Translations under genes and position numbers: made by a program
Assembly (NCBI GenBank): GCA_964570765.1
Contig: CAZMZF010000001.1
Location: forward strand, 47,626 to 111,625
Length of the DNA: 64,000 nucleotides
DNA from: an uncultured Ignavibacteria bacterium
Lineage (GTDB): Bacteria > Zixibacteria > MSB-5A5 > RBG-16-43-9
Direction: 5' to 3'
Notes under the pieces: model-generated
The model's database searches: none
Seen by the model: the letters and a program-made list of their open reading frames with translations, nothing else
Told to the model about the DNA's origin: nothing
Shown here: positions 1 through 64,000 of the stretch, in pieces
How the letters are laid out: each line of letters opens with the position of its first letter
Numbering within the stretch: the stretch's first letter is position 1

Positions 1-54
1 AAGATAGATAAATAAAATTAAATGACGAATATCGGATATCGAATGATGAATATA

Positions 55-83
55 ACGTCCGGGTTTACCCCGGACGTTTTTTC
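55..83 (+). terminator. Hairpin ACGTCCGGG-TTTA-CCCGGACGT followed by a T6 run; rho-independent terminator-like
   Basis: Perfect 9-bp stem and T-tract read directly from the sequence. It would terminate a gene lying upstream of the window. Confidence 0.4.
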
Positions 84-333
84 TTGTAGGGACAGGACAT
101 TGTCCTGTCCTTTGAATTTTTTTATTCAGGATGAAAGTTTTTGAGATAGAAAATGTAAATTCAGTTACAAATGACAGATAACGGATAAAATATTTATCTT
201 TTAGAAAAGAACCTCACCCTTAATCCCTCTCCTTGAAAAGGAGAGGGAAGTGTAGCGTCCGGTCTCAAGATGCATTGCAGTTTATCCCAGACGTCCTTTT
301 TCTATGTAGCGCGAGGCCATCTCCGCCTCAGTA

Positions 334-515
334 TAGTTTTTCAGTATTTTGGTAACATTTTTTATAGGTTAAGGATATAGGAAAGAGATTATAAATTAGA
401 AGGTAACTTGTTAAAACGGGATTCACATCCAAAAATTTGTTAGTAATTAACGAGATATTGCGTAGGGGTGGAGATTGTTGAGCTTTGCGAAACCCAGATT
501 TTAGGGTCTCCACCC
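334..515. repeat. Copy A of a ~183-bp noncoding element that is duplicated at 52457-52639
   Basis: About 88% identical to the second copy. Ends in the hairpin GTAGGGGTGGAGA...TCTCCACCC. The 61-aa ORF on the minus strand inside it is judged spurious. Confidence 0.6.
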
Positions 516-1090
516 TTAACCCTTATTATAATTTTCATTGTAACTTGAGATCACCTCCTCTATAAACGATTTGTTTTAAAACTATTTTTGCCTGGATTTT
601 CTCCTCCGGTTTTATTAGAGTCTCCATTCATAGTTATTTCTCCCTTTTTTACTCCAGCAAAAATTTGATTAATTTTAGGATTTTTAAACAAAATAAATTT
701 TACTTCAACGAAGATTTCAGGAGAAAGCTTCCTGGTTTAACTCTTTAATATAAGGTTCCAACCTAGTTAGCACCCAATAATTACAATAATAATTAAACTA
801 ATAAAATTTATTTTGTCGTCTTTTTTTAGATTTTTTGGGATTTTAATAGTGCGGGAAGATTATTCTAGCATTAAGTTTTATCACAAAAACGCATGATTGA
901 AAAGCCAACATTGCTAATTCATTCTAAACACTTGCACCATTTTAATCTTTAAGCCAATATAGTCACTCTCCTGAGCTAACTTATAAACTTTTCCTTGACT
1001 TGAAGCTTAAAAGTATTAAATTTTGCGGTGAACTAAAAGGTTAAAGAGTTTAATCCGCCAGAGGCGGAAAGGGTTCAAGGGAAAAAACTT

Positions 1091-1933
1091 ATGCTTAAAC
1101 TTGATGATAAAGAAGTCTATTCTATAGTGGATAATTCCTTTAAGATCGATGGAGGGGCGATGTTTGGAGTGGTTCCTAAAATTATCTGGGAAAGGATGAT
1201 GGTTCCGGATGAGTCAAACAGGATAACTTTAGACTTAAACCTTCTCCTGGTTAAAGCAGAAGGTAAAAACATCCTGGTCGATAGCGGAATTGGTGATACT
1301 CTGAATGAAAAACAGAAGAAGATATATGGTGTGGAAAAAGAGTCTAATCTTGAAAAAGGTCTTTTCGAGATTGGGTTAAAACCTGAGGATATTGATCTGG
1401 TTATTCTTTCTCATCTTCATTTAGACCACGCAGGAGGGATTGTTAAATTTAATTCTCAAGGTGAGAAGGTTCCCCGTTTTCCAAAAGCGAAACATGTGAT
1501 TCAAACCGAAGAATGGAAATATGCGCTTCAACCGGATGAAAGGACTAAAGCAACTTATATGGTGGAGAATTTTCAGGTTCTGGATGAATACGGGTTGATA
1601 GAGTTAGTGAAAGGAGATAGGGAGATTGTGCCGGGGATAAGGGTGAAATTGACTGGAGGACATACAAAAGGACAGCAGGTGGTTTTTATCCAGGGAGGGG
1701 ATAAAACGATTCTTTATCCTGGAGATATAATTCCTACTATTTCTCATCTTAGAATTCCTTATGTGGCAGGTGTTGATATCTATCCCTTAGAGGTTATGGA
1801 GGTCAAAAAGAAATTGATCCAGGACTGTCTGGAATATAACTGGATGATTGCTTTTGATCACGAGATCGAGACAAAGCTCTGTCGTTTAGAAAAAATAAAT
1901 GATAAGATAGAAATTAAAAAAGTTCCAATTTAG
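1091..1933 (+). CDS. MBL-fold metallo-hydrolase (metallo-beta-lactamase superfamily)
   Basis: HLHLDHAGG metal-binding motif and overall MBL-fold pattern. The gene is preceded by a GGTTCAAGG repeat and an A-rich run. Confidence 0.75.
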
Positions 1934-1947
1934 AAAAAAGGTGTTTT

Positions 1948-3498
1948 ATGTCCTTAGAAAAAAAATTAGAGGAGTTAAAAAAGAAAAGAGCAGAGGCGGA
2001 ATTAGGCGGTGGTCCCAAAAGGATAGAGGAACAGCATAAAAAGGGGAAGCTTACGGCCCGGGAGAGGTTGGACCTGCTTTTAGATGATGGTAGTTTTGAG
2101 GAATTCGATATGTTTGTTTTGCACCGCTGTAGAGATTTTGGCCTGGATAAGCAGAAATTTTTCGGTGATGCGGTAGTTACCGGGTACGGAACCATCGAAG
2201 GTAGATTGGTTTTTGTCTTCTCCCAGGATTTCACCACCTTTGGCGGGTCTTTATCCGAAGCCCATTCAGAGAAAATCTGCAAGATTATGGATTTAGCAAT
2301 GAAAATTGGTGCTCCGGTTATAGGTTTGAACGATTCAGGAGGTGCCAGGATTCAAGAAGGGGTGGTTAGTTTAGGTGCTTATGCCAATATATTTTTAAAA
2401 AACACCTTAGCCTCAGGTGTAATTCCGCAGATCTCGGTAATACTGGGTCCCTGCGCCGGAGGTGCTGTCTATTCGCCAGCGATTACTGATTTCACCTTGA
2501 TGGTCAAAGGGACAAGTTATATGTTTGTTACCGGACCTTCAGTAGTCAAAACGGTTACGCATGAAGAGGTAAGTTACGATGAGTTAGGTGGTGCTCTGGT
2601 TCATTCAAGTAAGAGCGGAGTGGCTCATTTCGCCTGTGAAAATGAAGCAGAGACTCTTCTTATAACCCGGAAACTTTTTAGTTTCATCCCTCTGAACAAT
2701 ATAGAAGACCCTCCGGATAAGGAATGCTCTGACCCAGTTGACCGAATGGATGAAGAGTTAAATTTCGTTGTTCCAGAAGAACCGACCAAGCCTTATGATA
2801 TGAAAGATGTGATAAAAAGGGTAGTGGATGATGGCGATTTTCTTGAGGTTCACAAAGACTATGCTCAGAATTTAGTGGTGGGGTTTGCGCGAATGGGTGG
2901 TAAATCTGTAGGGATTGTAGGTAATCAACCAGCGGTCTTAGCCGGGGTTTTAGATATCGATTCGGCAATAAAGGGAGCGAGATTTGTCAGGTTCTGTGAT
3001 GCTTTTAACATACCTTTAGTGGTATTTGAAGATGTACCCGGTTTTCTGCCTGGGACCGCTCAGGAGTTTGGTGGAATAATAAAGCATGGGGCAAAACTTC
3101 TCTATGCTTTCTGTGAGGCAACTGTTCCCAGATTAACTGTGATCACACGCAAAGCTTATGGAGGAGCTTATGATGTTATGAATTCCAAACACATAAGAGG
3201 GGATATAAACTACGGCTGGCCCACTGCAGAGATAGCAGTTATGGGTCCAAAAGGTGCAGTGGAGATTATCTTTAAAAAAGAGATAGCGGAATCTCCTGAT
3301 CCTGAAAAGGCAACTGAGGAGAAGTTAAAAGAATTCATTGAAAAGTTCGCTAACCCTTATATCGCCGCAGAAAGGGGTTATTTGGATGATGTGATTGAGC
3401 CCAAAGAGACCAGACCAAGATTAATCAAGGCTTTGTCGATGCTGGAGACTAAAAAAGATTTCAATCCGCCGAAAAAGCATGGGAATATACCATTGTAA
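1948..3498 (+). CDS. Acyl-CoA carboxylase carboxyltransferase subunit (propionyl-CoA carboxylase beta / methylmalonyl-CoA carboxyltransferase 12S-like)
   Basis: 516 aa. Typical carboxyltransferase N-terminus ([22 protein letters not shown]) and the paired CT domains. Confidence 0.85.
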
Positions 3499-3583
3499 AA
3501 AGGTTCAAGGGTTCAATGGTTCAAAAGCTCAAGGGAAAATAATGACAAATTATAGATGACAGATATAAAATAAAAGAATCATA

Positions 3584-3742
3584 GGCGGAGCACCTTGCTC
3601 CGCAAAAACGTAGATCGTAGAGTCCGACCTTTGTGTCGGACAATGAAAGGTTTATCGTAGCGCCCGTAGGGCAATGCGACCCTGTCCTACGGTGGCTACG
3701 CCAGACGTAGTCTCCGTTATTAGGAAAAGGGTCGCGCTACGA
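3584..3742. repeat. Cluster of REP-like palindromes (GGCGGAGC hairpin, GTCCGAC hairpin, GTAGCGC...GCGCTAC family)
   Basis: Nested palindromes. The last 65 bp (3678-3742) recur at 7725-7789 with one mismatch. Confidence 0.6.
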
Positions 3743-3753
3743 CAAAATATATT

Positions 3754-5280
3754 ATGTTCAAAAAAATTCTTATAGCTAATCGGGGAGAGATCGCAGTCAG
3801 GATTATACGAGCTTGCAGAGAGTTAGGGATAAAAGCGGTCGCGGTCTTTTCTGAAATAGACCGAAAAGGTTTACATGTTCGGATGGCAGATGAAGCTTAT
3901 TTTATCGGACCCTCACCTTCAGTTGCCAGTTACCTTAATATGGAAAAGTTAATTGAGGTGACAAAAAAAGCAGGGTGCGAGGGGATTCATCCGGGTTATG
4001 GCTTTTTAGCAGAAAATCCAGTGTTCGCCCGATTAGTTGAAAAAGAGGGATTGGTTTTCATCGGTCCGCCTGCCTCTGCCATTGAGCTTTTAGGGGATAA
4101 AATGGCGGCCAGAAAAACGATGAAAAAAGCCGGGATCGAAGTTGTTCCCGGAACTGAGGAACCTTTAGAGTCTGAAAAGCAGGGGCTTTCTATTGCTCAA
4201 AAAATAGGTTTCCCAATTTTAATTAAAGCGGCTGGTGGTGGAGGGGGAAAAGGGATGAGGATTGTCAGAAATGAAAAAGATTTAAAAGAGGCCATGAGGG
4301 CTTGTTCCTCTGAAGCTAAATCTGCCTTTGCGGATGCCAGGATCTATATTGAAAAATATTTAGAGAAACCCAGACATATTGAGATTCAGATCTTAGGTGA
4401 TAAATTCGGAAATATTATTTATTTAGGGGAGAGGGAGTGCTCTATTCAGAGAAGACATCAGAAGGTGATTGAGGAATCTCCTTCACCGATTGTAGATGAG
4501 GTTATGCGAAAGAAAATGGGTGAGACGGCGGTTAAAGCAGCTAAAGCGGCTGGATATCGCAATGCAGGAACAATGGAATTTTTGGTTGATTCTGATAAAA
4601 ACTTCTATTTCTTAGAGGCTAATACTCGACTTCAGGTAGAACATCCGGTTACGGAGATGGTTACCGGGATCGATATAGCCAAGGAGCAGATGAAGATTGC
4701 CTCAGGTTTGCCTTTAAGCTACAAGCAGGCGGATGTTACCTGGAAGGGAGCATCTATAGAATGTCGGATTTATGCTGAGGACCCGGAAAACAATTTTCTG
4801 CCTTCAACCGGTACGGTTTCATATTATGAAGAGCCAGCAGGTCCAGGGATCAGGGTTGATTCCGGTCTTTATGAAGGATGTGATGTCCCGATCTACTATG
4901 ATCCAATCATAGGAAAATTAATCACCTGGGGTAAAGATAGAGAGGAAGCTATTCAGAGAATGAGAAGAGCTTTAGCGGAATATCATATTTCCGGTGTAGC
5001 TACCACCATACCTTTTCACATTCAGGTGATGGAGAATGAAAAATTCAAGCAAGGAGAATTGTCTACTCATTTTATTGAAGAGGAGTTTAATCAAGGCAGA
5101 AAAGCTCAACTTGAAGAAAATAGTTATAGAATGGTGGCTTTGTTTTCGGCTTTAGCTGAATATAAAAATATACAAAAGGTTCAAAGGTTCAATCCGCCAG
5201 GGCGGACAAAGACTCAAGAGAAGGAAAATCCGTGGAAGATGGAAGGGAGAAGAAGAGGATTAAGAAAATTTGGGATTTAA
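3754..5280 (+). CDS. Biotin carboxylase subunit (ATP-grasp), partner of the upstream carboxyltransferase
   Basis: N-terminus MFKKILIANRGEIAVRIIRAC, glycine-rich ATP-grasp loop GGGGGKGMR and the downstream biotin-carboxylase domain pattern. The 3' end runs through a GGTTCAAAGG/CCGCC repeat, which may extend the C-terminus. Confidence 0.9.
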   Translation: MFKKILIANRGEIAVRIIRACRELGIKAVAVFSEIDRKGLHVRMADEAYFIGPSPSVASYLNMEKLIEVTKKAGCEGIHPGYGFLAENPVFARLVEKEGLVFIGPPASAIELLGDKMAARKTMKKAGIEVVPGTEEPLESEKQGLSIAQKIGFPILIKAAGGGGGKGMRIVRNEKDLKEAMRACSSEAKSAFADARIYIEKYLEKPRHIEIQILGDKFGNIIYLGERECSIQRRHQKVIEESPSPIVDEVMRKKMGETAVKAAKAAGYRNAGTMEFLVDSDKNFYFLEANTRLQVEHPVTEMVTGIDIAKEQMKIASGLPLSYKQADVTWKGASIECRIYAEDPENNFLPSTGTVSYYEEPAGPGIRVDSGLYEGCDVPIYYDPIIGKLITWGKDREEAIQRMRRALAEYHISGVATTIPFHIQVMENEKFKQGELSTHFIEEEFNQGRKAQLEENSYRMVALFSALAEYKNIQKVQRFNPPGRTKTQEKENPWKMEGRRRGLRKFGI

Positions 5281-5306
5281 GTATAAAGTAATACTTTAAA
5301 GCATAT

Positions 5307-5813
5307 ATGAAATACATTGCTAATATTGAAGATAAGAGTTTTGAAGTTGATATAATTGAGACTGATGGTAAACTGATAATAAAGCTTGATGGTCAACCTG
5401 TTGCGGTTGATTTTGTGCAAGTTAAACCACCTAATCTTTTTTCATTTCTGGTGGATAATCAATCGTTTGATGTGGAGATAGTAAAAAATGCTGAGGGGTA
5501 CTGGGTAAATTTTAATGGAAGAAGATATGAATGTATTTTAGAGGATGAGAAAATTCAAAAGATAAAAGATATTGTCGGGTTTAAAAAAGAGATTTTGCAT
5601 GATAGAGAACTTAAATCTCCAATGCCTGGTTTAGTCGTTGCCATTGAGGTTGAGGAGGGGGAGATGGTGAAAGTGGGGCAGGGTGTTGCCATAGTTGAGG
5701 CGATGAAGATGGAAAATGAGTTGAAAGCTAAATTTGATGGGAAAGTGAAAAAAGTCAGGGTGAAACCGGGACAGGCAGTGGAAAAGAACGAGATTCTGGT
5801 AATATTTGAATGA
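5307..5813 (+). CDS. Biotin carboxyl carrier protein (biotinyl domain)
   Basis: C-terminal EAMKM biotinylation motif (VEAMKMENEL). Confidence 0.8.
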   Translation: MKYIANIEDKSFEVDIIETDGKLIIKLDGQPVAVDFVQVKPPNLFSFLVDNQSFDVEIVKNAEGYWVNFNGRRYECILEDEKIQKIKDIVGFKKEILHDRELKSPMPGLVVAIEVEEGEMVKVGQGVAIVEAMKMENELKAKFDGKVKKVRVKPGQAVEKNEILVIFE

Positions 5814-6048
5814 GAAAAAACGTTTTTCGTGACCGTTGTTCGTGAGCGTTGAAAAAATGTAGAGAGGTTCAATAGTTCAAAGGTTTAATAGTTCAAGGGC
5901 AAAAAAGATATAGAATTCATTGCGGGGAAACCAGGCCGGAATGACGAAATTCGTAGGACGTTCGCCCGACACGATGGTCGGGCGTTAAGAGTTTCAGCTA
6001 CTTGCTACATGCTACCTGCTAAGAGCTATTAATAGATGAGAGAGGTAA

Positions 6049-7647
6049 ATGATGGATGATAAACGCAAATTTTTCACCACCTCAAATATTCCCATAAACG
6101 AGCTTTATACTACAGAAGACCTTTCTGATTTCGATTACACCAGTAACTTAAGCTATCCGGGGAAATATCCTTTCACCCGTGGGGTGCAGAAGGATATGTA
6201 TCGGGGACGCTTGTGGACGATGAGGCAGTATGCTGGCTTTGGGACTGCTCTGGAGACTAATAAACGGTTCAAATATTTATTACAGAAGGGACAGACCGGT
6301 TTATCAATTGCCTTCGATCTTCCTACCCAAATCGGTTATGATTCTGACCATCCCTTATCCTCAGGTGAAGTGGGCAAAACCGGAGTAGCGATCGATACGC
6401 TTAAGGATATGGAAATACTTTTTGATGGAATTCCATTGGATAAAGTTAGCACCTCAATGACTATAAATGCTACAGCTTCAATCCTTTTAGCGATGTACGT
6501 GGCTTTAGCTAAAAAGCAAAATGTCCCCCTAAATCTACTCTCCGGCACGATTCAAAATGATATTCTAAAAGAATATATTGCCAGAGGAACATACATCTTT
6601 CCCCCTCGCCCTTCGATGAGACTTACTACTGACATTTTTAAATACTCCAGTGAAAATCTTCCAAAATTTAATCCAATAAGTGTTAGCGGTTATCATATCA
6701 GGGAGGCTGGGGCAACTGCGGTGCAGGAGATTGCTTTTACATTAGCTAACGGCATAACCTATGTGCAGGAAGCGATAAATTCCGGGCTGAAAGTGAATGA
6801 TTTCGCTAAACGGGTTTCATTTTTCTTGAATTCTCACAGTAATTTCTTTGAGGAGATAGCCAAGTTCAGAGCAGCCAGGAGGCTCTGGGCGAAAATTATA
6901 AAAGAGAGATTCAGGGCAGAAGAAGATGTATGTAAATTAAGATTTCACACTCAGACTGCAGGATGTACCCTTACTGCCCAACAGCCTGAAAATAATATAA
7001 TTAGAGTAGCCCTGCAGGCACTTTCCTCAATCCTGGGAGGGACTCAATCGTTACATACCAATTCAATGGATGAGGCATTAAGTCTTCCCTCACAAAAGTC
7101 AGCTGAAATAGCTTTAAGAACACAACAGATTATTGCCTATGAGAGCGGGGTTACTGATACGGTTGACCCCTTAGCTGGAGCTTATTTTATTGAAGCTTTG
7201 ACCAATAGAATAGAGGATGAGGCGAGAAAATATATAGATTATATCGTAAAGAATGGTGGTGCATTATGGGCGGTCGAATCTGGATATTATCAGAAAGAGA
7301 TTCAGAAAAGCGCTTATGAATATCAAAAGATGATAGAATCAAAAGAGAAAATTATTGTAGGGGTGAACAAATTTGAGGCTGAAGTTGAAAAAGAGAAAAG
7401 AAAAAAGATTTTTAAGGTAAGTAAAAAGGGAACATTGGATCAGATTAAAAGATTAAAAGAAGTAAAAGAAAAAAGAGATAAAGAAAAAGTGAAAAAGTCA
7501 CTGGATGAATTGAGAAATAAAATTAATACGGATGAGAATTTAATGTATCCGATAATTCATTGCGTAGAAGCTTATACCTCAATTGGTGAGATCTGCGAGG
7601 TCTTAAAAAGTGTCTGTGGAGAGTATGAACAGAAAGTAATAATTTAA
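6049..7647 (+). CDS. Methylmalonyl-CoA mutase, catalytic (N-terminal) subunit without a B12-binding domain
   Basis: 532 aa with the mutase TIM-barrel pattern (RMYAGFGT..., SIAFDLPTQ...). Lys-rich C-terminal linker and no cobalamin-binding DxHxxG domain. Confidence 0.8.
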   Translation: MMDDKRKFFTTSNIPINELYTTEDLSDFDYTSNLSYPGKYPFTRGVQKDMYRGRLWTMRQYAGFGTALETNKRFKYLLQKGQTGLSIAFDLPTQIGYDSDHPLSSGEVGKTGVAIDTLKDMEILFDGIPLDKVSTSMTINATASILLAMYVALAKKQNVPLNLLSGTIQNDILKEYIARGTYIFPPRPSMRLTTDIFKYSSENLPKFNPISVSGYHIREAGATAVQEIAFTLANGITYVQEAINSGLKVNDFAKRVSFFLNSHSNFFEEIAKFRAARRLWAKIIKERFRAEEDVCKLRFHTQTAGCTLTAQQPENNIIRVALQALSSILGGTQSLHTNSMDEALSLPSQKSAEIALRTQQIIAYESGVTDTVDPLAGAYFIEALTNRIEDEARKYIDYIVKNGGALWAVESGYYQKEIQKSAYEYQKMIESKEKIIVGVNKFEAEVEKEKRKKIFKVSKKGTLDQIKRLKEVKEKRDKEKVKKSLDELRNKINTDENLMYPIIHCVEAYTSIGEICEVLKSVCGEYEQKVII

Positions 7648-7678
7648 AATACGTGTGAAGGATTCGATGATTGGAGAT

Positions 7679-7789
7679 TGTAGCGCGAGGCCTCAAGGTC
7701 TTGAGACTTTCAGCCTCGCAATGTGACCCTGTCCTGCGGTGGCTACGCCAGACGTAGTCTCCGTTATTAGGAAAAGGGTCGCGCTACGA
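7679..7789. repeat. REP-like palindrome cluster (GTAGCGCGAGGC...GCCTCGC, then GACCCTGTCC...GGGTCGCGCTAC)
   Basis: Palindromes read from the sequence. The terminal 65 bp repeat 3678-3742. Confidence 0.6.
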
Positions 7790-7802
7790 AAGGTCGAAAA
7801 TT

Positions 7803-8201
7803 ATGAAAATAGAAAAAATTGAACATATCGGGATTGCAGTGAAAAGCATTGATGAAGTGGCGAAATTCTACAGCAACATTCTTAATCTAAAAATCTCTGA
7901 AAAAATTGTGGTGCCTCAAAGAAAGATTAGAATTGCCTTTGTCCAGCTCTCTGAAACAAAGTTGGAGCTATTAGAGTCGATGGAGGAAGGGAGTGTTATT
8001 GATAAATTCATTCAGAAAAAGGGGGAAGGGATTCATCATATTTGCTTTGAGGTGGAGGATTTTGATAAGGTTGTAGCTGAGCTAAAGGATAAAAAAGTAG
8101 AATTGGTGGGCGAACCCCGGACAGGTGCAGAAGGAAAGAGAATCGTTTTCCTCCAGCCTAAAAATGCGTTTGGGGTGTTGATTGAGTTAAAGGAAAAATA
8201 G
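7803..8201 (+). CDS. Methylmalonyl-CoA epimerase (VOC/glyoxalase family)
   Basis: 132 aa. N-terminus IEHIGIAVKSIDE is typical of epimerases, and the gene sits in the methylmalonyl-CoA cluster. Confidence 0.75.
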   Translation: MKIEKIEHIGIAVKSIDEVAKFYSNILNLKISEKIVVPQRKIRIAFVQLSETKLELLESMEEGSVIDKFIQKKGEGIHHICFEVEDFDKVVAELKDKKVELVGEPRTGAEGKRIVFLQPKNAFGVLIELKEK

Positions 8202-8326
8202 CACAGCTGATTGGAATGATTAAGCAAATTAAAAAATACGGATGACAGAGTTTTTCGTAGCGCCCGTAGGGCAATGCGACCCTAAAAGGTCGCGCTACGA
8301 AACTGCAACTTGATTAAGAGAATTAA

Positions 8327-9325
8327 GTGATAGATATTTTTGGTTATCAAATTGAACGTGATTTATTTTTGACAATTCTAGGTATTATTGTTGCGGGTAT
8401 AATTAGCTTTTTTACTTGGATTCGTCCTCGTCGGGCAAAACTGAAAAAACAAGACGAAGAGCGTCTTTGGCGTATTGAAAAACAAGCAAAAGAAACAAAT
8501 GAAAACATAAAGCTAATACAAAGGCATTTTGACATTCCGATTTATGTAGATGAGTTACCTTCTGCACGTCCATCAGTATTTGTCCCATTTCTTAAAGGGT
8601 TAAAACTTATGATGCAGCTTAAATGGGATGAAGCAATACTTGAATTTAAGCAGGCGTTGAAAGATGCAAAAACCAGTCAATTAGTTGCCCTTTATAATTT
8701 TATAGGACTCTGTTACATTGTGTATGACAAACTCGATTTGGCTTTAGAAAGTTTTAATAATTCTTTAACTTTTGCTAGTGAGCTTGACAGCAAAGAGGGT
8801 GAAGCGGTCGCTCTTAGCATGCTTGCCATAACTTTTCGAAATAAAGGTGAATTGGACAAGTCCTTAGAATATTACCAAAATGCTTTAGTTGTATGTAGAG
8901 AAATTAACGACAAAAAATTGGAAGCAGCAATAATTTTCAGCCTTGGTCTAATCTATCAGATGAAAGGAGTTCTGGATAAAGCAGAGAAAAGCTATGAGGA
9001 AGCTCTGAAGATTTTTAGAGTAATTGGTGAAAAAGAAGGGGAAGCTAAATCGCTTGGAAACCTCGGTTTAATTTATCAGGCCAATGGTCTTTTAAATGAA
9101 GCCTTCAGATCTTTTCTATCTGCTCTTAAGATCAATAAAAAACTTGGCAGAAAGAAAGGTATAGCAGTCCAGATTAACAATATAGGTACAGTCTTTGAAG
9201 CTAAAAGAGAAAAGGAAAAAGCTCTGAGATATTTTGAAGATGCTTTGAGAATATTTACTGAAATTGGAGAGCAGAAGGGAATTGAACAAACTAAAGAAAA
9301 TATTAAAAGATTAAAAGGTGAATGA
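8327..9325 (+). CDS. TPR-repeat protein with an N-terminal transmembrane helix
   Basis: Multiple 34-aa TPR-like repeats (AxxxYxxALxI...). Hydrophobic N-terminus. Confidence 0.65.
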   Translation: MIDIFGYQIERDLFLTILGIIVAGIISFFTWIRPRRAKLKKQDEERLWRIEKQAKETNENIKLIQRHFDIPIYVDELPSARPSVFVPFLKGLKLMMQLKWDEAILEFKQALKDAKTSQLVALYNFIGLCYIVYDKLDLALESFNNSLTFASELDSKEGEAVALSMLAITFRNKGELDKSLEYYQNALVVCREINDKKLEAAIIFSLGLIYQMKGVLDKAEKSYEEALKIFRVIGEKEGEAKSLGNLGLIYQANGLLNEAFRSFLSALKINKKLGRKKGIAVQINNIGTVFEAKREKEKALRYFEDALRIFTEIGEQKGIEQTKENIKRLKGE

Positions 9326-9339
9326 GGTTCAAGTACTCC

Positions 9340-9390
9340 GTAGCGCGAGGCTTTTAGCCTCGCAATGCGACCCTGAAAGGGTCGCGCTAC
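9340..9390. repeat. REP element: GTAGCGCGAGGC-TTTTA-GCCTCGC-AATG-CGACCC-TGAAA-GGGTCGCGCTAC
   Basis: Double-hairpin palindrome with GTAG/CTAC termini, located 22 bp upstream of the RAYT gene. Confidence 0.75.
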
Positions 9391-9412
9391 GATTATAAGA
9401 AATGTAAATTAA

Positions 9413-9892
9413 ATGAAATATAGTTTTCAAAAGAGGATAAGATTAAAGGACTTTTCTTATAAAGGTTTGTGGAGATACTTCGTAACAATTTCGACGTACG
9501 AAGGTAAACGATATTTCGAAAATAATAAGTCTGTAGAGAGTTGTATTATTTATCTTAAAGATATATCGGTTTCATATAACTTCAACGTATTAGCGTATTG
9601 TTTTATGCCTGATCATTTGCATCTTTTGATTGAAGGAAAAGAGGAAGATTCTGATTTTAGGAAGTTTATGTCTATGTTTAAACAGAAGTCAAATTATCAT
9701 TGTAAAAACATCGAAGGAAATCCTCTTTGGCAAAAGGATTATTATGAACATGTTTTAAGAAGAAATGAGGATACTATACAGGTAATAAAGTATATATTAG
9801 ATAATCCGGTAAGAAAAGGGATGGTTAAGGATTTTAGAGATTATCCCTTTCTCGGTTCTTTTGTTTATGATTTAAAAGAGGTATTTTCGTAG
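9413..9892 (+). CDS. REP-associated tyrosine transposase (RAYT, IS200-like HUH Y1)
   Basis: HuH motif MPDHLHLLI and downstream catalytic Tyr region LWQKDYYEHVLR...NPVRKGMV. Same-family REPs flank the gene on both sides. Confidence 0.85.
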   Translation: MKYSFQKRIRLKDFSYKGLWRYFVTISTYEGKRYFENNKSVESCIIYLKDISVSYNFNVLAYCFMPDHLHLLIEGKEEDSDFRKFMSMFKQKSNYHCKNIEGNPLWQKDYYEHVLRRNEDTIQVIKYILDNPVRKGMVKDFRDYPFLGSFVYDLKEVFS

Positions 9893-9938
9893 CGCGAGGC
9901 TTCAGCCTCGCAATGCGATCCTAAAAGGATCGTCCTAC
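9889..9938. repeat. REP element of the same family. Its GTAG supplies the RAYT TAG stop codon
   Basis: GTAGCGCGAGGCTTCAGCCTCGCAATGCGATCCTAAAAGGATCGTCCTAC. Confidence 0.75.
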
Positions 9939-9978
9939 GAAAAGCAATACGAAAGACAAAAATATACAGGAGAACAAG

Positions 9979-11052
9979 ATGGGTCTTTTTGAGATGATGG
10001 AGGAGAAAGGGCATGAGCAGTTGATATTTTGCTACAATCAGCCCACGCATTTAAAAGCCATAATCGCTATCCACGATACTACCCTGGGAAAAGCAGTTGG
10101 AGGATGCAGGCTCTGGAAATATAATACAGAGAAAGAGGCGATTACGGATGCTTTGATTTTGTCTGAAATTATGACTTATCAATCTGCTATCTCGGATTGC
10201 GATACCGGCGGGGGCAAAGTAGTTTTGTGGCATGATTTTGAAGAAGAGCCGGATGAGGCTTATTACCGGGCTTTAGGGAGGTTTATCGAGGGGCTAAAGG
10301 GAAGGATCATTACCTATCCGGATTTAGGCACTGATACTCAGGAGATGAAGTACATTCGAAGAGAGACCGAGCATGTCCTTTTTTATGAGACCTCCTCAGG
10401 TTTGAGAGCGGAAAGCTCAGAGCTTACCGCTTATGGAGTTTACTGGGGGATGAAAGCCTGTGTTAAAGAGCTTTATGGTATATCCTCTTTAGATGGGCTT
10501 ACTGTGGCAATTCAAGGAGTAGGGAGTGTAGGTCGAATACTGGCTGATTATCTCAAGGAAGAAAAAGTAAAGCTTATCGTTACTGATTTGAACTATGATT
10601 CCATCAAAAAAGTTCAGGATAAATATCCGGATACAATTATTGCCAACCCTGAAAATATTTTAACCTGTGAATGCGATGTCTTTTCTCCCTGTGCTTTAGG
10701 TCCAGTATTCAGCAGGCAGAATATAGATAAGCTCCGATGTAAAATCATTGCTGGAGGAGCTTATAATATTTTAGAAGAGGCTTCATTGGCTGAGGAACTA
10801 TTTAAACGAGGGATTTTGTATGCTCCGGACTTTGTGATAAACAGTGGTGAGCTTTTTATGACTGCGGATGCTTTAAAGATATTATCCAAAGATGAAGCTT
10901 TAGCCTCAGCTAAAAAGATCTATGATATAATGGCAAAAGTACTGGCTATATCCAGAAGAGGGAATATCTCCCCTTATAAAGCTGCTTACCAGTTGGCAAA
11001 AGAAAGGATAATAAAAGTAGGGGATATAAAAAATATTTTATGTTGTATCTAA
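9979..11052 (+). CDS. Leucine/valine dehydrogenase (Glu/Leu/Phe/Val dehydrogenase family)
   Basis: 357 aa. IAIHDTTLG...GGCR motif and Rossmann GVGSVG motif. Confidence 0.85.
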   Translation: MGLFEMMEEKGHEQLIFCYNQPTHLKAIIAIHDTTLGKAVGGCRLWKYNTEKEAITDALILSEIMTYQSAISDCDTGGGKVVLWHDFEEEPDEAYYRALGRFIEGLKGRIITYPDLGTDTQEMKYIRRETEHVLFYETSSGLRAESSELTAYGVYWGMKACVKELYGISSLDGLTVAIQGVGSVGRILADYLKEEKVKLIVTDLNYDSIKKVQDKYPDTIIANPENILTCECDVFSPCALGPVFSRQNIDKLRCKIIAGGAYNILEEASLAEELFKRGILYAPDFVINSGELFMTADALKILSKDEALASAKKIYDIMAKVLAISRRGNISPYKAAYQLAKERIIKVGDIKNILCCI

Positions 11053-11158
11053 AAAACAGTTCAAAGGTTTAAAGGTTTAAAAGTTTAAAGGTAAAAAAGA
11101 AAATTAAACTGTTTACAATAAGAGTTCTTATCAAGGAAACAAAAGGATAGAAAAAAGT

Positions 11159-12250
11159 ATGAATAAGAAGAATAGTTTTAGAATTCTGGTAATCAACCCA
11201 GGTTCGACCTCTACCAAGGTCTCAATCTTTGAAGATGAAAAGGAGCTTTTTGGAAAAGCAATCTCCCATAGCAAATTAGAACTGGAGCCGTTTAAAAGAG
11301 TCTGGGATCAATATGAGTTCAGAAAGAAGCTGATTAAAGACTTATTGGAAGAGTATGAGATTAAGCCAGAAACTCTTTCGGCAGTAGTAGGTAGAGGTGG
11401 ACTTTTCAGGCCAGTGGTTGGTGGAACTTATCTGGTAAATGAACTGATGATCGAGGATGGTAGAAATGCTTTTGGAGGAGAACATGCGGCTAATTTAGGT
11501 GCAGTTTTAGCTTTTGGATTAGGCTGGGATTATCATATACCAGCCTTCATAGTGGATCCACCCTCTGTGGATGAATTCGAAGAATACTCCCGCTATTCAG
11601 GTTTACCGGAGTTTCCCAGGAAAAGTCTTTTTCATGCACTAAACGTAAAAGCCACAGCCCGATTAGCCGCAAACGATTTGAAGAAAAAGTTAGAGGAGAT
11701 AAATCTGATTGTGGCTCATTTAGGAGGTGGAGTTACCGTAGCGGCTCTGGAAAAGGGAAGAGCAATTGATGTTAATAATGGCTTGCACAGTGGTCCGTTT
11801 ACACCGGAAAGGTCTGGAACTTTGCCGATGTTTGATTTTGCGGAATGGTGTTTTTCCGGAAAAGTGACTTTAGAACAGGTGAAAAAAAGGATGGTGGGTG
11901 GTGGTGGTCTGGTGGCTTATTTAGGGACGAATGATGCTAAAGAGGTGGAAAAAAGAATAAAACAAGGGGATAAAAAGGCTGAAGCTGTCTATAATGCAAT
12001 GATCTATCAGATCGCCTGTGAAATCGGTGCCAGAGCTGTAGCCCTTAAGGGTAAGGTGGATGCTATCGTTTTAACCGGAGGATTAGCTTACTCGGATATG
12101 GTAGTTGAGAAGTTGAGAGAGTATGTGGGCTTTATTGCCAGGATATTAGTTTATCCAGGACAGGATGAGATGAAAGCTTTAGCTTTAGGGGCTCTCAGAG
12201 TATTAAGAGGGGAGGAGGAGGCAAAGACTTATCCGGAGATGGTCAAATAA
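11159..12250 (+). CDS. buk: Butyrate (branched-chain fatty acid) kinase
   Basis: RILVINPGSTSTK N-terminus and the acetate/butyrate-kinase fold pattern. Confidence 0.9.
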   Translation: MNKKNSFRILVINPGSTSTKVSIFEDEKELFGKAISHSKLELEPFKRVWDQYEFRKKLIKDLLEEYEIKPETLSAVVGRGGLFRPVVGGTYLVNELMIEDGRNAFGGEHAANLGAVLAFGLGWDYHIPAFIVDPPSVDEFEEYSRYSGLPEFPRKSLFHALNVKATARLAANDLKKKLEEINLIVAHLGGGVTVAALEKGRAIDVNNGLHSGPFTPERSGTLPMFDFAEWCFSGKVTLEQVKKRMVGGGGLVAYLGTNDAKEVEKRIKQGDKKAEAVYNAMIYQIACEIGARAVALKGKVDAIVLTGGLAYSDMVVEKLREYVGFIARILVYPGQDEMKALALGALRVLRGEEEAKTYPEMVK

Positions 12251-12377
12251 AAAACGTTCAAAAGCTTAAAAGTTCAAATGTTCAAAGGTAAAATATAAGT
12301 GATGTTGGAGTGCTTAGGTTGGTTCGGGAATTGTCGTTAAGATTTTCTAGGGTGAGAATTCCTGAACCAGAAACGTA

Positions 12378-12410
12378 ACGTCCGACAATCCTGTCGGACG
12401 TTATTATTTT
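12378..12410 (+). terminator. Hairpin AACGTCCGACA-ATCC-TGTCGGACGTT followed by a T-rich run
   Basis: Seen in the sequence. Lies about 125 nt downstream of the buk stop. Confidence 0.35.
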
Positions 12411-12551
12411 TGTAGCGGATCCGCCTTTGGCGGATAGGTTTCCATCTTCCTTTAACAAGAGAATGGAAGGCTGAAGTCTCAAGACTTTGACGGCCTTCCG
12501 CTACACAAATCGGACTTGTCTGCTCATTACACTCATACAAGAATGTCTGAG

Positions 12552-13352
12552 CTACTTCAGAGGTTTTGCGTCTTCAGGAATCTTGAGCTGAAATTTCTTT
12601 TCCGAGATAGATGAATTTATCTGAATTTCCAAAAATTTAAGCCTGAGCTTCTCTTTTCCCTCTAATGATTTTATCTCTATTGTCTGAGGGAGTTTTATCC
12701 CATTGAATTTCCTAAAATCTTTATATTCTATCATAAATCCCTGGGCTTTTTCTTGTTCTACTTCAAATGAATTCAATCTCTCCCAGATGCTTTTTCTTAA
12801 AAGTGCCTCTTTTTTATCCAGACAGAATTTTCTTTTCCACATTTGAATGCTATCTTCATAGATGTAGTTTTTCTGGTCAGCTCCGGTATAATAAGCCCTA
12901 TCTTCCTTTATCTGGATTTCAACTGCAAGAATTTTTAAAAGACAGAAAAGGCTGATCTCATTCTCGTAAATAGAATCATAAGAGCAGTTTTGAGTGATAC
13001 CTTTATAATATTTTTTTAGACGGGGGAAATAAAAAAGTAAGGTATCGCTATAGACTACTCCAGATATGTAATCGGGACCTAAAAAAGCTTTTACTCTGAA
13101 GGCAAGACTATCTGGCTTTTTTAAAAATAGTTCTAAGTCTCCGGAGAAACTTCCCTGTTTAGATTTGTAGTTGAAGTTTATAAGCGAAGAAGAGGTTTTG
13201 GTCTGGCTTTGATTTGAGATCGCTTTTTCCAGGACTTTTTGCGGAGTAAGCTCCTCTGGAGGAGGTTTCAGGCGAGCCGCTGGATAACAGCTGAAAAAAA
13301 AGAGAATTAAATAAAAAAGTAAAAGAAGGCTTATCAACTTCATAAATGTCAT
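12552..13352 (-). CDS. Hypothetical secreted protein or lipoprotein
   Basis: The longer ORF in the track (to 13568) extends across a REP. The start is placed at MTFMKLISLLLLF (signal peptide, possible lipobox FSC). Confidence 0.45.
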   Translation of the reverse strand: MTFMKLISLLLLFYLILFFFSCYPAARLKPPPEELTPQKVLEKAISNQSQTKTSSSLINFNYKSKQGSFSGDLELFLKKPDSLAFRVKAFLGPDYISGVVYSDTLLFYFPRLKKYYKGITQNCSYDSIYENEISLFCLLKILAVEIQIKEDRAYYTGADQKNYIYEDSIQMWKRKFCLDKKEALLRKSIWERLNSFEVEQEKAQGFMIEYKDFRKFNGIKLPQTIEIKSLEGKEKLRLKFLEIQINSSISEKKFQLKIPEDAKPLK

Positions 13353-13476
13353 TCTGAAGGAGTCCCCTACGGGACGACTGAAAAATCTTCTTGAGACGGT
13401 TGCAGATTCTTCCCCCGCCAAAGGCGGGGTCAGAATGACAGTAAGGGGTGTTGAAATCTTAAAACCTGAATCTTTT

Positions 13477-14163
13477 TCATACATAGATAAGCCGGATAAA
13501 CTCCGGACCTGCGAAGAGTGTTCCAAAAAAGAGGATAAATGGTTTGAAAATAGACCAGAGTATTCCAAGATTTAAAAAATAATCTAAAAGGATCACGCCC
13601 AATAAAACATAAGGTGCATATTTTTGAATCTGACTTAACTGGATATAATATTTAGGAGGTAAAAGGCCACTTAAGATATGGGAACCATCTAAAGGGTTTA
13701 CCGGGATGAGATTGAAGACTGCTAAAACCAGGTTCAATTGTATTCCCTTAACCAGCATTATCAGGAAAAGTTGCTGGGTAGATAGTTCTGAGCTAAGAGC
13801 GTAGGGTGTGATAAGTAACCTGAAGATAAGTCCGAAAATTAAAGCTAAAAGCATATTTGAGCCTGGTCCAGCCAAGGAGACCCAGAGCTCATCTTTATGA
13901 GGATTTTTAAAATTGAAAGGATTTACCGGGACTGGCTTTGCCCAGCCGAAGCCATAGAAATAAAGAAGCACCAGCCCGACTATATCGATATGGGAAAGCG
14001 GGTTTAAGGTGAGCCTTCCAGCGTGCTTAGCAGTAGGATCGCCTTTACGATATGCCATCCAGGCATGGGAATATTCGTGCACGGTGATTGCAAAAAGAAG
14101 CGGTGGGGTTATTATCAAATAATATACAAGTCGATCCATTTTATTTCCTCGAAACAAATCCAC
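13477..14163 (-). CDS. Site-2 protease family (peptidase M50) membrane metalloprotease
   Basis: HEYSHAW HExxH motif inside a transmembrane helix. Multi-TM protein. Confidence 0.7.
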   Translation of the reverse strand: MDLFRGNKMDRLVYYLIITPPLLFAITVHEYSHAWMAYRKGDPTAKHAGRLTLNPLSHIDIVGLVLLYFYGFGWAKPVPVNPFNFKNPHKDELWVSLAGPGSNMLLALIFGLIFRLLITPYALSSELSTQQLFLIMLVKGIQLNLVLAVFNLIPVNPLDGSHILSGLLPPKYYIQLSQIQKYAPYVLLGVILLDYFLNLGILWSIFKPFILFFGTLFAGPEFIRLIYV

Positions 14164-14719
14164 TTTCTTTTATATAAAAACGCCACTTTTTCTCTTTTCC
14201 TTTATCTACCCCAATCCGGTTAGTAGAAACGATTTTTCCTGTAGATTCACCTCTATCTTCTACATAGATGACCTCAGAGCAGAGGTCAGCCCCCCATAAG
14301 GCTCTATCTATTCCCATAGCCAGACATAACTTTCCTGGACCATTGGTTAAGTCTTCAAACTTTTCTTTTTTCCTTCTTTGCTGCATCGTTTCGACTCCTT
14401 GTTCCGGCTCTAAGGCTCGAATTAAAACTGCGGCTGGGTATCCATTTCTTTCAGTGACGAAATTCAGACAATGATACATTCCATAGGTTAAATAGACATA
14501 AGCATATCCTGGATTTCCAAACATAACCTTATTTCTTTCAGTCATTCCTCTATGAGCATGAGAGGCCGGGTCGTTCAGGCCGATATAAGCTTCGGTCTCC
14601 ACAATCTTTCCGGAAAGTTTTTCTCCATTCTTATGCACAACTAAATATTTACCTAATAACTCTTTTGCCACCTTTAAAGTTGAGCGATTGTAAAACTTTC
14701 TCTGTAGTATTTTTCTCAT
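14141..14719 (-). CDS. DNA-3-methyladenine glycosylase (Mpg/AAG family)
   Basis: N-terminal FYNRSTLKVAKELLGKYL and ETEAY motif typical of the family. Confidence 0.75.
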   Translation of the reverse strand: MRKILQRKFYNRSTLKVAKELLGKYLVVHKNGEKLSGKIVETEAYIGLNDPASHAHRGMTERNKVMFGNPGYAYVYLTYGMYHCLNFVTERNGYPAAVLIRALEPEQGVETMQQRRKKEKFEDLTNGPGKLCLAMGIDRALWGADLCSEVIYVEDRGESTGKIVSTNRIGVDKGKEKKWRFYIKESGFVSRK

Positions 14720-14759
14720 AACTTGTTAAGTTGGTTCGGGTCACCAGGATTACTCAGCA

Positions 14760-15716
14760 TTAGGCAGGGGGAAAATCCAATTCCCTAACCAACGAAGATA
14801 CAGCTTTAAGCTCATCTAAGGTTTCTTTTATCTTTCTTTTAACAAAGGGATGACTTTCTGTTTTAGATAAATTGATAATTGCCTTTATTCCATTTTTATC
14901 TCCGATCTTTCCTAAAGCTTCTACTGCAAAACCTCTTTCAGCCCAATCCTCTGATCTCAATTTTTCTAAAAGATATGGAACCGCACGAGGGTCTTTAAGT
15001 TTTCCTAAGGACTCGATAGCTAGATACCTGGTATTATCGACTGAGTCGTTCAAAACTTTCAAAAGAGGTTCAACTGCTTTTTGTCCCAGTTTAACCAGAG
15101 AGATTGAAGCGGTCATCCTCACGCTGAAATGTTTATCTTTTAAAGCTTTAATCAGAAAATCTATTGCTACTGGATTATTCAAATCCCCTAATGAAACTGC
15201 GGCACTTTTTCTTACTACTTCCACTGAATCGTTTAACAAAAAGCTTATGTTATTTAAAATCGTGGTATCTCTTATTTTACCCAGAGAGGAGCAAGCATTC
15301 GCACGGATGTTGAAATCGGGGTTATCCAGTAAATCTGAAAGTGGTTGAACTGCTCTTTTATCTTTTATATCTCCTAATATCCGGGATGCAGTTTTGATTT
15401 TATCTTTGTTTCCACTTTTCAGACAATCGATCAAAGGGAGGACTGCCGGCTCACCGATTTTACCTAAAATATCAACTAAGGTTAAAATCTCCCGGGCATC
15501 CTGAGTTGCTAATTTATCAACCAGAAAAGGAACTGCATCTTTCCCCATTTCGATTAAAGCTTTTTTAGATGGTTCCACCAAATCCCGGTATTTTTCTTCA
15601 CCAGAGGAGGCTTTGATGAAAAGTTCATCCACCTGAGATTTTATGTCTGAAGAGAAGGACAAAGAAAAGAGATTAAAAAGAATTACAGAAAATAAATAAA
15701 GGAAAGCCGAACGCAT
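14760..15716 (-). CDS. HEAT/PBS-lyase repeat protein with a signal peptide
   Basis: Repeated ...VRxxAxxALGxIGD... HEAT-like units. Hydrophobic N-terminus. Confidence 0.65.
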   Translation of the reverse strand: MRSAFLYLFSVILFNLFSLSFSSDIKSQVDELFIKASSGEEKYRDLVEPSKKALIEMGKDAVPFLVDKLATQDAREILTLVDILGKIGEPAVLPLIDCLKSGNKDKIKTASRILGDIKDKRAVQPLSDLLDNPDFNIRANACSSLGKIRDTTILNNISFLLNDSVEVVRKSAAVSLGDLNNPVAIDFLIKALKDKHFSVRMTASISLVKLGQKAVEPLLKVLNDSVDNTRYLAIESLGKLKDPRAVPYLLEKLRSEDWAERGFAVEALGKIGDKNGIKAIINLSKTESHPFVKRKIKETLDELKAVSSLVRELDFPPA

Positions 15717-15750
15717 AATAAATGCCTTTTTTTATTAATTTAAAAACTAC

Positions 15751-16647
15751 TCAACTAACCACCGCACCTAAGGCTATGGACAAAAGTTTAATCTCGGCTG
15801 AATCTGAGCGTGAGAGTAAAACTATTGGAGCTCCGCCTCCAACTACTATTCCACCCACTTTAGCTCCGGCTAAATAGATTAGTCCTTTAACCAGGATATT
15901 GCAGGAGGAAATGTTTGGACAGAGGAAGATGTCTGTTTCTCCTGAAACTGGTGAGATAATCCCTTTGGTTTGTGCGGATTTGGAATCAATAGCCACATCA
16001 AAGGCTAAGGGACCGTCCACTATCACGTCTTTTATCTCACCTCTTTCAGCCATCTTTGAGATTATAGAGGCATCGATGGTCTCAGGCATATCCGGATTTA
16101 CCAATTCTACTGCGGCCAGGCAGGCAGTTTTGGGTTTTTCTATTCCTAACTTTTTTGCAACCTCAATCGCATTTTTCAAAATATCGATTTTCTTCATAAC
16201 ATCAGGCGCAATATTCATCCCGCCATCGGTTATAAGCATAAGCTTGGGGTATTTTTCTACTTCCATCACTGCTACATGGCTCAAAAGCTTTCCACCTTTA
16301 AGCCCTTTTTCCTTGTCCAGCACTGCTTTTAAAAGAGTAGGAGTGTCAACTTTCCCTTTCATCAGCATATCAGCTTTCTTCTGTTTAACTAGCTCAACCG
16401 CTAAGGAAGCTATTTTCTGAGGCTCTTTCTCTCCTAAAATCTCTAATCGACTTAAATCAAAGTTTAATTTTTTACATAAACTCTCGATTTTATCCGGGTC
16501 ACCTATCAGAATCGGAGAAATAATCTTTTCTTCAGTAGCAATCTTAACTGCTTCTATTATCTCCTCGCCCTCTGCACCGGCAATTGCCAGGTATTTTTTC
16601 TCTTTGTTTTTGACTGATTCGAGAAGCTCTTTAAAACTCTTTATCAT
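15751..16647 (-). CDS. ptb: Phosphate butyryltransferase / phosphotransacylase
   Basis: 298 aa. Pta/Ptb fold. Paralogue of 18467-19366. Confidence 0.85.
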   Translation of the reverse strand: MIKSFKELLESVKNKEKKYLAIAGAEGEEIIEAVKIATEEKIISPILIGDPDKIESLCKKLNFDLSRLEILGEKEPQKIASLAVELVKQKKADMLMKGKVDTPTLLKAVLDKEKGLKGGKLLSHVAVMEVEKYPKLMLITDGGMNIAPDVMKKIDILKNAIEVAKKLGIEKPKTACLAAVELVNPDMPETIDASIISKMAERGEIKDVIVDGPLAFDVAIDSKSAQTKGIISPVSGETDIFLCPNISSCNILVKGLIYLAGAKVGGIVVGGGAPIVLLSRSDSAEIKLLSIALGAVVS

Positions 16648-16685
16648 CTTTACCCTCTGGAAAAGTCTAACTTCTGTCTTCCAAT

Positions 16686-17609
16686 TTATTTCACATAAGT
16701 AAGCCAGCCGTATTTATCTTCAGCCTCACCTGACACTATCTGGAAAAACCTCTCCTGTAATTTTGCAGTTATAGGACCTCGTTTTCCTGAACCAATGCTT
16801 ACCTTGTCGATTGAGCTTATCGGGGTAATCTCTGCGGCACTACCTGTAAAGAAAACCTCATCTGCGATATAAAGCGCTTCACGGGGGATATTTTCCTCGA
16901 TGACCTTTATTCCTAACTCCTGGGCTAAATAAAGTACCGTATTACGAATGATTCCTGGAAGTATAGAGGAACCAAAGGATGGGGTGATTAAAGCTCCATC
17001 CCTGACTATGAATATATTCTCACCGCTTCCCTCGCTTACATAGCCATAGACATCCAGAGCGATCCCCTCGACATAGCCATGCTCTTTGGCTTCTAATTTT
17101 ATCAACTGGGAGTTCATATAGTTGGCTCCGCTTTTTGCCATGGCTGGAAATGTGTTAGGTGCCATCCGGTTCCAGGAAGAGACACAAACCGGAACACCAT
17201 TCTCCAGAGCATCTTTGCCCAGATATTTTCCCCATTTCCAGACTGCAATTGAGACATCGATAGGACAGCCGGTTGGATCAACTCCCAATTGTTCGTATCC
17301 GCGGTAAGCCACCGGTCGAATATAGCATTCGTCTAATTTATTCACTTTTATAAGGTCGATTATTGCCTGATTGATCTCTTCTTTAGTATAGGTGATTTTC
17401 ATCCGGTAGATTTTGGCGGAATTAAAAAGCCTGTCAGTATGTTCTTTCAGTCGGAAAATAGCAGGACCTTTTTTGGATTTATAACATCTGGCCCCCTCAA
17501 AAACGCTGGAGCCATAATGCACCACATGGGAAAGGACGTGAATCATGGCATCATCCCAGTTCATCATCTTTCCATTCATCCATATTTTTTCAACTTTTTC
17601 AAACGGCAT
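16686..17609 (-). CDS. ilvE: Branched-chain amino-acid aminotransferase
   Basis: 307 aa. Class IV aminotransferase pattern (EGxGxNxF, ITPxxxxSILPGITR). Confidence 0.85.
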
Positions 17610-17630
17610 ATAAATCCTCCTTTTTTTCGT

Positions 17631-17663
17631 TAGGTCATAGGTAATAGGTTATAGGTCATAGGT
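17631..17663. repeat. Tandem heptamer array (NATAGGT) x5
   Basis: TAGGTCATAGGTAATAGGTTATAGGTCATAGGT. An inverted counterpart lies at 18442-18477. Confidence 0.6.
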
Positions 17664-17757
17664 TTTTAATACCTTAAAAATATTTTTCCAGTTTAATTTA
17701 ACAAAATTAATGATTCGCTTTCTATTTTCATATTTGTAAAACATATTTAATCCTTTA

Positions 17758-17952
17758 TTATTTTTTAGATTCCCAATAAATTATGATAACTGCCACATTA
17801 CGATATTTGCCCGGTCTTACTGCGTAAATAAATTGAACTATAGATTTATCCTTATTAGAATCCAGCCACTTATTAAGTGCTTTATTAACTGTCAGAGAAA
17901 ACATTTTGTCTTCAACTGGCTCTAACTCCACCGTATCAAATCCCCTATCCAT
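17758..17952 (-). CDS. Small hypothetical protein (64 aa)
   Basis: The only ORF in an AT-rich segment. No recognisable motif. Confidence 0.25.
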   Translation of the reverse strand: MDRGFDTVELEPVEDKMFSLTVNKALNKWLDSNKDKSIVQFIYAVRPGKYRNVAVIIIYWESKK

Positions 17953-18051
17953 AGATCTACTTTTAAAAAAGGTTTAAAGTTAACTGTTCCGTGAAAATTT
18001 TCTTTATAAAAAGTTTAGACTACATTTTAAAAAACCTCCTCACACTCTGGA

Positions 18052-18441
18052 TTAACGGTGGAACAGTACTTTCTGTCTTTCTAAAGACCTTTCTAATCCC
18101 TTTAACATCCTTCCACATTCATCATACCGTGCAATATAATCAGTGTAGAGTTCCTTAGTGAGATAATTTTTTTTAAAAGCTATAGTTAGATGATGTGCAG
18201 TTTCTCTTAATTCTCCTAAGGCTCTATTTATGCCTTCTAAATAAAGATTTATATGTTTATTATTCCAGCCCTCAGCCAGATTAGCTGGAATCGAATTAGA
18301 AGACCTTCTTAACTGCGAACCTAACTCATGCAACTCGAATTTAGGGAAAGCTAATGTCAATTTATGAATATCCAAATGCAGCTTACAGAGCTTCTGATAA
18401 ACTTCTAAATCCTCAAAACTTTTAATCCTTTCCTTTTCCAT
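18052..18441 (-). CDS. Four-helix-bundle protein (family often found in 23S rRNA intervening sequences, TIGR02436-like)
   Basis: FEDLEVYQK...IPANLAEGW motif. The track ORF starts at a GTG codon at 18456. The in-frame ATG at 18441 is the likely start. Confidence 0.65.
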   Translation of the reverse strand: MEKERIKSFEDLEVYQKLCKLHLDIHKLTLAFPKFELHELGSQLRRSSNSIPANLAEGWNNKHINLYLEGINRALGELRETAHHLTIAFKKNYLTKELYTDYIARYDECGRMLKGLERSLERQKVLFHR

Positions 18442-18477
18442 CCTACTACCTACCACCTATTACCTATCACCTACTAC
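18442..18477. repeat. Tandem heptamer array (ACCTAY) x5, inverted relative to 17631-17663
   Basis: CCTACTACCTACCACCTATTACCTATCACCTACTAC. Overlaps the ptb2 stop region. Confidence 0.6.
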
Positions 18478-19366
18478 TTGCCACCCCCAAGGCAATCGAC
18501 ATAAACTTGGTCTCGTGTGAATCAGCCCTTGAAGTTAAGACCACTGGTGCTTTTGTGCCTAAGACGACAGCGGCGCATTTTGCTTTTGCAAATTCAACTA
18601 AAGTCTTGTAAATAGCATTCCCCGTCTCAATATCCGGGCAAAGGAGGATATCTGCTTTTCCTGCTATAGGACTTTTCACCCCTTTTATCCTAGCAGATTC
18701 CTCGGAGATGGCATTATCTAAGCCAAAAGGACCATCTACAATCGCACCTTTGATCTGTCCCCTTTTTGCCATCATTGAAAGACAGGCGGCATCTACAGTT
18801 GCTGGCATCTTTTCTGGATTGACCTTTTCCGTTGCGGCAATGCAGGCAACTTTGGGTTTTTCAATCCTTAGAGATATTGCTAAATCCACAGCATTCTGTA
18901 TTATCTGAGCTTTTTCCATAAGGGTGGGGGCGATATTTATGGCCGTATCAGTTAGGAGTAAAAGTCGAGGAAAATCCGGTATCTCAAAAACCGCTATATG
19001 GGTCAGAAGTTTTCCTATGGCTAACCCTTTTTCTTTATCCAAAATCCCCTTCATAAAAATACCGGTATCTAAAAGCCCTTTCATCATCAAATCTGCTTTT
19101 CCCTGATGGATTAATTGAGTGCAAAAAAGTGAGACTTTAAGTAAATCTTTTTCCTCGATTAATTCATACTCTGAGAGGTTTATCTTATTTTTATCAGCCA
19201 ACTCTTTTATCTTCTCCTTGGAACCAACTAAAATACCCTGAACAATTTTTTCTCTGCGTGCCTGGTCTAAAGCTAAGAAAACTTTTTCATCCTCAGCCTT
19301 AGCCACAGCAATTCTCTTGGGTCCGATTGATTTGGCTAAGTTTAATATCTCCCTTAGTTCCTTCAT
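18467..19366 (-). CDS. ptb: Phosphate butyryltransferase, second paralogue
   Basis: Roughly 45% identical by eye to 15751-16647. Same domain order. Confidence 0.85.
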   Translation of the reverse strand: MKELREILNLAKSIGPKRIAVAKAEDEKVFLALDQARREKIVQGILVGSKEKIKELADKNKINLSEYELIEEKDLLKVSLFCTQLIHQGKADLMMKGLLDTGIFMKGILDKEKGLAIGKLLTHIAVFEIPDFPRLLLLTDTAINIAPTLMEKAQIIQNAVDLAISLRIEKPKVACIAATEKVNPEKMPATVDAACLSMMAKRGQIKGAIVDGPFGLDNAISEESARIKGVKSPIAGKADILLCPDIETGNAIYKTLVEFAKAKCAAVVLGTKAPVVLTSRADSHETKFMSIALGVASSR

Positions 19367-19867
19367 AGATTTCCCTTGTCAAAAAAGTTCGGTATAATAT
19401 ATTGATTAAGAAGATATTTATCAACAGAAAAGATGAAAAGAAATATCAGATTTTATATTAAACGATAGAATTTAAAATACATAAAAGGGCGACCCGCCGG
19501 GTCGTCCCTACGATCTGTAAACGATGAAAGAACGTTGTAAGGAGAGAGGATAGGGGAGAGGTTTTATTTTGTCGATAAAGGAATTAAGACCAGTAGGGCG
19601 GAAACCTTCAGGTTTCCATATTATTTGAAAATGGAAAGTTGAAATCTCAAGACTTTGTCCGAAATTGGATCCATAGGAACGGTCTTCCGCTACAAAAAAC
19701 AAGAAGAGGGCAGGGGAGAGGTTTTAAAAAATTCTTGCCAAAAATAATTTATATGCTATACTTACAAGTGGAGAAGTAAGTTAGACACCAGAGAGTTTCC
19801 GTCAAGTCAGTCCGCCTGAGGTGGATGACGGGCATATTGAAAAATAAAAAATTGGAAGGAGGTTTTT

Positions 19868-20248
19868 ATGGCCTTCTGTCTTTTCTGCGGAAAAGAAATA
19901 ATGGAGGGTAATAACTTTTGTCAATTTTGTGGTTACTCGAACAGTTTAGCCCTTCCCTTTCCTTCAACTAAGATTAGCTTTTCTAATATATTATTAGCTT
20001 CCTTGGGATTGATTTCAGGAATAGGCTCATGTATTTTCTCTTTGCTCCCATATTACAATTATTTAGGATTTATTCTGGTCATATCCACGGTTGTCTTTTC
20101 AGGTATTTCTCTGGAGAAACTCGCTAAAAAATTTGACACTGTTCCGATTAAAGTTCTTTCAGTAATTGCTCTGGTTTTTGCTGCGGTAGGCTACCTTCTT
20201 TTTATTTTTTATAACTCCCGTATGCCTGGCAGTGGGAGCCATGCTTGA
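19868..20248 (+). CDS. Small membrane protein with an N-terminal zinc-ribbon (CxxC...CxxC)
   Basis: CLFCGKEI...CQFCG followed by 3 hydrophobic helices. Confidence 0.5.
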   Translation: MAFCLFCGKEIMEGNNFCQFCGYSNSLALPFPSTKISFSNILLASLGLISGIGSCIFSLLPYYNYLGFILVISTVVFSGISLEKLAKKFDTVPIKVLSVIALVFAAVGYLLFIFYNSRMPGSGSHA

Positions 20249-20448
20249 GTCTATAAGGGCACGGCGTCCATGCTCCTACAATAAAAAATGGAAGGCTAAA
20301 GCCTTCCGCTATAAAAAAACGTCAGGGTCAAACCCTGACGCTACGAAAATATTGGTAACGCCCGACCATCGTATGGGGCGTTTATTTTTCGTCCGATCCT
20401 GCGGATCCGTTAATGGGACAGAAACGCCGGAAGTTATATTAAAGTATT

Positions 20449-21516
20449 TTAATACTCTTTTTCTTTTTCTTCTCCGGTCAACACCCTCAAAACCCCTAAG
20501 GTTAAAGCTTCCATCTCATCTTCTCCCGGGAAGACCAGAACTTTGGAGAGGAAATCGACCCTCGGTTTGATCATATTTATCAATCTTTCCGAATTGGCTA
20601 TCCCACCAGTTAGTATGATTGCATCTACTTTGCCAGATAGAGTGGTTGCCATAGCCCCGATCTCTTTAGCAATCTGATAGACCATTGCCTCATAGGTCAG
20701 TTTTGCTTTTTTATCTCCAGAATCGATCATTTTTTCAATTTCTTCCACATCGTCTGTATCCAGATAAGCTAAGAGTCCACCTTTTTTGGTTATCTTATCA
20801 TACATCTCTGCATAAGTATATTTACCAGAGAAGCAAAGTTTTGCTAAACCCGTTACTGGCAGGCTCCCGCACCTCTGGGGTGAGAAAGGTCCACCATCAT
20901 TAGCATTATTTACATCGATCATCTGCCCTTTTAAATGGGAACTAACGCTGATTCCTGAACCAAGATGCACGATGATCAGATTAAGCTCCTCATATCTTTT
21001 TCCTAATTCAAATGCAGCTTTCCTTGCTACCATCTTGATATTCAAAGCATGCGAAAGGCTTTTCCTTTCTAATTCCGGCAGACCAGAAATTCGTGCAATA
21101 GGTGGGAATTCATCCACCGAGACCGGATCAACAATGAAGGCAGGTATCTCAGTTTCTCTGGTTAACTCATTAGCGATTAACGCCCCGAGATTAGAAACAT
21201 GGTCTGCCTGGACATTTCCAGCTCTTATATCTGAAAGCATCCTCTGATTAACTCGATAAGTGCCACTGGATAAGGGCTTAAAAGCACCTCCTCTTCCTAC
21301 CACTGCAGAAAGGTTCATAATTTTTAGATTGTTCCTTTTCAAAAACTCTAAAACAATATTCTTTCTGTAATCTAACTGATCTAAGGTCTTGGCATAAACT
21401 TTAAGCTCCTCTGCAGAATGTCTTAAAACCTCCACGATCAGAGGATTTTTATCCACATACAAAGCTACCTTGGTGGAAGTTGCCCCTGGATTAATGCTTA
21501 AGATTTTATAAGACAT
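20449..21516 (-). CDS. buk: Butyrate kinase, second paralogue
   Basis: ILSINPGATSTKVA N-terminus. Roughly 45% identical to 11159-12250. Confidence 0.9.
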   Translation of the reverse strand: MSYKILSINPGATSTKVALYVDKNPLIVEVLRHSAEELKVYAKTLDQLDYRKNIVLEFLKRNNLKIMNLSAVVGRGGAFKPLSSGTYRVNQRMLSDIRAGNVQADHVSNLGALIANELTRETEIPAFIVDPVSVDEFPPIARISGLPELERKSLSHALNIKMVARKAAFELGKRYEELNLIIVHLGSGISVSSHLKGQMIDVNNANDGGPFSPQRCGSLPVTGLAKLCFSGKYTYAEMYDKITKKGGLLAYLDTDDVEEIEKMIDSGDKKAKLTYEAMVYQIAKEIGAMATTLSGKVDAIILTGGIANSERLINMIKPRVDFLSKVLVFPGEDEMEALTLGVLRVLTGEEKEKEY

Positions 21517-21706
21517 GTTAGACGTTAGACGGAAGACGTGAGACGATTTTTATCGTTATCCAATATCTGCCATCCGTTATTTTCTATTTTAATTTCCCCT
21601 CTTCCTTCTTCCATCTTCCTTTGCTAAGGGCAGACACATAAGTCTACCATTTTTTATCTGTCATCCATCATTCGACATTCGTCATTCTTTTTATCTTCCT
21701 TTTCTT

Positions 21707-22771
21707 TTAGGCATGTCTCTGTCTGAACTTTTTCACCTCGGCGATTCTGGCTTTGGCTAAGATATTAGCGGCTTTGTAGGTTGGTATTTTCGATTCCTCA
21801 GAAATCTCTAAGATTCTTTTCATAATATCATAAATTCCAGTTGCCTGTTTTATCGCTTTTTCTTTAATATAACCTCCTAATTCATTAGCCACATTGATCA
21901 TTCCGCCTGCACCGATTACAAAATCTGGCGCATAGAGGATTCCTTTCTTGTGCAAAATCTCTCCATATTTTTCATCTGCTAATTGATTATTGGCTGGACC
22001 AGCTATTATTTTAACTTTAAACTTCTCAACCGTTTCAGCATTTATCACTCCACCTAAGGCACAGGGGGAGAAAACATCCGCTTTAATTTCGAAGATCTTT
22101 TCTGGCGAAACTATCTCTGCGCCTAACTCCTGTCTGGCTTTCTCGGTTTTCTCCGTTATAATATCCGCAACGATCAATCTGCATCCTGCCTCTTTCAATT
22201 TCTGAGCCAGATGATACCCTACATGACCTACTCCTTGAATCGCTACTGAAACACCTTCCAACGATTTTCTGTTAAAAACTTTTTCTACACAGGCTAAAAG
22301 CCCATGGTATAATCCGATAGCTGTAATCGGTCCTGGGTCTCCGCTCCCACCTAAAGCTCTGGAGAGACCCACTACGTATTTGGTCTCATATCGGACAATC
22401 TCCATATCCTCAACTGTGGTTCCAACATCTTCGGCAGTGATATATCTACCATTAAGACCTTGCACAAACCTTCCGAATGCCCTTAAGAGTAATTCGTTTT
22501 TATCTCTGAGAGGGTCTCCAATTATCACCCCTTGACCTCCACCTAAGTTAATCCCGGCAGCAGAGGCTTTATAAGTCATAGCTTTAGAAAGAAGCAATAC
22601 ATCTTTTAACGCCTCCTCCTCAGATTTGTAAGGAAACATCCTTACTCCACCAATTGCCGGCCCTAAGGTGGTATCATGAATAGCGATGATTCCCCGGAGC
22701 TGTGCTACTTTATCCGAGCAGAAGATTATCTGCTCATGTTGGTCTTCAGCTAAAGATTCAAAAATTTCCAT
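21707..22771 (-). CDS. Leucine/valine dehydrogenase, second paralogue
   Basis: IIAIHDTTLGPAIGGVR and GVGHVG motifs. Confidence 0.85.
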   Translation of the reverse strand: MEIFESLAEDQHEQIIFCSDKVAQLRGIIAIHDTTLGPAIGGVRMFPYKSEEEALKDVLLLSKAMTYKASAAGINLGGGQGVIIGDPLRDKNELLLRAFGRFVQGLNGRYITAEDVGTTVEDMEIVRYETKYVVGLSRALGGSGDPGPITAIGLYHGLLACVEKVFNRKSLEGVSVAIQGVGHVGYHLAQKLKEAGCRLIVADIITEKTEKARQELGAEIVSPEKIFEIKADVFSPCALGGVINAETVEKFKVKIIAGPANNQLADEKYGEILHKKGILYAPDFVIGAGGMINVANELGGYIKEKAIKQATGIYDIMKRILEISEESKIPTYKAANILAKARIAEVKKFRQRHA

Positions 22772-22929
22772 AGTTTAATTAATTTAAAGTTTGTAAATTA
22801 GTAGTGCGACCCTTTTAGGGTCGCCTTAGCGAGGCTAAAAGCCTCGCACTACGAAAGCTTCCTGGTAAACCTGAAGGTTTACACTCCATAATTACGTTCA
22901 CGAAAAACGAATAACGTTCACGTTTTTTC

Positions 22930-23703
22930 CTAAACCCAGTTCGGTTTTCTTTTCTGTAAAAATGCCTCCATCCCTTCTTTTGCTTCTCCGGAGGCGAAAC
23001 ACTCCCCAAAAGCATCCACTTCAAAGGAACTCCCTGTGGCAAAATCTGTTTCTACTCCCCGGCTTATTACCCTTTTAGCCTGTCTAACTGCAGTTGGTCC
23101 TTTGGAAGCTATTTTTCTTGCCATCTCCATACAGACATCCATCAGGTTATCATGGGGGACCACTTGATTAACCAGTCCGATATTCAAAGCAGTTTGAGCA
23201 TCGACTATATCTGCAGTTAAAATCAACTCCTTAGCTTTAGCAGCACCTACCATTCGAGCCAATCTTTGAGTTCCGGCAAAACCAGGAATTACTCCTAAGT
23301 TCACCTCCGGCTGTCCTAATTTAGCTTTGTCTGAAGCTATCCTGATGTCACAAGCCATAGCTAACTCACACCCTCCGCCTAAAGCGAAACCATTGACCGC
23401 GGCAATGACTGGCTTATCCTGAGATTCTATCAGGGAGAAAACTTTTTGTCCCATCTCAGAGAAATCTATTGCCTGTTGTCTGGTCATATCTTTCATCTCT
23501 GTAATATCCGCTCCGGCCACGAATGCCTTTCCCTCTCCAGTAATTATAATTACTTTGATCTTTTCATCTCTGCTCCACTGATGGGCTATATCGTTAAGCT
23601 CATGAATGGTCTCAGTATTTAAGGCATTTAACTGCATAGGTCGGTTTATCTTTATTATGCCGATACTGTCTTTAATCTCAGATAGAAGATTCTTATATTC
23701 CAT
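22930..23703 (-). CDS. Enoyl-CoA hydratase (crotonase family)
   Basis: 257 aa. Crotonase fold with the oxyanion-hole pattern (AAVNGFALGGGCELA). Confidence 0.85.
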   Translation of the reverse strand: MEYKNLLSEIKDSIGIIKINRPMQLNALNTETIHELNDIAHQWSRDEKIKVIIITGEGKAFVAGADITEMKDMTRQQAIDFSEMGQKVFSLIESQDKPVIAAVNGFALGGGCELAMACDIRIASDKAKLGQPEVNLGVIPGFAGTQRLARMVGAAKAKELILTADIVDAQTALNIGLVNQVVPHDNLMDVCMEMARKIASKGPTAVRQAKRVISRGVETDFATGSSFEVDAFGECFASGEAKEGMEAFLQKRKPNWV

Positions 23704-23917
23704 TTCTCCTCCTTTGATTGTTGAATTGTTTTTCGTAGTGCGACCCTTCAGGGTCGCTTAAGCAAGACTAAAGCCTCGCACTTCTTTTTGAAGTCTACAG
23801 GCTAAAATCCGTAGGGACAACCCTTATGATTGTCCGAAATCGGTAGAACAGACATTCCTGTCTGTTCATCGTAGTCAGACAAGAATGTCTGACTTACCAA
23901 TACCAAGAGCCTATTGC

Positions 23918-25051
23918 CTATTTCATCAGTTCCCTGAAGATAACCAATCTCTGTATTTCTGAAGTTCCCTCACCTATCTCACAGAGCTTTATATCCCGCA
24001 GATACCTTTCCACTGGATAATCTCTGGAATAACCATATCCTCCAAAGATTTGAATTGCCTGATAGGTAACAAATCTACCAACTTCAGAAGCAAAAAGTTT
24101 TGCCATAGCAGATTCTTTAACGTATTTCTCTCCTCTGTCTTCTAAAAAGGCAGAGTGGTAGATCAGATGACGGGCGGCTTCAATCTGAGTTGCCATATCA
24201 GCTAATTTAAACTGGATTGCCTGAAATTCAATCAAAGGTTTTTCAAATTGAACCCTTTCCCTGGCATACCGCAAAGCTTTATCAAATGCGCCTTGAGCTA
24301 TGCCTAAAGCCATTGCACCTATACTTATCCTGCCTCCATCTAAGGTAATCAAAAATTGCTTGAACCCTTCGCCTTCTTTGCCTAAAAGATTTTCTCTTGG
24401 AACTTTCAAATCTTCAAAATGTAAGGTGGCGGTATCAGAACCTCGTATACCCATCTTGGTTTCTTTTTTGCCTACGGAGAATCCTTTCATCCCTTTTTCG
24501 AGGATAAATGAACTTATACCTCTGGTACCTTTGGTTTTGTCTGTTACTGCGGTTATTATGAAGGTCTCTGCCACTGAGGCGTTAGTGATAAAACATTTAG
24601 AACCGTTGATTATATAACTATCACCATCTAAAACTGCTGTGGTTTTAGTTCCTCCAGCATCTGAGCCTGCATCAGGTTCAGTTAAACCAAAAGCGCCTAA
24701 CTTCTCACCCTTAGCTAAAGGTGGAATATATCTTTTCTTCTGTTCTTCACTCCCGAAAAGGTAGAGCGGGCAGATAGCCAAAGAATTATGTGCGGCAACT
24801 GTTATTCCAGTTGAGCCACAAACCCGGGAGAGCTCCTCTACTGCGATCGCATATCTCAATGTATCTATTCCTGTTCCTCCATACTCAGGAGGGACTACCA
24901 TCCCTAAAAGACCAAGATTTGCAACCTTTTTTATATTTTCGTAAGGGAACTCTGCCTTCTCGTCTATTTTTTGAGCTTCAGGCTCTATAACTTTTTCTGC
25001 AAACTCCCTTATCTTATTCCTGAAATCTTCATATTTTTTATCTAAATACAT
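23918..25051 (-). CDS. Acyl-CoA dehydrogenase
   Basis: 377 aa. ACAD N/M/C domain pattern, catalytic Glu near the C-terminus ([10 protein letters not shown]). Confidence 0.9.
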
Positions 25052-25080
25052 TATGTTCCCCTATTCTATGGATCCGTTTT

Positions 25081-26223
25081 TTAGGATTTCAAAAGGTCTC
25101 TGGAGATGACCATCCTCTGAGCTTCAGAGGTTCCTTCATAGATCTCGGTTACCCTGGCATCCCGGAAATATCTTTCCACTGCATATTCTTTCATATATCC
25201 ATACCCGCCGTGAATCTGAACCGCCTCGTTCACCACATAATTGGCTATTTCAGAAGAAAAGAGCTTAGCCATTGAAGCCTCTATACTGCATCTTATTTTA
25301 TTCTGTTTCAACCAGGCGGCACGATAGACTAAAAGGCGTGCGGCTTCTATCTGGGTAGCCATATTAGCTAATTTGAATTGAATCGCCTGAAAGTTGCAGA
25401 TTGGCTGACCGAATTGAACTCTTTCTTTTGAATATTTTAAAGCTTCAGCCAGGGCTGATTGGGCAATTCCTATGGATTGAGCACCTACTCCGATCCTTCC
25501 AGAATCAAGTAACTCCAGAGCTATGCGGAAACCTTTGTTTTCCTCTCCAATTAAATTTTCTTTAGGCACAAGGCAATCCTCAAAGGAGATCTCTCTGGTA
25601 TCAGAGCCTCTGATCCCCATTTTCTTTTCTTTGGCACCAATATTAAACCCTTTTAATCCTTTTTCTACTAAAAGGCAGGAGATACCTTTGGATTTAGCCT
25701 CTGCATTGGTTAAAACAAAAAGGACAAAAAGGTCTGCTATTCCGCCATTGGTTACGAAGGTTTTAGTGCCGTTAACCAAATAGTGGTCCCCTTTTAAGAA
25801 AGCACTTGTTTTTAAACTTCCAGCATCGGTTCCAGCCTGCGGTTCAGTTAAAGAGTAAGCACCGATAAATTCACCTTTAGTTAATTTAGGCAGATATTTT
25901 TTCTTCTGCTCCTCAGTACCAAATTTATATATGGCCTCGCAGACTAAGCAATTATGAACAGATAAGGAGATCATTAAGGCGGCACAGGCTTTGGCAAACT
26001 CCTCCATAGTCAGAATGTAGCTGATGAAATCTAAGCCAGAGCCACCATACTCTTCTGGCATCAACATTCCCAAGTAACCTAACTCAGCTAATTCTTTATA
26101 AAGCTCCTTTGGAAGCTCTTCCTTCTCATCGAACTCTTGAGCTTTAGGAGCTAACTTCTCAGAAGCAAATTCCCTGGCGGCTTCCTTTATCATCTTTTGA
26201 TCTTCATTAAATTCAAAGTCCAT
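25081..26223 (-). CDS. Acyl-CoA dehydrogenase (paralogue)
   Basis: 380 aa. IYEGTSEAQR motif. Confidence 0.9.
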   Translation of the reverse strand: MDFEFNEDQKMIKEAAREFASEKLAPKAQEFDEKEELPKELYKELAELGYLGMLMPEEYGGSGLDFISYILTMEEFAKACAALMISLSVHNCLVCEAIYKFGTEEQKKKYLPKLTKGEFIGAYSLTEPQAGTDAGSLKTSAFLKGDHYLVNGTKTFVTNGGIADLFVLFVLTNAEAKSKGISCLLVEKGLKGFNIGAKEKKMGIRGSDTREISFEDCLVPKENLIGEENKGFRIALELLDSGRIGVGAQSIGIAQSALAEALKYSKERVQFGQPICNFQAIQFKLANMATQIEAARLLVYRAAWLKQNKIRCSIEASMAKLFSSEIANYVVNEAVQIHGGYGYMKEYAVERYFRDARVTEIYEGTSEAQRMVISRDLLKS

Positions 26224-26380
26224 AATTTTCTCCTGGTTAAGCGATTTTAAAAATTTATTTATAACATTAGAAATTCGGCGGGCAAGGGTGCCCGCCCTAC
26301 GATATATAAAAAATTTAACAACCGTAGGTGGGGCTCCCAGCCCCGCAATTTTAGTTTTTCAGAGACCTCTTCATATTTTT

Positions 26381-27628
26381 TTACTCAGCTTTTTTGAAAA
26401 TCATAGCAGTAACAGTTTTATCGTTACCACCCATGCTGATCATCAGAGCGTAAGGTTTATTCGGGTTAAGTTTTACCTGATAATCACTGGCTTTACCTGT
26501 TAGCTGATGCACACAATCCACTGCTTGCCTGACACCTGTTCCACCAACGTAATGACCAAAACCGACCAAACCGCCACCTGGGTTTGTAGGAAGCTCACTC
26601 TGTAAATTGGTCTTTCCTTCCTGGACGAAAGCTGAGCCTTCTCCATATTTAACAAAACCAGCCGCCTCTAAAGCCAGAAGACCGCCTACAGTGAAACAAT
26701 CATGAACCTCTAAAACACCAATATCCTCAGGACTGAGCCCGGCCATCTGGAAGGCTTTTTCAACCGCTTTCTTGGTCGTGCTCATCACTGTAAGATCTGG
26801 AGGGGTTTTGGTGATATCAGCCACCGCTGTCCCGAATCCTACCACTTCTATTGCACCTTTCTTATCCACACCTATTTTCTTCAACCCCTCTTCTGAAGCG
26901 AAAATTAAAGCAGAGGCTCCATCAGAAACTTTAGAGCAATCATAAATATTGAGATGGTCAACAAAAACTTTGGGATTAGAAGGGGTCATTCCTGCTGCAA
27001 ATAAGTCTTCTATACTATTATGATATTCCTGAGCTTTTGGATTTTTTCGGGCATTTTCTATGGCTTGTTTATACCATAAAGCCATACCTTTTCTCATATA
27101 TTCATAACCGAATTTATCATAACAAACACCAGCTCTATCTGAGAATAGAGCCGGGAAAAAGTAGGCATGCCCATTTTTCCTCTCTGAGGCATAATGTCCT
27201 GCCCCAGCTAATATGTCTGCCCCGTAGATAGCTTTGACTGTGTTCTGTACCTCTACTCCAATGGTCAACACCACATCCGATATATCTGAGCAGATGCTCT
27301 TCACCGAGGTAAGCAAAGCCAATCCCCCCGAACCGCAAGCACCTTCCACTCTGGTATGGGGTTTATACTCCAGGGAAGGGTGAACAGTGGGAATGAGGGC
27401 GGCTAAGTTCCCCTGTTTATTAAATCTTGCAGCCATAAAGTTGGAGATTATACCTTCATCTATATTTTCCGGATTATTTATCTGAGAAATCACTCCTCTA
27501 CCCGCCTCCTGAATATAATCCTCCAATCCCGGTCTGGGTTTTTTGGGGTTAAACTCTTTTCTCCCTGAGCCAAATGAAATGGTATTATATCCAGCGGTTA
27601 GATAGACTTTCTTCCTTAGTCTGGTCAT
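26381..27628 (-). CDS. Thiolase-like protein (SCP-x / nonspecific lipid-transfer-type thiolase family)
   Basis: 415 aa. Thiolase fold with Cys-containing segments (GACGSGG, HDCFTV). Confidence 0.7.
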   Translation of the reverse strand: MTRLRKKVYLTAGYNTISFGSGRKEFNPKKPRPGLEDYIQEAGRGVISQINNPENIDEGIISNFMAARFNKQGNLAALIPTVHPSLEYKPHTRVEGACGSGGLALLTSVKSICSDISDVVLTIGVEVQNTVKAIYGADILAGAGHYASERKNGHAYFFPALFSDRAGVCYDKFGYEYMRKGMALWYKQAIENARKNPKAQEYHNSIEDLFAAGMTPSNPKVFVDHLNIYDCSKVSDGASALIFASEEGLKKIGVDKKGAIEVVGFGTAVADITKTPPDLTVMSTTKKAVEKAFQMAGLSPEDIGVLEVHDCFTVGGLLALEAAGFVKYGEGSAFVQEGKTNLQSELPTNPGGGLVGFGHYVGGTGVRQAVDCVHQLTGKASDYQVKLNPNKPYALMISMGGNDKTVTAMIFKKAE

Positions 27629-27640
27629 CTTTTTCCTCCC

Positions 27641-28981
27641 TTAAATATAATCGTTTATTGGTCCATAGATGTGATAAAAGCCATTTAACAATACATTATT
27701 AACATCTTCAGCAGTTTTAGCCACACCGGTTCTCACTAATTTTTCTCCAACTTCTTTGGAGTTTTTGAGGTAGGCTAAAGCAAGTTTTGCTCCGAGTGTG
27801 TTTGAGGCTCTTAGATTCTGGAAAAAGGCTGAAAGCTTATCACCTTTCTTCGGGTCCATCAGTAAATTTTTCCAGGGTGAAAAACCAGAAGGATATTCGC
27901 CTAATTTTTTATCTATATCCCCGGTCCAGCCCTGAGGGTTGAAAAGCTTATATTCTCCTTTGTCTAGGTCATAGACCCCGACTGGTCTATTCTTATCATA
28001 TTTCAGGAAACCATCCTTCTGGGTGTTGTCGCTTCTCTGTCCGCCCAGGACCTTTTTGTCATACATTTTTTTCAGAAGGTCATCTTTTAAATCTTCATCT
28101 TCGATATATTGAGCGCTCGTCTCAGATATGCTCTGGAAAACATCCACCCCCACATAATCGATCAACTGGAAGATTCCCATAGGTCTGATCAACAAATCTT
28201 GACTGATTTTATTCATTATATAAAGAGCACCGGGAAGTGTATAATTTCCGGATAATTTCTTAGCTTCTCTTAAGGCATAAAGACCATCTCTTAAGAAATG
28301 TCCATTCCCGATAAATCCAGCAATGTCGTTGGATGGAACGATTTTTTTATTCAACCTTTTTGCCAGATCAAGGGAGAAATCTTTCACTTCTTGAATAGTA
28401 GCATCTGTGGAGATAAGCTCTGCTAATCTCTGAACTGCAGGTGGATTATAAAAATGGAATCCGATTATTCTCCCTCCAAGGTTGGCTTCTTTGTTTAAAA
28501 TATTTATAGGTATAGATGATGTATTGGTAAGGTAGAGGGTGTCTTTGCTACAGAATTTGTCAATCTTTTTCAACAGATCTACTTTTAAATCCTTATTTTC
28601 CAGGACTGCCTCAAAGATGACCTTGGAATCTTTTGCCATTCCCAGATCTGTTCCGGTTCGGATTACCGAGAGTGCATCCTCTACAAACTGGTTAATACAA
28701 TCGTAATTCTCCACTAGATCTTCTCTATCTTTATATAACTGCCTTAACATCACACAGGATTTTTCACCAGCTTTGACTAACTGGGACTTCAGATATTGCA
28801 ATAGACCTGCAAGTGAATCGTAATTAATATCTATCAGGTAGAGTCGATAATTTTTATCCTTGTTCTCAGGTTTGTTTTTCAGTCTGGCCATCTCCTGAGC
28901 TAAAAGCAAAGCTATTCCGCTCCCCATCTTTCCCGCCGCCCCGATTATTACCACATTTTGCAGCCTCTCATCAAAATTCAT
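27641..28981 (-). CDS. 3-Hydroxyacyl-CoA dehydrogenase (NAD-binding) with a C-terminal extension
   Basis: VVIIGAAGKMGSGIA Rossmann motif. 446 aa. Confidence 0.75.
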   Translation of the reverse strand: MNFDERLQNVVIIGAAGKMGSGIALLLAQEMARLKNKPENKDKNYRLYLIDINYDSLAGLLQYLKSQLVKAGEKSCVMLRQLYKDREDLVENYDCINQFVEDALSVIRTGTDLGMAKDSKVIFEAVLENKDLKVDLLKKIDKFCSKDTLYLTNTSSIPINILNKEANLGGRIIGFHFYNPPAVQRLAELISTDATIQEVKDFSLDLAKRLNKKIVPSNDIAGFIGNGHFLRDGLYALREAKKLSGNYTLPGALYIMNKISQDLLIRPMGIFQLIDYVGVDVFQSISETSAQYIEDEDLKDDLLKKMYDKKVLGGQRSDNTQKDGFLKYDKNRPVGVYDLDKGEYKLFNPQGWTGDIDKKLGEYPSGFSPWKNLLMDPKKGDKLSAFFQNLRASNTLGAKLALAYLKNSKEVGEKLVRTGVAKTAEDVNNVLLNGFYHIYGPINDYI

Positions 28982-29505
28982 CGAGTAAACCTCCTGTTCT
29001 TGTGATTTATATCAAAAAAAGCAAAAATTCTTCTGTTTTATATATAATCTTTTTTAAATCAAGATTCAAGGATTTTCTTTCATACTTTGAGATTTTTTTC
29101 ACAAGGTATTTTATAGGGACCACCCTTGTTGAACTTTGTGAAATCCCCGCCAAAGGCGGGGGTGGTTGTCCGTATTTCGTAGTGCGACCCTTTTAGGGTC
29201 GCCTGGGAACTATCTATTGCGGAGACGCATGCAATGCGTCTCTACGTTTCTTTTAGCTTCTGCGGAGCAAGTCCGCCTCTGGCGGAAGCTTACGATTCTA
29301 CATTTGTCATTTCCTACGGATCCGTTTCTCGGACTGAGCAAGTCCGCCTTTGGCGAGACGATCGAAGAATCTCTTAAACTTGACAAGAGAATAGATTCTT
29401 CGTCCGCCTTTGGCGAGACTCAGAATGACAGTTCATTGTGTCCCTTGAGCCTTTGAACCCCTCAACCACATAAGCGAGGCTAAAGCCTCGCACTACGAAA
29501 AAAAT
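28982..29505. repeat. 524-bp intergenic region made almost entirely of REP palindromes inside a long minus-strand catabolic gene string
   Basis: Palindrome families CCGCCAAAGGCGG, GTAGTGCGACCC...GGGTCGC, GAGACGCATGCAATGCGTCTC, TCCGCCTCTGGCGGA, ...CTCAGAATGAC and GCGAGGCTAAAGCCTCGCACTAC. Confidence 0.6.
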
Positions 29506-30033
29506 TCATTTTTCTTCTTCCAACTCCATAATAGGCTCTTCGGTATCGACCATCTGGTTTTCTTTGAAATTTACCTTTTTAACCACTCCATCTAAAGCCG
29601 ATTTTATCTCATGCTCCATCTTCATTGCCTCTACGATTGCCAGGCTCTGTTTCTTTTTTACCTTCTCACCTTCAGAAACTAAAATTTTAAGTATCCGTCC
29701 TGGCATTGGAGCACAGATTAATTGTTTACCTTCAGCTAAACCTGATTCTTCTTCTTTTCTTTTAGCTCGGGTGGCTTCTTTTTCCTGGAGGATGAATTGT
29801 TCACCCTGAATAAATATGAATCTTTTATTCTCACCCTCAGCCATATAAATTGTCTGAATATTTCCATCGATCTCGAAGGATAAGCAGTTTGGAGAGATAA
29901 TTTGACAATCTACCTCCATTTTGTTATTCCTGAAATCTACAGAGTATTTCTCACCCTTTTTCTCTATATGTACTTTATAGATTTTATCCTCTAAGAGGAA
30001 TTCAAATTCCATAGTTATCCACCTATTTCCCAT
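29506..30033 (-). CDS. Biotin carboxyl carrier protein (second set)
   Basis: IVEAMKMEHEI biotinylation motif. Confidence 0.8.
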   Translation of the reverse strand: MGNRWITMEFEFLLEDKIYKVHIEKKGEKYSVDFRNNKMEVDCQIISPNCLSFEIDGNIQTIYMAEGENKRFIFIQGEQFILQEKEATRAKRKEEESGLAEGKQLICAPMPGRILKILVSEGEKVKKKQSLAIVEAMKMEHEIKSALDGVVKKVNFKENQMVDTEEPIMELEEEK

Positions 30034-31511
30034 TTGCCCAGCGAAACCCAGGGGTCAAATCCTGTGGCTTTAACCATCTTGCCCTTCACTGAGGTCTTGT
30101 TCAATGATAGAATAGCTCCAGCTGTTAAAGCAATCTCTTTGAATTTATCTCCGGCTCTTTTATCTTTCCAATCTCCCATATTCTTAGGGATGAAATCGGT
30201 CTGGGTATTACCGGCAGTAAACTCAGGATGGGATAATAAATCTTTAAGATAACCTATCTGGGTTTTAATCCCTAAAATGGCATAATCGGAAAGAGCCTGA
30301 ATTGCCCTTTTCCTGGCAGATTCTCTGTTTTCGCCCCAGCAGATGAGTTTAGCCAGAATTGGGTCATAATGCATAGTTACTTCGATTCCGGAATATAGCC
30401 CTGAGTCATTCCTGATTCCGGGTCCGGAAGGTTCTTTAACAAACAGGATTTTTCCGAAAGAGGGGAGGAAATCATTTTCCGGGTCTTCGGCATAGATCCT
30501 GCATTCGATCGCATGTCCTCTTTGTGAAAGATCCTCCTGCTTGAAAGAAAGTTTTTCACCACTTGCAATTTTTATCTGAGTTTTAACTAAATCCACACCA
30601 GTTACCATTTCAGTAATAGGGTGCTCCACCTGAATGCGTGCATTGACCTCCAGGAAATAGTATTTTCCATTCTCATCTAAGAGAAACTCGACTGTGCCAG
30701 CATTATTATATTTTGCAGTCTGGATTACTTTCACTGCTGTTTTACCCATCTCAGCTCGAAGTTCAGGAGTTAAAGCAGTTGAGGGAGTCTCCTCAATAAT
30801 CTTTTGATGTCTTCTCTGGATGGAACATTCCCTTTCAAAAAGATGAGCTGCATTTCCATAATTATCCGCCAAGATTTGAAACTCGATATGCCTGGGTCTT
30901 TCAATACATTTCTCCAGATAAACCGACTCATCTCCAAAAGCAGACTTTGCCTCTCTCATCCCGGCTTCAATTGAGGATTTTAAATCTTCTTTAGAGCGGA
31001 TAATCCTCATCCCTTTTCCACCACCACCAGCAGAGGCTTTGAGCATCACCGGGTAGCCGATTCTTTCTGCCTGCTCTTCAAATTCCTTAAGATTTCCACC
31101 TTTCATTCTCATCCCGGGGATTATAGGGATTTTCGCCTGGGTCATTGTTTTTCGAGATTCAATTTTATCTCCAACTAATCTTAATGCCTCTGAATTGGGA
31201 CCGATGAAAATGATTTTCTCATCTTCACATCTTTTGGAAAAAAGGTAGTTTTCAGCCAAAAAGCCATAACCCGGATGAATTCCTTCTACTTTAGTCTTTT
31301 TAGTTACCTCGATGATTTTGTCTATATTTAAGTAACTTTCTAAAGGAGGAGCAGGACCTAATAGATAAGCTTCATCTGCTAATTGAACATGTAGAGCTTT
31401 TTTATCCACCTCAGAATATACCGCTACAGTTTCAATCCCTATCTCCCTGCAAGCCCGGATAATCCGAACTGCAATCTCCCCCCGGTTAGCTATTAGTATT
31501 TTTTTGAACAT
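30015..31511 (-). CDS. Biotin carboxylase (second set; methylcrotonyl-CoA carboxylase alpha-like but lacking a fused BCCP)
   Basis: MFKKILIANRGEIAVRIIRAC N-terminus and the ATP-grasp fold pattern. Confidence 0.9.
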   Translation of the reverse strand: MFKKILIANRGEIAVRIIRACREIGIETVAVYSEVDKKALHVQLADEAYLLGPAPPLESYLNIDKIIEVTKKTKVEGIHPGYGFLAENYLFSKRCEDEKIIFIGPNSEALRLVGDKIESRKTMTQAKIPIIPGMRMKGGNLKEFEEQAERIGYPVMLKASAGGGGKGMRIIRSKEDLKSSIEAGMREAKSAFGDESVYLEKCIERPRHIEFQILADNYGNAAHLFERECSIQRRHQKIIEETPSTALTPELRAEMGKTAVKVIQTAKYNNAGTVEFLLDENGKYYFLEVNARIQVEHPITEMVTGVDLVKTQIKIASGEKLSFKQEDLSQRGHAIECRIYAEDPENDFLPSFGKILFVKEPSGPGIRNDSGLYSGIEVTMHYDPILAKLICWGENRESARKRAIQALSDYAILGIKTQIGYLKDLLSHPEFTAGNTQTDFIPKNMGDWKDKRAGDKFKEIALTAGAILSLNKTSVKGKMVKATGFDPWVSLGKWEIGG

Positions 31512-31561
31512 ATCTGACCTGAAACGATTTGAACTCTATATTAAGTTCTCGAAAAAAAGAG

Positions 31562-32314
31562 TTATATTTTTACATTATATTGTTTAAGGTATTGGTCTTT
31601 AAATTTTAGAAGCTGTTTTCCTAACTTTTCTTTTTCATATGTGAGCTTACTAAAAGCCTCCTCACATTTATTAATTAACTCTTCTTTTATTAAGAAAGTT
31701 TTCTTAAAAATTGTTTTAAGAAGATCTAATGACATCCCAAGAAATCTAGTAAAAAGATACATTGTTAGTGTAGCATCTTTCTCTTGGTAAACAATCCCGT
31801 ATGGCAAAAGATCCATTTCTTGTGATGCGGAAAACACAGCAATAATATTAAGGGTTGCCCCATGTGAGAACCTACAGAGATTTTGATAGTCAGTGTACCC
31901 TTCATTGAAATTAGTATCTTTGAACCTTTTACTGACAGGAAACTTTCTCGCAAATTTCTCTGGGTCTGTAATTACAGAATCAATGTATTGTTGATTTCTT
32001 GAAAAGAAAATAATGTTTGCTATTGACTCCAACCAAGGTCTCAACAAAGACATGGCATCAAAATAAAATCCTGTTTTAATTAAATTATAGATTGCTTTAA
32101 CAGAGTAGAAATTACGATAAAATTGTATAAAGGAATAATTTTCAAATTTAGATGTACTTTTGTTGATTTCTTCCATCAATATCTTTAGAAGCTCTGAGTA
32201 GATATTCATTGCATCTTTATGAATATTCAAACTTTCAGAGAAATTCTCTTCGGTTTGGTTAATTACTTCATTTTCTTGGAAGATCAAGTCATCATAATTT
32301 ATTAACTCAAGCAT
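31562..32314 (-). CDS. Hypothetical protein (very AT-rich ORF inside the carboxylase operon)
   Basis: 250 aa with no recognisable motif. Its GC looks clearly lower than the flanking genes. Confidence 0.4.
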   Translation of the reverse strand: MLELINYDDLIFQENEVINQTEENFSESLNIHKDAMNIYSELLKILMEEINKSTSKFENYSFIQFYRNFYSVKAIYNLIKTGFYFDAMSLLRPWLESIANIIFFSRNQQYIDSVITDPEKFARKFPVSKRFKDTNFNEGYTDYQNLCRFSHGATLNIIAVFSASQEMDLLPYGIVYQEKDATLTMYLFTRFLGMSLDLLKTIFKKTFLIKEELINKCEEAFSKLTYEKEKLGKQLLKFKDQYLKQYNVKI

Positions 32315-32407
32315 TTTTTAAGTCCTTTAAAGAACGATCCTTCGTTGCCACAGGAGTCGTAACGCTACGATTTTTTCCCCTTTGAACCTTTGAACTTTTA
32401 AACTGTT

Positions 32408-33196
32408 TTATTGACTCCACTTCGGTTTTCGTTTCTCCAGAAAAGCGTTCATCCCTTCCTGTCCTTCTTCGCTGACTCTCATCTCAGCTATGACTTCAGC
32501 GGTATATCTTTTAAATTCTTCAGGTTTCATCCCTGGAACTTTCTGCAATAAATCTTTGCACATAGCTAAAGCTTTAGGACCTGAGGAAAAGAGCTGTTTT
32601 ATCCTTTCGTTTACTGCTTCATCTAACTTATCTTCTGTAACTACCTGGTTTGCCATACCGAATTGTAAAGCCTTTTGAGCATCTATCCTTTCGCCGGTTA
32701 AAAATAATTCCTTGGCTACTCTTTCACCAACTCTCCGCAATACATAGGGGGAGATACAGGCGGGGACTAAACCTAATTTTACCTCGGATAAGCTGAACTT
32801 AGCCTTTTCTGAGGCAATAACTATGTCACAGACCGCTACCAGTCCTGCTCCACCTCCAATAGCCGCACCATTTACCCTGGCGATAGTTGGCTGAGGAAGG
32901 GTGTACATCAAATAGAAAAGCTCTGCCAACTGCAGAGACTCGTTCAAATTCTCTTCATATGAATAATTGATTACTCTTTTCATCCAGTTCAAATCCGCAC
33001 CCGCACAGAAGGATTGACCGATTCCAGTAAGGACTGCAATTCTGATTTTTTCATCAGTAGAAATATTCTTGAAAACCTCAGACAGCTCTAAAATCATAAC
33101 GTCATTAAAGGCATTATGAACCTCTGGACGGTTCAAAAAAATTCTGGCGATTCGATTTTCGATTTTAAAAGCTATGGTCTGATATTCTAAAGACAT
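32408..33196 (-). CDS. Enoyl-CoA hydratase (methylglutaconyl-CoA hydratase-like)
   Basis: Crotonase fold (ARVNGAAIGGGAGLV) in an MCC-type operon. Confidence 0.8.
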   Translation of the reverse strand: MSLEYQTIAFKIENRIARIFLNRPEVHNAFNDVMILELSEVFKNISTDEKIRIAVLTGIGQSFCAGADLNWMKRVINYSYEENLNESLQLAELFYLMYTLPQPTIARVNGAAIGGGAGLVAVCDIVIASEKAKFSLSEVKLGLVPACISPYVLRRVGERVAKELFLTGERIDAQKALQFGMANQVVTEDKLDEAVNERIKQLFSSGPKALAMCKDLLQKVPGMKPEEFKRYTAEVIAEMRVSEEGQEGMNAFLEKRKPKWSQ

Positions 33197-33292
33197 CTTT
33201 ATTATCCTTTGTCATTCTGAGGAAGTCCCACCAAAGGTGGGACGACTGAAGAATCTATAGATTCTTCGCCCTGCGGTCTCAGATATATTATT

Positions 33293-34900
33293 TTACATCC
33301 TGAAAATCCCATATTTAGTCTCAGGGACAGGGGTATTAAGTGCCATAGAGATTCCTAAAGCTAATGCAGTTCTGGTCTCTACAGGATCGACTATCCCATC
33401 ATCCCATATTCGAGCGGTGCTATAATAGGGGCTGGATTCCTCTTCATATTTTTTCAAAATCGGCTCTTTGAATTTCTCCTGCTCCTCCTCGGTCATCTTA
33501 ATCCCTTTAGCTTCTAAGGATCTCATCCTTACAGTCAATAAGACATTAGCGGCCTGGTCTCCTCCCATAACGCAGATCTTGGCATTGGGCCACATCCATA
33601 AAAGACGAGGGTTATATGCTCGACCACACATTCCATAATTTCCAGCACCATAAGAGCCACCCACAATCACCGTGAACTTGGGCACATCTGCATTGGCTAC
33701 TGCATGCACCATCTTAGCTCCATCTTTGGCAATTCCTCCATGCTCATACTGCTTGCCGACAATAAACCCGGTGATATTCTGCAGGAATATCAAAGGGATT
33801 TTTCTCATAGTGCAAAGGGTGATAAAATGTGCGGCTTTAACTGAGCTTTCAGAAAAAAGAACGCCATTGTTAGCTAAGATTCCTACTGGATAGCCCATTA
33901 TCCTGGCAAAGCCTGTGACTATGGTTGGTCCATAAAGCTCCTTGAACTCCTGGAATTTGCTTCCATCCACTATGCGGGCGATAATCTCCCTCTGGTCATA
34001 AGGCTTTCTTATATCCCTGGGAATAATCCCATAGATTTCCTTTGGGTCATAATAGGGTTCTTCAGGTTCCTTTGTATCCAACTCAAATCTTTTAGGTGGG
34101 TCTAAATTCTCGATTATATTTCTGGTGATCTCTATGGCATGTTCATCGTTTAAAGCATAATGGTCAGCCACACCTGAGATTCGGCAGTGAACATCTGCTC
34201 CGCCTAATTCCTCATCTGTAACTTCCTCACCGGTTGCGGCTTTAACCAGAGGTGGACCTCCGATGAAAATCGTTCCCCGTTTTCTTACTATAACTGCCTC
34301 ATCGCTCATCGCCGGGACATAAGCTCCACCTGCAGTGCAAGAGCCTAAGACCACTGCTATCTGGGGAATCCCTAAAGCTGAAAGACGAGCTTGATTATAG
34401 AAAATTTTGCCAAAATGGTCTTTATCTGGAAATGTTCCAGATTGATAGGGCAGAAAAATTCCACCTGAATCGACTAAGTAAACGCAGGGGAGACGATTCT
34501 GTTCTGCGATTTCCTGGGCTCTAACATGTTTTTTTATGGTCATCGGGAAATAGGTTCCGCCTTTAACTGTGGCATCATTTGCCACAATCAGAACCTCTCT
34601 TCCGTGAACCACACCCACACCCGTGATTATTCCCGCACCCGGAGGCTCTTCCTCATACATCTTGTAAGCGGCTAAATGGGAGAACTCTAAGAAAGGGGTG
34701 TTTTTATCGAAAATAAGATTCAGTCTTTCCCTGGGTAAAAGCTTTCCTCTGGCTTTATGTCTTTCCTTATCCTTGGCAGAGCCACCTTCCTTAATCTTGC
34801 CTAAAACCTCCTTATACTCATCCACCACCCTTTGCATTGCCTCGGAATTGGCTTTGTATTCTAAGGAGCCTGTATCGATTTTAGATTCTATGCGGAACAT
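33293..34900 (-). CDS. Methylcrotonyl-CoA carboxylase beta-like carboxyltransferase
   Basis: 535 aa. N-terminus ...[15 protein letters not shown] is typical of the MCCB/PCCB carboxyltransferase family. Confidence 0.85.
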
Positions 34901-35239
34901 TTTGTATTTCCTTGTTTATCGTAGTGCGACTCTTTCAGGGTCGTGTAGCAGAGGTTTTAGATCTCTGCCGAGCCCTGAAGGCTCGGCTACGCGTCTATTT
35001 TCATGGTTGGGCTACCCAACACATTATACGGCCTGTCCCGAAGGACGACCAAGGTGTAAACGGGCCTGCACGACCATTTTTTCAACATAAGTTTTTTGTG
35101 CGGTAGAATAGACATTCTTGTCTGTTCTTTTATTTGTCAGACAGGAACGTCTGACGTTACGTCTTGTCATTCTGAGGGAGCGTAGCGACCGAAGAATCTG
35201 AAGACTCTTCGCTTTCGCTCAGAGTGACAGTAAAAATAA

Positions 35240-35629
35240 TTACACCGGCACGCACTTATAACCGTAGCATATAATCCCGGCTTCGCCTTCCTGAAAGATT
35301 TTCCGGAACTCGATTCTCAACGGCATCCCGATCTCTAATTTGTCAAAGTCGCAATCTGCTACCTGGGATAAAATCTTTACCCCATCATTTAGTTCCACAA
35401 TTCCCATAGCATAAGGCGTCTGGTCTGTGAATTGACTGGGTGCTACCCGGATTACAGTATAGGTAAGAAGCTTACCTTCTTTTTGTAATTTAATCTTCTC
35501 GAATTCTCTGGATTTACAACCATCGCAGATTAATCTTGGCGGAAAGAATATCTTACCGCATTTTTTGCATTTCCCAGCCTCTAATCTATATCTCTGAGGG
35601 ATTTCCCTCCAGTATTTTGGCGATGACAT
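35240..35629 (-). CDS. DUF35 protein with OB-fold and zinc-ribbon (thiolase/HMG-CoA synthase partner)
   Basis: CKKCGKIFFPPRLICDGC Zn-ribbon followed by an OB-like segment. Its stop abuts the thiolase gene upstream. Confidence 0.75.
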   Translation of the reverse strand: MSSPKYWREIPQRYRLEAGKCKKCGKIFFPPRLICDGCKSREFEKIKLQKEGKLLTYTVIRVAPSQFTDQTPYAMGIVELNDGVKILSQVADCDFDKLEIGMPLRIEFRKIFQEGEAGIICYGYKCVPV

Positions 35630-36786
35630 TATACCACCTCCACTATATGAACAATGCTACTTCCTCCGCTTCCTCCCATATTCTGGGTTAACCCTACCTT
35701 AGCATTTTTGACCTGTCTTTCACCAGCATCACCCCTGAGCTGTTTTACGATCTCGATTGCCTGGGCAACTCCGGTTGCTCCTACTGGATGTCCTTTTGAT
35801 TTTAGTCCACCGGAAGTATTAACCGGTATCTTTCCACCGAGAGTGGTTAACCCGTGCTCAGTTTCAGGACCACCTTTCCCTTTTTCCACAAAACCTAATG
35901 CCTCGATCACGCATATCTCCGCAATGGTAAAGCAGTCGTGAACCTCTGCTAAATCTATCTCTTCTGGTCTTTTGCCGGACATATCATAAGCAATTTTTGC
36001 GGCTCGCTCAGTAGATTTAATCTCAGTTAAATCATTCCGGCTGTGAAGGGCAATGGTATCAGTTGAATGACCCGACCCTATGATTTTAACAATGGGCTTG
36101 TTGGATATCTTCTTAGCTAAATCCAGGGGCACTAAAATTACTACGGCGGCTCCATCAGTTATTGGAGAGCAGTCTAAAATCCTTAACGGGTCTGCCACCA
36201 TGACCGAGTCCAGAACCTCTTCTAAAGTTATTTTCTGAGGATATTGAGCTAAGGGGTTCATTGAGCCGTGATAATGGTTTTTTACAGCGACCTGGGCAAG
36301 TTGTTTTCTCGTGGTTCCATATTTCTGCATATGGGCACGCGCCATCAAAGCATAAAGTCCAGGGAAAGTTATTCCTTGATAAACCTCATATTCCTGGTCT
36401 GCGGCAGTGGAGAGGGCAAAAGTAGCGCCAGCTACTGAAACATCGGTCATTTTCTCCACACCACCTACTAAGACTATATCGTTTAATCCTGAGGCAACTT
36501 CAATAAATCCGGTTCTTAAAGCCAATCCTCCGGAAGCACACGCAGACTCAACCCTGGTTGCTGGAATTGGCCCCATTCCTAAATAATCAGACAAAAGGGA
36601 AGAGAGGTGCTCCTGATCCACAAAAAGACCTGAGGACATACAGCCAACATACATAGAGTCGATATGGTCAACACCCGCATCTTCAATCGCCAATAATGCG
36701 GCTTCAGTGAAGATATCCCTTAAAGATTTTTCCCATAACTCCCCCCATTTATTCATTCCTACACCGATTATGGCTACGTCTCTCAT
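35629..36786 (-). CDS. Archaeal-type acetyl-CoA C-acetyltransferase (thiolase)
   Basis: 385 aa. Catalytic Cys region VESACASGG and the HDCF motif. Confidence 0.85.
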
Positions 36787-36794
36787 TTTCCCTC

Positions 36795-37841
36795 CTATTC
36801 TCCCTTCCTGATTTTTCCACGGTATTTAGCATAAGTTCCGTATTCCACGTAGAATTTATTATTATTTAACATCTCTCTGGTTTTAATTGCTTTGTCCCTG
36901 ACCTGATTTATCCTCTCGGTTACCCTCCAGACAAAAGCATCACTACCAGCACCTGAACCATAAGAAACCATAAAGATTAAATCATCAGGCTTAGCTTCAT
37001 CCAGGATGGCAGTTAATCCCATTGGGGATGAACCTGAATAGGTGTTTCCTAATTTGGGGCACAAAAGACCGGTTTCCATCTGTTTTTTTTCAAATCCTAA
37101 GAGCTTACCTACCTTCACAGGAAATTTTCCATTGGGCTGGTGAAAAACTGCATATTGAAAATCATTAGGCTTCATTTTTACTTTCTCTAACAGACCTTTT
37201 CCTGCACCCAGGATATGTTTGAAATAAGCCGGGTCACCGGTAAATCTGGAGGCATGTCTGGGATAGAATTGATACTCTCTTCTCCAGAAATCCGGGGTAT
37301 CGGTCATATAGGAATAGCTATCAACTGCCTCAGCGATAATATTGTTCTTGCCCATAATGAAAGCCGCAGCTCCTGCAGCTGCAGTATATTCTAAGGCATC
37401 CCCGGGTGCTCCCTGAGAAGTGTCTGCTCCAATTGCCAAGCCATATTCGATAGAGCCGGATCCGACCAAACCGAGGCAGACGAACATCGCCTCAGACCCA
37501 GCCTTGCAGGCGAACTCAAAGTCTGCGCAGTGAACGTCTGGAGTAGCTCCGATTGCCTCTCCTACAACTGTTCCGCTCGGTTTTACTGCATAAGGATGTG
37601 ATTCTGAGCCCACATAGACTGCTCCAATTTTTTTAGGATCGATCTGCGCTCTTTTCAAAGCACTTAAAGCGGCTTCGACTGACATAGTGATAGTGTCCTG
37701 ATCTGGAGCTGGTACAGATTTTTCTTCCACGTTAAGCCCCTTCTTATAGGCTTGTGCATCAGCACCCCAGACCTTGGCGATCTCTTCCACCTTTATCCTG
37801 TGTCTGGGGATGTAAGCCCCGTATCCTGTGATTCCAACCAT
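36795..37841 (-). CDS. Hydroxymethylglutaryl-CoA synthase (archaeal-type)
   Basis: 348 aa. Catalytic GADTS..., CKAGSEAM and HQPNGKF motifs typical of HMGCS. Confidence 0.85.
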
Positions 37842-38279
37842 AGATTACCCTCGCTTTCTTTTTATTTTCAAAAGGAAAAGTATTATACTAAATAGATATG
37901 GAAAAAGTCAAGATTTTTTGACAGAATATTTTTTTAAAGTTTTAGGGATCCAGTTTTGGAGAAAGCACAGGTGACTTTCTAGGTAGAGACGCATTGCCAT
38001 GCGTCTCTACTTCTTTCGTAAAACTCATCTTGACATGGAAGACGGTTTCTCTCCTACAGGAAAGGGGATAGTTGAAAGCTGTAGGGGTGAAGTTACCTCG
38101 TCCCTACAAAAAATATTTAATTTTAATGTTCTTTGTCCGAGTTTGTCATCAAGACCCAAAATCGGGGATCCATAGGATTGGTATCCTCACCAAGAAGAAA
38201 AAATCGTTGGTCGGGAGACCAACGATTAGCAAAGGGCGTATGGCAATACGCCCCTACGATCTATTCGATATCTGATATT

Positions 38280-38678
38280 TTATTCCTGAGGAACCCTTTT
38301 GTCTTCTTCTAAGGCGATGGTTAGAAGACTGCGGGTGAATTCTATTTCCTGTTTGATCCGGGTAAGCTCACCTTTTAAGTCGATTTCTTCTTCTTTTTGT
38401 TCCTGAAATTTCAAAAGTTTTGATTCCAGCCGGGAGAGCCTCTGGTCGAAATTCTCCAAGACTTCCTTGAGCTCTAAAAACTCTTTCTTCAGGTCAAACA
38501 GGTCTTCTTTTATGATCTTGCCTGAAGAATCCAGATTTTGTAAACTGGTTTTTAGCTCAGAGAGTTTTTCAGAGACTTTTTGCAGTTCTTTTTCCAAGGA
38601 TACGCCTACCCTTTCGATGGCTTCCCCTACCTCTTCGATATCCTGTTTTTCTAAACTCATCTCGTTTTCTTTGTTCAT
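38280..38678 (-). CDS. Coiled-coil protein
   Basis: Heptad-rich, E/K/L-rich 132-aa ORF. Confidence 0.4.
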   Translation of the reverse strand: MNKENEMSLEKQDIEEVGEAIERVGVSLEKELQKVSEKLSELKTSLQNLDSSGKIIKEDLFDLKKEFLELKEVLENFDQRLSRLESKLLKFQEQKEEEIDLKGELTRIKQEIEFTRSLLTIALEEDKRVPQE

Positions 38679-38808
38679 TATTTAATTTCTTAGTTTACAT
38701 ATCTACTTTAAGGACAGAACAGTGTTCTGTCCCTACAATCCCCACCTTGTGGGCAAGGTGGGTCTACCAGTTTTTTTGGACAGAATCCACTTGAGATGGG
38801 TCCTGTCC

Positions 38809-39708
38809 CTACAATTCTTGCACAGAGCCCAGTTTCTCGGATGACCCATTCTGGATTGCAGTTTTCAAAATATGCTTTGCCTCAGCAAATCTTCTTTTGT
38901 TGGAGGAAGCGCCTAAAATTACCACGCAGAGTTTTTCTTTTACATTGTTAAGCATTACTGCCAGGCACCAGCCGGATTTACCTATGAAGCCGGTCTTTCC
39001 ACCCAGGATATCAAAATCTTCTCTAAGCAAACGGTTGCTGTTGCCAAGCTGATGGAACCTTTTTCTTTTATTCACCGAGTAAAACTTATATTGCTTAGTA
39101 GTGGTGATCTGTGAGATGAGCGGGTCAGTTAAAGCCATCTTCAGAAGTTTTGCAGTTTCCCAGGCAGTGGAGATGTTATCAGCATTCAAGCCGGTTGGAT
39201 CAGCGAATTGAGTGTTTCCCAGACCTAAGGAGTCAGCTTTCAAGTTCATTCTTTCCACAAATTCCCCCTCTCTCATCCCGGTAGCTCTCACTAAGGCTCG
39301 TGTAGCCCGATTATCTGAAGACATTAAACTGGCGTGCAAGAGATCAATCAGATAAAAAGTCTCTCCCGGACGCAGGCGGGACTTGGCAGAAGCTCTGGCA
39401 TCATCCCGGGTGATACTTATAGTATCGAAAAGGTCAATCCCTGATTCCAGAAGTACCATAGCGGTCATCAATTTGGTCAAGCTGGCAATGGAGCGAACAT
39501 CTTCGCTGTTCATATCGTAAAGCACGGTCTCATTGTCAAGATCCAGAACTAGAGCGGATTTGGCAGTTAGTTTGAATTCTTTCTTCTTTTTGGAAGTTTT
39601 GGTTTTGCTGTAGGCAGGGCTGGTTGAGGAAAAGAGAAATCCTGAAAGAAGGATTAGACTTAAAAGATATATCCCCCACTTAATATTCCAGTCTTTAAAA
39701 TTTCGCAT
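38809..39708 (-). CDS. D-alanyl-D-alanine carboxypeptidase (peptidase S11, serine type)
   Basis: SLTKLMT (SxxK) motif, SDN-like SSDN motif, KTG motif. Signal peptide. Confidence 0.75.
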   Translation of the reverse strand: MRNFKDWNIKWGIYLLSLILLSGFLFSSTSPAYSKTKTSKKKKEFKLTAKSALVLDLDNETVLYDMNSEDVRSIASLTKLMTAMVLLESGIDLFDTISITRDDARASAKSRLRPGETFYLIDLLHASLMSSDNRATRALVRATGMREGEFVERMNLKADSLGLGNTQFADPTGLNADNISTAWETAKLLKMALTDPLISQITTTKQYKFYSVNKRKRFHQLGNSNRLLREDFDILGGKTGFIGKSGWCLAVMLNNVKEKLCVVILGASSNKRRFAEAKHILKTAIQNGSSEKLGSVQEL

Positions 39709-39842
39709 CTTTTTCTCCTTTTCTCTTTCTTACCTGTTGAAACCTGACCTTTCCACAGTTCGGGCAAATCCATTTCCTCTGTTTATGAAAAGGTCTTCTC
39801 TCCTCCTGCATCTTGTTTTTACATCTGGGACAATACATTAGT

Positions 39843-40922
39843 TCATTTATTTACACCAGTTTTTACCTTTAAATATTCAAGAGCTTTTAAAAATCTTGAA
39901 GACCCAAACCTGACCGGGTCAGTAGTTGGCAGATTAGTTTCGTCTTCAGTTTTCTCTATCTCATGCCTGGCTTCTTTTTCATTCAAATTTGAGGTGTTCA
40001 GAGCTATGCCTATCATCTTAGATGGTTTCAAAGGTCTGGCTATTTCCTCGTGCAATCTAATATATTCGGATAATGAAGGCAAAAGCAAATCGTAATTATT
40101 GAATTTTTTCTTACCTGGAAAATGACATAAGACCATCGCATCTGGTAATGAGCCATGCAGAAGAGCTAAGGATACTCCGGAATAACCTGGATGGAGAATG
40201 GTTCCCTGTCCTTCCACTAATAGAAGGTCATAGGACTTAGATTTCTGGATCAAAAAATCCTCTATTGCTCCAGCCATAAAATCACCTTTGATAGCATCTA
40301 TGGGAACCCCTTCTCCGGTAATTATCATTCCGGTCTGGCCGGTTGCCACAAAGCAGGGGTTCCAGCCGAACTTTTCTGCCTCTTTTGTCATCTCAAAAGC
40401 GGTAATCATCTTGCCTGACCGGCAATCGGTGCCCACGGTTAAAACTACTTTCGATTTAATCTTCTCCGGTTTATAATCTGCAACTTTGTTATAATTTTTT
40501 GCCTCTCTTAAATCCCAGATTTTAGCCTTCCTGAAATTTGCCAGGGTAGCCAGTTCCGGGTCTTCATTTAACATATCGTGCAATCCATTGAGAATATTTA
40601 GCCCATTTTCAAGTGCAGAGACGATTTCTTTTCTCCACTCCAAAGGTAATTTCCCACCCCGGGGAGCGATACCGATTAAGAGTGAATCTGGTTTATAAGG
40701 CAGGGAGCTTAAAACATCCTTAACCACGGGGATTTTCCCACCCAGACCTAAAATCTCCTGAGCAGTTTTACCTGCCCGGGTCGAATCTATAACCGCCGCC
40801 ACATTCTCCGGCTTATACCTGATTAATCCATAAGCCGTCTTCGCCTCCAGTGCCGTAAAACACCCCTCCGCTAAAATTACGATCCTTCTTTTCCCCTCTC
40901 CCCCTCCCTCTACTAAAAACAT
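39843..40922 (-). CDS. DUF1611-family protein (tentative). Rossmann-like N-terminus
   Basis: The start is placed at MFLVEGGGEGKRR, which has a GGAGG Shine-Dalgarno sequence 4 nt upstream. The ATG lies 16 nt after the stop of the PAPS-reductase-like gene. The family assignment is from memory of the pattern only. Confidence 0.45.
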   Translation of the reverse strand: MFLVEGGGEGKRRIVILAEGCFTALEAKTAYGLIRYKPENVAAVIDSTRAGKTAQEILGLGGKIPVVKDVLSSLPYKPDSLLIGIAPRGGKLPLEWRKEIVSALENGLNILNGLHDMLNEDPELATLANFRKAKIWDLREAKNYNKVADYKPEKIKSKVVLTVGTDCRSGKMITAFEMTKEAEKFGWNPCFVATGQTGMIITGEGVPIDAIKGDFMAGAIEDFLIQKSKSYDLLLVEGQGTILHPGYSGVSLALLHGSLPDAMVLCHFPGKKKFNNYDLLLPSLSEYIRLHEEIARPLKPSKMIGIALNTSNLNEKEARHEIEKTEDETNLPTTDPVRFGSSRFLKALEYLKVKTGVNK

Positions 40923-40938
40923 CTTACCTCCGTGTAGT

Positions 40939-41949
40939 CTACATCCTCTCATTCAAAATTTGTCTTTCCAAATCCCTGAGAGGTATTCTTTGACCATTTT
41001 TGTAAATAAAAGTAAATCCACTTTTATTTCCTTCTTCAAGTTCGACTAATTTATAAAACATATCTCGATTCAAACCATATAATTTCCTGAAATCTGTCTC
41101 AGTTTTATATGCACCACACCAGCATTCTGTTGATGATCCGAGGGAATGTAATAAAGTCTTAGGTAACCCGTTACTATTTATTAACGAAGTTACTTGTAGG
41201 TCAGACCAATAAAAAATAGGACTAACAGAAAGACACTTGAAACTTGGGTGATACCATATCGGTATATATTGTTTTCTTACATTGGATTCAGCTGCTCTTA
41301 TCCCGTCAAAAACAACTTTTGGTTCTTTTACGCTATCTAGATATTCTTCAATAGGCTTAATTTTTAGCTCCCGACAACACCATCTATATCCAAAACTTGG
41401 AATACCCCATTCTTTTGCTAAAGTAAAATAATCCACTTTCGGTCTCACTATTTTAAGATTAATTTTCAAATGTTTGCAGACCTTCTTTACATATTTGGTA
41501 TTCTCAGGAAGCCCTGCTGTTGTGTCAACATATAGTGCAGTTAAGTCGTTATTGGCTGTTTTTGCAATGTCTTTCAGATAAGCTAAAGTGGCAAGACTAT
41601 CTTTCCCACCACTAAACAGCACAAACGACTTTTTTGTCTCCAATAGTTTTCTAATATCACTTTCAAATATGGAAACTTTTCCTCTGATATTTTTAGACTG
41701 TTCTTCGCTAAGTTCACATACTTTTCTTACTTTTCTCCATTTTATATGAAAAATATAAATGGGTTTTAATGCTGGACCTTTAATCCATCTGGTGACAACT
41801 AAACCTTTTTCTCTACAGAGGGGGCAAATGACTTTAAGGCTTTTCAAACTAAACCCACTAAAAGCCTCTTCAGTCCTTTTCCACCATTGTTTGGGAAAAT
41901 CATTTCCCTGATCTGGATTAAAATTTTGAAAGTTGTAGAATTGTTTCAT
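40939..41949 (-). CDS. PAPS-reductase-like PP-loop ATP pyrophosphatase domain protein with an ~110-aa N-terminal extension
   Basis: SGGKDS PP-loop (VLFSGGKDSLATL), WCCRELKIKP and ECWCG motifs characteristic of the PAPS reductase / DndC / SspD / IbrA superfamily. Confidence 0.75.
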   Translation of the reverse strand: MKQFYNFQNFNPDQGNDFPKQWWKRTEEAFSGFSLKSLKVICPLCREKGLVVTRWIKGPALKPIYIFHIKWRKVRKVCELSEEQSKNIRGKVSIFESDIRKLLETKKSFVLFSGGKDSLATLAYLKDIAKTANNDLTALYVDTTAGLPENTKYVKKVCKHLKINLKIVRPKVDYFTLAKEWGIPSFGYRWCCRELKIKPIEEYLDSVKEPKVVFDGIRAAESNVRKQYIPIWYHPSFKCLSVSPIFYWSDLQVTSLINSNGLPKTLLHSLGSSTECWCGAYKTETDFRKLYGLNRDMFYKLVELEEGNKSGFTFIYKNGQRIPLRDLERQILNERM

Positions 41950-41950
41950 G

Positions 41951-42559
41951 TTATTTTATCTTTTTTATCAACTCGACGAACTTTATAAAAGACTCTATGT
42001 TAGGAATATCAATCGAGCCATCCTCGTTAACTCTGTAAAGATAAAAGAAATTTGTATATCCTGCTTCCTTTAATCCTTTTTCTATCACTTTTGCGCGAGA
42101 CGTGCTTTTCGCGAAACAACACTCAGCAAAATACCACACTTCAGGTACAAACTTTTGGAGGCCAGAACAATATGCCTTATCATCTTTAGATACATAGCTT
42201 ATGTTACTGCGAACTTGAATAACTACCCTCGCTTGTTCTTTGTCAACCAAAACAAATCTCATAGATTTATTATTGTAAGTTTTACATCCAGGTTTGCCTT
42301 CATATATGATTATATCATTTTCATTTGATAGTGCGTTGCCAGTTTTTTTGTTTATAATCTGCCCCCAATCAGCTCTGTATCCATTTGGCAAATATTTATC
42401 AATTACTTCAATGATATTAGTTGAAAGTATAAGACCTTTTACAAAATCATGAATAGTAGGATTTCCAAAATTAGGAGTTGACAATGAATAGGGAGTAGCT
42501 TTACTAATTAACTCCTTCAACTCGCCTGCTATAGCATCAATATATCTCGAGTGTTTCAC
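41951..42559 (-). CDS. Hypothetical protein, possible degenerate PD-(D/E)xK-like motif
   Basis: 202 aa. NDIIIYEGK resembles a D...ExK nuclease motif but is very short. Otherwise unrecognised. Confidence 0.35.
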   Translation of the reverse strand: MKHSRYIDAIAGELKELISKATPYSLSTPNFGNPTIHDFVKGLILSTNIIEVIDKYLPNGYRADWGQIINKKTGNALSNENDIIIYEGKPGCKTYNNKSMRFVLVDKEQARVVIQVRSNISYVSKDDKAYCSGLQKFVPEVWYFAECCFAKSTSRAKVIEKGLKEAGYTNFFYLYRVNEDGSIDIPNIESFIKFVELIKKIK

Positions 42560-43257
42560 TACTTAGGCTCCTGCATATATTCACGCACTAAAGCATTACC
42601 TAATTTTGCTAGAGGGACTTTCAGTTCTTTTGATTTAGTTCTCATCGCAAACAATCCCTCTTTTAAAACTTTAATTATAACTACCCGACCATTTAATTCT
42701 AAAGAGACAATATATTTCGCAGGTACAACTCTGTTAAAAAAAGACTTTATAGTTTTTTGTATATCTTTGTTTTTGATTATCTTTTGGAGATTCTCAAATA
42801 TATCCTTTTCAATACCAAGGTAAGCCACGTAGATTTTTTTGACTTTGGATTTAAGGACTTTATTAATAACTTTATTGATAGGCATTTTGGAATTAACTAT
42901 TTTATACTTTACAATTGCCCTCACATCTTCTGAAGGAATGTTTTTACTCGCAATTTCTTTCGCGAATACGATTTGATCTTTTTCTCTCAGTTTTGAGATT
43001 CTGTAGCAAATATCAACACCTCTAATTAAATCCCTCTTAATCAGTTCTTTAACTTTTACATTCAATTCTGTTATTTTTAAAAATTGCCTTACCATTTCAG
43101 GAGAAAGTCTTACAACTTTCGCCACCTCATCTAGCGATTTATGGATATCGTATAGAAATTTCATCTCCTCAGCAACTTCAAGAAGGTTTATATCTCGTTT
43201 TTTTCTTTTTGTCCCCTTTCCAATTTTCGCTAATGATTTAAGATTCATTTCATCCAT
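42559..43257 (-). CDS. Hypothetical HTH protein resembling the central DNA-binding region of ParB/KorB
   Basis: SLDEVAKVVRLSPEMVRQFL helix-turn-helix-like segment. There is a 1-nt start/stop overlap with both neighbouring genes. Confidence 0.4.
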   Translation of the reverse strand: MDEMNLKSLAKIGKGTKRKKRDINLLEVAEEMKFLYDIHKSLDEVAKVVRLSPEMVRQFLKITELNVKVKELIKRDLIRGVDICYRISKLREKDQIVFAKEIASKNIPSEDVRAIVKYKIVNSKMPINKVINKVLKSKVKKIYVAYLGIEKDIFENLQKIIKNKDIQKTIKSFFNRVVPAKYIVSLELNGRVVIIKVLKEGLFAMRTKSKELKVPLAKLGNALVREYMQEPK

Positions 43258-44087
43258 TACTTATAAAAACCCTTATTGCTCAGCCAGTCTTCTATTGCTT
43301 TTCTAGCAATTTCCTCACGACTTAACCCAATTTCTTTTACCGCATTATCTAATGCCATCAGTAGCGGAGGGGATAAAGGAACCACTATCTTTTCTTCTGT
43401 ATATGTACTTTTAGCTTTTTTTATTAATTCGTCTGTTTTAATCTCTGGCGAACTCTTTTTGATCTCAACTGTTCTTATCCTCTCTGGTGGAGTAAGTTTT
43501 GCAAATTCTTTTGCCAATTTGATCATGTCTTCCTTGTTTTTCGGAGCAAGTTCCATAATTCTTTTTACATCTTGTTTACCAATTTCCTTTTTATAATACA
43601 TTTCTTTTACTTCTTGAGGTGCAGTGTCAATTTTCAGATATTCATAAATATATCCTGGTGGTTTCCCTAAAATTTTGGATAACTTTTTAACTGATTTTTC
43701 ATATTTCTTATATAGGTATGCTATAGCTTTTACAATATCTTCCCTATGTAATTCAACTCTGTGGATATTTTCACTCAAAGATAATATTTTCGCACTTTCC
43801 TCATCAGGTTTCTTCGTTAAAACAATTGCGAGAATTTTATTAAAGTCAGAGTATCCTCTTTTTCTTAATTCTTTAAATGCAAGTAATCTCCGTTGACCTA
43901 TAATTAAATTGTACCTATCGCCCTCACGAAAAACCACAATTGGTTGTAGTAATTTATATTTCAATATACTATCAGCAAGTTCTTCCATTTTCTTTTGTCT
44001 ATCTAAGGTCCTTACATTCCATTTGTCAATATTTGCTAAATTAACTTTATCGATTGATATTTTTTGAATATCTCTGTCGTCTGCCAT
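43257..44087 (-). CDS. ParB N-terminal domain (ParB/Srx fold) protein
   Basis: LLQPIVVFREGDRYNLIIGQRRLLAFKEL matches the ParB box with the GxRR arginine motif. Downstream SENIHRVELHREDIVKAI resembles ParB box III. Confidence 0.75.
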   Translation of the reverse strand: MADDRDIQKISIDKVNLANIDKWNVRTLDRQKKMEELADSILKYKLLQPIVVFREGDRYNLIIGQRRLLAFKELRKRGYSDFNKILAIVLTKKPDEESAKILSLSENIHRVELHREDIVKAIAYLYKKYEKSVKKLSKILGKPPGYIYEYLKIDTAPQEVKEMYYKKEIGKQDVKRIMELAPKNKEDMIKLAKEFAKLTPPERIRTVEIKKSSPEIKTDELIKKAKSTYTEEKIVVPLSPPLLMALDNAVKEIGLSREEIARKAIEDWLSNKGFYK

Positions 44088-44266
44088 TTTAATAACTCCT
44101 TTATTCTAAAAAAATTAATGCCATTATTCTCTTTGTTCCAATATGTATTTATGTATGTTTTTTTGAAGCTTCAATGGTGTTTACAGATTTAATTTTTAAA
44201 TAAATTACTCGTTTCGAAAAATTTTTTAGTAATTTAACTATATCTGTCTCTTCCTGCAACAATTAT

Positions 44267-44863
44267 TTATCTCAAAACCCCTAAAAAATCACCCAAGAGA
44301 AACTGAGCTCTGCCGATCAGGAGGGTGACTCGGGACATTACGGTGTAACCAAAGGTAGCTCCGAAGAAGACCATCATAAAGAAAACCCCGATTTTGGCTG
44401 AAGTGCCCAGAACTCCTTTATGCTCCCTGGAAAAGAAAAAGTAGCTCAGGGTGGTAATCACGGCTAAGGCAACGATGATATTATTGACTGAAGCATATGA
44501 GCCCATTGAGGCTTTCATCTGGGTGTAAATCTGCGCCTGCATCACTGCAGGAATGGAAACTCCTGCTCCTGCGCCTATTATTAAAGCCATTGAAATTCGT
44601 GAAAGCCAGGAAAGTTTCGGTAAAAAGCGGAGGAACATAAAGATGCCTAATATTCCAGGAATGAGATAGAGAAGATCGCCTTCTCTGAAAATCGGGTAGT
44701 AAAGCTTGGGCAGAACAATAGTTTTGATCGAGATAACGATGAGATACCCAACGGAGATACCGACCAAAAGATACTCGGCGAATTTATAAAAGGGGTTATC
44801 CTTATAGAGAAAAGAAAAGATAAACAAGGTTAAAATTACTGCGATTAAAGTGCCTGAGTCCAA
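44267..44863 (-). CDS. Integral membrane protein (about 6 TM), unknown function
   Basis: Hydrophobicity pattern only. Confidence 0.5.
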   Translation of the reverse strand: MDSGTLIAVILTLFIFSFLYKDNPFYKFAEYLLVGISVGYLIVISIKTIVLPKLYYPIFREGDLLYLIPGILGIFMFLRFLPKLSWLSRISMALIIGAGAGVSIPAVMQAQIYTQMKASMGSYASVNNIIVALAVITTLSYFFFSREHKGVLGTSAKIGVFFMMVFFGATFGYTVMSRVTLLIGRAQFLLGDFLGVLR

Positions 44864-45011
44864 ATTGTCTTACTCCTTTCTGTCATTCTGAGGGACTCCG
44901 CTTTTGGTGAGACGACCGAAGAATCTAATTTAGCGGATAGATTCTTCCCCCGCCAAAAGCGGGGTCAGAATGACATTGATTTGCTACAAGCTACTTGCTA
45001 CATGCTTCAAG

Positions 45012-45815
45012 CTATTTTTTCCTCTTCTCTATCCAGTATCCTATATTCCCCAAGATCACCAAAATTATAATCAGAAGATGAGCTATGGATTGGGCATCCA
45101 TACCTCTTGCGCCCATACCAGGTTGACCCAGCAAAATCTCATATTCTGCAGCTCCTTTGAGTCCATTGACCAGTCCCTGGATCTGTCCGGAATTTAAAAA
45201 AGGATAAAAACTGGTTGCCATAACTGCAGTCGTTAAAACAAACAATTTTTTTTCATATCTTGCCACTGCATAATTTATCCAGGAAAAAGGTATATCCCCG
45301 TCAGTAACTGAGATTATAAGAGCTATCTTTTTATAATCTTTTATCTCTTTAGTCAGTTCCAGATCAAAAGTTGAATTACCAGTATAATCCTCAGGAAAGA
45401 CCTGATGGAAATCCTCTCCCAATCCTAAGATGGTAGCAGTAACCTGTGGTCTGAATCCCAAGAAAACATAATCTTTCCCATAGGTTTTATTATGTTTTAA
45501 AGCGTTTTCCTTTAAGACCTTTTCTCCTAAAGCGGTCCCTTCAGCTAAAAGGGAAAGACCTATAGCTTTCAGATTTTTTGAAAAAGAGTGTTGTAAAATT
45601 GCATTGGCTAAAGGCTGGACCTCTGGAAAAGATGAGGCTTCAAAATCAAAGGAGATTAAAACCACTGAGCTGTCTTCTAAATTATTTATTTTCTCAAATA
45701 CATTTTTGACCTCTGGAGTTACCTTATTCGGCAGGCTTAGTTTAAAAATCAGAGGGAAGATTACCGCTACTGCCATCAGGATGAATATCGTTTTTCGGTT
45801 AAAATTTAGTTTCAT
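45012..45815 (-). CDS. Membrane-anchored protein (N- and C-terminal TM helices), unknown function
   Basis: Hydrophobic N- and C-termini. Confidence 0.5.
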   Translation of the reverse strand: MKLNFNRKTIFILMAVAVIFPLIFKLSLPNKVTPEVKNVFEKINNLEDSSVVLISFDFEASSFPEVQPLANAILQHSFSKNLKAIGLSLLAEGTALGEKVLKENALKHNKTYGKDYVFLGFRPQVTATILGLGEDFHQVFPEDYTGNSTFDLELTKEIKDYKKIALIISVTDGDIPFSWINYAVARYEKKLFVLTTAVMATSFYPFLNSGQIQGLVNGLKGAAEYEILLGQPGMGARGMDAQSIAHLLIIILVILGNIGYWIEKRKK

Positions 45816-46101
45816 ATTCTCTTTTGGTGGAACAGATATCCTGTCACTTCTTATTATCAGACAGGAATGTCTGACCTACCACTTTTTTGGACCCACCTTG
45901 GGGGCAAGGTGGGTCTACCGATTTAAGGATAGAATTCACCGAAGGTGGATTCTGTCCCTCCAACCAGTTTCGTCGGGCGTGAAGCCCGACGCTACGAGCA
46001 TTCACTCTTTCACCATCGGATCAGTCCGCTTGAGGTGGACGACGGACACATAACTCCATATTTTTGCTACAAGCTCCTTGCTACGTGCTACCTGCTTAAA
46101 T

Positions 46102-46722
46102 TCATCCTTTACCCAAATAGGTTCTCTCGATTCCAACAATTATCCTTAAAGATGTGGCTATAGAGCCCAGACCGATTCCGATTAAAATCCCTCTTCTGGC
46201 AGCCATACTGGGGATATTCAGTACCCAGGTTGCAGATTGAGGTATAGATGAATGAATCATCTCTCCTATGGGGACTCGGCCTAAGATGACTAAAATCCCA
46301 GCAATCAGAAGGATGGTTGCCTGTATATTTCTTGCCCTGAAACCTCGATAAGCGGCTGAGGCAACAAAAAAAGCTAAAAGTGAAAACATAGTTGACTGCA
46401 TTGGGACCTGGAGATTATCGAAAATCCATAAAAAAGGCGAGCCCTTCTGAATTCCCTTCCAGAAGCCAAAAAATACCATAATAAGAAGTCCGACTATGGC
46501 AACTGAGTTATATCCCCAACCCTTTTGTTTCTTAGATATTTTTTCCAGATGGAGAAGTAAAAAACTTAAAGCGCCGACCAAGAGTGCAAAAACGTAGATT
46601 ATCTGCATCCAGTCTAAAACATTTTGATAACCTTTTAGAAAAAGAGGATGGGGCACAAAAAACTGTGCCAGCATAAATGCCCCAAAACCAAAACATACCC
46701 AGAGAGGTATCTGCCTGCTCAT
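46102..46722 (-). CDS. Integral membrane protein, unknown function
   Basis: Multiple TM helices. Confidence 0.5.
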   Translation of the reverse strand: MSRQIPLWVCFGFGAFMLAQFFVPHPLFLKGYQNVLDWMQIIYVFALLVGALSFLLLHLEKISKKQKGWGYNSVAIVGLLIMVFFGFWKGIQKGSPFLWIFDNLQVPMQSTMFSLLAFFVASAAYRGFRARNIQATILLIAGILVILGRVPIGEMIHSSIPQSATWVLNIPSMAARRGILIGIGLGSIATSLRIIVGIERTYLGKG

Positions 46723-46726
46723 CTCC

Positions 46727-47512
46727 TTATCCTTTTCCTAAAAAATTGATCAAGAAATTATAACCGAGGGTGGATAAAATCCCACCGGCGACTATAAGAA
46801 ATCCTATGATTAATTTCAAAAAGTCCTGCCCTTTAATGCTTCCCAGAACTAAAGGGTCTTTAGTTAAATAGCCACTGGCGGCAAAAAGCTCCTCGCCTAT
46901 CAAAGTGTAGTCGCAGGCAACAATAAAAAAGGAAAGCTGAATAGTAGAATCTGTGCCTGCAATCTGCAAAGCGCCAATGGAGTTTCCGGTCTCAGCTAAG
47001 ATCAGAGATTCAGCTTCAAAGGTCCCTAAGAAAAGATTAGTAGCCGGTCTTTCTCTTAACATAATTCCATCCACTGCGGCTACATATCCAAACTGGCTCT
47101 GGGTTACAAAGTAGATGTTTTCCTTTTTGTATGATTCTGGATGTCCCGTACGGGTAAAACTCTCTTTAACTACTTCCTGGGCAACAGTTGTTACCATCGG
47201 GTCGTAGTTCGGGATTAGAAGAGGAGTGTTATACTCAGCTATTTTCTCCGCTACGCTCCCCAGGATATTCATCGAAGCCATGGTTGCCACCCTTTCCATT
47301 TTTCCCAGACCAGAAGAAAAAAGAATGGGCTTACCCATTTCCGTAGCCCTGCCAACTGCCTCATCTAAAGCCTCAAGCCCGGGAATGGAACGAATCTTCA
47401 GGCTTTTTCCTTTTTTAGCATAAAGGATAAACCCGAAGATAAAAATTAAGGTAACGATTATCCCGATTAAAAGATTTATTTTCTGCGGGTCAAACCAGCT
47501 TTCTTTTTTCAA
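46727..47512 (-). CDS. Membrane protein with a large extracytoplasmic domain, unknown function
   Basis: N-terminal and C-terminal TM helices. Separated by 4 bp from the gene at 46102-46722. Confidence 0.5.
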   Translation of the reverse strand: MKKESWFDPQKINLLIGIIVTLIFIFGFILYAKKGKSLKIRSIPGLEALDEAVGRATEMGKPILFSSGLGKMERVATMASMNILGSVAEKIAEYNTPLLIPNYDPMVTTVAQEVVKESFTRTGHPESYKKENIYFVTQSQFGYVAAVDGIMLRERPATNLFLGTFEAESLILAETGNSIGALQIAGTDSTIQLSFFIVACDYTLIGEELFAASGYLTKDPLVLGSIKGQDFLKLIIGFLIVAGGILSTLGYNFLINFLGKG

Positions 47513-47973
47513 AGCAAAAGCTGAGGAGTTAAAGCTAAATATTATAACAAGAAGAAGAATTAAGTGACGGATTTTCCTCTTCAGGTTAATCCTCCTTGAT
47601 AAGTTTTTAAGTAAAGTAGAAAATAAAATTTCTTTGTCAAGGGAAATTAAAATTTGAAGTAAATCATATAGACCCGCCTTGGGGGCGAGGTGGGTTTACC
47701 GAGTTGACAATTGCTCAGTTTATCAAGTAAAAGCCTGCCCAATGAATTGGGTAACAATATTTATAAATTCATTTTGTCTACCCTACGGGGGCAAGCTCCG
47801 GATCCATTTCTCGGACGAGGAGAGGGGGAAGATCCACTTTTTACTTGACAATTTAATTTGATTATTCTATATATTTTCTGGTTAGAGAAGATAGGGAGCA
47901 AAAAACCGTTTAACATTTTTCCCCGCCTTTGGCGGGATCCCGCTTAAAGCGGGAAAACCAACAGGAGGGTGGT

Positions 47974-50400
47974 ATGCGTTACCGTGTTTTGTTTTTGGTA
48001 GTGGTGGGGCTTCTGGTCTGCAATTTAGTTTATGCAGACGTACCCAGGCTGATTAACTTTCAGGGGAGGCTCACAGATGCATCAGGCAAGTTCGTGGCAG
48101 ATGGTAGCTATTCTGTGACCTTCAGTATTTACTCAGTCCCCTCAAGCGGGAGTGCTTTATGGACTGAGGCGCAATCTGTAACGGTAACCAAGGGGTTGTT
48201 TAATGTCATCCTGGGTTCTGTTACACCGATTCCCAACACCATTTTCGATTCTTATGTTGATACCTACCTGGGAGTACAGGTGGGTGCAGATGTAGAGATG
48301 ACACCTCGCCAGAGACTTACCAGCTTAGGGTATTCCTATTATTCTCTGAATTCAGACAAACTCGACGGTTATCATGCTTCAGATTTCACCAGTCCGGTAT
48401 CTGATTTTGGACGCTCAGGTGTAGCATCTGATTTATATGAGGGAACGACTACTTTGACTGACAAGTATGTAAATGAAGAAGGCCCTGAGATTGTTAGTTG
48501 CACTACCTCTGGCTCAGCCTTTACAGGAAATGCCTCAGGCAGCAACACAGGATCTATGCGAGGAATAACCGGGTATGTATCTAACTCTTCCAGCGGAGAT
48601 TGTTATGGAGTATGGGGAGAAGTGAGTTCTTCAGGCACATCGAGTCAACATTATGCAGTTGTGGGTTTAAGTAGCGGTACTTCTTCTAATAATTTCGCTA
48701 TGGGTCTTTATGGTCAAGCTTCTGGTAATGCCAGTGTCGGTTCCTATGCTGCCTATGGTACTAGTTCAAACTCCGGCTCCGGCAAAGCTTATGGTGGATA
48801 TTTTTCTACTGGTACCTCTGGTACTGGTGAGCATTATGGGGTCTATGCCTACGGTAATGGTAATTCTGATACCACATCCTATGGTGCCTATGGTTATGGT
48901 CGGAACGCTTCCACCGGAGATGTTTATGGCGGATATTTCACCACCTCTTCTTCGGGCACAGGAACCCATTATGGAGTTTATGGAGATGCTTATGGTAGCT
49001 CCTCTTCCGATGTTTATGGTTCTTATAGTATAGCTGAAAATACCTCCAATGGTAACGTTTATGGTGGCTATTTTGTAGCTGATTCCTCAGGCACAGGCGG
49101 CCATATAGGAGTTTGGGCAGAAGGTTATGGAGACTCACCTACAGAGAATGTTTATGGTGTAAGGGGCTATGCTCATAACTCCTCGTCTGCTTATGTCTAT
49201 GGTGGAATTTTTTCTACCTCTTCTTCCGGAACGGGTTATCATTATGGTTTAAGAGCAGAAGGGGTTGGTAACGGTCCTGCGACTTATGGTTCATATAACA
49301 GCGCTACTAACTATTCTGATGATGAGGCTTATGCAGGGTATTTTTATGCCTCCTCCTCAGGCAGTGGAAAGCGTTACGGGGTGTATTCCACCTCTTACAG
49401 CAATTCCGACTCCTCCGCTTACGGTGTTTATGGATATGGCTCAAATTATGTAACAGGTGATGCTTATGGTGGATTTTTTGAGACCTCTACTTCTGGCACA
49501 GGGTATCATTATGGTTTAAGAGCAGAAGGTAATAGTGGCACCGCAGGACCTGCTCGAGGGGTCTATGCAATAGCTGAGAATACCTCCAGTGGTAGTGCCT
49601 ATGCAGGGCAGTTTTATACCTCATCTTCCGGCACAGGATACCATGCTGGTGTTAGTTCATCTTGTTATGGTTCTTATTCTTATATAGATGGTGTTAATAG
49701 TTATGTTTCAAACAGTTCCTCTGGCGACGCTTATGCTGGGTATTTTACCGCCTATTCTAACACTGGAACAGAATACGGAGTCTATGCCTATGCTCCTGCC
49801 ACAGGTTATGCGGGATATTTTTCAGGGAATCATGTAATTACCGGAACCAAGAGCGCGGCAGTGAAGGTGGATAATGGGGAATATCGGTTACTTTACTCTA
49901 TGGAATCACCGGAGAACTGGTTTGAGGATTTTGGTGAAGGGAAATTAGTTAACGGTAAGGCATTGGTGCAGATTGACCCACTCTTTGCTCAATCGGTTAA
50001 TACCTCAGTTAAATATCATGTGTTCTTAACTCCTCAGGATGAGCCTTTGACCTTAGCTGTGGCGAACAGGACTGTAAGCTCTTTTGAGGTGAGAGGTCCA
50101 GCAGGCTCTGATATTTCCTTCTCCTATCGCATCGTAGCCAAGAGGAAAGGTTATGAGGATTTGAGGATGGCTAAGATGCTTGGCTCCACTCCAGAAGAGA
50201 TGCAGGCAGAGCAGTCAAAGCGCCTGGCTGAATCAGAACAGGAAAGAGCACAGATGAAGCTTGAAAGAAAAGAGAGAACAGAAGAAGAGGAGCAACAGTA
50301 TAGACCCAAGCCACCTGAGATAGAGAGCGTGCAGAAGGTAAGAAGAGAAGAGCCAAGACCGGATACAGAGAAGATGAGGGTGGTATCCCAAGAGAGGTAA
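47974..50400 (+). CDS. Secreted Tyr/Gly/Ser-rich repeat protein with a conserved N-terminal domain and a charged C-terminal tail
   Basis: The start is placed at MRYRVLFLVVVG (signal peptide) with GGAGGG before the ATG. There are more than 10 degenerate ~35-aa repeats ...YGVYGYG..S.GD.YGGYF.TSSSGTG.HYG... The E/K/R-rich C-terminus looks coiled-coil-like. Confidence 0.7.
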   Translation: MRYRVLFLVVVGLLVCNLVYADVPRLINFQGRLTDASGKFVADGSYSVTFSIYSVPSSGSALWTEAQSVTVTKGLFNVILGSVTPIPNTIFDSYVDTYLGVQVGADVEMTPRQRLTSLGYSYYSLNSDKLDGYHASDFTSPVSDFGRSGVASDLYEGTTTLTDKYVNEEGPEIVSCTTSGSAFTGNASGSNTGSMRGITGYVSNSSSGDCYGVWGEVSSSGTSSQHYAVVGLSSGTSSNNFAMGLYGQASGNASVGSYAAYGTSSNSGSGKAYGGYFSTGTSGTGEHYGVYAYGNGNSDTTSYGAYGYGRNASTGDVYGGYFTTSSSGTGTHYGVYGDAYGSSSSDVYGSYSIAENTSNGNVYGGYFVADSSGTGGHIGVWAEGYGDSPTENVYGVRGYAHNSSSAYVYGGIFSTSSSGTGYHYGLRAEGVGNGPATYGSYNSATNYSDDEAYAGYFYASSSGSGKRYGVYSTSYSNSDSSAYGVYGYGSNYVTGDAYGGFFETSTSGTGYHYGLRAEGNSGTAGPARGVYAIAENTSSGSAYAGQFYTSSSGTGYHAGVSSSCYGSYSYIDGVNSYVSNSSSGDAYAGYFTAYSNTGTEYGVYAYAPATGYAGYFSGNHVITGTKSAAVKVDNGEYRLLYSMESPENWFEDFGEGKLVNGKALVQIDPLFAQSVNTSVKYHVFLTPQDEPLTLAVANRTVSSFEVRGPAGSDISFSYRIVAKRKGYEDLRMAKMLGSTPEEMQAEQSKRLAESEQERAQMKLERKERTEEEEQQYRPKPPEIESVQKVRREEPRPDTEKMRVVSQER

Positions 50401-50630
50401 GATTTATGTAGGGGCACGGCGCACCGTGCCCCTACGGATGTCATTGCGACCCCGCCACAGGAGGGGGAAGCAATCTGCTGACTATGTGAAGGTTGCTTCG
50501 TCGTCCCCGAAGGGGGCTCCCCGCAATGACAGGTAAAAGAAAAATATTTTGAAATTTTTCTTGCTTTTTGAAAAGTTATCTATATGTTAGTTAATGGTAG
50601 TATAAAAAACCTAAAACTAAGGAGTGGAAG

Positions 50631-51176
50631 ATGTCAAGAACTCTGAAATTTCTACCAGTAGTTTTAGTAATTGTCTTTCTTTCTTTTTCTTTGGCTTTCT
50701 CCATAGAAAAAGAAAAAGTTTTTGAAGAAAGAACAGTAAAGGAGAATTCTATAGATGAGAAAGTCCTGATAGGAAAAGAGGTGATCATACCTAAAGATAC
50801 CACTGCCACTCCCCAGAATTATCATATTCCCTGGAGCAGTTTTAATGGCGGTGGAAAAGATATGGCTTCCACCAATTATAAGACTATGGTCTCTTCAGCG
50901 CAAAGTTTTATCGGAGAGTCTCAGAGTACCAATTATCAGTTAAAAAGCGGATACTGGTATGGTGGTAAGCCTTTTCTATGTGCAGATGTTAATGAAACCG
51001 GGAATGTATCTTTAGGGGATATCGTTTACCTGATCAACTATCTTTTCAAATTTGGTCCTGAGCCAGATCCATTTTATCGTGAAGCAGATACGAATGGAGA
51101 TGGAAAGGTAAGCTTATCTGATATCGTCTGGTTGATCAACTATCTTTTTAAATTTGGACCAGCCCCTGTTTGTTAA
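50631..51176 (+). CDS. Secreted protein with a C-terminal dockerin-like duplicated Ca-binding segment
   Basis: Signal peptide. ADVNETGNVSLGDIVYLINYLFKFGP and ADTNGDGKVSLSDIVWLINYLFKFGP form a tandem pair resembling dockerin type I repeats. Confidence 0.55.
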   Translation: MSRTLKFLPVVLVIVFLSFSLAFSIEKEKVFEERTVKENSIDEKVLIGKEVIIPKDTTATPQNYHIPWSSFNGGGKDMASTNYKTMVSSAQSFIGESQSTNYQLKSGYWYGGKPFLCADVNETGNVSLGDIVYLINYLFKFGPEPDPFYREADTNGDGKVSLSDIVWLINYLFKFGPAPVC

Positions 51177-51217
51177 AGCCGTAATTAAAAGGGTCTTTCA
51201 GTAATAAGTATGTAGAG

Positions 51218-51251
51218 GTCCCTCTGGCAAAAATGCCGGAGGGACTTTTTT
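51218..51251 (+). terminator. Hairpin GTCCCTCTGGC-AAAAAT-GCCGGAGGGAC followed by T6
   Basis: Stem with 1 mismatch and a T-tract, 42 nt after the stop of the dockerin-like gene. Confidence 0.5.
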
Positions 51252-51344
51252 ATATTTAAAAAGAAGTTATAAAGAATAATTTATCCTCCGATAAGATAAA
51301 AAGGGGTTAAAATTTCTTAAATATCCGGCTTGAAGGAGGAAAAG

Positions 51345-52277
51345 ATGGATAAGATAAAAAATTTTTTGGTAAAACACTTAGAGAAAATATTAATTCTGGG
51401 CTTGACCGGTATTATTTTGATTACTAACCATTTTGTTTTTCAGAAGATGGCTTTCCTTAATTTTTATTATCTGCCGGTCTTGGTCTCTGGTTATTTCCTT
51501 GGAAAAAAGTATGCTATCTACACCAGTGTTTTCAGCATAGGGCTGGTGGTTTTCCTGGCGATTTTATACCCGAACTCTTTTTACCATCAATCCACGGATC
51601 TAAGGTTAGCTTTAGATCTGGTGATCTGGGGTGGGTTTCTGTTTTTAGCCGGAGCGGTGGTGGGGACTTTATATGAACAGAAGGAAAATAAAATTCAGGA
51701 GATCAAAAAAGCGTATGTGGGAGTGATTGAGATTTTAACTAAATACTTGGAATCCTCGGACCGATATACCAAAGGCCACTCGCTCAGAGTGGCAGATTAT
51801 GCTTCGGAAATCGCCAAGTCGTTGGAATTATCTAAAAGTGAAGTTGAAAACATCAGAGTAGCAGGTCTTCTGCACGATATAGGAAAAATTGAGATCTCGA
51901 GCGAGCTTATAACCAAAGCTGCCAGTTTGACCACGGAAGAGAAGAAAATAGTTGAAACCCATGTGGAAAAGGGCGTAGAGATATTAAGCTCAGTTGGAAC
52001 GGTCTTAAAAGAGTCTATTCCTATAGTTTTATCCCATCATAAATTCTTCATCGAGAGCAGTGAGGAGGAGAAAAAATTCAATACCCTTCCCTTAGGAGCC
52101 AGGATTTTAGCAGTGGCAGATAGCTTTGATGCGATGGTCACAGATAGGCCTTACCGGGCAGGGAAACCGTTATGGCAGGCGATGGAGGAGTTAGAAAAGG
52201 GAAGCGGGATACAATTTGATCCGCATGTGGTTGAGGCTTTTAAAAGGGTGTTAGCGGATAAAGTGGAAGTAACGTAA
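51345..52277 (+). CDS. Membrane-anchored HD-GYP-family phosphohydrolase with a degenerate GYP motif
   Basis: N-terminal 4-5 TM helices. HD domain motifs (LLHDIGK, SHHKF, VADSFDAMVTDRPYR). The expected HHExxDGxGYP segment reads HHKFFIESSEEEKK, so no GYP is present. The start is chosen at MDKIKN, preceded by AAGGAGG. Confidence 0.7.
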   Translation: MDKIKNFLVKHLEKILILGLTGIILITNHFVFQKMAFLNFYYLPVLVSGYFLGKKYAIYTSVFSIGLVVFLAILYPNSFYHQSTDLRLALDLVIWGGFLFLAGAVVGTLYEQKENKIQEIKKAYVGVIEILTKYLESSDRYTKGHSLRVADYASEIAKSLELSKSEVENIRVAGLLHDIGKIEISSELITKAASLTTEEKKIVETHVEKGVEILSSVGTVLKESIPIVLSHHKFFIESSEEEKKFNTLPLGARILAVADSFDAMVTDRPYRAGKPLWQAMEELEKGSGIQFDPHVVEAFKRVLADKVEVT

Positions 52278-52456
52278 AAAAAGTTCAAGGGTTTAAGAGT
52301 TTAAAGGTTCAAAGGGAAAAAAGAAGTGGAATTGATTCGGGTTTCGTGAACGTAAATATAACCTTACCCTAACCCTATCATTAGGAAGGAGAGGGGATGA
52401 ATTATGTACAGTAGAGGTTCAAAATTTTGAACCCTTACTTTTTTCCAAATTCAGTT

Positions 52457-52639
52457 TAGTTTTTCAGTATTTTGGTAACATTTTTTATAGTTAAGGCTAG
52501 AGGAAAGAGATTATAAATTAGAAGGTAACTTGTTAAAACGTGATTCACATTCAAGAAATTGTTAGTAATTAAAGAGATATCGCGTAGGGGTGGAGCTTGT
52601 TGAGCGAAGCGAAATCCCGCTTCTGCGGGGTCTCCACCC
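52457..52639. repeat. Copy B of the ~183-bp noncoding element
   Basis: About 88% identical to 334-515. Same terminal hairpin GTAGGGGTGGAGC...GGGTCTCCACCC. Confidence 0.6.
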
Positions 52640-52868
52640 TTTACCTTGGGCGGAGTTAAACTCCCTACGGGGAGCTAAACCTGTTAACAAAATTGTGAAG
52701 TAGTGCAACGGGCAGGAGTACAACTCCTGCCCGAGCAGATTACCTCATCAGATATTCACAGAATTGATAAAATAGCCGATAAAAATAATAATACTGAATA
52801 GTATGTTACTGCGGATAATTTATTGTAGAGTAATGTGTTAGCAAATGCTTTTCTTTTAAAAAAAACGA

Positions 52869-52896
52869 TTGACAAATTTAAAAAATTGATTATTAT
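52869..52896 (+). promoter_or_regulatory. Sigma-70-like promoter: TTGACA, 16-bp spacer, TATTAT
   Basis: Consensus -35 and near-consensus -10 about 60 nt upstream of the 52956 start codon, which is itself preceded by AGGAGG. Confidence 0.4.
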
Positions 52897-52955
52897 ATAT
52901 TCAGATTGAGGGGGAAAAGAAAACCTTTTTGCTCCTGCTTCCCAGAGGAGGTTTT

Positions 52956-54221
52956 ATGAGAGTAATGACTAAAATTTTGTTATCTTTTTTAATCCTTTTT
53001 TCCCTGGTCAGTTCTTCACAATCCAGAATAATCTATATTCCCTCCCCCTCTTTAGCCACAATTCAAGGTGGGATAAATGTTGCCTCCAACGGTGACACGG
53101 TTCTGGTCAATGTGGGAACCTATTATGAGAATATAGACTTCAAGGGAAAAAATATCGTGGTGGCAAGCAGGTATCTTATTGAAGGGGATAGCAGTTTAAT
53201 TGAGGCGACCTTCATAGACGCAACTTATTCTTCATCCAAACCTGTGGTAACTTTTAAATCCGGTGAGGACTCCCTTACCCTTTTAACCGGGTTCACCATT
53301 CGTAACAATTCTGATTCCTTAGGGATACTTTGCGACAGCAGTTCCAGCCCCCGGATCATCTATAACCAGATTAAGAATAACCTGGGAGGTCTTTCCTGTT
53401 CCAATTCTTCTAATCCTTTGATAAAAAATAATTTCTTTAAAGATAATGTCAACAATGGGGTGCGGAGTCAGAGCGGTTCTTCTCCTCAGGTGGAGAATAA
53501 TTTCATCTCTGGACACCAAGTGGGGATAAATTGTTCTGCTGGTGCTCCACTTATCAAAAGGAATGTAGTAACTCAGAGCAGTAAGATGGGAATTAACATA
53601 AGTAGTGCGTCTCCACAAGTTTACAATAACACTATAGCAAATATCACCGGGGATGGAGTAGAGATTGTTTCCTCCTCAGATGTGAAATTAATAAATAACA
53701 TCATAGCAAGTTGCAGTCTTGGCGTGGGCATAAAGGTTTCAAGCTCTAATCCTATTATAAAGTATAACGATGTCTGGGGCAATGCTGGTGGAAATTTCTC
53801 CGGAACACCTATAGGTGTTGGGAATATGTCCTGGGGTAAAAATTTAAAAGGGATAGCCTGTGACCAGTTTCTAAATATCAGCCAGGAGCCTAAATTTGTA
53901 AACCCACCTGCTGATTTTTCATTGCAGTGTTCTTCTCCCTGTATAGATGTTGGAGATCCGGGTTTCCCCGTTCCGAGTTCAGGTGGACCCAGGATCGATA
54001 TGGGGGCTTATGAGTACCTTATCTCCACTGGAGATGTTTATGTAGATGGTAAGATCAATGTTTCAGATGTAATCTTCCTGATAAATTATCTTTTCAAAAA
54101 TGGTCCCGCTCCAGATCCCTTATTAAAAGGAGATGTGACTGCAGATAGTTTAGTAAATGTCCAGGATATATTCCATCTGATAAATTATCTTTTCAGAAAC
54201 GGTATGCAGCCCTGTCATTGA
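52956..54221 (+). CDS. Secreted right-handed parallel beta-helix repeat protein with a C-terminal dockerin-like module
   Basis: Signal peptide MRVMTKILLSFLILFS. The start is chosen at MRVMTK rather than the track start at 52929. Repeated ...N.I..N..G....SS.P.I..N... units. C-terminal GDVYVDGKINVSDVIFLINYLFKNGP / GDVTADSLVNVQDIFHLINYLFRNG. Confidence 0.6.
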   Translation: MRVMTKILLSFLILFSLVSSSQSRIIYIPSPSLATIQGGINVASNGDTVLVNVGTYYENIDFKGKNIVVASRYLIEGDSSLIEATFIDATYSSSKPVVTFKSGEDSLTLLTGFTIRNNSDSLGILCDSSSSPRIIYNQIKNNLGGLSCSNSSNPLIKNNFFKDNVNNGVRSQSGSSPQVENNFISGHQVGINCSAGAPLIKRNVVTQSSKMGINISSASPQVYNNTIANITGDGVEIVSSSDVKLINNIIASCSLGVGIKVSSSNPIIKYNDVWGNAGGNFSGTPIGVGNMSWGKNLKGIACDQFLNISQEPKFVNPPADFSLQCSSPCIDVGDPGFPVPSSGGPRIDMGAYEYLISTGDVYVDGKINVSDVIFLINYLFKNGPAPDPLLKGDVTADSLVNVQDIFHLINYLFRNGMQPCH

Positions 54222-54283
54222 CCTATGTGGGAGTGGAGGCTGGAACTCCTTTTACGAAAACCGAGGGAACGGTTTCATTAAGG

Positions 54284-54315
54284 CGAATCCCGAATTTCAG
54301 GGACTCGCTTTTTTG
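54284..54315 (+). terminator. Hairpin GCGAATCCC-GAATTTCA-GGGACTCGC followed by T6
   Basis: Seen in the sequence about 60 nt after the stop of the beta-helix gene. Confidence 0.45.
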
Positions 54316-54545
54316 TTATCAAAAAGCGTTTGTTTTTTCCAGTTGAAAGATTTATAATAAAAAATGAGTATGGAATAAGGAAGATGGAAAATGAAAAATG
54401 GAATAGGTAAAAAGTAGTAAACCGTTAGTGGAGATTTATGTATAGGTATTGACAATTTAGTTTAGAGTGTGTCATGGAAAATAAAAACGTAACGTTATCT
54501 TTACAAAGTTACCAAAATATGATTTAATTATGAAGAGAGTAAGCA

Positions 54546-55025
54546 ATGCGAGTTGAAGATCAAATAAACAATGACAATGTGACCTTGCCCCGACAGAATT
54601 TATTCTCCATCTTAAAATGGGGATTTTTTTTGACCTTAATACTTTTTTTAATAAATTGCGGGCTGAAAAGACCAAAGGATGAGATTGGTCCCCTTAAGGA
54701 GGTGATAAGCAGGTTTGAGAGAGGGGTTATTAATGAAAACAGAATAGTCCTGGATTCGGTCTATAGCAAAAAAGATATAAACAGGGATTCGCTTATCAGC
54801 TCAGTTCTTCAAGAATTTTCTGCCTTGAAATCGAAAGGATTTTATTCCTTTAAGAGGAGGAAGTTTTCGATAATAGAGAATAAAATAATTGCTACAGTGG
54901 AGCTTTTCATAAGCAGAGAGGATCAGAAATCCGCGAGTGGATCCGTAGGAGAGGAGAAGATATTAGAGGTTTTCTTAGAAAAGAAAAGGGGTGAATGGAA
55001 AATAGTTGGACAGGATATAAAATAA
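54546..55025 (+). CDS. Hypothetical lipoprotein
   Basis: TM/signal region ending in LINCG (lipobox-like). Confidence 0.4.
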   Translation: MRVEDQINNDNVTLPRQNLFSILKWGFFLTLILFLINCGLKRPKDEIGPLKEVISRFERGVINENRIVLDSVYSKKDINRDSLISSVLQEFSALKSKGFYSFKRRKFSIIENKIIATVELFISREDQKSASGSVGEEKILEVFLEKKRGEWKIVGQDIK

Positions 55026-55225
55026 AGAACGTTTAATCCGCCAAAGGCGGACAAAAGTTCAAAGGCTCAAAGGAAGAAAAAATAATAATGGATGAAGAAT
55101 GACGAATGACGGAAAAAATATTGTAGGGGCAACCCCCTGCGGTTGCCCATTATGGGAGCAGGCGCTGGAGCCTGCCCCTACATAAAATATAAAATGTCAA
55201 CACTTATGAATTCAGAGGTCAATAG

Positions 55226-56284
55226 ATGTTAGGTTTGAATGAGATTATCGAAAAAGAAGTTACTAAGGCGATTTCTTTCATCCAGGAAGCTTTGAAGGAA
55301 AAACCTGAGTATATCGAAATTGAGCGGGGTGAGGAGGAGAAAGAGCTATTACTTTTAGATAAAAATTTAGACCAACTTTCCTTTGATAAAATCCCGGAGC
55401 TTAGCTGTGAAAACAAAGTCGCGGCAGTGGATGGTGGGTCTGCTACAGTCCTTAAAACCAGGTCTTTTCTGATCGGAGTTTATCGGGCAGGATATGTAAT
55501 TTTTCAGAAAGGGAAAAGAGTTAAGGAGAAGTTTGTTCCTCTGAGGATGGAGATTCTATCTCTGGAAAACAAAGCAGAGAAATATCTGCAAGCGTATCAA
55601 GAACTGGTAGGTGAGGTGCCGAATGAGGTCCCGGAGTTAGATAAGATTTTAGACCGGTTAAGGCTTTTTGCGGAATGGGGGCTGGTCAAGGGATTAATAA
55701 CTGATTTAGAAAAGAGTGATATGATTTTAGTAGATGGCTCATTAAGGGCAAGCATTGTGCCTCCGTATGAGCTTCTTTTAAAAGTAACAGAAGAAGCCAA
55801 ACAGAAAAATATCCATTTAGTTGGAGTGACCAAGACCTCTACTCTATACTGGGGTAAAAAATCTCCTTTGATTCCGATGGTGGTTAAAAGCTCAGAGAAG
55901 TTCTGTCCAGAATCTAAGTGGTTCTGCCGTTTGTCTGATCTGGATTTAGCTTTGAAAAATTCCAACTGGTTCGGGACGATCTATGTATCCAGGCTTAAAG
56001 CCTCTTCTGATTATGCTTTTAGAGTGGATATAAATCGTCTGGATAATACTGAGCCAGCAAAGATTTTCTCCTGGCTGTCCAATCTTTCCTCTGACCCAGC
56101 ATACTTAGGTTATCCCTATCCTTTAGCTGCAGTGCATAATCGGGCCAGGATTTTAGGAAGTGAGATCGAAGATATAAAATATAGATTGCAGAGCAAGGCT
56201 TTAGAAAAAGGGATTTCATTTGCGGACTGGAACCTTTTGTTCCGGGATTTTCATGAGGTGTTGAATGCGGATTTAAATAAATAA
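55226..56284 (+). CDS. NurA-like nuclease domain protein (tentative)
   Basis: KVAAVDGGSATV matches the NurA N-terminal catalytic Asp motif (..DGS). Size about 350 aa. A HerA-like ATPase gene lies 1 kb downstream. Confidence 0.5.
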   Translation: MLGLNEIIEKEVTKAISFIQEALKEKPEYIEIERGEEEKELLLLDKNLDQLSFDKIPELSCENKVAAVDGGSATVLKTRSFLIGVYRAGYVIFQKGKRVKEKFVPLRMEILSLENKAEKYLQAYQELVGEVPNEVPELDKILDRLRLFAEWGLVKGLITDLEKSDMILVDGSLRASIVPPYELLLKVTEEAKQKNIHLVGVTKTSTLYWGKKSPLIPMVVKSSEKFCPESKWFCRLSDLDLALKNSNWFGTIYVSRLKASSDYAFRVDINRLDNTEPAKIFSWLSNLSSDPAYLGYPYPLAAVHNRARILGSEIEDIKYRLQSKALEKGISFADWNLLFRDFHEVLNADLNK

Positions 56285-56382
56285 AATAAATGACTAATGA
56301 TTAATGATAGATAACGGATAAAAAAAATGGAAAATGAAAGAAAGAAGAAGAGAAATAAAAAGATAATGACGAATAAATAACT

Positions 56383-56443
56383 GTAGGAGCAGGCCCCTGT
56401 GCCGGCCCTGATATTCTGGGCGAACACACAGGTTAGCCCCTAC
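56383..56443. repeat. REP element GTAGGAGCAGGCCCCTG...GCCCCTAC (GTAGGGGC family)
   Basis: Palindrome with GTAG/CTAC termini 18 bp upstream of the RAYT2 start. Confidence 0.6.
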
Positions 56444-56460
56444 AAATACCAGAATAAAAA

Positions 56461-57048
56461 ATGCAACAGAATTCGGAAAAATATCAACGTCGTTCAATCC
56501 GATTAAAGGAATACGATTATTCACAAGCTGGGGCGTATTTTGTAATGATATGCACGCAGAACAATGAATGCGTTTTTGGAGAGGTGATTAATGAAGAGAT
56601 GAGATTGAATAAATATGGGAAAATTGTTAAAGATGAGTGGTTGAGGACAAGGGAGATACGTTCAAATGTGATGTTGGATGAATATATCGTGATGCCAAAT
56701 CATTTTCATGGTATTATACTGATTATTGATGATGTGTTTGTAGGGGCGACCCGCCGGGTCGCCCCTACAGTAAAATCAACCACGTTGAAGTCAAATACCC
56801 TCGGTTCAATTATTGGTCAAATAAAATCCATTGTTACCAAAAATATTCACAAAATGGGATTAAAACATTTTCACTGGCAAAGAAATTATTATGAACATGT
56901 TATTAGGAATGAAGATAAGTTGAACAAAATCAGACAATATATTCAGAACAAACCTCTAAGCTGGCATCTGGATAGAGAAAATCCGGAAAGGGTAGGAATA
57001 AATAGGTTAGAAGATGAGATTTTTAATTTGAAGAAGACAATTAAATAA
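56461..57048 (+). CDS. REP-associated tyrosine transposase (RAYT / IS200-like Y1), second copy with a REP palindrome embedded in the coding sequence
   Basis: HuH motif MPNHFHGIIL. Catalytic Tyr region WQRNYYEHVIRNE...YIQNKP. The palindrome GTAGGGGCGACCCGCCGGGTCGCCCCTAC at 56740-56768 lies in-frame between the two motifs. Confidence 0.75.
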   Translation: MQQNSEKYQRRSIRLKEYDYSQAGAYFVMICTQNNECVFGEVINEEMRLNKYGKIVKDEWLRTREIRSNVMLDEYIVMPNHFHGIILIIDDVFVGATRRVAPTVKSTTLKSNTLGSIIGQIKSIVTKNIHKMGLKHFHWQRNYYEHVIRNEDKLNKIRQYIQNKPLSWHLDRENPERVGINRLEDEIFNLKKTIK

Positions 57049-57328
57049 ATAGCGGATGACGAATATCGAACGACGAATAATGGATAAAAGAAGAAGGGAT
57101 ATAGAAGAAGGAATATGAAAATGAAGAAAAATGGTAGATATTGAAGATTGATTAAAAGATTGTAAGGTCAATCTCCCGTGCCTGTCCCGGAAAGGTGCTA
57201 TCATTGCGAGGAGTCTCCCCGCCTTTGGCGGGGGACGACGAAGCAAGCACCTTACTCAATCAGTGTAAACAGATTGCTTCGCACCGCAGGGGACTCGCAA
57301 TGACACTATTATAACCTGAGGAGAAAAA

Positions 57329-58894
57329 ATGGATTACAAAGGCAGAATAATCGGAAAAAGTATAACCGAGATTTATTTCCGGACTTTTTATGAGGAGGAA
57401 CTTCATTTAGGGGATATCCTGGTGGCACAGGACGAGGAGAAAAATCTTCCTTTTTATTTAAGAGTAGTGGAGGTCAGTTACGGAGTTGAAGCAACTGATC
57501 CGGACTGGGCTTCTCGCACTGCGGGGAATATGATGCTTTTAGACCGGCAGACCGAGTCTTATCAGTTTCAGGAAAAAGAGAGAAGGCTTTTCAAAATTGG
57601 AAAATGTGTCCCCTTAGGTTATATTAAAGATAATCTCTTCAGAAAACCAAAAACTATACCGGAACATTTCTCCAGAGTGCGCACTCCAAATAATGAAGAT
57701 TTTCTTTTTCTGAAAAAATATACGGGTGATATAGACGTTGGTAAACTGCGCTCAGGTGAAGATGTGATTGATTTCAAAATCGGAGTCTCCGGAGAGCTGT
57801 TTCCTTATCATATCGGGATATTCGCTACCACCGGTATGGGGAAAAGTAATTTGATGAAGGTTTTAGCCAGTTCAGTTTTAGAATCGGGCAAATACGGGAT
57901 GCTGATTTTGGACCCGCACGGAGAATATTATGATGGGGGAGGTGATCCGAAACATAAGGGGTTGGTTGATCATCCTTTAGCAAAAGAATGGCTGAGAGTC
58001 TATTCTTCCAGAGATTTAAAAGGTCCTTATAATAAACTCAAGATAAGCTCCAAGGAGATAGAGATCAAGGATGTTCGGCAGATTTACGGGTTCACCCAGG
58101 CACAGGTGGAAGCGCTTTATGCCTTAGCGCATCATTTTGGCAGGGATTGGCTGGATGGAGTAAAGAGAAGTTCTATTTCAGAGCTGGCGATGAGTTTGTC
58201 ATCTGGCGGTGCTTTTTTTGAATCAACGATAGGAGTCATCCAGAGGAGAGCAGAGCAGATTTTGAGACTTCCCTTTGTGCATGGTGACCCTAATGTCTCT
58301 ATTACTGTTAATGTGATTAATGATTTATCCTCAGGTAAAGTGGTTTTGATAGATACTTCCAATATGTCTGAACAGGAGGAGCTTTTGATCTCTGCGGTTC
58401 TGGCACGGGCTGTTTTCTCCAGAAATAAAGAGGCATATCAGGATCCTGCCAAGTTCAAAAAGATCTTACCTACTCTGATCGTGATGGAAGAAGCCCAGAG
58501 AGTTTTATCTCAAAAGGGCGAAGCGGATATAAATATCTTTGCTCAAGTCTCAAGAGAAGGAAGGAAGTTCAAAACCGGGCTTTGTGCCATTACCCAACAG
58601 CCAAAACTAATCGATGAGGAGCTTTTGTCTCAGTTCAATACCCTTTTCATCTTAGGTCTGGCAGATGAACGGGACCGGAATATCCTGAAAAGCTCTGCCA
58701 AGCAGGATATTTCTGATCTGGGAACAGAGATTCAGATGCTTGAAGCAGGCGAAGCTTTGATCACCTCTCCCCAGGCTCCTTTTGCCATCCCGGTTAAGGT
58801 CTATCTTTTTGAAGAATGGCTGAAGGAAAGAAAAGAAAGCTTGAAAGAAAAAAATTCTGTGGATGTAAAGGTGGATGAGGGATTTTTTAAATAG
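57329..58894 (+). CDS. HerA-like ATPase (FtsK/HerA superfamily, DUF87)
   Basis: Walker A GIFATTGMGKSNL, Walker B LIVMEEAQR. About 520 aa. Confidence 0.7.
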   Translation: MDYKGRIIGKSITEIYFRTFYEEELHLGDILVAQDEEKNLPFYLRVVEVSYGVEATDPDWASRTAGNMMLLDRQTESYQFQEKERRLFKIGKCVPLGYIKDNLFRKPKTIPEHFSRVRTPNNEDFLFLKKYTGDIDVGKLRSGEDVIDFKIGVSGELFPYHIGIFATTGMGKSNLMKVLASSVLESGKYGMLILDPHGEYYDGGGDPKHKGLVDHPLAKEWLRVYSSRDLKGPYNKLKISSKEIEIKDVRQIYGFTQAQVEALYALAHHFGRDWLDGVKRSSISELAMSLSSGGAFFESTIGVIQRRAEQILRLPFVHGDPNVSITVNVINDLSSGKVVLIDTSNMSEQEELLISAVLARAVFSRNKEAYQDPAKFKKILPTLIVMEEAQRVLSQKGEADINIFAQVSREGRKFKTGLCAITQQPKLIDEELLSQFNTLFILGLADERDRNILKSSAKQDISDLGTEIQMLEAGEALITSPQAPFAIPVKVYLFEEWLKERKESLKEKNSVDVKVDEGFFK

Positions 58895-58946
58895 AGTATT
58901 TTGTATGGACAGAACACTGTTCTGTCCTACTTTTTTATCTAACTAC

Positions 58947-59888
58947 ATGAATATCCAGAAAGAAAAAATCAAATTTTATCTTGATAAAAATATTTGGTCG
59001 CATAAAATAATGGAGATGACTCCATCTGAGCTTGAAGAGTTTAAAATTTTATTGAAACCTTTAAAAGAACAATCAAAAATAGAGATATATTATTCTCCGA
59101 TTAATGTATTGGAGTTGATAAAGGGAATGTAATTAGAAAAATATTATGAGGTTTGTCAAAAAGAAATAAGGTTAGTCGACAGAATAACAGACAAACATAT
59201 ACTTGAATATCCGTGGCACCATATACAGCGAATAGCATTTTGGTTCCTTGGAAAGCCATTTCAGGAAATTGACCTTACCTTTTTGAATTTATGTAGAAAA
59301 ATTGCAAATTCATCATATCGAGATATTGAACGTGATATTCAACCAATTCATAACATCTTAAATAGATGGATTAATGAATGGGTAGACAATCTTAACTCTA
59401 TTATAATAAGATTTAGAGAGGAACTTGGTTTAGAGATCATAGGCGAATGTAAGTTATTAAAGATTAAAGAATATTGGACCAAAGAATCAACTCCTAAGAG
59501 AAGACAAAGAATGTGGATATCTTTCTGTAACCACTTTTCTCTTTCACCTCAACTAAAGGATTACCCTTTTATCTCAGCATATGATAACTTTCATTCATTT
59601 AGATATTGGGTAGATTATCGACTTACTTTTGAAAACAAACTAATCTTTAAGAACAAAAGAGTTGAATCTGGTGATTATTTGGATTGGGAACAAACTGTCT
59701 ATCTTAACATAATGGATTATTTAGTAACTGAAGATGGAGATTTAAGAAGTATTTTCGAAGAATGCGATAATGATGAAATTCATAGTAGGACAATTACTTT
59801 TAATAAATTTATTGACTACCTCAAAGGTGAATTACCTCCTAAACGAGCACCTGATACTACAGCTGAGCAATGGTATGATACCAGTTAA
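58947..59888 (+). pseudogene. AT-rich hypothetical reading frame interrupted by a single in-frame TAA (59130-59132). Possible pseudogene or two small genes
   Basis: The ORFs 58875-59132 and 59283-59888 are in the same frame and the stretch 59133-59282 is also open. The first ~70 nt of the upstream ORF cover a REP (GGACAGAACACTGTTCTGTCC). Confidence 0.3.
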
Positions 59889-60312
59889 AATTGGTGTAGG
59901 AATTCCCCAGAATGGGTCTTGGCGACATTTCCCGCACGAACAGTAAATCTCTTTTTCCGTCAGGTCAGGGTACCTGACGGGCACTTGGAATTCCTTTAAT
60001 AGGTCGTATATTATAATAAATCAATGGTAGGGGTTAAAAATTTTGAACCCTTTCAAGGTTTATCAACTCGCTCTAGACCTCACCCTGCCCTTGTATTTTA
60101 AATTGGAAGGATTTATAATTATACGGACCGGGATGAAACTGTCCTTACCCAAAGGTATTAAAGCCTGAAGGAGAGATTAGTTCGCCCGGTCCGTTAATCC
60201 GCCAGAGGCGGACCTGATACCGGACGGTATCTTAGGCGATCAGATTTGACCAGCCTGTATTCACAAGGTCGGTACAAGGCGTCCAGGGGTAAAGGTAAAA
60301 CAGGAGGTTACA

Positions 60313-61042
60313 ATGAGCAAGGGAATTTTTTACATTGGAGTTGATGTGGGGCAAGAGGAGTTATGGGTAGCAATAGAAGGACACAAGCCACATTCTTTTA
60401 CCCATACTGTGGCTGGCGCTAAGGAGTTGTGGAATTGGATTCGGAAGAGAGTAATCCTGAGGCAACTTTGCATTTCTGTATGGAAGCTACCGGAGTCTAT
60501 AGTCAGAGATTAGCAGCCATTCTTTCCAACTATGAGGATACAGAGATTAGCATTATCAATCCAGCCCAAATCGCCTCCTTTTCTAAAGCCCAACTCAAGC
60601 GTAGTAAAACTGATCGAATAGACTGTCAGGTCATTGTATCAAAACCCAGATCCAGCTTCTCTGCAGTGTTCAGTGCATAGGAGAAGGCACTGCTACTCAC
60701 TTGCTAGCCTATGGCAAAACAGCGCTGACCAATTATTCAGTCAGAGCTTTAGTGGCTCATGTCGGGATAGCGCCCAGACACCGACAATCCGGAATCTCAG
60801 TTTGGGGCAAAAGCCACCTGGCTAAAGAAGGAGATAAACGCTTACGCTGTATCCTTTATATGCCTACTCTTGTCGGAATTGTACCTAACCCTATCCACAA
60901 GAAATTCTACCAAAGACTATTGGCTAAGGGTAAACCCAAAAAGGTAGCTTTAATCGCTTGTATGAAAAAGTTACTGCTTATCGTTAGAGCTATCCTGATC
61001 AAACAAGTTCCATTTAACCCGGCTATCCAAGGCGTAATATGA
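60313..61042 (+). pseudogene. IS110-family transposase remnant (frameshifted and internally deleted)
   Basis: N-terminal DEDD-type segment IFYIGVDVGQEELWVA. C-terminal segment VAHVGIAPRHRQSG...ALIACMKKLL is typical of the IS110/IS116/IS902 C-domain. The remnant is split over three frames and only about 240 of an expected ~350 aa remain. Confidence 0.7.
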
Positions 61043-61182
61043 AAAAATCATCTTGACATGGAAGACGGTATCTCTCCTGAAAGGAGAGGGGAGGGTGGGG
61101 TCTATCTATGGAGACCTTGCCTACGAGTTGTGGAGACGCATGCCATGCGTCTCTACGAAAAAATCTACATAAATTTGTAGTT

Positions 61183-61204
61183 GCCCAATTTATTGGGCTT
61201 TTTT
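61183..61204 (+). terminator. Hairpin GCCCAAT-TTA-TTGGGC followed by T6
   Basis: Perfect short stem plus T-tract read directly from the sequence. Confidence 0.45.
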
Positions 61205-61372
61205 GCTTGATAAATCAAGCAACTATAGATAAAGGGGACTGTAGCGTCGGGTTTTACGCCCGATGTATTTTTTTCAATTATGGAGTACATCCATTTGGAT
61301 GCTTTCTATAATCCAAATTTCTGACTTGACACTGTTTTTTCCGTATATAAGTTAGGATTTAAAAGGAATGAT

Positions 61373-63373
61373 ATGGCTAAGTTTGGACTGGTTTCAAATT
61401 ACAAACCCACTGGTGATCAGCCTCAGGCGATTGAGAAATTAACTGAAGGTGTCCGGAGATGTGAAAAATATCAGACCCTTTTGGGTGTAACCGGCTCAGG
61501 GAAGACTTTTACGGTTGCTAATCTCATCGCCAATGTGGGTAAGCCAAGTATAGTGATTTCCCATAATAAAACCTTAGCGGCTCAGCTTTACGGTGAGCTA
61601 AAGGGTTTTTTCCCGCATAACGCGGTGGAGTTTTTCATAAGTTATTATGACTATTATCAGCCAGAGGCTTATGTCCCGCAGACTGATACTTATATAGAGA
61701 AAGATACCTCGATGAATGATGATATCGATAGACTGCGCCTGCGGGCTACCTCATCTTTATTAGAAAGAGAAGATGTGGTTATCGTTGCCAGTGTCTCCTG
61801 CATATATGGGTTAGGTTCTCCTAAGGATTACAAGGAGCTACTCTTGTTCTTAGAGGTAGGAGAAGAGTTCGAAAGGGACCAGATTTTAAAATCTCTGATC
61901 GATATCCATTATTCCAGAAACGATATCGAATTTGCCCGGGGAACTTTCCGGGTAAGAGGGGATACGATTGAGGTTCATCCAGCTTATGAGGAGACCGCAA
62001 TCAGATTAGAGCTGTTCGGCGATAAACTCGAGAGGATTTCGGTTATCGATACCTTAAAAGGTGATCTCTTGGAGGAGAAGAAAAGGGTTGCGATTTATCC
62101 GGCTAAACATTTTGTTACCACACCACCTCAATTAGAACAGGCGATCAAAAATATCGAAATAGAATTAGAGGAGAGGTTGAACTGGTTCAGGGACCAGGGA
62201 AAGCTCCTGGAGGCACAGAGACTGGAATCACGCACGAAATTTGATTTAGAGATGATGAGGGAGATCGGTTATTGTCCTGGAATTGAAAACTATTCACGTC
62301 ATCTTTCCGGCAGGAAACCAGGAGAAAAGCCTTATTGTCTTTTAGATTTTTTTCCAAAGGATTTTTTGATAATCATAGATGAATCTCATCAAACAATCCC
62401 TCAGATAAGAGGGATGTATGCCGGGGACAGGTCCAGGAAAGAGGTCTTAGTTGAATATGGGTTCAGGCTCCCTTCAGCCTTAGATAATCGTCCACTGTTT
62501 TTCAAGGAGTTCGAATCTATGATTAATCAGGTTGTCTTCGTCTCAGCCACTCCTGCAGAATTTGAGTTAGAAAGAAGCAAAGGGGTAGTAGTTGAACAGA
62601 TCATCCGGCCTACTGGACTGATAGACCCTCTAATTATAGTTAAACCTTTAAAAAATCAGGTGGATGATCTTTTAGAGGAGATAAAATTAAGGTCAGAGAA
62701 AAAGGAAAGGGTTTTAGTTACTACCTTAACCAAAAGGATGGCTGAAGATTTAGCAGATTATCTTGCACAGATGGGCATAAAAGTTAGGTACCTTCATTCG
62801 GAAATAGATGCGATTGAGAGGGTGGATATCTTAAGGGATTTAAGGTTAGCAGAGTTCGATGTCCTGGTGGGGATTAATCTATTAAGAGAAGGTCTTGACC
62901 TGCCAGAGGTTTCCCTGGTAGCCATCTTAGATGCAGATAAAGAGGGTTTTCTCCGTTCGGAAACTTCACTCATTCAGATTGCAGGCAGGGCTGCCAGGAA
63001 TAAAGCGGGTGAGGTGATTATGTATGCGGGTGAAGTAACAGACTCTATGAGAAAGGCGATTGAGGAGACGAATCGGAGGAGAAAGATTCAAGAAGAGTAT
63101 AATAAATCTCACGGGATTACACCTCAAACCATTTATAAAACCAGAGAGGAGATTTTGAAAACCACAACCTTTGCAGATTCCAGGACCGAATCTGTGGTCA
63201 AAGAAGAGAGGATGGATTATCTGGACCTTTTAACCTTAGAAGATAAGATCGAACATTTAGAAAGGGCAATGAAAAAGGCATCTCAAAACTTAGAGTTCGA
63301 AAAAGCAGCTATTTATCGAGATGAGTTGAAGAAATTAAAGGAAGGCCAGAAAAAAAGGTTCAGAAGAAATTGA
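61373..63373 (+). CDS. uvrB: Excinuclease ABC subunit B
   Basis: 666 aa. Walker A GVTGSGKT, helicase motifs, beta-hairpin region and C-terminal UVR domain ([12 protein letters not shown]). Confidence 0.95.
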
Positions 63374-63573
63374 AGATCTAAGATGGGGGGTATATTGCAA
63401 TATGCACATTTTTTGTTTGTCATTGTGGGGAGTCCCGCAATATGCGGGACGACGAAACAATCCGTTTTATAAGGGTATATGGATTGCTTTGTCTCGCCTG
63501 CGACGGACTCGTAATAACAGCCCTGGGGATAGGGGGTTCGATTTATCGAACCCTGATTTGTCTCAGAAATAAG

Positions 63574-63601
63574 TTGACAAAAAGATGTTTTTTTATATAA
63601 T
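63574..63601 (+). promoter_or_regulatory. Sigma-70 consensus promoter: TTGACA, 16-bp spacer, TATAAT
   Basis: Perfect hexamers 63574-63579 and 63596-63601, about 65 nt upstream of the atpC start. Confidence 0.45.
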
Positions 63602-63665
63602 CGTAAATTAAATGCGTTTTTAAAGAATCGAACAGCAAACAGCTAATAGCGAATACCGAAACAAA

Positions 63666-64000
63666 ATGTTTCTGTTGACCATCGTAACCCCGGAAAAAAT
63701 ATTCTATGAAGAAGAAGTTTCTTCTCTGGTTGCACCAGGGGTTGAAGGATATTTAGGGGTTTTAACGGACCATGCTCCTTTGATTACTTCCTTAGTTCCA
63801 GGAAAATTAACTGTAAAAGATTTAAAAAATACAGAGGTTGTGCTGGCAATAAGTGGAGGGTTTTTAGAAGTCCTGAAGAATAAGGTAGTGATTTTAGCTG
63901 ATGCGGTGGAATTTGCCAGAGATATAGATTTGGAAAGGGCAAAAAAAGCCTTAGAAAGAGCAAAACAAAGACTCAAGTCGAAGGAAAAAGAGATCGATAT
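63666..64000 (+). CDS. atpC: F-type ATP synthase epsilon subunit, 3' end truncated by the window edge
   Basis: MFLLTIVTPEKIFYEEEV...GYLGVLTDHAPLIT...GGFLEV is a conserved epsilon-subunit pattern. The minus-strand ORF 63704-63976 is its antisense shadow. Confidence 0.8.
   Translation, partial: MFLLTIVTPEKIFYEEEVSSLVAPGVEGYLGVLTDHAPLITSLVPGKLTVKDLKNTEVVLAISGGFLEVLKNKVVILADAVEFARDIDLERAKKALERAKQRLKSKEKEID

Follow-up and report, generated by a model that had tools for sequence, protein, structure and literature searches.

The window analysed here, the whole 64-kb stretch of DNA, to whose scale all copy numbers and the tally of RAYT genes refer, contains both of the RAYT genes reported in the initial annotation, RAYT1 and RAYT2, together with a large population of short intergenic hairpins. 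RAYT1 (9413..9892, plus strand) encodes a REP-associated tyrosine (HuH-Y1) transposase of 159 amino acids with the motifs DHLH, WQ and YILDNP. It matches Pfam PF01797 (E 3e-9), passes the NCBIfam REP-associated tyrosine transposase model NF047646 with 112.9 bits (cut-off 80) and matches the structure of E. coli TnpAREP, PDB 4ER8 (E 4e-11), to which it aligns over HuH, WQ..EH and Y..NP. On both sides of the gene lies a complete copy of the commonest doublet of the window, family F1, with the form GTAG-GCGAGGC hairpin-GCGACCC hairpin-CTAC. The upstream copy (9340..9390, plus strand), 22 nt from the gene, reads GTAGC-GCGAGGC hairpin (A)-AAT-GCGACCC hairpin (B)-GCTAC and is predicted to fold, as single-stranded DNA, into a Y-shaped three-way junction (-20.6 kcal/mol, z -6.8). 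The downstream copy (9889..9938, plus strand) overlaps the end of the gene, the TAG stop codon of RAYT1 being the TAG in the GTAG of the REP, and has a variant B stem, GCGATCC, which is also found downstream of the RAYT1 orthologue in the related locus L001.

Further F1 copies on the plus strand comprise a doublet with extra hairpins in both loops (7680..7787; A loop 15 nt, B loop 41 nt; fold -28.7 kcal/mol), a variant in which hairpin A is replaced by CCGTAGGG and the B loop carries the same 41-nt insert (3657..3740), a variant doublet with no loop insert (8257..8298) and a truncated head (GTAGCGCGAGGC..., 306..329) that adjoins a 195-nt repeat. A second subfamily, with the head GTAGTGC, lies on the minus strand and includes a doublet at 22801..22852 (-19.5 kcal/mol), whose hairpin A comes first on the strand of the neighbouring genes, a degenerate doublet at 23735..23784, a B hairpin followed by further hairpins ending in CTAC at 34921..34990, and a split doublet at 29179..29496. 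The hairpins of the last are about 270 nt apart and enclose an F3 REP, CCGCC hairpins and a GTCATT element, an arrangement explained either by insertion of one element into another or by a doublet that carries cargo. Within 9.2 kb of RAYT1 there are six F1 heads or doublets, all of the GTAGCGC subtype found at RAYT1 itself; a similar pattern, with REPs produced locally near rayt, was reported by Nunvar 2010 (PMC2817692). The two heads agree within each of the nine F1 doublets, with C matched to G in five and T to A in four, as expected if doublets replicate as units.

RAYT2 (56461..57048, plus strand) is a RAYT-like HuH-Y1 gene of 195 amino acids, identified by alignment and by tblastn against RAYT1 and its relatives, with E values as low as 1e-13. 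Its motifs are NHFH, WQ and YIQNKP, with K where Y---NP has a near-invariant N, and NF047646 scores it at 47.3 bits in two separate stretches, below the cut-off; the enzyme may be impaired. There are 7,965 homologues, some of which carry the name RayT from their sources. Inside the gene, in frame and between the HuH and Tyr motifs, sits a perfect 'double-foot' REP, GTAGGGGCGACCCGCCGGGTCGCCCCTAC (56740..56768, plus strand), a GTAGGGGC...GCCCCTAC palindrome that encodes VGATRRVAPT. This peptide is kept in most of the 26 aligned homologues, which makes the intragenic REP 'insertion' either old or a repeated event at a single site; the palindrome itself is retained in the RAYT2 orthologues of loci L082 and L084. 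A degenerate doublet of the same F2 type (GTAGGAGC...GCCCCTAC; 56383..56443, plus strand; weak fold, z -1.1) ends 18 nt before RAYT2, whereas the repeat next to the gene on its downstream side is a GTCATT element and not a GTAG REP. Other F2 members are the doublet GTAGGGGCAACC..GGTTGCCC-ATTAT-GGGAGCAGGC..GCCTGCCCCTAC (55123..55181, plus strand), the double-foot REP GTAGGGGCACGGCGCACCGTGCCCCTAC (50408..50435, unstranded) and, on the minus strand, GGGCGACCCGCCGGGTCGTCCCTAC (19487..19511), whose core is identical to the palindrome inside RAYT2, and GGGCGTATGGCAATACGCCCCTAC (38234..38257). Quentin 2018 (PMC6006769) described RAYT subclass 2.4 by NH[IFV]H, a median length of 194 amino acids, double-foot REPs and an in-frame REP between HuH and Y; RAYT2 matches this description, including the intragenic palindrome, the published hallmark of the subclass.

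Five or more GTAG families are present with no RAYT gene of their own in the window. The F3 REP GTAGAGACGCATTGCCATGCGTCTCTAC (37983..38010, unstranded; also 29221-29245 and 61132-61156) adjoins the RAYT1 orthologue in L001 as well. The F6 REP GGACAGAACAGTGTTCTGTCC-CTAC (38712..38736, minus strand) has further copies at 86-110 (GTAG side) and 58907-58930, and GGACAG...CTGTCC hairpins occur beside RAYT1 relatives in L029, L037 and L051. Copies of the F7 REP GACCCACCTTGGGGGCAAGGTGGGTC-TAC (45890..45918, minus strand) are found at 38741-38767 and 47671-47699, the latter degenerate and ending in TTAC. A doublet GTAGCGGATCCGCC...GGAAGGC[loop insert]GCCTTCCGCTAC (12412..12504, plus strand) has related GGAAACC and GGAAGGC hairpins at 19593-19617 and 20290-20311, and such hairpins stand beside RAYT1 relatives in L049, L061, L073 and L080. 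Lastly, the family of an AT-loop doublet, GTAGTTGCCCAATTTATTGGGC...TTGCTTGATAAATCAAGCAACTA (61177..61225, plus strand), is also present in L082.

The claim that palindromes are over-represented was borne out at the scale of the window: perfect hairpins (stem ≥8, loop ≤10) number 46 in 11,655 intergenic bases, compared to 3.3±2.0 (maximum 11) in 100 dinucleotide shuffles, while coding DNA has no excess (13 observed vs 12.2±2.6). A tag, defined as GTAG at most 7 nt 5' of the stem or CTAC at most 7 nt 3' of it, is carried by 29 of 46 GC-rich perfect intergenic hairpins with a stem of at least 7 (63%) and by none of the ten in coding DNA. Family words occur at 9-70 times expectation, with 15 copies of GTAGYGCGASSC (≤1 mismatch; 0.22 expected), eight of GTAGGGGC (0.89) and nine of GTCATTSYGA (0.44). 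Hairpins are frequently nested in the loop of another, as at 3680, 7692, 7727, 12474 and 29203. All 26 example coordinates of the initial annotation hold palindromic repeats, and its figure of at least six families stands, since at least eight distinct GTAG-tagged stem types were found; three of the eight families it listed as GTAG palindromes, however, are untagged (two GTCATT...AATGAC types and CCGCCNNAGGCGG), and these account for about 7 of the 26 examples. Its placing of palindromes in almost every gap is overstated for tagged ones, which occupy 23 of the 40 gaps of at least 50 nt, although 32 of these have a GC-rich hairpin. Structures that begin with GTAG and end with CTAC do exist, about 11 intergenic ones having both as an outer stem of at least 7 bp, but most repeat units are tagged on one side (15 GTAG-only, 19 CTAC-only, 2 both), which is the expectation for single REPs. 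Hairpins and self-repeats account for 3,287 of the 11,655 intergenic bases (28%), and the gaps are therefore not essentially pure REP arrays, as had been proposed; the repeat cluster makes up around two-thirds of the 524-nt gap at 28982, and the 812-nt gap at 59889 is mostly an IS110-family remnant. The density described as 'unusually high' is a judgement on one 64-kb window. Tandem arrays of 7-8-nt units also occupy the intergenic space.

The association of tagged hairpins with RAYT genes extends to other genomes. Among 77 loci with RAYT1 relatives, from Zixibacteria, Ignavibacteria, anammox Planctomycetes, Dehalococcoidia, Acidobacteria and others, a tagged hairpin is present in 127 of 154 flanking 200-nt windows (82%), compared with 24 of 1,139 (2%) lying more than 500 nt from the gene, and in 40 of the 77 the arrangement is IS-like, GTAG-hairpin / gene / hairpin-CTAC. 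Neither GTAG nor the loop C-TTYA-G varies across these loci, whereas stem positions show three to four different pair types, the stem sequences varying by lineage yet remaining paired. The covariation figure of '99% paired' is circular because the hairpins were selected for pairing, and the independent evidence consists of stem diversity and the contrast between flanks and background only. In a related MAG both genes are syntenic, RAYT2 between NurA and a DUF87 (HerA-like) gene and RAYT1 upstream of the same dehydrogenase. Orthologous gaps contain dispersed REPs other than those of the window, which indicates turnover. The GTAG/CTAC termini thus recur outside the window, in related genomes and at RAYT1-relative flanks, and the proposal that GTAG-tagged hairpins are REPs tied to RAYT genes is supported both by these flanks and by the setting of RAYT1 and RAYT2.

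The untagged repeats include a 92-nt palindrome with two side hairpins and no GTAG tag, GTCATTCTGA...TCAGAATGAC (13348..13439, unstranded), with further GTCATT...AATGAC copies at 29306-29429, 33211-33267, 35166-35228 and 44882-44974, copies of the GTCATTGCGA type at 50440-50530 and 57200-57304, and a degenerate one at 63419-63518. Could these, and the CCGCC hairpins nested in them, be REPs of the same RAYT system with a diverged GTAG as their head? Their architecture is shared, with two inverted half-units in which a GC-rich hairpin comes after a fixed head, and they fold into long rods; one copy is located 150 nt downstream of RAYT2 and another within the split F1 doublet. This is nevertheless unlikely, as the GTCATT elements have neither GTAG nor CTAC at the foot, only two copies occur around 80 RAYT1 relatives (463 kb), and no such element adjoins the RAYT2 orthologue in L082 or L084. 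Conversely, at least 120 metagenome contigs contain the half-unit, and tblastn at E 1e-4 against 80 of these loci (471 kb) found no gene for a relative of RAYT1 or RAYT2. Both families were accordingly rejected as GTAG REPs, being untagged and unlinked to either gene; GTCATT...AATGAC elements, CCGCC hairpins and the tandem arrays are separate repeat classes in shared intergenic space.

Slightly less probable still is that the hairpins are transcript elements selected by the host, which arose and persist as intrinsic terminators or 3' mRNA stabilisers, and that the neighbouring RAYT genes are incidental. Most of the tagged ones do lie between co-directional or convergent genes, often less than 100 nt from a stop codon, and in nine of nine F1 doublets hairpin A precedes hairpin B when read along the flanking genes, although L082 contains an F1 doublet whose polarity is opposite to that of its flanking genes. 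Some untagged hairpins followed by T runs look like ordinary terminators (54-78 and 12376-12403, for example), but a T-rich run follows only 6 of 29 tagged ones, and tagged REPs are also found in the divergent gap 19367-19867 and inside coding sequence. Terminators would share neither the GTAG tag nor near-identical stems, and would not be expected at 82% of RAYT-relative flanks in unrelated phyla. Many REPs have been argued to act as RNA elements (Di Nocera 2013, PMC3733652), and a secondary role of this kind is compatible with the REP-RAYT explanation. An origin of the repeats as ends or remnants of autonomous insertion sequences of the IS200/IS605 type, or as metagenome assembly artefacts, is highly improbable: RAYTs are related to IS200 transposases and short-read contigs break at these repeats (Logan contig L081 begins 50 nt upstream of RAYT1), but the IS200 model NF033573 gives RAYT1 24.9 bits, far short of its cut-off of 55, the window lacks tnpB and contains RAYT1 and RAYT2 only once each, both are syntenic single copies in the related genome, and the same REP families recur in independent NCBI, ENA, JGI and Logan assemblies.

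We therefore favour, with a probability of roughly 85%, the reading of the window as a multi-family REP/REPIN population with two REPtrons, that is, RAYT genes embedded in their own REPs; it is a dense new example of the known REP/REPIN-RAYT system and not a new kind of element. The REP unit here is a GC-rich hairpin of 7-12 bp with GTAG at its 5' foot, and an inverted pair (GTAG-hairpin A ... hairpin B-CTAC) is a doublet that corresponds to a BIME or REPIN. By analogy with work on E. coli TnpAREP, the cognate HuH-Y1 enzyme would bind the hairpin and GTAG on single-stranded DNA and would cleave and rejoin the strand, so that the doublet could be copied or moved to other intergenic sites, while the RAYT gene would remain single-copy and vertically inherited. 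RAYT1 is assigned to the GTAG[C/T]GCGA(GGC/CCC) family, and RAYT2, an enzyme resembling subclass 2.4, to the 'double-foot' family GTAGGGGC...GCCCCTAC. The GTAG families GAGACGCATG, GGACAGAACA, GACCCACCTTG, GGAAGGC/GGAAACC and GCCCAAT probably depend on RAYT paralogues outside the window.

Considering known systems, the E. coli REP/BIME-TnpAREP REPtron (4ER8) shares the GTAG-tagged hairpin, the inverted pairing of two REP types and a single-copy HuH-Y1 gene, to which RAYT1 aligns, bracketed by its own REPs. Stems here, however, are perfect, of 7-8 bp with a 4-5-nt loop, in contrast to the long, bulged hairpins of E. coli REPs, and the host is an uncultured, Zixibacteria-like organism of about 40% GC with at least eight tagged families together. 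The REPIN-RAYT systems of Pseudomonas and Xanthomonads (Bertels group 3; Quentin subclass 2.5) also have short inverted doublets that apparently replicate as units, cognate REPs concentrated near the gene and a single-copy, vertically inherited RAYT of about 150-160 amino acids with DH[LF]H and WQ, as in RAYT1. RAYT1 is placed in this subclass by motifs only, and its Y motif is YILDNP, not YI[VI]ANP; published members come essentially from Xanthomonads and Pseudomonads, whereas RAYT1 relatives occur in Zixibacteria, Ignavibacteria, anammox bacteria, Dehalococcoidia, Acidobacteria and similar groups, with the loop C-TTYA-G conserved across all these phyla. RAYT2, with NHFH, 195 amino acids and 'double-foot' GTAG...CTAC REPs, resembles subclass 2.4 TnpAREP (Bertels group 4, intragenic REPs), which was described mainly from Cyanobacteria and Bacteroidetes, and differs in belonging to a Zixibacteria-like genome and in the K for N of YIQNKP. 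IS200/IS605 elements have in common the HuH-Y1 enzyme acting on subterminal hairpins and the order left hairpin / gene / right hairpin seen in 40 of the 77 loci, but the gene here is not multi-copy, has no tnpB, has Y---NP rather than Y---Q and falls below the IS200 cut-off. Stenotrophomonas maltophilia, with its SMAG and multi-family GTAG repeats (Di Nocera 2013; Nunvar 2010), likewise has several GTAG families per genome, each with its own REPtron, predominantly head-to-head dimers and TAG stop codons derived from REP termini; its stem sequences are different, and frequent nesting of hairpins within loops distinguishes the present window.

The 64-kb window carries a REP/REPIN–RAYT system that comprises two REPtrons and no fewer than eight REP families bearing the GTAG tag, mixed with other classes of repeat. 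Its GC content is about 40%, the nearest relatives of its proteins are encoded by MAGs of candidate division Zixibacteria, and its metabolic genes include those for acyl-CoA carboxylase subunits, methylmalonyl-CoA mutase, acyl-CoA dehydrogenases, thiolase, phosphate butyryltransferase/butyrate-kinase-like pairs and amino-acid dehydrogenases. Given 56 accepted ORFs, intergenic DNA amounts to 11,655 bases (18%) in 51 gaps; scans of the whole window for tRNAs and for Rfam families (gathering score) gave no match.

Perfect hairpins (stem of at least 8, loop of at most 10) number 59, of which 46 are wholly intergenic, as against 3.3 ± 2.0 (maximum 11) in dinucleotide-preserving shuffles of the same gaps, whereas the 13 in coding DNA stand at expectation (12.2 ± 2.6). 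The intergenic excess proposed in the initial annotation is thus borne out, and palindromic repeats were found at all 26 places it had offered as examples; where it counted at least six families there are at least eight with the GTAG tag, and both of the RAYT genes it named are present, RAYT1 being recognised by an NCBIfam model and RAYT2 by homology and motifs. The fold z-scores of the REPs lie between -3.5 and -7. Raw k-mer counts were swamped by A/T-rich words and became informative only once limited to GC-rich words, among which the head words GTAGYGCGASSC (15 observed versus 0.22 expected), GTAGGGGC (8 versus 0.89) and GTCATTSYGA (9 versus 0.44) are in clear excess. With a hairpin counted as tagged when GTAG stands no more than 7 nt from its 5' foot, or CTAC no more than 7 nt from its 3' foot, 29 of 46 GC-rich perfect intergenic hairpins (stem of at least 7) are tagged compared to 0 of 10 in coding DNA, the chance rate being roughly 6% by our own estimate. 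The per-kb frequency of GTAG and CTAC in gaps is about double that in genes. REPs are by definition palindromes of about 20-40 nt, rich in GC and able to form a stem-loop, with a conserved GT[AG]G at the 5' foot, and they occur dispersed, in many copies and overwhelmingly outside genes. The GTAG foot was found in the F1, F2, F3, F6, F7, GGAAGGC and GCCCAAT families, and was absent from the GTCATT and CCGCC types, both of which were checked. A role of the hairpins at the RNA level, alongside mobility, is possible. Single tagged hairpins show no bias relative to gene orientation (15 versus 14).

RAYT1 (9413-9892, 159 aa), one of the two REP-associated tyrosine transposase (HuH-Y1) genes, matches Pfam Y1_Tnp and scores 112.9 bits on the NCBIfam model NF047646 (‘REP-associated tyrosine transposase’), above its cut-off of 80. 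RAYT/TnpAREP proteins are marked by the HuH motif, a catalytic tyrosine in Y---NP and a WQ..EH region, the last of which contacts GTAG, and RAYT1 aligns to E. coli TnpAREP 4ER8 (E 4e-11) at DHLH (HuH), WQKDYYEH and YILDNP. As expected of a REPtron, the gene is bracketed by doublets of its cognate family F1 at 9340-9390 and 9889-9938; the upstream, perfect doublet ends 22 nt before the start codon, and the downstream doublet starts at the stop codon, whose TAG is part of the GTAG of the REP. As a class, RAYT/TnpAREP enzymes bind and cut single-stranded REP DNA in a sequence-specific way, and their genes are inherited vertically as one copy per genome and do not themselves move. Identity as an IS200/IS605 insertion sequence, which would call for multiple copies, a TnpA with Y---Q, often an accompanying tnpB and a score above the cut-off of the IS200 model NF033573, is not supported: RAYT1 reaches 24.9 bits against a cut-off of 55, and the 64-kb window holds no tnpB and no second copy of RAYT1 or RAYT2, only one of each. 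Subclass 2.5 of TnpAREP is described by DH[LF]H, WQ, YI[VI]ANP, a length of about 151 aa and short REPs (Quentin 2018, PMC6006769). By motif comparison RAYT1 resembles this subclass in its DHLH, WQ, length of 159 aa and short REPs, but differs in its Y motif, YILDNP, and in having relatives outside the published host range.

A search with each species represented by one genome returned 402 stretches encoding RAYT1 relatives, the best 80 of which were studied. The hosts of these best 80 include Zixibacteria, Ignavibacteria, Kuenenia/Scalindua/Brocadiaceae, Dehalococcoidia, Thermodesulfobacteriota, WOR-3, Margulisbacteria and Acidobacteria, among others. For the 77 loci of this set with enough flanking DNA, a GTAG-hairpin lies within 200 nt upstream in 60 and a hairpin-CTAC within 200 nt downstream in 47, with both present, in the order left hairpin, gene, right hairpin, in 40 of the 77. 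Of the 154 flanking windows, 127 (82%) contain a tagged hairpin, compared to 24 of 1,139 windows (2%) at distances of over 500 nt within these loci, so that the GTAG/CTAC termini postulated for the window are kept outside it, at the loci of RAYT1 relatives. Among 41 upstream hairpins of identical geometry, there is little or no variation in the GTAG and in the loop C-T-T-Y-A-G, while each of five stem positions is occupied by three or four types of pair; since the hairpins were chosen for pairing, the figure of 99% paired is circular, and what is informative is the diversity of the stems together with the fixed tag and loop. Stems of window families also recur beside RAYT1 relatives elsewhere, GGACAG...CTGTCC at three loci from other genomes (L029, L037 and L051) and GGAAGGC and GGAAACC at four more (L049, L061, L073 and L080), which suggests that further RAYT paralogues may exist outside the window. 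An origin of the repeats as an assembly artefact is not supported.

Tagged units number about 36 in the 64 kb of the window (0.56 per kb, a figure for the window only), all but one of them intergenic; 15 carry GTAG only, 19 CTAC only and 2 both. The density of REPs in E. coli is roughly 0.1-0.15 per kb, and the density here would be high if the window is representative. REPs have been described as having ‘>100 copies per genome’, and in Stenotrophomonas each REP class as having 37-427 perfect copies (PMC2817692). The statement in the initial annotation that almost every gap contains palindromes held for a majority: among the 40 gaps of at least 50 nt, a GC-rich hairpin is present in 32, a tagged one in 23 and a repeat shared within the window in 30. 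Similarly, a structure that begins with GTAG and ends with CTAC is seen in about 11 intergenic cases (outer stem of at least 7 bp), mostly doublets, but most units are tagged on one side only and thus have the look of single REPs. The long gaps are not the essentially pure REP arrays they had been taken for, because hairpins and self-repeats make up 28% of intergenic sequence. Of the families that had been listed with the GTAG REPs, the elements of the GTCATTCTGA and GTCATTGCGA types and the CCGCCNNAGGCGG hairpins lack the tag, and the GGACAGAACA palindrome, which had been given there without a tag, has it, with GTAG at 86 and CTAC at 38733 and 58927.

If the tagged hairpins were intrinsic (rho-independent) terminators, a T run (at least six T in the following 9 nt) would be expected after them; it follows only 6 of the 29, and this reading is rejected. 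Three untagged hairpins do pass the same test and are probably ordinary terminators. A CRISPR array is likewise rejected, because the repeats are irregularly spaced and spread over many different gaps.

The tagged REPs of family F1 are mostly arranged as REPINs. Each F1 unit runs GTAG[C/T]-GCGAGGC-loop-GCCTCGC (hairpin A), a linker of 3-4 nt, and GCGACCC-loop-GGGTCGC-[G/A]CTAC (hairpin B), where B is an inverted REP whose stem differs from that of A at two positions, a pairing that parallels the Y/Z pairing of E. coli BIMEs. As single-stranded DNA the doublet is predicted to fold into a Y-shaped three-way junction of about -20 kcal/mol (z -5.7 to -6.8). In the window, F1 doublets number nine or ten and lone F1 heads one or two, a small and regionally clustered sample, and F2 is represented by two doublets. 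The marks of a REPIN or BIME, i.e. inverted REPs with a short spacer, commoner than singletons and evolving as a unit, are thus all found, within this small clustered sample. The GTAGCGC subtype occupies the plus strand between 306 and 9938 and the GTAGTGC subtype the minus strand between 22801 and 34990, and the fifth head base agrees between both ends in nine of nine doublets (C with G, T with A), which fits replication of the doublet as a unit. REPs of the RAYT1 subtype cluster within 9.2 kb of RAYT1; a similar concentration near rayt has been reported in Thauera (Nunvar 2010, PMC2817692).

Hairpin A comes first along the direction of the flanking gene in all nine F1 doublets of the window. 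Since these nine lie in regional clusters and an F1 doublet of the related locus L082 runs the other way, we take this as an observation only; it may reflect strand-specific targeting of single-stranded DNA exposed by transcription, or a role at the RNA level. A replication-linked orientation was considered and rejected, the polarity flipping with gene strand at about 12 kb.

RAYT2 (56461-57048, 195 aa), with NHFH, WQRNYYEH and YIQNKP, deviates at one motif position. It is not recognised by Pfam at E 1e-3; a REP-encoded insert splits the domain, and the gene was identified by NCBIfam, tblastn and homologue alignment. It shows homology over its length with the RAYT1 family (tblastn, E down to 1e-13) and scores 47.3 bits on NF047646, below the cut-off of 80 and in two stretches separated by the insert. 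There are 7,965 relatives of it in the database at E<=1e-10, and some of these are named by their sources ‘REP element-mobilizing transposase RayT’. An exact-sequence look-up in a contig index gave no match for RAYT2 and, for RAYT1, only a 4-kb fragment. The insert is the perfect palindrome GTAGGGGCGACCCGCCGGGTCGCCCCTAC at 56740-56768, which lies in frame between NHFH and WQRNYYEH...YIQNKP and encodes VGATRRVAPT; this peptide or palindrome-encoded variants of it (GTLQRAPT, tandem copies) are present at the same site in most of 26 aligned homologues, and the palindrome also in the orthologues at L082 and L084. Quentin 2018 (PMC6006769) characterised subclass 2.4 by NH[IFV]H, a median length of 194 aa, ‘double-foot’ REPs and, as a feature unique to it, REPs inserted in frame between HuH and Y. 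By motifs and description RAYT2 fits this subclass, given its NHFH, 195 aa and in-frame GTAGGGGCGACCCGCCGGGTCGCCCCTAC. Its REPtron is a partial one, made up of a degenerate upstream F2 doublet and an intragenic F2 REP; GTAGGGGC-type REPs lie at 19487, 38234, 50408 and 55123, with a degenerate copy 18 nt 5' of RAYT2. Residue 164 (56950-56952) is K, giving YIQNKP in place of the YIxNNP seen in at least 90% of aligned homologues, and this substitution at Y---NP may mean reduced or lost activity.

The inheritance of both genes can be followed in a related Zixibacteria MAG, GCA_029858245.1. Here a RAYT2 of 74% identity is flanked, as in the window, by the NurA and DUF87 (HerA-like) genes, in the same run of neighbours, and a RAYT1 of 78% identity precedes the same dehydrogenase and has the same GCGATCC variant hairpin downstream. 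The orthologous gaps hold different dispersed REPs: the gap 3' of the ~820-aa gene contains a GTAGGGGC REP and a GTCATT element in the window and unrelated hairpins in the MAG, and the NurA-RAYT2 gap measures 176 nt with a doublet in the former and 42 nt without one in the latter. Shared synteny with differing REPs in the gaps points to stable genes and a fluid REP population, as reported for REPIN–RAYT systems. In a related MAG (L082/L083) RAYT2 and the DUF87 gene are separated by two additional ORFs (207 and 164-178 aa), in whose place the window (55226-58894) has a 280-nt gap with a GTCATTGCGA element.

The GTCATT elements are rod-shaped GTCATTCTGA/GTCATTGCGA...AATGAC palindromes of about 90 nt, each half-unit of which comprises a constant 10-nt head, a side hairpin rich in GC and an inner arm, GAAGAATCT. 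The half-unit is very widespread in environmental bacteria, occurring in at least 120 metagenome contigs. These elements are better treated as a separate repeat class than as RAYT REPs: they have no GTAG tag, and none of the 80 half-unit loci examined encodes a relative of RAYT1 or RAYT2. A literature search by the sequence of their heads gave unrelated primer matches only, and an earlier description may exist. That the rods form an undescribed REPIN-like superfamily is rather unlikely; with no RAYT1- or RAYT2-type linkage and no GTAG, its mobilising enzyme would be another, yet to be identified.

Small palindromes sit inside several hairpin loops: a 41-nt insert in the B loop at 3680 and 7727, a CTCAAGGTCTTGAGA insert in the A loop at 7692, which recurs in a GCAATGC hairpin of L084, and a further insert in the loop of the GGAAGGC hairpin at 12474. 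Between the hairpins of the doublet at 29179-29496 lie about 270 nt of F3, CCGCC and GTCATT repeats. Comparable associations of REPs with other palindromes have been described (Di Nocera 2013, PMC3733652).

Several other repeats share the gaps. Tandem arrays of the 8-nt units GTTCAAAG / GTTTAAAG (3-4.6 copies) begin within about 10 nt past stop codons, in the orientation of the upstream gene, at 3502-3535, 5865-5896, 11059-11092, 12252-12286, 32379-32403 (minus strand), 52279-52315 and 55055-55075; the motif is also found 3' of genes in Zixibacteria loci L082 (7959-8000) and L084 (12997-13349), and a CCGCCAAAGGCGG hairpin is at times inserted in the arrays. Arrays with a 7-nt period (3-6 copies) adjoin gene starts or ends, and are built of GCTACAT (5997-6021, 44982-45014, 46063-46096), TAGGTCA (17631-17663), CCTACCA (18442-18485), GTTAGAC (21517-21545) or ATGACGA-like units (55092-55111, 56289-56308, 57049-57090), with ATGACGAAT-type arrays in L084 too. 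Hairpins whose stems begin AACGTC, CGTC or CGCCCGAC, such as AACGTCCGGG...CCCGGACGTT, are followed by T runs in some cases and by CTAC in others (54-78, 5963-5984, 12376-12403, 20320-20342, 20356-20380, 45971-45991, 61244-61266); they may belong to the ‘CGTC-tagged’ REP superfamily (Di Nocera 2013, PMC3733652) or be ordinary terminators.

Two copies of a ~195-nt repeat, about 93% identical, lie at 328-521 and 52451-52645; the repeat ends in the hairpin GTAGGGGTGGAG-TTGTTGAGC...GCGAAAYCC...-GGGTCTCCACCC, of which a variant in L084 (~4850-4920) has the stem changed on both sides (GGGAGGGG/CCCCTCCC). It matches no Rfam family and contains no convincing ORF, and Rfam at permissive settings yielded a chance-level match only in the 651-nt gap at 52278; the repeat may be a structured RNA or a further REP with a large loop. 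The remnant of an IS110-family transposase at about 60313-61042 (N-terminus MSKGIFYIGVDVG at 60313, PF02371 at 60701-61042) is too short, out of frame and directly abuts REPs at 61043-61156; some insertion sequences are known to target REPs for transposition (Nunvar 2010, PMC2817692). A 36-nt repeat, AAAA(C/A)TCATCTTGACATGGAAGACGGT(T/A)TCTCTCCT, which includes a TTGACA hexamer, occurs at 38020-38055 and 61043-61078, in both cases within about 55 nt of an F3 REP.

Such repeats have practical consequences. Short-read assemblies break at REPs, as in a public contig that ends 50 nt from RAYT1, and automatic annotation of MAGs is misled into spurious ORFs and false start codons (12552-13568, 34698-35090, 45604-46053). 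Mechanical ORFs lengthened or created by repeats occur at these three places and at 20232-20570, and in one case the probable true start of a DUF4292 lipoprotein gene (MKLISLLL, ~13343) is preceded by an ATG that comes from the AATGAC end of a GTCATT element.

To our knowledge, REP–RAYT studies have so far been almost entirely conducted in Proteobacteria. The window and 80 related loci (the best 80 of 402) give a basis for a wider range, the same architecture being found in Zixibacteria and many other uncultured anaerobic lineages: REPs tagged with GTAG, doublets of inverted REPs, and a syntenic, apparently single-copy RAYT set among its own REPs. With the loop C-TTYA-G fixed and the stems free across lineages, these loci make up a natural data set on the parts of the REP that the enzyme reads. 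The understanding of how REPs work is unchanged by this finding. Genomes with multiple families and family-specific REPtrons, intragenic REPs and stop codons supplied by REPs are all already known from the systems described previously (PMC3733652, PMC6006769).

What the first reader, a model, noticed from the sequence alone, without database searches (positions are those of the whole stretch)
334..515. 183-bp noncoding element present twice (334-515 and 52457-52639) with a conserved terminal hairpin
Two ~88% identical copies lie 52 kb apart. Both are in long noncoding leaders upstream of + strand genes, about 575 bp before the MBL hydrolase gene and about 315 bp before the beta-helix protein gene. 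Each ends in GTAGGGGTGGAG(A/C)TTGTTGAGC...GGGTCTCCACCC, which forms a stable stem. No credible ORF is conserved; the 61-aa minus-strand ORF in copy A is not intact in copy B. The first 1090 bp of the window are entirely noncoding and consist of this element plus REPs. Candidates are a small structured RNA gene, a MITE or IS-end remnant, or a shared cis-regulatory leader.
Basis: seen in the sequence. Interest (0 to 1): 0.6.

Follow-up and report, generated by a model that had tools for sequence, protein, structure and literature searches.

The report
Miniature mobile repeat in Zixibacteria genome
The two look-alike ~195-base stretches are copies (one complete at ~257 bases, one truncated) of a small gene-less mobile DNA element lodged among palindromic repeats between genes of an uncultured Zixibacteria bacterium; this is an ordinary kind of genomic passenger, not a regulatory leader or a structured RNA gene.

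Summary
The repeat is real. Window 328-523 and 52451-52647 are 88.8% identical over 196 columns (E 2e-68), and these are the only two copies in 64 kb.

It is neither a 5' leader nor a recognisable RNA gene. Promoter-like sites of both downstream genes lie between the element and the gene. Orthologous genes in relatives keep those promoters without the element. Rfam gives nothing, the AT-rich 130 nt is no more structured than shuffles, and no ORF is conserved.

Copy B is part of a discrete ~257-nt unit (52451-52708). That unit has 23-bp subterminal inverted repeats (18/23; 0 of 2000 shuffles reach this). It is present in the window and in one related metagenome strain, and missing, with no clear duplication at the junction, from that strain's closest relative.

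Its right-end module also occurs alone in relatives, at the very locus where the window carries truncated copy A.

The host is REP-rich. It encodes an intact REP-associated tyrosine transposase (RAYT), a decayed RAYT and a decayed IS110-family transposase, but none could be tied to the element.

Best reading: a low-copy, non-autonomous MITE-like element. The transposase is unknown. Interest is low to moderate.

The parts
52451..52708 (+). Complete element (copy B), ~257 nt: left terminus (T)CAGTTTAG..., right terminus ...TTGTGAAGTAGTGCAA
   Evidence: Exactly this block (52452-52707/8, +/-3 nt depending on how the junction is parsed) is absent from L042. It is present in L014, L042's sister strain, and in the window. 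The left end coincides within 1 nt with the start of A/B similarity. The right end coincides within 2-4 nt with the end of the solo right-end module in L030/L031.
52451..52647 (+). Module M1 of copy B: the part shared with copy A (AT-rich ~133 nt plus GTAG hairpin)
328..523 (+). Copy A: module M1 only. It is truncated, with no right-end module.
   Evidence: 88.8% identical to B. No match to the right-end 24-mer within 3 mismatches anywhere else in the window. No significant inverted repeat between its left end and the sequence downstream.
52463..52485 (+). Left subterminal inverted repeat TTCAGTATTTTGGTAACATTTTT, 12 nt in from the left terminus
52677..52699 (+). Right subterminal inverted repeat AAACCTGTTAACAAAATTGTGAA, 9 nt in from the right terminus
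   Evidence: 18/23 complementary to the left arm (19/23 in L014). 0 of 2000 dinucleotide shuffles reach 18. Searching about 1 Mb (both strands) for the left arm with up to 5 mismatches returns only left arms, reverse-complemented right arms and one stray hit.
340..362 (+). Left subterminal repeat in copy A, identical to that of B
52584..52639 (+). REP-like hairpin of B: GTAG + GGGTGGAG ... CTCCACCC, with a variable interior
462..515 (+). REP-like hairpin of A
52648..52708 (+). Module M2 (right-end module). It contains a minus-strand REP (GTAG-GGAGT-TTA-ACTCC, about 52650-52676) and then CTAAACCTGTTAACAAAATTGTGAAGTAGTGCAA.
   Evidence: 49 nt are 86% identical to L031-L036, and 33 nt are 91% identical to L030. 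In those relatives the module abuts the conserved MBL-proximal flank.

Best explanation
The repeat is a low-copy, non-autonomous (MITE-like) mobile element of a Zixibacteria lineage. The full unit is about 257 nt. In order, it contains:
- a 12-nt left extension;
- a 23-bp subterminal inverted repeat;
- an AT-rich stretch that carries a third, weak copy of the repeat motif (10 nt with one mismatch, AACTTGTTAA at 52527-52536);
- a long GTAG-type (REP-like) hairpin;
- a second, oppositely oriented REP;
- the right inverted repeat;
- a 9-nt right extension.

Inferred mechanism: a transposase supplied in trans binds the two subterminal repeats, excises the unit, and reinserts it without a clear target-site duplication. 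Insertions land in the 'silent' gap between an upstream terminator or REP and the next gene's promoter.

Copy B is intact. Copy A is an old copy that has lost its right end. In sister lineages the same locus kept only the right end.

The transposase is not identified. By architecture (subterminal repeats with short terminal extensions, no duplication, REP-rich targets) an IS1111/IS110-type DEDD enzyme is my first guess, at about 0.3. The genome's RAYT is second, at about 0.15.

Shown: the repeat, its ends, the inverted repeats, the presence/absence polymorphism, and the solo ends. Inferred: transposition itself and the enzyme.
For: 1. Defined ends are used independently. The start of A/B similarity (328 / 52451) and the left edge of the block missing in L042 agree within 1 nt. 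The right edge of that block agrees within 2-4 nt with the right edge of the solo M2 module in L030/L031, where homology to the window resumes at 803.

2. Presence/absence among close relatives. L014 and L042 are 96-97% identical to each other, and the window is the outgroup at 79-94%. Yet L014 and the window carry the unit and L042 lacks it. This points to loss by near-precise excision or to independent gain.

3. The subterminal inverted repeats match 18/23 (19/23 in L014), and 0 of 2000 shuffles reach 18.

4. There is no coding capacity, no Rfam family, and an unstructured AT-rich part.

5. M1 (window) and M2 (L030-L036) sit in the same acyl-CoA dehydrogenase / MBL spacer. That fits one ancestral full element decaying differently in each lineage. 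Site patterns place the A/B split before the window/L014 split: 15 A-specific changes against 6 window-B-derived and 0 L014-derived.

6. More distant orthologous spacers (84-87% lineages) have no element.

7. Host context. There are about 45 GTAG-hairpin REPs in 64 kb, an intact RAYT at 9413-9892, a decayed RAYT at 56461-57048, and a decayed IS110-family transposase at 60313-61042.

8. Logan contigs from three runs end at 52486. That is exactly the last 31-mer containing the base that distinguishes B from A, as expected at a repeat.
Against: - Copy number is very low: two copies in the window and one orthologue. No further copy was found in about 440 kb of related loci by BLASTN or nhmmer.
- The single metagenome scan with an 18-mer from the most conserved block found only the B orthologue. 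The genome-collection scan with a 19-mer found only chance hits.
- No target-site duplication is visible, and the one empty site (L042) is not a perfect join: the junction differs by 1-3 nt.
- The inverted repeats are imperfect and subterminal.
- No autonomous partner with matching ends was found.
- Neither decayed transposase gene nor the RAYT shares end sequences with the element.
- A single deletion in L042 plus one old duplication could in principle arise without transposition.
Confidence: 0.6

Rival explanations
1. BIME-like mosaic. The unit is simply one block in a patchwork of REPs and short spacer motifs. It is shuffled between intergenic regions by recombination, template switching or gene conversion at REP hairpins, or by the RAYT acting on the REPs, not by a transposase that recognises the 23-bp repeats.
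For: The spacers are mosaics of reused modules:
- GTAG hairpins of several classes;
- a CCTYACCCT...AGGAGAGGG hairpin motif upstream of both copies, read directly;
- the GGTTCAAAATTTTGAACC hairpin, reused at 52411 and 60027.

The acyl-CoA dehydrogenase / MBL spacer is completely different in the window, L030/31 and L037. An intact RAYT flanked by REP doublets is present. The element itself contains two oppositely oriented REPs. The low copy number also fits this reading.
Against: The same left and right termini recur in independent events. The significant 23-bp inverted repeats are not REPs and are unexplained by this model. The 135-nt AT-rich segment has no palindromic character.
Confidence: 0.2
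2. A small RNA gene, possibly riding in an IS-like module in the way ssr9 rides with ISPpu9. The transcript would end at or be stabilised by the GTAG hairpin, or start from the minus-strand TTAACA-N15-TATAAT inside the invariant block.
For: The 40-nt and 34-nt blocks are invariant between paralogues. The hairpin is stable. A perfect TATAAT lies on the minus strand inside the invariant block (read). The element is 95-98% identical between the window and L014 while the adjacent spacer parts are only 50-85% identical. There is a precedent for sRNA modules with IS ends in REPs (PMC12288879).
Against: No Rfam hit even at E<=10. Whole-element fold z-scores are -0.3 to -1.4, and the AT-rich part scores +0.3 and +0.9. 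The hairpin interior changes fold between A and B and shows no compensatory changes. There is no U-tract after the hairpin. The promoter scan reports no site inside the element on either strand. The neighbouring HD-GYP gene is equally conserved, so conservation is not exceptional. The element is dispensable in L042.
Confidence: 0.1
3. A shared cis-regulatory 5' leader of the two downstream + strand genes.
For: Both copies have the same orientation and lie upstream of + strand genes.
Against: Sigma-70-like promoters lie between element and gene: TTGACT-16-TAAATT at 995-1022 and TTGACA-16-TATTAT at 52869-52896. These promoter regions are conserved in relatives that lack the element. A terminator-like hairpin precedes B. 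The two downstream genes are unrelated. L042 keeps the gene and promoter without the element.
Confidence: 0.03

Closest known systems
[quoted passage not shown] Correia/NEMIS, RUP, Coxiella QMITEs)
   Same: Small (~257 nt), non-coding, with inverted repeats near both ends. Intergenic. Shows presence/absence between strains and has truncated copies. The definition 'non-autonomous transposons ... [quoted passage not shown] The named examples come from my own knowledge.
   Different: The inverted repeats are subterminal (12 and 9 nt from the ends) and imperfect. No target-site duplication is seen. Only 2 copies per 64 kb, with none found elsewhere. No parent IS is known.
IS1111 group of the IS110 family, and non-autonomous modules that use such enzymes (ISPpu9 ssr9 module)
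   Same: Subterminal inverted repeats with short asymmetric terminal extensions, no target duplication, and insertion in REP-rich or hairpin-rich sites (PMC11187229; PMC12288879). A decayed IS110-family transposase lies 7.6 kb from copy B.
   Different: IS1111 subterminal repeats are 11-13 bp and near-perfect, with 7-nt and 3-nt extensions. Here they are 23 bp at 78%, with 12-nt and 9-nt extensions. No intact DEDD transposase is present. The decayed one has no matching ends. No guide-like complementarity was found between the element interior and the target flanks or its own joined ends.
REP / BIME / REPIN elements mobilised by RAYTs
   Same: The host is full of GTAG-hairpin REPs and encodes a RAYT flanked by REP doublets. 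The element contains two GTAG REPs in opposite orientation and its right end finishes in GTAG(T). REPIN definition from PMC3337134.
   Different: A REPIN is two copies of the same REP forming one long hairpin of about 100 nt, usually in tens to hundreds of copies. Here the two REPs differ in sequence. 135 nt of non-palindromic AT-rich DNA and a pair of non-REP inverted repeats make up most of the unit. Copy number is minimal.
IS200/IS605-derived PATEs
   Same: No target duplication, hairpins inside the element, and a Y1 (HUH) transposase family present in the genome.
   Different: IS200/IS605 ends are not inverted repeats, and insertion is always 3' of a fixed tetra- or pentanucleotide (own knowledge). 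The left flanks here differ: ...CTCCGCC for A and ...CCAAAT for B.

Membership tests
MITE (generic) | Short (<~500 bp) and without coding capacity | tested here: met
   About 257 nt. No ORF is conserved between the copies.
MITE (generic) | Inverted repeats at the ends | tested here: met
   23-nt arms match 18/23, and 0 of 2000 shuffles reach this. They are subterminal, not terminal.
MITE (generic) | Target-site duplication flanking the insertion | tested here: not met
   Filled versus empty site (window/L014 versus L042) shows no duplication beyond a possible single T. The junction is imprecise by 1-3 nt.
MITE (generic) | Multiple dispersed copies, with insertion polymorphism | tested here: inconclusive
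   There are two paralogous copies, one orthologue, one empty site and solo right ends. No further copies in about 440 kb of relatives. The whole genome is not available.
MITE (generic) | Ends shared with an autonomous IS | tested here: not met
   The left-end 23-mer with up to 5 mismatches and the right-end 24-mer with up to 5 mismatches found no IS-associated copy in the window or the loci. Phage, plasmid and viral collections gave no true match: the only hit was a chance 18-mer match in one viral contig. Public genome and metagenome scans were limited to one exact word each.
IS1111-group element or derivative | Subterminal inverted repeats of 11-13 bp, near-perfect, with 7-nt (left) and 3-nt (right) extensions (PMC11187229) | tested here: not met
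   The repeats are subterminal, but they are 23 bp at 78% with 12-nt and 9-nt extensions.
IS1111-group element or derivative | DEDD transposase (PF01548/PF02371) acting on these ends | tested here: inconclusive
   A decayed IS110-family gene lies at 60313-61042 (PF02371, 41.6 bits). It is not adjacent and shares no end sequences.
IS1111-group element or derivative | Non-coding-region RNA (seekRNA / bridge RNA) with short segments matching both strands of the target and the donor ends | tested here: not met
   The longest exact match between the element and the joined flanks is 6 nt (969 of 1000 shuffles do as well). Between the interior and the joined ends it is 7 nt (553 of 1000).
REPIN / RAYT system | Two copies of the same REP in inverted orientation forming one long hairpin | tested here: not met
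   The two REPs in the element (52584-52639 plus strand; about 52650-52676 minus strand) have different stems. The whole-element fold shows no such hairpin.
REPIN / RAYT system | RAYT gene in the genome, flanked by the cognate REPs | tested here: inconclusive
   The RAYT at 9413-9892 scores 112.9 bits against NF047646 (cutoff 80). However, its flanking REPs are of the GTAGCGCGASSC class, not the element's GTAGGGGTGGAG.
IS200/IS605 PATE | Insertion 3' of a fixed target tetra- or pentanucleotide; end hairpins in direct, not inverted, orientation | tested here: not met
   The left flanks differ (CTCCGCC versus CCAAAT). The end similarity is inverted.
Any Rfam 15 RNA family | Score at or above the family's gathering threshold | tested here: not met
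   No hit at the gathering threshold in the whole window. Only chance-level hits at E<=10 around both copies.

The most novel reading that the evidence does not exclude
The ~257-nt unit could be a hitch-hiking module of an RNA-guided IS110/IS1111-type recombinase system, comparable to the stand-alone ssr9 modules of ISPpu9. Alternatively it could be a previously undescribed class of composite element moved by a RAYT. In either case the conserved AT-rich segment plus hairpin would encode or bind the factor that directs its own mobilisation into REP-rich spacers.
Probability: 0.08. Interest if true: 0.6.

Novelty: new member of a known kind. Interest (0 to 1): 0.25.

Why it matters
It explains a conspicuous non-coding repeat without invoking regulation. 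It also shows that Zixibacteria intergenic spacers are fast-turnover mosaics of REPs and miniature elements, which matters for MAG assembly breaks and for anyone mining these spacers for riboswitches or sRNAs.

The end architecture (subterminal repeats, no duplication, REP-rich targets) gives a concrete handle for finding the parent transposon in an uncultured phylum. Beyond that it is an ordinary selfish element.

Tried and rejected
1. Rfam at the gathering threshold on the whole window, and at E<=10 around both copies and around the IS110 remnant: nothing credible. No tRNA or tmRNA.

2. Exact-word scans. A 19-mer against GTDB genomes gave four chance hits only. An 18-mer against JGI metagenomes gave 23 hits, of which only L014 is real. 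Two words against IMG/VR gave nothing real. BLASTN 'distant' against phages and plasmids gave no match.

3. Using the protein database as a proxy DNA search, with concatenated stop-free translations of both copies in all frames: no hit.

4. nhmmer profile of the three M1 sequences over all 61 loci and the window: no new copy.

5. Looked for a right end or inverted repeat for copy A in 523-810: none above chance (344 of 1000 shuffles).

6. Looked for M1 homology in the L030/L031 spacer: only the right-end module aligns convincingly.

7. Tested seekRNA/bridge-RNA-style complementarity to the target flanks and to the joined ends: not above chance.

8. Considered DGR template/variable repeats (no adenine-specific pattern, not in a gene), a CRISPR leader (no array seen in the direct-repeat and tandem-repeat scans) and a segmental duplication (similarity stops at about 196 nt). 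All were rejected.

9. Pfam scan of 45 window ORFs and 1 locus ORF: mostly housekeeping acyl-CoA and amino-acid catabolism genes. No transposase lies next to either copy.

10. The exact MBL protein lookup failed because the gene caller used a longer start. This was solved through homologues.

Full report
OBSERVATION

Window 328-523 (copy A) and 52451-52647 (copy B) are 88.8% identical over 196 columns, BLASTN E 2e-68. No third copy exists in the window by BLASTN or by an nhmmer profile. The 5' ~135 nt are AT-rich and 93% identical, including invariant runs of 34 and 40 nt. The 3' ~60 nt are about 80% identical.

The 3' part is a stable hairpin, GTAG followed by GGGTGGAG...CTCCACCC, with z = -3.4 and -3.6. 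Only its outer 8-9 bp are conserved. They never vary, so there is no covariation. The interior differs by substitutions and a 2-nt indel and folds differently in A and B. The AT-rich part folds no better than shuffles, z = +0.3 and +0.9.

HOST AND SETTING

Homologues of neighbouring proteins are named candidate division Zixibacteria by their sources; the assignment to that phylum is an inference from those names.

Window bases 1-7 are the end of an acyl-CoA dehydrogenase gene. Copy A lies in the 1083-nt spacer between it and an MBL-fold hydrolase gene. Copy B lies in the 678-nt spacer between an HD-GYP gene and a beta-helix/dockerin gene.

The window holds about 45 GTAG-plus-perfect-hairpin REPs of several sequence classes, almost all intergenic. 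It also holds:
- an intact REP-associated tyrosine transposase at 9413-9892 (NF047646, 112.9 bits against a cutoff of 80), flanked on both sides by the same REP doublet;
- a decayed RAYT at 56461-57048;
- a frameshifted, internally deleted IS110-family transposase at 60313-61042 (PF02371, 41.6 bits).

The other window ORFs scanned are mostly housekeeping genes or have no Pfam match; none of them is a transposase.

NOT A LEADER, NOT A RECOGNISABLE RNA, NOT CODING

Sigma-70-like sites for the two downstream genes lie downstream of the elements: TTGACT-16-TAAATT at 995-1022 and TTGACA-16-TATTAT at 52869-52896. Terminator-like hairpins lie upstream of them: 54-78 and 88-112 before A, and 52416-52433 before B. 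These are consensus matches only. However, the same promoter sequences are conserved in relatives whose orthologous genes have no element. The elements therefore sit in the gap between terminator and promoter.

Rfam gives nothing at the gathering threshold, and only chance-level hits at E<=10. The 61-aa minus-strand ORF of A is not intact in B. By my reading of the two translations, every amino-acid difference I listed in the shared frame is nonsynonymous; synonymous changes were not counted.

COMPARATIVE EVIDENCE, B LOCUS

One metagenome contig, L014 (Ga0315289_10008198), is syntenic with window 45028-61826. It carries the orthologue of B, 96% identical to B and 91% identical to A.

A second contig, L042, is L014's close relative at 96-97% nt identity. 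The window is the outgroup to both at 79-94%. L042 lacks one block of about 257 nt, window 52452-52707/8. The junctions read as follows:
- L042: ...TTTTTTCCAAATT-G-CGGGTAGGAG...
- Window and L014: ...CCAAATT-CAGT(T/G)TAG...GAAGTAGTGCAA-CGGGCAGGAG...

No target duplication is visible, and the join is imprecise by 1-3 nt. Given the tree, the simplest history is ancestral presence followed by near-precise loss in L042.

More distant lineages (84-86% HD-GYP protein identity) have unrelated spacers without the element.

The missing block is larger than the A/B repeat. It equals M1 (the ~195 nt shared with A) plus M2, a ~60-nt right-end module. M2 holds a minus-strand REP and then CTAAACCTGTTAACAAAATTGTGAAGTAGTGCAA.

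ENDS

The block carries 23-nt inverted repeats at 52463-52485 and 52677-52699, lying 12 and 9 nt in from its ends. They match 18/23 in the window and 19/23 in L014. None of 2000 dinucleotide shuffles of the element reaches 18.

I searched about 1 Mb (window plus loci, both strands) for the left arm with up to 5 mismatches. This returned only the left arms, the reverse complements of all right-end modules, and one stray hit.

A weak third copy of the motif (AACTTGTTAA) lies in the invariant internal block.

COMPARATIVE EVIDENCE, A LOCUS

Loci carrying the MBL orthologue at 98% (L030), 93% (L031-36) and 87% (L037-40) protein identity keep the order acyl-CoA dehydrogenase, spacer, MBL. None of them has copy A.

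Homology to the window resumes only at window 803. In L030 and L031-36, the sequence that abuts that conserved flank is a solo M2 module. It is 33 nt at 91% in L030 and 49 nt at 86% in L031-36, and it ends ...TTGTGAAGTAGT(A)(C).

So the right terminus recurs in an independent context. M1 (window) and M2 (relatives) occupy the same spacer. This is best explained by one ancestral full copy that decayed differently in each lineage.

Site patterns agree that A is old: 15 A-specific differences, 6 derived in window-B and 0 derived in L014-B alone.

In the window, the 279 nt between M1 and the conserved flank (523-801) are unique. They carry 21-nt inverted repeats (17/21) exactly at their edges. This may be a second small insertion that displaced the right end. 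I did not test its significance.

ASSEMBLY BEHAVIOUR

Short-read (Logan) contigs of the same strain, from three runs, all stop at 52486. That is the last 31-mer still containing base 52456, which distinguishes B from A. This is the expected de Bruijn break at a two-copy repeat. The break on the other side, at 52612, is not explained by copy A.

MECHANISM

Shown:
- a discrete non-coding unit with reproducible termini;
- significant subterminal inverted repeats;
- presence/absence between near-identical strains;
- truncated and solo-end derivatives;
- location in REP-rich terminator-promoter gaps.

Inferred: it is a non-autonomous transposable element moved in trans by an enzyme that binds the 23-bp arms, without making a target duplication.

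On which enzyme, the architecture resembles the IS1111 group of the IS110 family. That group has subterminal repeats with short terminal extensions, makes no duplication, and often targets REPs or hairpins (PMC11187229). A precedent exists for small non-coding modules that borrow such an enzyme in REPs (ISPpu9/ssr9, PMC12288879). A decayed IS110-family gene lies 7.6 kb away.

The details do not match, however:
- the arms are 23 bp at 78% with 12/9-nt extensions, against 11-13 bp with 7/3-nt extensions;
- the remnant shares no ends with the element;
- the element shows no guide-like complementarity to its target flanks or its joined ends.

The RAYT is the other candidate. The element contains two opposed GTAG REPs and ends in GTAG(T). 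But it is not a REPIN, and its REP class differs from the one flanking the RAYT.

I therefore file it only as MITE-like, with the transposase undetermined.

LIMITS

Copy number is very low, and no autonomous relative was found. The public-collection searches were restricted to one exact 18- or 19-mer each, so diverged family members would have been missed. A non-transpositional origin (BIME-like reshuffling at REPs) remains possible, at about 0.2.

VERDICT

The element is a new member of a known kind. Interest is 0.25.

Noticed in passing
window 9337-9940: Intact REP-associated tyrosine transposase gene (9413-9892; NF047646, 112.9 bits). It is flanked on both sides by the same REP doublet GTAGCGCGAGGC..GCCTCGCAATGCGACCC..GGGTCGCGCTAC, a REPtron-like arrangement in a Zixibacteria genome.
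   Followed up: partly
window 56461-57048: Decayed RAYT-like ORF: only the C-terminal half matches NF047646, at 47 bits. A 14-bp-stem GTAG REP palindrome (56740-56768) sits inside it. The orthologue in L042 carries a faint Y1_Tnp hit.
   Followed up: partly
window 59890-61080: Frameshifted, internally deleted IS110-family transposase, in ORF pieces 60313-60513, 60429-60680 and 60701-61042 (PF02371, 41.6 bits). About 420 nt of non-coding DNA lie upstream, where IS110-type bridge RNAs are normally encoded. It is conserved in L014. A 36-nt repeat directly after its stop (61043-61078) recurs at 38020-38055, next to the same REP class.
   Followed up: partly
window 523-801: A unique 279-nt AT-rich segment lies between copy A and the MBL-proximal flank that is conserved in relatives. 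It has 21-nt inverted repeats (17/21) exactly at its two edges and may be a second miniature insertion. Significance was not tested.
   Followed up: no
window 3502-3535, 11059-11092, 12252-12286, 32379-32403 (minus strand), 52279-52315; also 5865-5896: Period-8 tandem arrays of (A/G)AAGGTTC-like units, 3 to 4.6 copies. They start 2-7 nt after the stop codons of several genes. A similar array lies just before the MBL start codon in L037. Period-7 arrays of other sequences occupy other spacers (17631-17663, 18442-18485, 44982-45014, 54370-54403). Function unknown.
   Followed up: no
window, whole; e.g. 86, 9340, 22801, 29179, 37983, 50408, 56740: About 45 GTAG-plus-perfect-hairpin REPs in 64 kb, falling into several sequence classes: GTAG(C/T)GCGASSC, GTAGGGACAGRAC, GTAGAGACGCAT, GTAGGGGC.., GTAGACCCACCTTG. 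The orthologous spacers in relatives are largely unalignable, which indicates rapid turnover.
   Followed up: partly
window 208-252 and 52364-52399; L037 about 9690-9725: Another reused spacer module, CCTYACCCT(T)AA..CCTCTCC-loop-GGAGAGGG. It lies 80-120 nt upstream of both copies and, inverted, in the L037 spacer. It is retained in L042, so it is not part of the mobile unit.
   Followed up: no
L001/L002 start = window 52612: Logan contigs from two runs start at 52612, inside the B hairpin. Copy A shares no 31-mer there. The break therefore hints at a strain variant or a further B-like copy in those samples.
   Followed up: no
L043-L050 (e.g. L043 5401-6510, minus strand): In the lineage with 86% HD-GYP protein identity, the same HD-GYP / beta-helix spacer holds an extra 369-aa gene on the minus strand, with weak Filamin/Ig/dockerin hits. 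This spacer is a hot spot for insertions.
   Followed up: partly
window 18052-18456: A gene for a 23S rRNA-intervening-sequence protein family member (PF05635) sits between two phosphate acetyl/butyryl-transferase paralogues and is flanked by period-7 arrays.
   Followed up: no

What the first reader, a model, noticed from the sequence alone, without database searches (positions are those of the whole stretch)
3499..3545. Tandem 9-bp GGTTCAAAG arrays placed immediately after stop codons of many genes
Each array has 3-4 tandem copies of the 9-10-bp unit (A)GGTTCAA(A/G)G, usually ending in AAGGGAAAAAAG.

+ strand copies directly after stop codons:
- 3499-3545, after the carboxyltransferase gene.
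- 5865-5900, after the BCCP gene.
- 9326-9340, after the TPR gene.
- 11053-11100, after the leucine dehydrogenase gene.
- 12251-12290, after buk.
- 52278-52320, after the HD-GYP gene.
- 55026-55085, after the lipoprotein gene.

Reverse complements after minus-strand gene ends:
- 29440-29465
- 32375-32405

Variants embed a CCGCCAGAGGCGG hairpin at 1036-1090, 5165-5200 and 55030-55060. Palindromic versions (GGTTCAAAATTTTGAACC) occur at 52417-52434 and 60033-60055. The strict positional association with gene 3' ends and the fixed order suggest a modular 3' UTR or termination-associated element or a protein-binding array, not random simple sequence. The order is the 9-mer array, then an A-run, then GAATGACGAAT-type repeats, then a REP.
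Basis: seen in the sequence. Interest (0 to 1): 0.6.

Follow-up and report, generated by a model that had tools for sequence, protein, structure and literature searches.

The report
Octamer tandem repeats after stop codons
A Zixibacteria genome carries short tandem arrays of an 8-base unit (GGTTCAAA-like), always on the coding strand and usually starting 3-8 bases after a stop codon; they look like fast-changing intergenic repeat DNA rather than terminators, and whether they have a function is still open.

Summary
The arrays are real and non-random, with 5 strict arrays against 0.06 expected. The period is 8 (RGTTYAAR), not 9-10.

In the window, 10 loci carry 1-5 units flanked by A-runs, all on the sense strand of the local gene. 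Five of eight intergenic arrays start within 8 nt of the stop (P about 1e-5). One lies in frame inside a biotin-carboxylase linker, and one lies in a 5' UTR.

The source is a genus-level Zixibacteria clade. Syntenic relatives (85-97% aa identity) gain, lose and resize the arrays at orthologous sites (0, 1 or 4-5 copies). Where present, the arrays sit after stops on the sense strand.

They are not terminators, match no Rfam family, and are not predicted to be unusually unstructured. They form the first module of a mosaic: octamers, an A-run, ATGACA-type heptamers, then a GTAG hairpin next to a RAYT gene. A 15-nt CCGCC hairpin is variably nested in the arrays.

Other 7-nt repeat classes in the clade also pile up after stops. 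Similar arrays occur in Bacteroidota and other phyla, without orientation bias. Permuted-unit controls are equally common in viral contigs.

Best reading: STRR/BIME-like, VNTR-like intergenic repeat DNA that is transcribed into 3' UTRs. A specific protein-binding role is not excluded.

The parts
1036..1090 (+). Degenerate octamer array split by the hairpin TCCGCCAGAGGCGGA (1054-1068). It ends in GGGAAAAAACTT directly before the ATG at 1091, so it is a 5' UTR copy.
   Evidence: It lies downstream of a promoter-like site TTGACT-N16-TAAATT at 995-1022. The ortholog in L120 has the array without the hairpin.
3499..3541 (+). A-run plus 4 units (GGTTCAAG GGTTCAAT GGTTCAAA AGCTCAAG) plus GGGAAAAT. 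It starts 3 nt after the TAA of the carboxyltransferase gene.
   Evidence: The orthologous site in L367 reads TAA AAAGG|CAATGACAG with 0 units.
3542..3605 (+). Heptamer module AATGACAAATTATAGATGACAGATATAAAATAAAAGAATC followed by the hairpin GGCGGAGCACCTTGCTCCGC. This is the second and third module of the mosaic.
   Evidence: One search shows the same module at 6 or more non-orthologous sites in relatives. One search reports a promoter-like site, ATGACA-N18-TAAAAT, matching 10 of 12 positions.
5175..5205 (+). Two units plus the hairpin TCCGCCAGGGCGGA, in frame inside the C-terminal linker of biotin carboxylase (ORF 3754-5280).
   Evidence: L120 and L127 have 4 units here without the hairpin. 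L367 has the hairpin. A relative at about 70% identity has an ordinary K-rich linker.
5864..5905 (+). Four units (GGTTCAAT AGTTCAAA GGTTTAAT AGTTCAAG) plus GGGCAAAAAAG, 52 nt after the BCCP stop and behind a CGTGAMC-type repeat.
   Evidence: L120 and L367 have an array directly after this stop.
9326..9333 (+). Single unit GGTTCAAG directly after the TGA of the TPR gene, followed by a REP-like GTAG hairpin.
11053..11100 (+). A-run plus 4-5 units plus GGTAAAAAAG, directly after the TAA of leucine dehydrogenase.
   Evidence: Copy number at this site is 4 in L127, 1 in L122 (97% relative), and 0 in L120, L126 and L367.
12251..12292 (+). A-run plus 4 looser units after the TAA of buk, at a convergent gene end. 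A true terminator-like hairpin lies 120 nt further on, at 12375-12404.
   Evidence: L120 has 1 unit here and L367 has 4.
29440..29466 (-). Two units (GGTTCAAA GGCTCAAG) on the minus strand, 46 nt after the stop of the second BCCP gene and behind a REP.
32375..32407 (-). Three units plus GGGGAAAAAA on the minus strand, 3 nt after the TAA of the enoyl-CoA hydratase gene (32408-33196).
   Evidence: L207 has an array with the hairpin at this site, while L206, L209 and L208 have none.
52278..52322 (+). A-run plus 4 units plus GGGAAAAAAG, 4 nt after the TAA of the HD-GYP gene.
55026..55085 (+). One unit, the hairpin TCCGCCAAAGGCGGA (55037-55051), 2 units, then AAGGAAGAAAAAA, directly after the TAA of ORF 54546-55025. 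ATGACGA heptamers and a GTAG hairpin follow.
52416..52433 (+). Perfect 18-nt palindrome GGTTCAAAATTTTGAACC with a T-rich tail. It is terminator-like. It shares the unit sequence but is not an array.
60033..60055 (+). Imperfect palindrome GGGGTTAAAAATTTTGAACCC in the non-coding stretch upstream of an IS110-family transposase pseudogene. Its relation to the arrays is uncertain.

Best explanation
**What it is.** The arrays are a lineage-specific family of octanucleotide short tandem repeats. The unit is R-G-T-T-Y-A-A-R, in 1-5 copies, bracketed by A-runs. It is one of several 7-8-nt repeat classes in this clade. Together with GTAG...CTAC REP-like hairpins (a RAYT/Y1 transposase gene is present), a 15-nt CCGCC hairpin and MITE-like elements, these classes build mosaic intergenic regions in a genus-level clade of Candidatus Zixiibacteriota.

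**What is shown.**
- The arrays behave as VNTR-like repeat DNA. They appear, disappear and change copy number between close relatives.
- They are part of a dispersed composite module.
- They can even sit in frame in a coding linker.
- They lie on the sense strand 3-8 nt after stop codons, so they are transcribed as the first bases of the 3' UTR or intercistronic RNA.

**What is inferred.**
- They spread and resize by DNA-level processes: module dispersal or gene conversion, plus unequal recombination between units.
- They are retained where they do no harm. In the sense orientation they are purine-rich, C-poor and hairpin-free, and they end in A-runs rather than T-runs, so they neither terminate transcription nor occlude the next ribosome-binding site.
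- They are not terminators, and probably not gene-specific regulators.
For: - **Non-random tandem structure with period 8**.
- **Source lineage.** LeuDH homologs are named Zixibacteria.
- **Turnover at orthologous sites.**
  - LeuDH-buk: 4-5 units in the window, 4 in L127, 1 in L122 (97% aa identity), 0 in L120, L126 and L367.
  - buk end: 4 units in the window and L367, 1 in L120.
  - CT-BC: 4 units in the window, 0 in L367 at the same AAAGG|CAATGACA junction.
  - OB gene end: 4 units in L206/L209, 0 in the window.
  - ECH end: present in the window and L207, absent in L206, L208 and L209.
- **Orientation.** 20 of 21 arrays in 170 kb of clade DNA are co-oriented with the upstream gene.
- **Stop adjacency.** P = 1.3e-5.
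- **In-frame copy** in the biotin-carboxylase linker of 4 genomes, replacing an ordinary K-rich linker seen in a ~70% relative.
- **Composite module** octamers-AAAAGG-CAATGACA..GATGACAGATATAA..-GTAGGCGGAGCACC.. at 6 or more non-orthologous sites.
- **RAYT genes** in the window and in relatives.
- **Polymorphic nested hairpin**.
- **Post-stop habitat is general.** Of all period 6-9 repeats in co-directional intergenic regions of the clade, 15 of 30 start within 10 nt of the stop and 63% lie in the first fifth of the region. In unrelated controls 23% lie in the first fifth. Most of these repeats are purine-rich on the sense strand.
- **Not a terminator**, **no Rfam match**, and **not unusually unpaired** when folded.
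- **Motif not special.** Permuted-unit octamer arrays are as frequent as the real motif in viral contigs: 45 stretches against 16, 41 and 60.
Against: - T4, A6 and A7 are invariant and G2 is 97% conserved across 64 units. Variation is confined to R1, Y5 and R8, and the 8-nt register is constant. That fits a recognition site better than neutral filler. The units were selected with a pattern allowing 1 mismatch, which biases this count.
- Adjacent units are no more alike than units from different arrays (6.29 against 6.10 of 8). Simple recent slippage therefore does not explain how the arrays arise.
- The orthologous LeuDH arrays of the window and L127 keep 4 units. They differ only at degenerate positions 5 and 8, while the rest of the intergenic region cannot be aligned.
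- Starting 3-8 nt from the stop is tighter than tolerance alone predicts.
- No mobilising mechanism was demonstrated.
- 8 of the 10 window arrays lie in branched-chain amino acid or propionate catabolic clusters. This could hint at regulation, but it is weak evidence.
Confidence: 0.5

Rival explanations
1. RNA-level cis element. The sense-strand array in the mRNA, directly after the stop codon, is a multivalent single-stranded platform for an oligomeric RNA-binding protein (in the manner of TRAP with spaced GAG/UAG triplets, or HutP with UAG-N4 repeats), or for the post-termination ribosome or ribonucleases. It would tune the expression, processing or stability of neighbouring cistrons.
For: - Strict sense orientation in the clade: 20 of 21 arrays.
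- Arrays start 3-8 nt after stops.
- A copy also sits in a 5' UTR downstream of a conserved promoter, in both the window and L120.
- Constant 8-nt spacing with invariant G2, T4, A6 and A7 and degenerate R/Y positions.
- The orthologous window and L127 arrays differ only at degenerate positions.
- 8 of 10 window arrays lie in amino-acid or propionate catabolic clusters.
- Sense arrays in other phyla also lie near stops: median 13 nt to the stop against 94 nt to the next start, n = 28.
Against: - The same gene end has 0, 1 or 4-5 units in relatives of 86-97% identity. This is hard to reconcile with a needed regulator site.
- The arrays are not predicted to be more single-stranded than shuffles.
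- One copy is translated, inside a coding linker.
- Other Zixibacteria carry the array antisense in an operon (L041, L088).
- Bacteroidota loci show no orientation bias: 67 co-oriented against 75 opposite.
- The SD-like AAAGG part is not the conserved part of the unit. R1 is A in 36% of units.
- No candidate protein was found.
Confidence: 0.22
2. DNA-level protein-binding array. The 8-bp tandem units are operator-like sites for a cooperative DNA binder. Known examples are ribbon-helix-helix proteins on 8-bp metboxes (MetJ), 8-bp ACTC-N4 boxes (ParG) or 7-bp heptads (omega). The binder could also be a nucleoid protein marking gene ends.
For: - Head-to-tail units in a fixed 8-bp register, with a conserved core and 2-5 copies.
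- Co-resident 7-bp arrays.
- Palindromic and inverted versions exist, in the window at 52416-52433 and as inverted array pairs in Chitinophagaceae loci.
Against: - A duplex-DNA binder does not explain the strict link to the transcribed strand in this clade.
- The arrays sit after stop codons, not at promoters. The exception is 1036-1090.
- The arrays are unstable between relatives.
- No cognate gene was identified.
- The comparison with MetJ, ParG and omega is from memory and was not tested here.
Confidence: 0.1
3. Termination-associated element. The arrays cause or assist transcription termination at gene 3' ends.
For: - The arrays sit at gene 3' ends.
- One related palindrome, 52416-52433, scores as terminator-like.
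- In some Bacteroidota loci, inverted array pairs between convergent genes could fold into long hairpins.
Against: - The arrays themselves have no inverted repeat and are followed by A-runs, not T-runs.
- The scan places no terminator at any array.
- Most arrays lie between co-directional genes of one pathway cluster, in some cases with only 66-150 nt to the next start.
- G-rich, C-poor sequence makes a poor Rho loading site. This last point is general knowledge and was not tested.
Confidence: 0.04

Closest known systems
STRR (short tandemly repeated repetitive) heptamers of heterocystous cyanobacteria, and the small dispersed repeats nested in them (Mazel 1990 and Elhai 2008, recalled from memory; the papers were not retrievable)
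   Same: - Dispersed intergenic arrays of a few head-to-tail copies of a 7-8-nt unit.
- Many classes occur in one genome.
- Small hairpin-type elements are nested inside the arrays.
- No established function.
   Different: - The unit is 8 nt, not 7.
- The host is Zixibacteria, not cyanobacteria.
- Here a sense-strand position 3-8 nt after the stop is documented. Whether STRRs share it was not checked.
BIMEs / REP mosaics of enterobacteria, with their RAYT transposases
   Same: - An extragenic mosaic of short motifs in a fixed order.
- It lies between co-transcribed genes or at operon ends.
- GTAG-hairpin REPs are present and a Y1/RAYT gene is nearby.
- Rapid turnover between relatives.
   Different: - The octamer arrays are direct repeats, not palindromes.
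- No evidence ties RAYT to their movement.
- BIME accessory motifs are not tandem octamers.
VNTR / simple-sequence contingency repeats
   Same: - Head-to-tail units.
- Copy number differs at orthologous sites between close relatives.
- An 8-nt unit inside a coding linker could shift the reading frame.
   Different: - Units within an array are heterogeneous.
- The arrays lie after stops rather than in promoters or at 5' coding ends.
- No phase-variable gene class is involved.
Tandem short operator or RNA-site arrays (MetJ metboxes, ParG and omega sites; TRAP and HutP RNA sites)
   Same: - A short conserved core repeated 2-5 times or more at fixed spacing.
- In the clade the arrays are strand-specific, as the RNA sites are.
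   Different: - No cognate protein is known.
- The arrays are not at promoters, or at leaders with alternative structures.
- They are not conserved between close relatives.

Membership tests
Intrinsic (Rho-independent) terminator | G+C-rich hairpin immediately followed by a U-run on the transcribed strand | tested here: not met
   The arrays have no inverted repeat and end in A-runs. The scans place no terminator at any array.
Cyanobacterial STRR | Tandem heptanucleotide unit | tested here: not met
   TRF gives period 8 for these arrays. Separate 7-nt classes co-occur in the same intergenic regions.
Cyanobacterial STRR | Dispersed, intergenic, few copies per array, many loci per genome | tested here: met
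   There are 10 loci in 64 kb, and all but one are intergenic.
Cyanobacterial STRR | Host is a heterocystous cyanobacterium | tested here: not met
   The closest proteins are named Zixibacteria.
REP / BIME | Imperfect palindrome of about 20-40 nt with a conserved GTAG-type head | tested here: not met
   The octamer arrays are direct repeats. GTAG...CTAC hairpins are separate neighbours.
REP / BIME | Mosaic of motifs in fixed order in extragenic DNA, with a RAYT gene in the genome | tested here: met
   The order octamers, A-run, heptamers, GTAG hairpin is seen at 8 of 8 sites that have all the parts. Y1_Tnp genes are present.
VNTR / SSR | Head-to-tail units with copy-number differences at orthologous loci | tested here: met
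   Copy numbers of 0, 1 and 4-5 occur at the LeuDH, buk and CT gene ends.
VNTR / SSR | Arrays generated by recent slippage, so that neighbouring units are near-identical | tested here: not met
   Identity between adjacent units is 6.29 of 8, against 6.10 of 8 between units of different arrays.
CRISPR array | Repeats of 24 nt or more separated by unique spacers | tested here: not met
   The units are contiguous 8-mers.
DNA uptake sequences (DUS/USS) | Genome-wide over-representation of the single word, including in coding DNA | tested here: not met
   GGTTCAAAG with up to 1 mismatch gives 29 matches against 21.5 expected.
RHH-type operator arrays (MetJ, ParG, omega) | Tandem 7-8-bp boxes with a conserved core | tested here: met
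   The unit logo shows G2, T4, A6 and A7 at 97-100% in an 8-bp register (the selection of units biases this).
RHH-type operator arrays (MetJ, ParG, omega) | A cognate binding protein, and overlap with a regulated promoter or centromere | not testable with these tools
   No candidate gene was found. The arrays lie after stops, not at promoters.
TRAP / HutP-type RNA sites | Sense-strand repeats at fixed spacing in a leader, overlapping an RBS or an antiterminator | tested here: inconclusive
   Sense strand and fixed spacing are met. Only 1036-1090 lies in a leader. No alternative structures were seen.
Any Rfam family | A covariance-model match | tested here: not met
   There are no matches at gathering score across the window. 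Nothing relevant appears at E up to 1 in 900-12600.

The most novel reading that the evidence does not exclude
The (RGTTYAAR)n array is a previously undescribed cis element that is read in an 8-nt register on the mRNA right after the termination codon. The element is shared by Zixibacteria and several other phyla (Bacteroidota, Ignavibacteria and others), where sense-oriented copies also abut stop codons. Copy number would then set the strength of a post-termination effect on neighbouring cistrons, such as coupling, processing or stability.
Probability: 0.12. Interest if true: 0.75.

Novelty: new variant of a known kind. Interest (0 to 1): 0.4.

Why it matters
Short tandem intergenic repeats such as the cyanobacterial STRRs have had no accepted function for decades.

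This work documents a clean case in an uncultivated phylum. The placement rule is unusually sharp: sense strand, 3-8 nt after the stop. The units have a position-specific conservation pattern, and presence/absence and copy-number alleles are documented between close relatives.

That makes two questions testable:
- Are such arrays junk that is merely filtered by transcription and translation constraints?
- Or are they multivalent sites for a protein or for the ribosome?

There are also practical consequences. These arrays break assemblies, since many hits lie at contig ends. They can sit in frame in genes. They also mark a mosaic module that may carry an outward promoter.

Tried and rejected
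- **Terminator.** Rejected, because there is no hairpin or T-run at the arrays.
- **Known RNA family.** None matched.
- **Unstructured-spacer idea.** Unpaired probability in the arrays is 0.31-0.63, about the same as shuffled arrays and flanks. There is no support for it.
- **SD-mimic idea.** The AAAGG part falls on the variable positions, with R1 = A in 36% of units. Unlikely.
- **G-quadruplex.** GG runs are not conserved. This was judged by eye from the units.
- **DNA uptake sequence.** The single word is not enriched.
- **Conserved cross-phylum motif.** The genome scan gave more than 118 hits, mostly in Bacteroidota. However, permuted-unit controls are as frequent in viral contigs, and the Bacteroidota loci show no orientation bias. 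Homology across phyla is therefore not claimed. In addition, start-codon calls next to antisense arrays are prone to artefact, because the reverse complement of the array carries TGA/TAA and TTG.
- **tRNA T-loop resemblance (GTTCRA).** Noted but not pursued. The arrays have no stem, and the GTTTAA variants lack C56.
- **Literature.** No paper contains these array sequences. STRR and Zixibacteria searches gave nothing relevant. One search failed on syntax, and Elhai 2008 is not held.

Full report

All listed sites contain GGTTCAAA-like units. Tandem Repeats Finder reports period 8, not 9-10, at 3502-3535, 5865-5896, 11059-11092, 12252-12286, 32379-32403 and 52279-52315. A strict scan (at least 3 units, at most 2 mismatches each) finds 5 arrays, against a mean of 0.06 in Markov shuffles. 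The single word is not enriched, with 29 matches against 21.5 expected, so the signal is the tandem arrangement.

Three corrections follow:
- 5165-5200 lies inside the biotin-carboxylase ORF 3754-5280.
- 1036-1090 abuts the ATG at 1091.
- 9326 is a single unit.

**2. Anatomy**

- The unit is R1-G2-T3-T4-Y5-A6-A7-R8. Across 64 units from the clade, T4, A6 and A7 are invariant, G2 is 97% conserved and T3 is 84% conserved. Positions 1, 5 and 8 vary, mainly by transitions. The units were picked with a pattern allowing 1 mismatch, which biases this.
- Arrays are preceded by 3-5 A's after the stop and end in AARGG(G/T)AAAAA.
- Adjacent units are no more alike than units from different arrays: 6.29 against 6.10 of 8. 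The arrays are therefore not fresh slippage products.
- In the window, 5 of 8 intergenic arrays start within 8 nt of the stop. With uniform placement in each array's own intergenic region, P = 1.3e-5.
- All arrays lie on the sense strand of the local genes. This includes the two in the minus-strand block.

**3. What it is not**

- No terminator-like hairpin with a T-run adjoins any array. Most arrays lie between co-directional genes of the same catabolic clusters.
- No Rfam family matches, even at permissive thresholds.
- Folded as RNA, the arrays are about as unpaired as shuffled arrays and flanks.

**4. Source and relatives**

LeuDH homologs place the window in Candidatus Zixiibacteriota. 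Syntenic contigs at 85-97% aa identity were recovered from NCBI, JGI, ENA and Logan. Because the arrays appear in these independent assemblies, they are not an assembly artefact.

Orthologous intergenic regions show rapid turnover:

| Gene end | Copy number by genome |
|---|---|
| LeuDH to buk | 4-5 in the window, 4 in L127, 1 in L122 (97%), 0 in L120, L126 and L367 |
| buk end | 4 in the window and L367, 1 in L120 |
| CT to BC | 4 in the window, 0 in L367 at the same AAAGG\|CAATGACA junction |
| OB gene end | 4 in L206/L209, 0 in the window |
| ECH end | present in the window and L207 (there with a hairpin), absent in L206, L208 and L209 |

Other points from the relatives:
- Across 170 kb of clade DNA, 20 of 21 arrays are co-oriented with the upstream gene. 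Intergenic arrays of 3 or more units start 3-8 nt after the stop, with one exception.
- Relatives at about 70% identity lack the octamers. They carry (AAATTCA)n heptamers after stops instead.
- The orthologous LeuDH arrays of the window and L127 keep 4 units and differ only at positions 5 and 8. This is a hint of constraint, but it rests on a single pair.

**5. Coding and 5' UTR copies**

The biotin-carboxylase C-terminal linker holds the array in frame in the window, L120, L127 and L367, followed by a conserved ENPWKMEGRR tail. A relative at about 70% identity has an ordinary K-rich linker of similar length.

Upstream of the MBL-fold gene, a conserved TTGACT-N16/17-TAAATT promoter-like site is followed by a degenerate array. 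This holds in both the window and L120.

**6. Mosaic context**

- Intergenic regions of this clade are packed with 7-nt arrays, GTAG...CTAC hairpins and MITE-like elements. RAYT (Y1_Tnp) genes are also present.
- The octamers are the first module of a composite that recurs at 6 or more non-orthologous sites. The composite reads octamers-AAAAGG-CAATGACAnATTnAAGATGACAGATATAAnATAAAAnAATC-GTAGGCGGAGCACCCTGCTCCGC.
- The 15-nt hairpin TCCGCCNNNGGCGGA occurs 6 times in the window, against 0.08 expected. It follows GTTYAA when it lies inside an array.
- That hairpin is present or absent at orthologous arrays. At BCCP-MCM it is in L367 but not in L120. In the BC linker it is in the window and L367 but not in L120 or L127. 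It therefore behaves as a nested insertion.
- Of all period 6-9 repeats in co-directional intergenic regions of the clade, 15 of 30 start within 10 nt of the stop and 63% lie in the first fifth of the region. In unrelated controls 23% lie in the first fifth.
- Most of these repeats are purine-rich on the sense strand, as is the clade's RNA in general: 56-61% purine.

**7. Beyond the clade**

Most were Bacteroidota, with some Zixibacteria, Ignavibacteria, Desulfobacterota, Planctomycetes and archaea.
- In these loci 163 of 174 arrays are intergenic, but orientation is unbiased: 67 co-oriented against 75 opposite.
- Sense copies in co-directional intergenic regions are nevertheless stop-proximal, with a median of 13 nt to the stop against 94 nt to the next start.
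- Other Zixibacteria (L041, L088) carry an orthologous antisense array just upstream of a genuine start codon.
- Chitinophagaceae loci show inverted array pairs between convergent genes.
- Unrelated control DNA (828 kb) held one array of 3 or more units.
- Permuted-unit controls are as frequent as the real motif in viral contigs: 45 against 16, 41 and 60. I therefore do not claim that the motif is special or homologous across phyla.

**8. Interpretation**

The best-supported reading (about 0.5) is VNTR-like, STRR/BIME-like intergenic repeat DNA. It spreads and resizes at the DNA level. It is tolerated directly after stops in the sense orientation, where it is purine-rich, C-poor, hairpin-free and flanked by A-runs.

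What is shown:
- non-randomness
- the placement rule
- turnover between relatives
- the mosaic module
- the coding copy

What is inferred:
- the mode of spread
- selective tolerance

The main rival (about 0.22) is a multivalent RNA site read after termination. The invariant positions, the fixed register and strand specificity favour it. Turnover between relatives and the antisense or unbiased copies elsewhere count against it. A duplex-DNA protein array (about 0.1) and a terminator role (about 0.04) are less likely.

**9. Novelty**

No paper in the library contains these arrays. The closest described phenomena are cyanobacterial STRRs with nested small dispersed repeats and enterobacterial BIME mosaics; both are cited from memory. 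I rate this a new variant of a known kind, of moderate interest.

Noticed in passing
window 5997-6021, 17631-17663, 21517-21545, 21600-21687, 44982-45014, 54370-54403, 55092-55111, 56289-56308: There are many separate 7-nt tandem repeat classes in intergenic regions: GCTACNT, TAGGTCA, GTTAGAC, CTTCCNT, GAATGAC, ATGGAAA and AATGATT. Purine-rich classes sit after stops, while some others (ACCTATG, CGTCTAA) sit just before the next start.
   Followed up: partly
window 3542-3571; also L206 about 12890-12925, L207 about 8690-8725, L122 about 2180-2215, L367 about 1090-1125 and about 3370-3405: The heptamer module contains a conserved sigma-70-like arrangement, ATGACA-N16-TATAAA/G. It is the best promoter-like hit in 1-13000 and is followed by a GTAGG hairpin. 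It may be a dispersed outward-promoter cassette.
   Followed up: partly
window 1054-1068, 12420-12434, 19811-19825, 29272-29286, 55037-55051, 60198-60212 (plus 5192-5205): This is a 15-nt hairpin family, TCCGCCNNNGGCGGA, with 6 copies against 0.08 expected. Inside octamer arrays it follows GTTYAA, and it is present or absent at orthologous sites in relatives. That resembles a tiny nested mobile element.
   Followed up: partly
window 9413-9892 with flanks 9340-9412 and 9893-9945; 3671-3742 and 7718-7789: A RAYT-type Y1 transposase gene is flanked by GCGAGGC..GCCTCGC / GCGACCC..GGGTCGC REP pairs. A 72-nt REP-containing repeat occurs twice at 97% identity.
   Followed up: partly
window about 33208-33283, 35163-35232, 44880-44978, 50437-50533, 57200-57306, 63418-63518: These are MITE-like elements with TGTCATTCTGAGG / TGTCATTGCGAGG...CTCGCAATGACA inverted ends around a CCGCC-type hairpin. 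They were read and not analysed further.
   Followed up: no
window 359-500 and 52481-52622: A 142-nt non-coding repeat is present twice at 87% identity. The second copy lies just downstream of the palindrome 52416-52433. It could be an sRNA gene or a MITE.
   Followed up: no
window 60313-61042 (and the non-coding stretch 59889-60312): An IS110-family transposase pseudogene is split over three frames, with DEDD_Tnp_IS110 and Transposase_20 fragments. The upstream non-coding stretch carries the GGGGTTAAAAATTTTGAACCC palindrome and a TCCGCCAGAGGCGGA hairpin.
   Followed up: partly
window 5105-5280; L120 6380-6506; L127 1120-1260; L367 2600-2756: The biotin carboxylase has a C-terminal tail (ENPWKMEGRRRGLRK) behind an in-frame octamer array. 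Gaining or losing one 8-nt unit would shift the frame of that tail.
   Followed up: partly
L026 3446-3553, L006 7581-7689, L080 4827-4905 (Chitinophagaceae): Octamer arrays occur as inverted pairs between convergent genes. Each arm is on the sense strand of the gene next to it and close to that gene's stop. Together they could fold into a long hairpin.
   Followed up: partly
L206 10796-10868; L209 about 8463-8592: In a relative, a REP begins directly after a TAG stop (sequence ...TAG CGCGAGGC...). The stop codon may be supplied by the REP's GTAG head.
   Followed up: no
window 48785-49664; 50982-51158 and 54030-54203: ORF 47929-50400 holds a 135-nt periodic coding repeat. Two other ORFs contain dockerin-type repeat pairs.
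   Followed up: no
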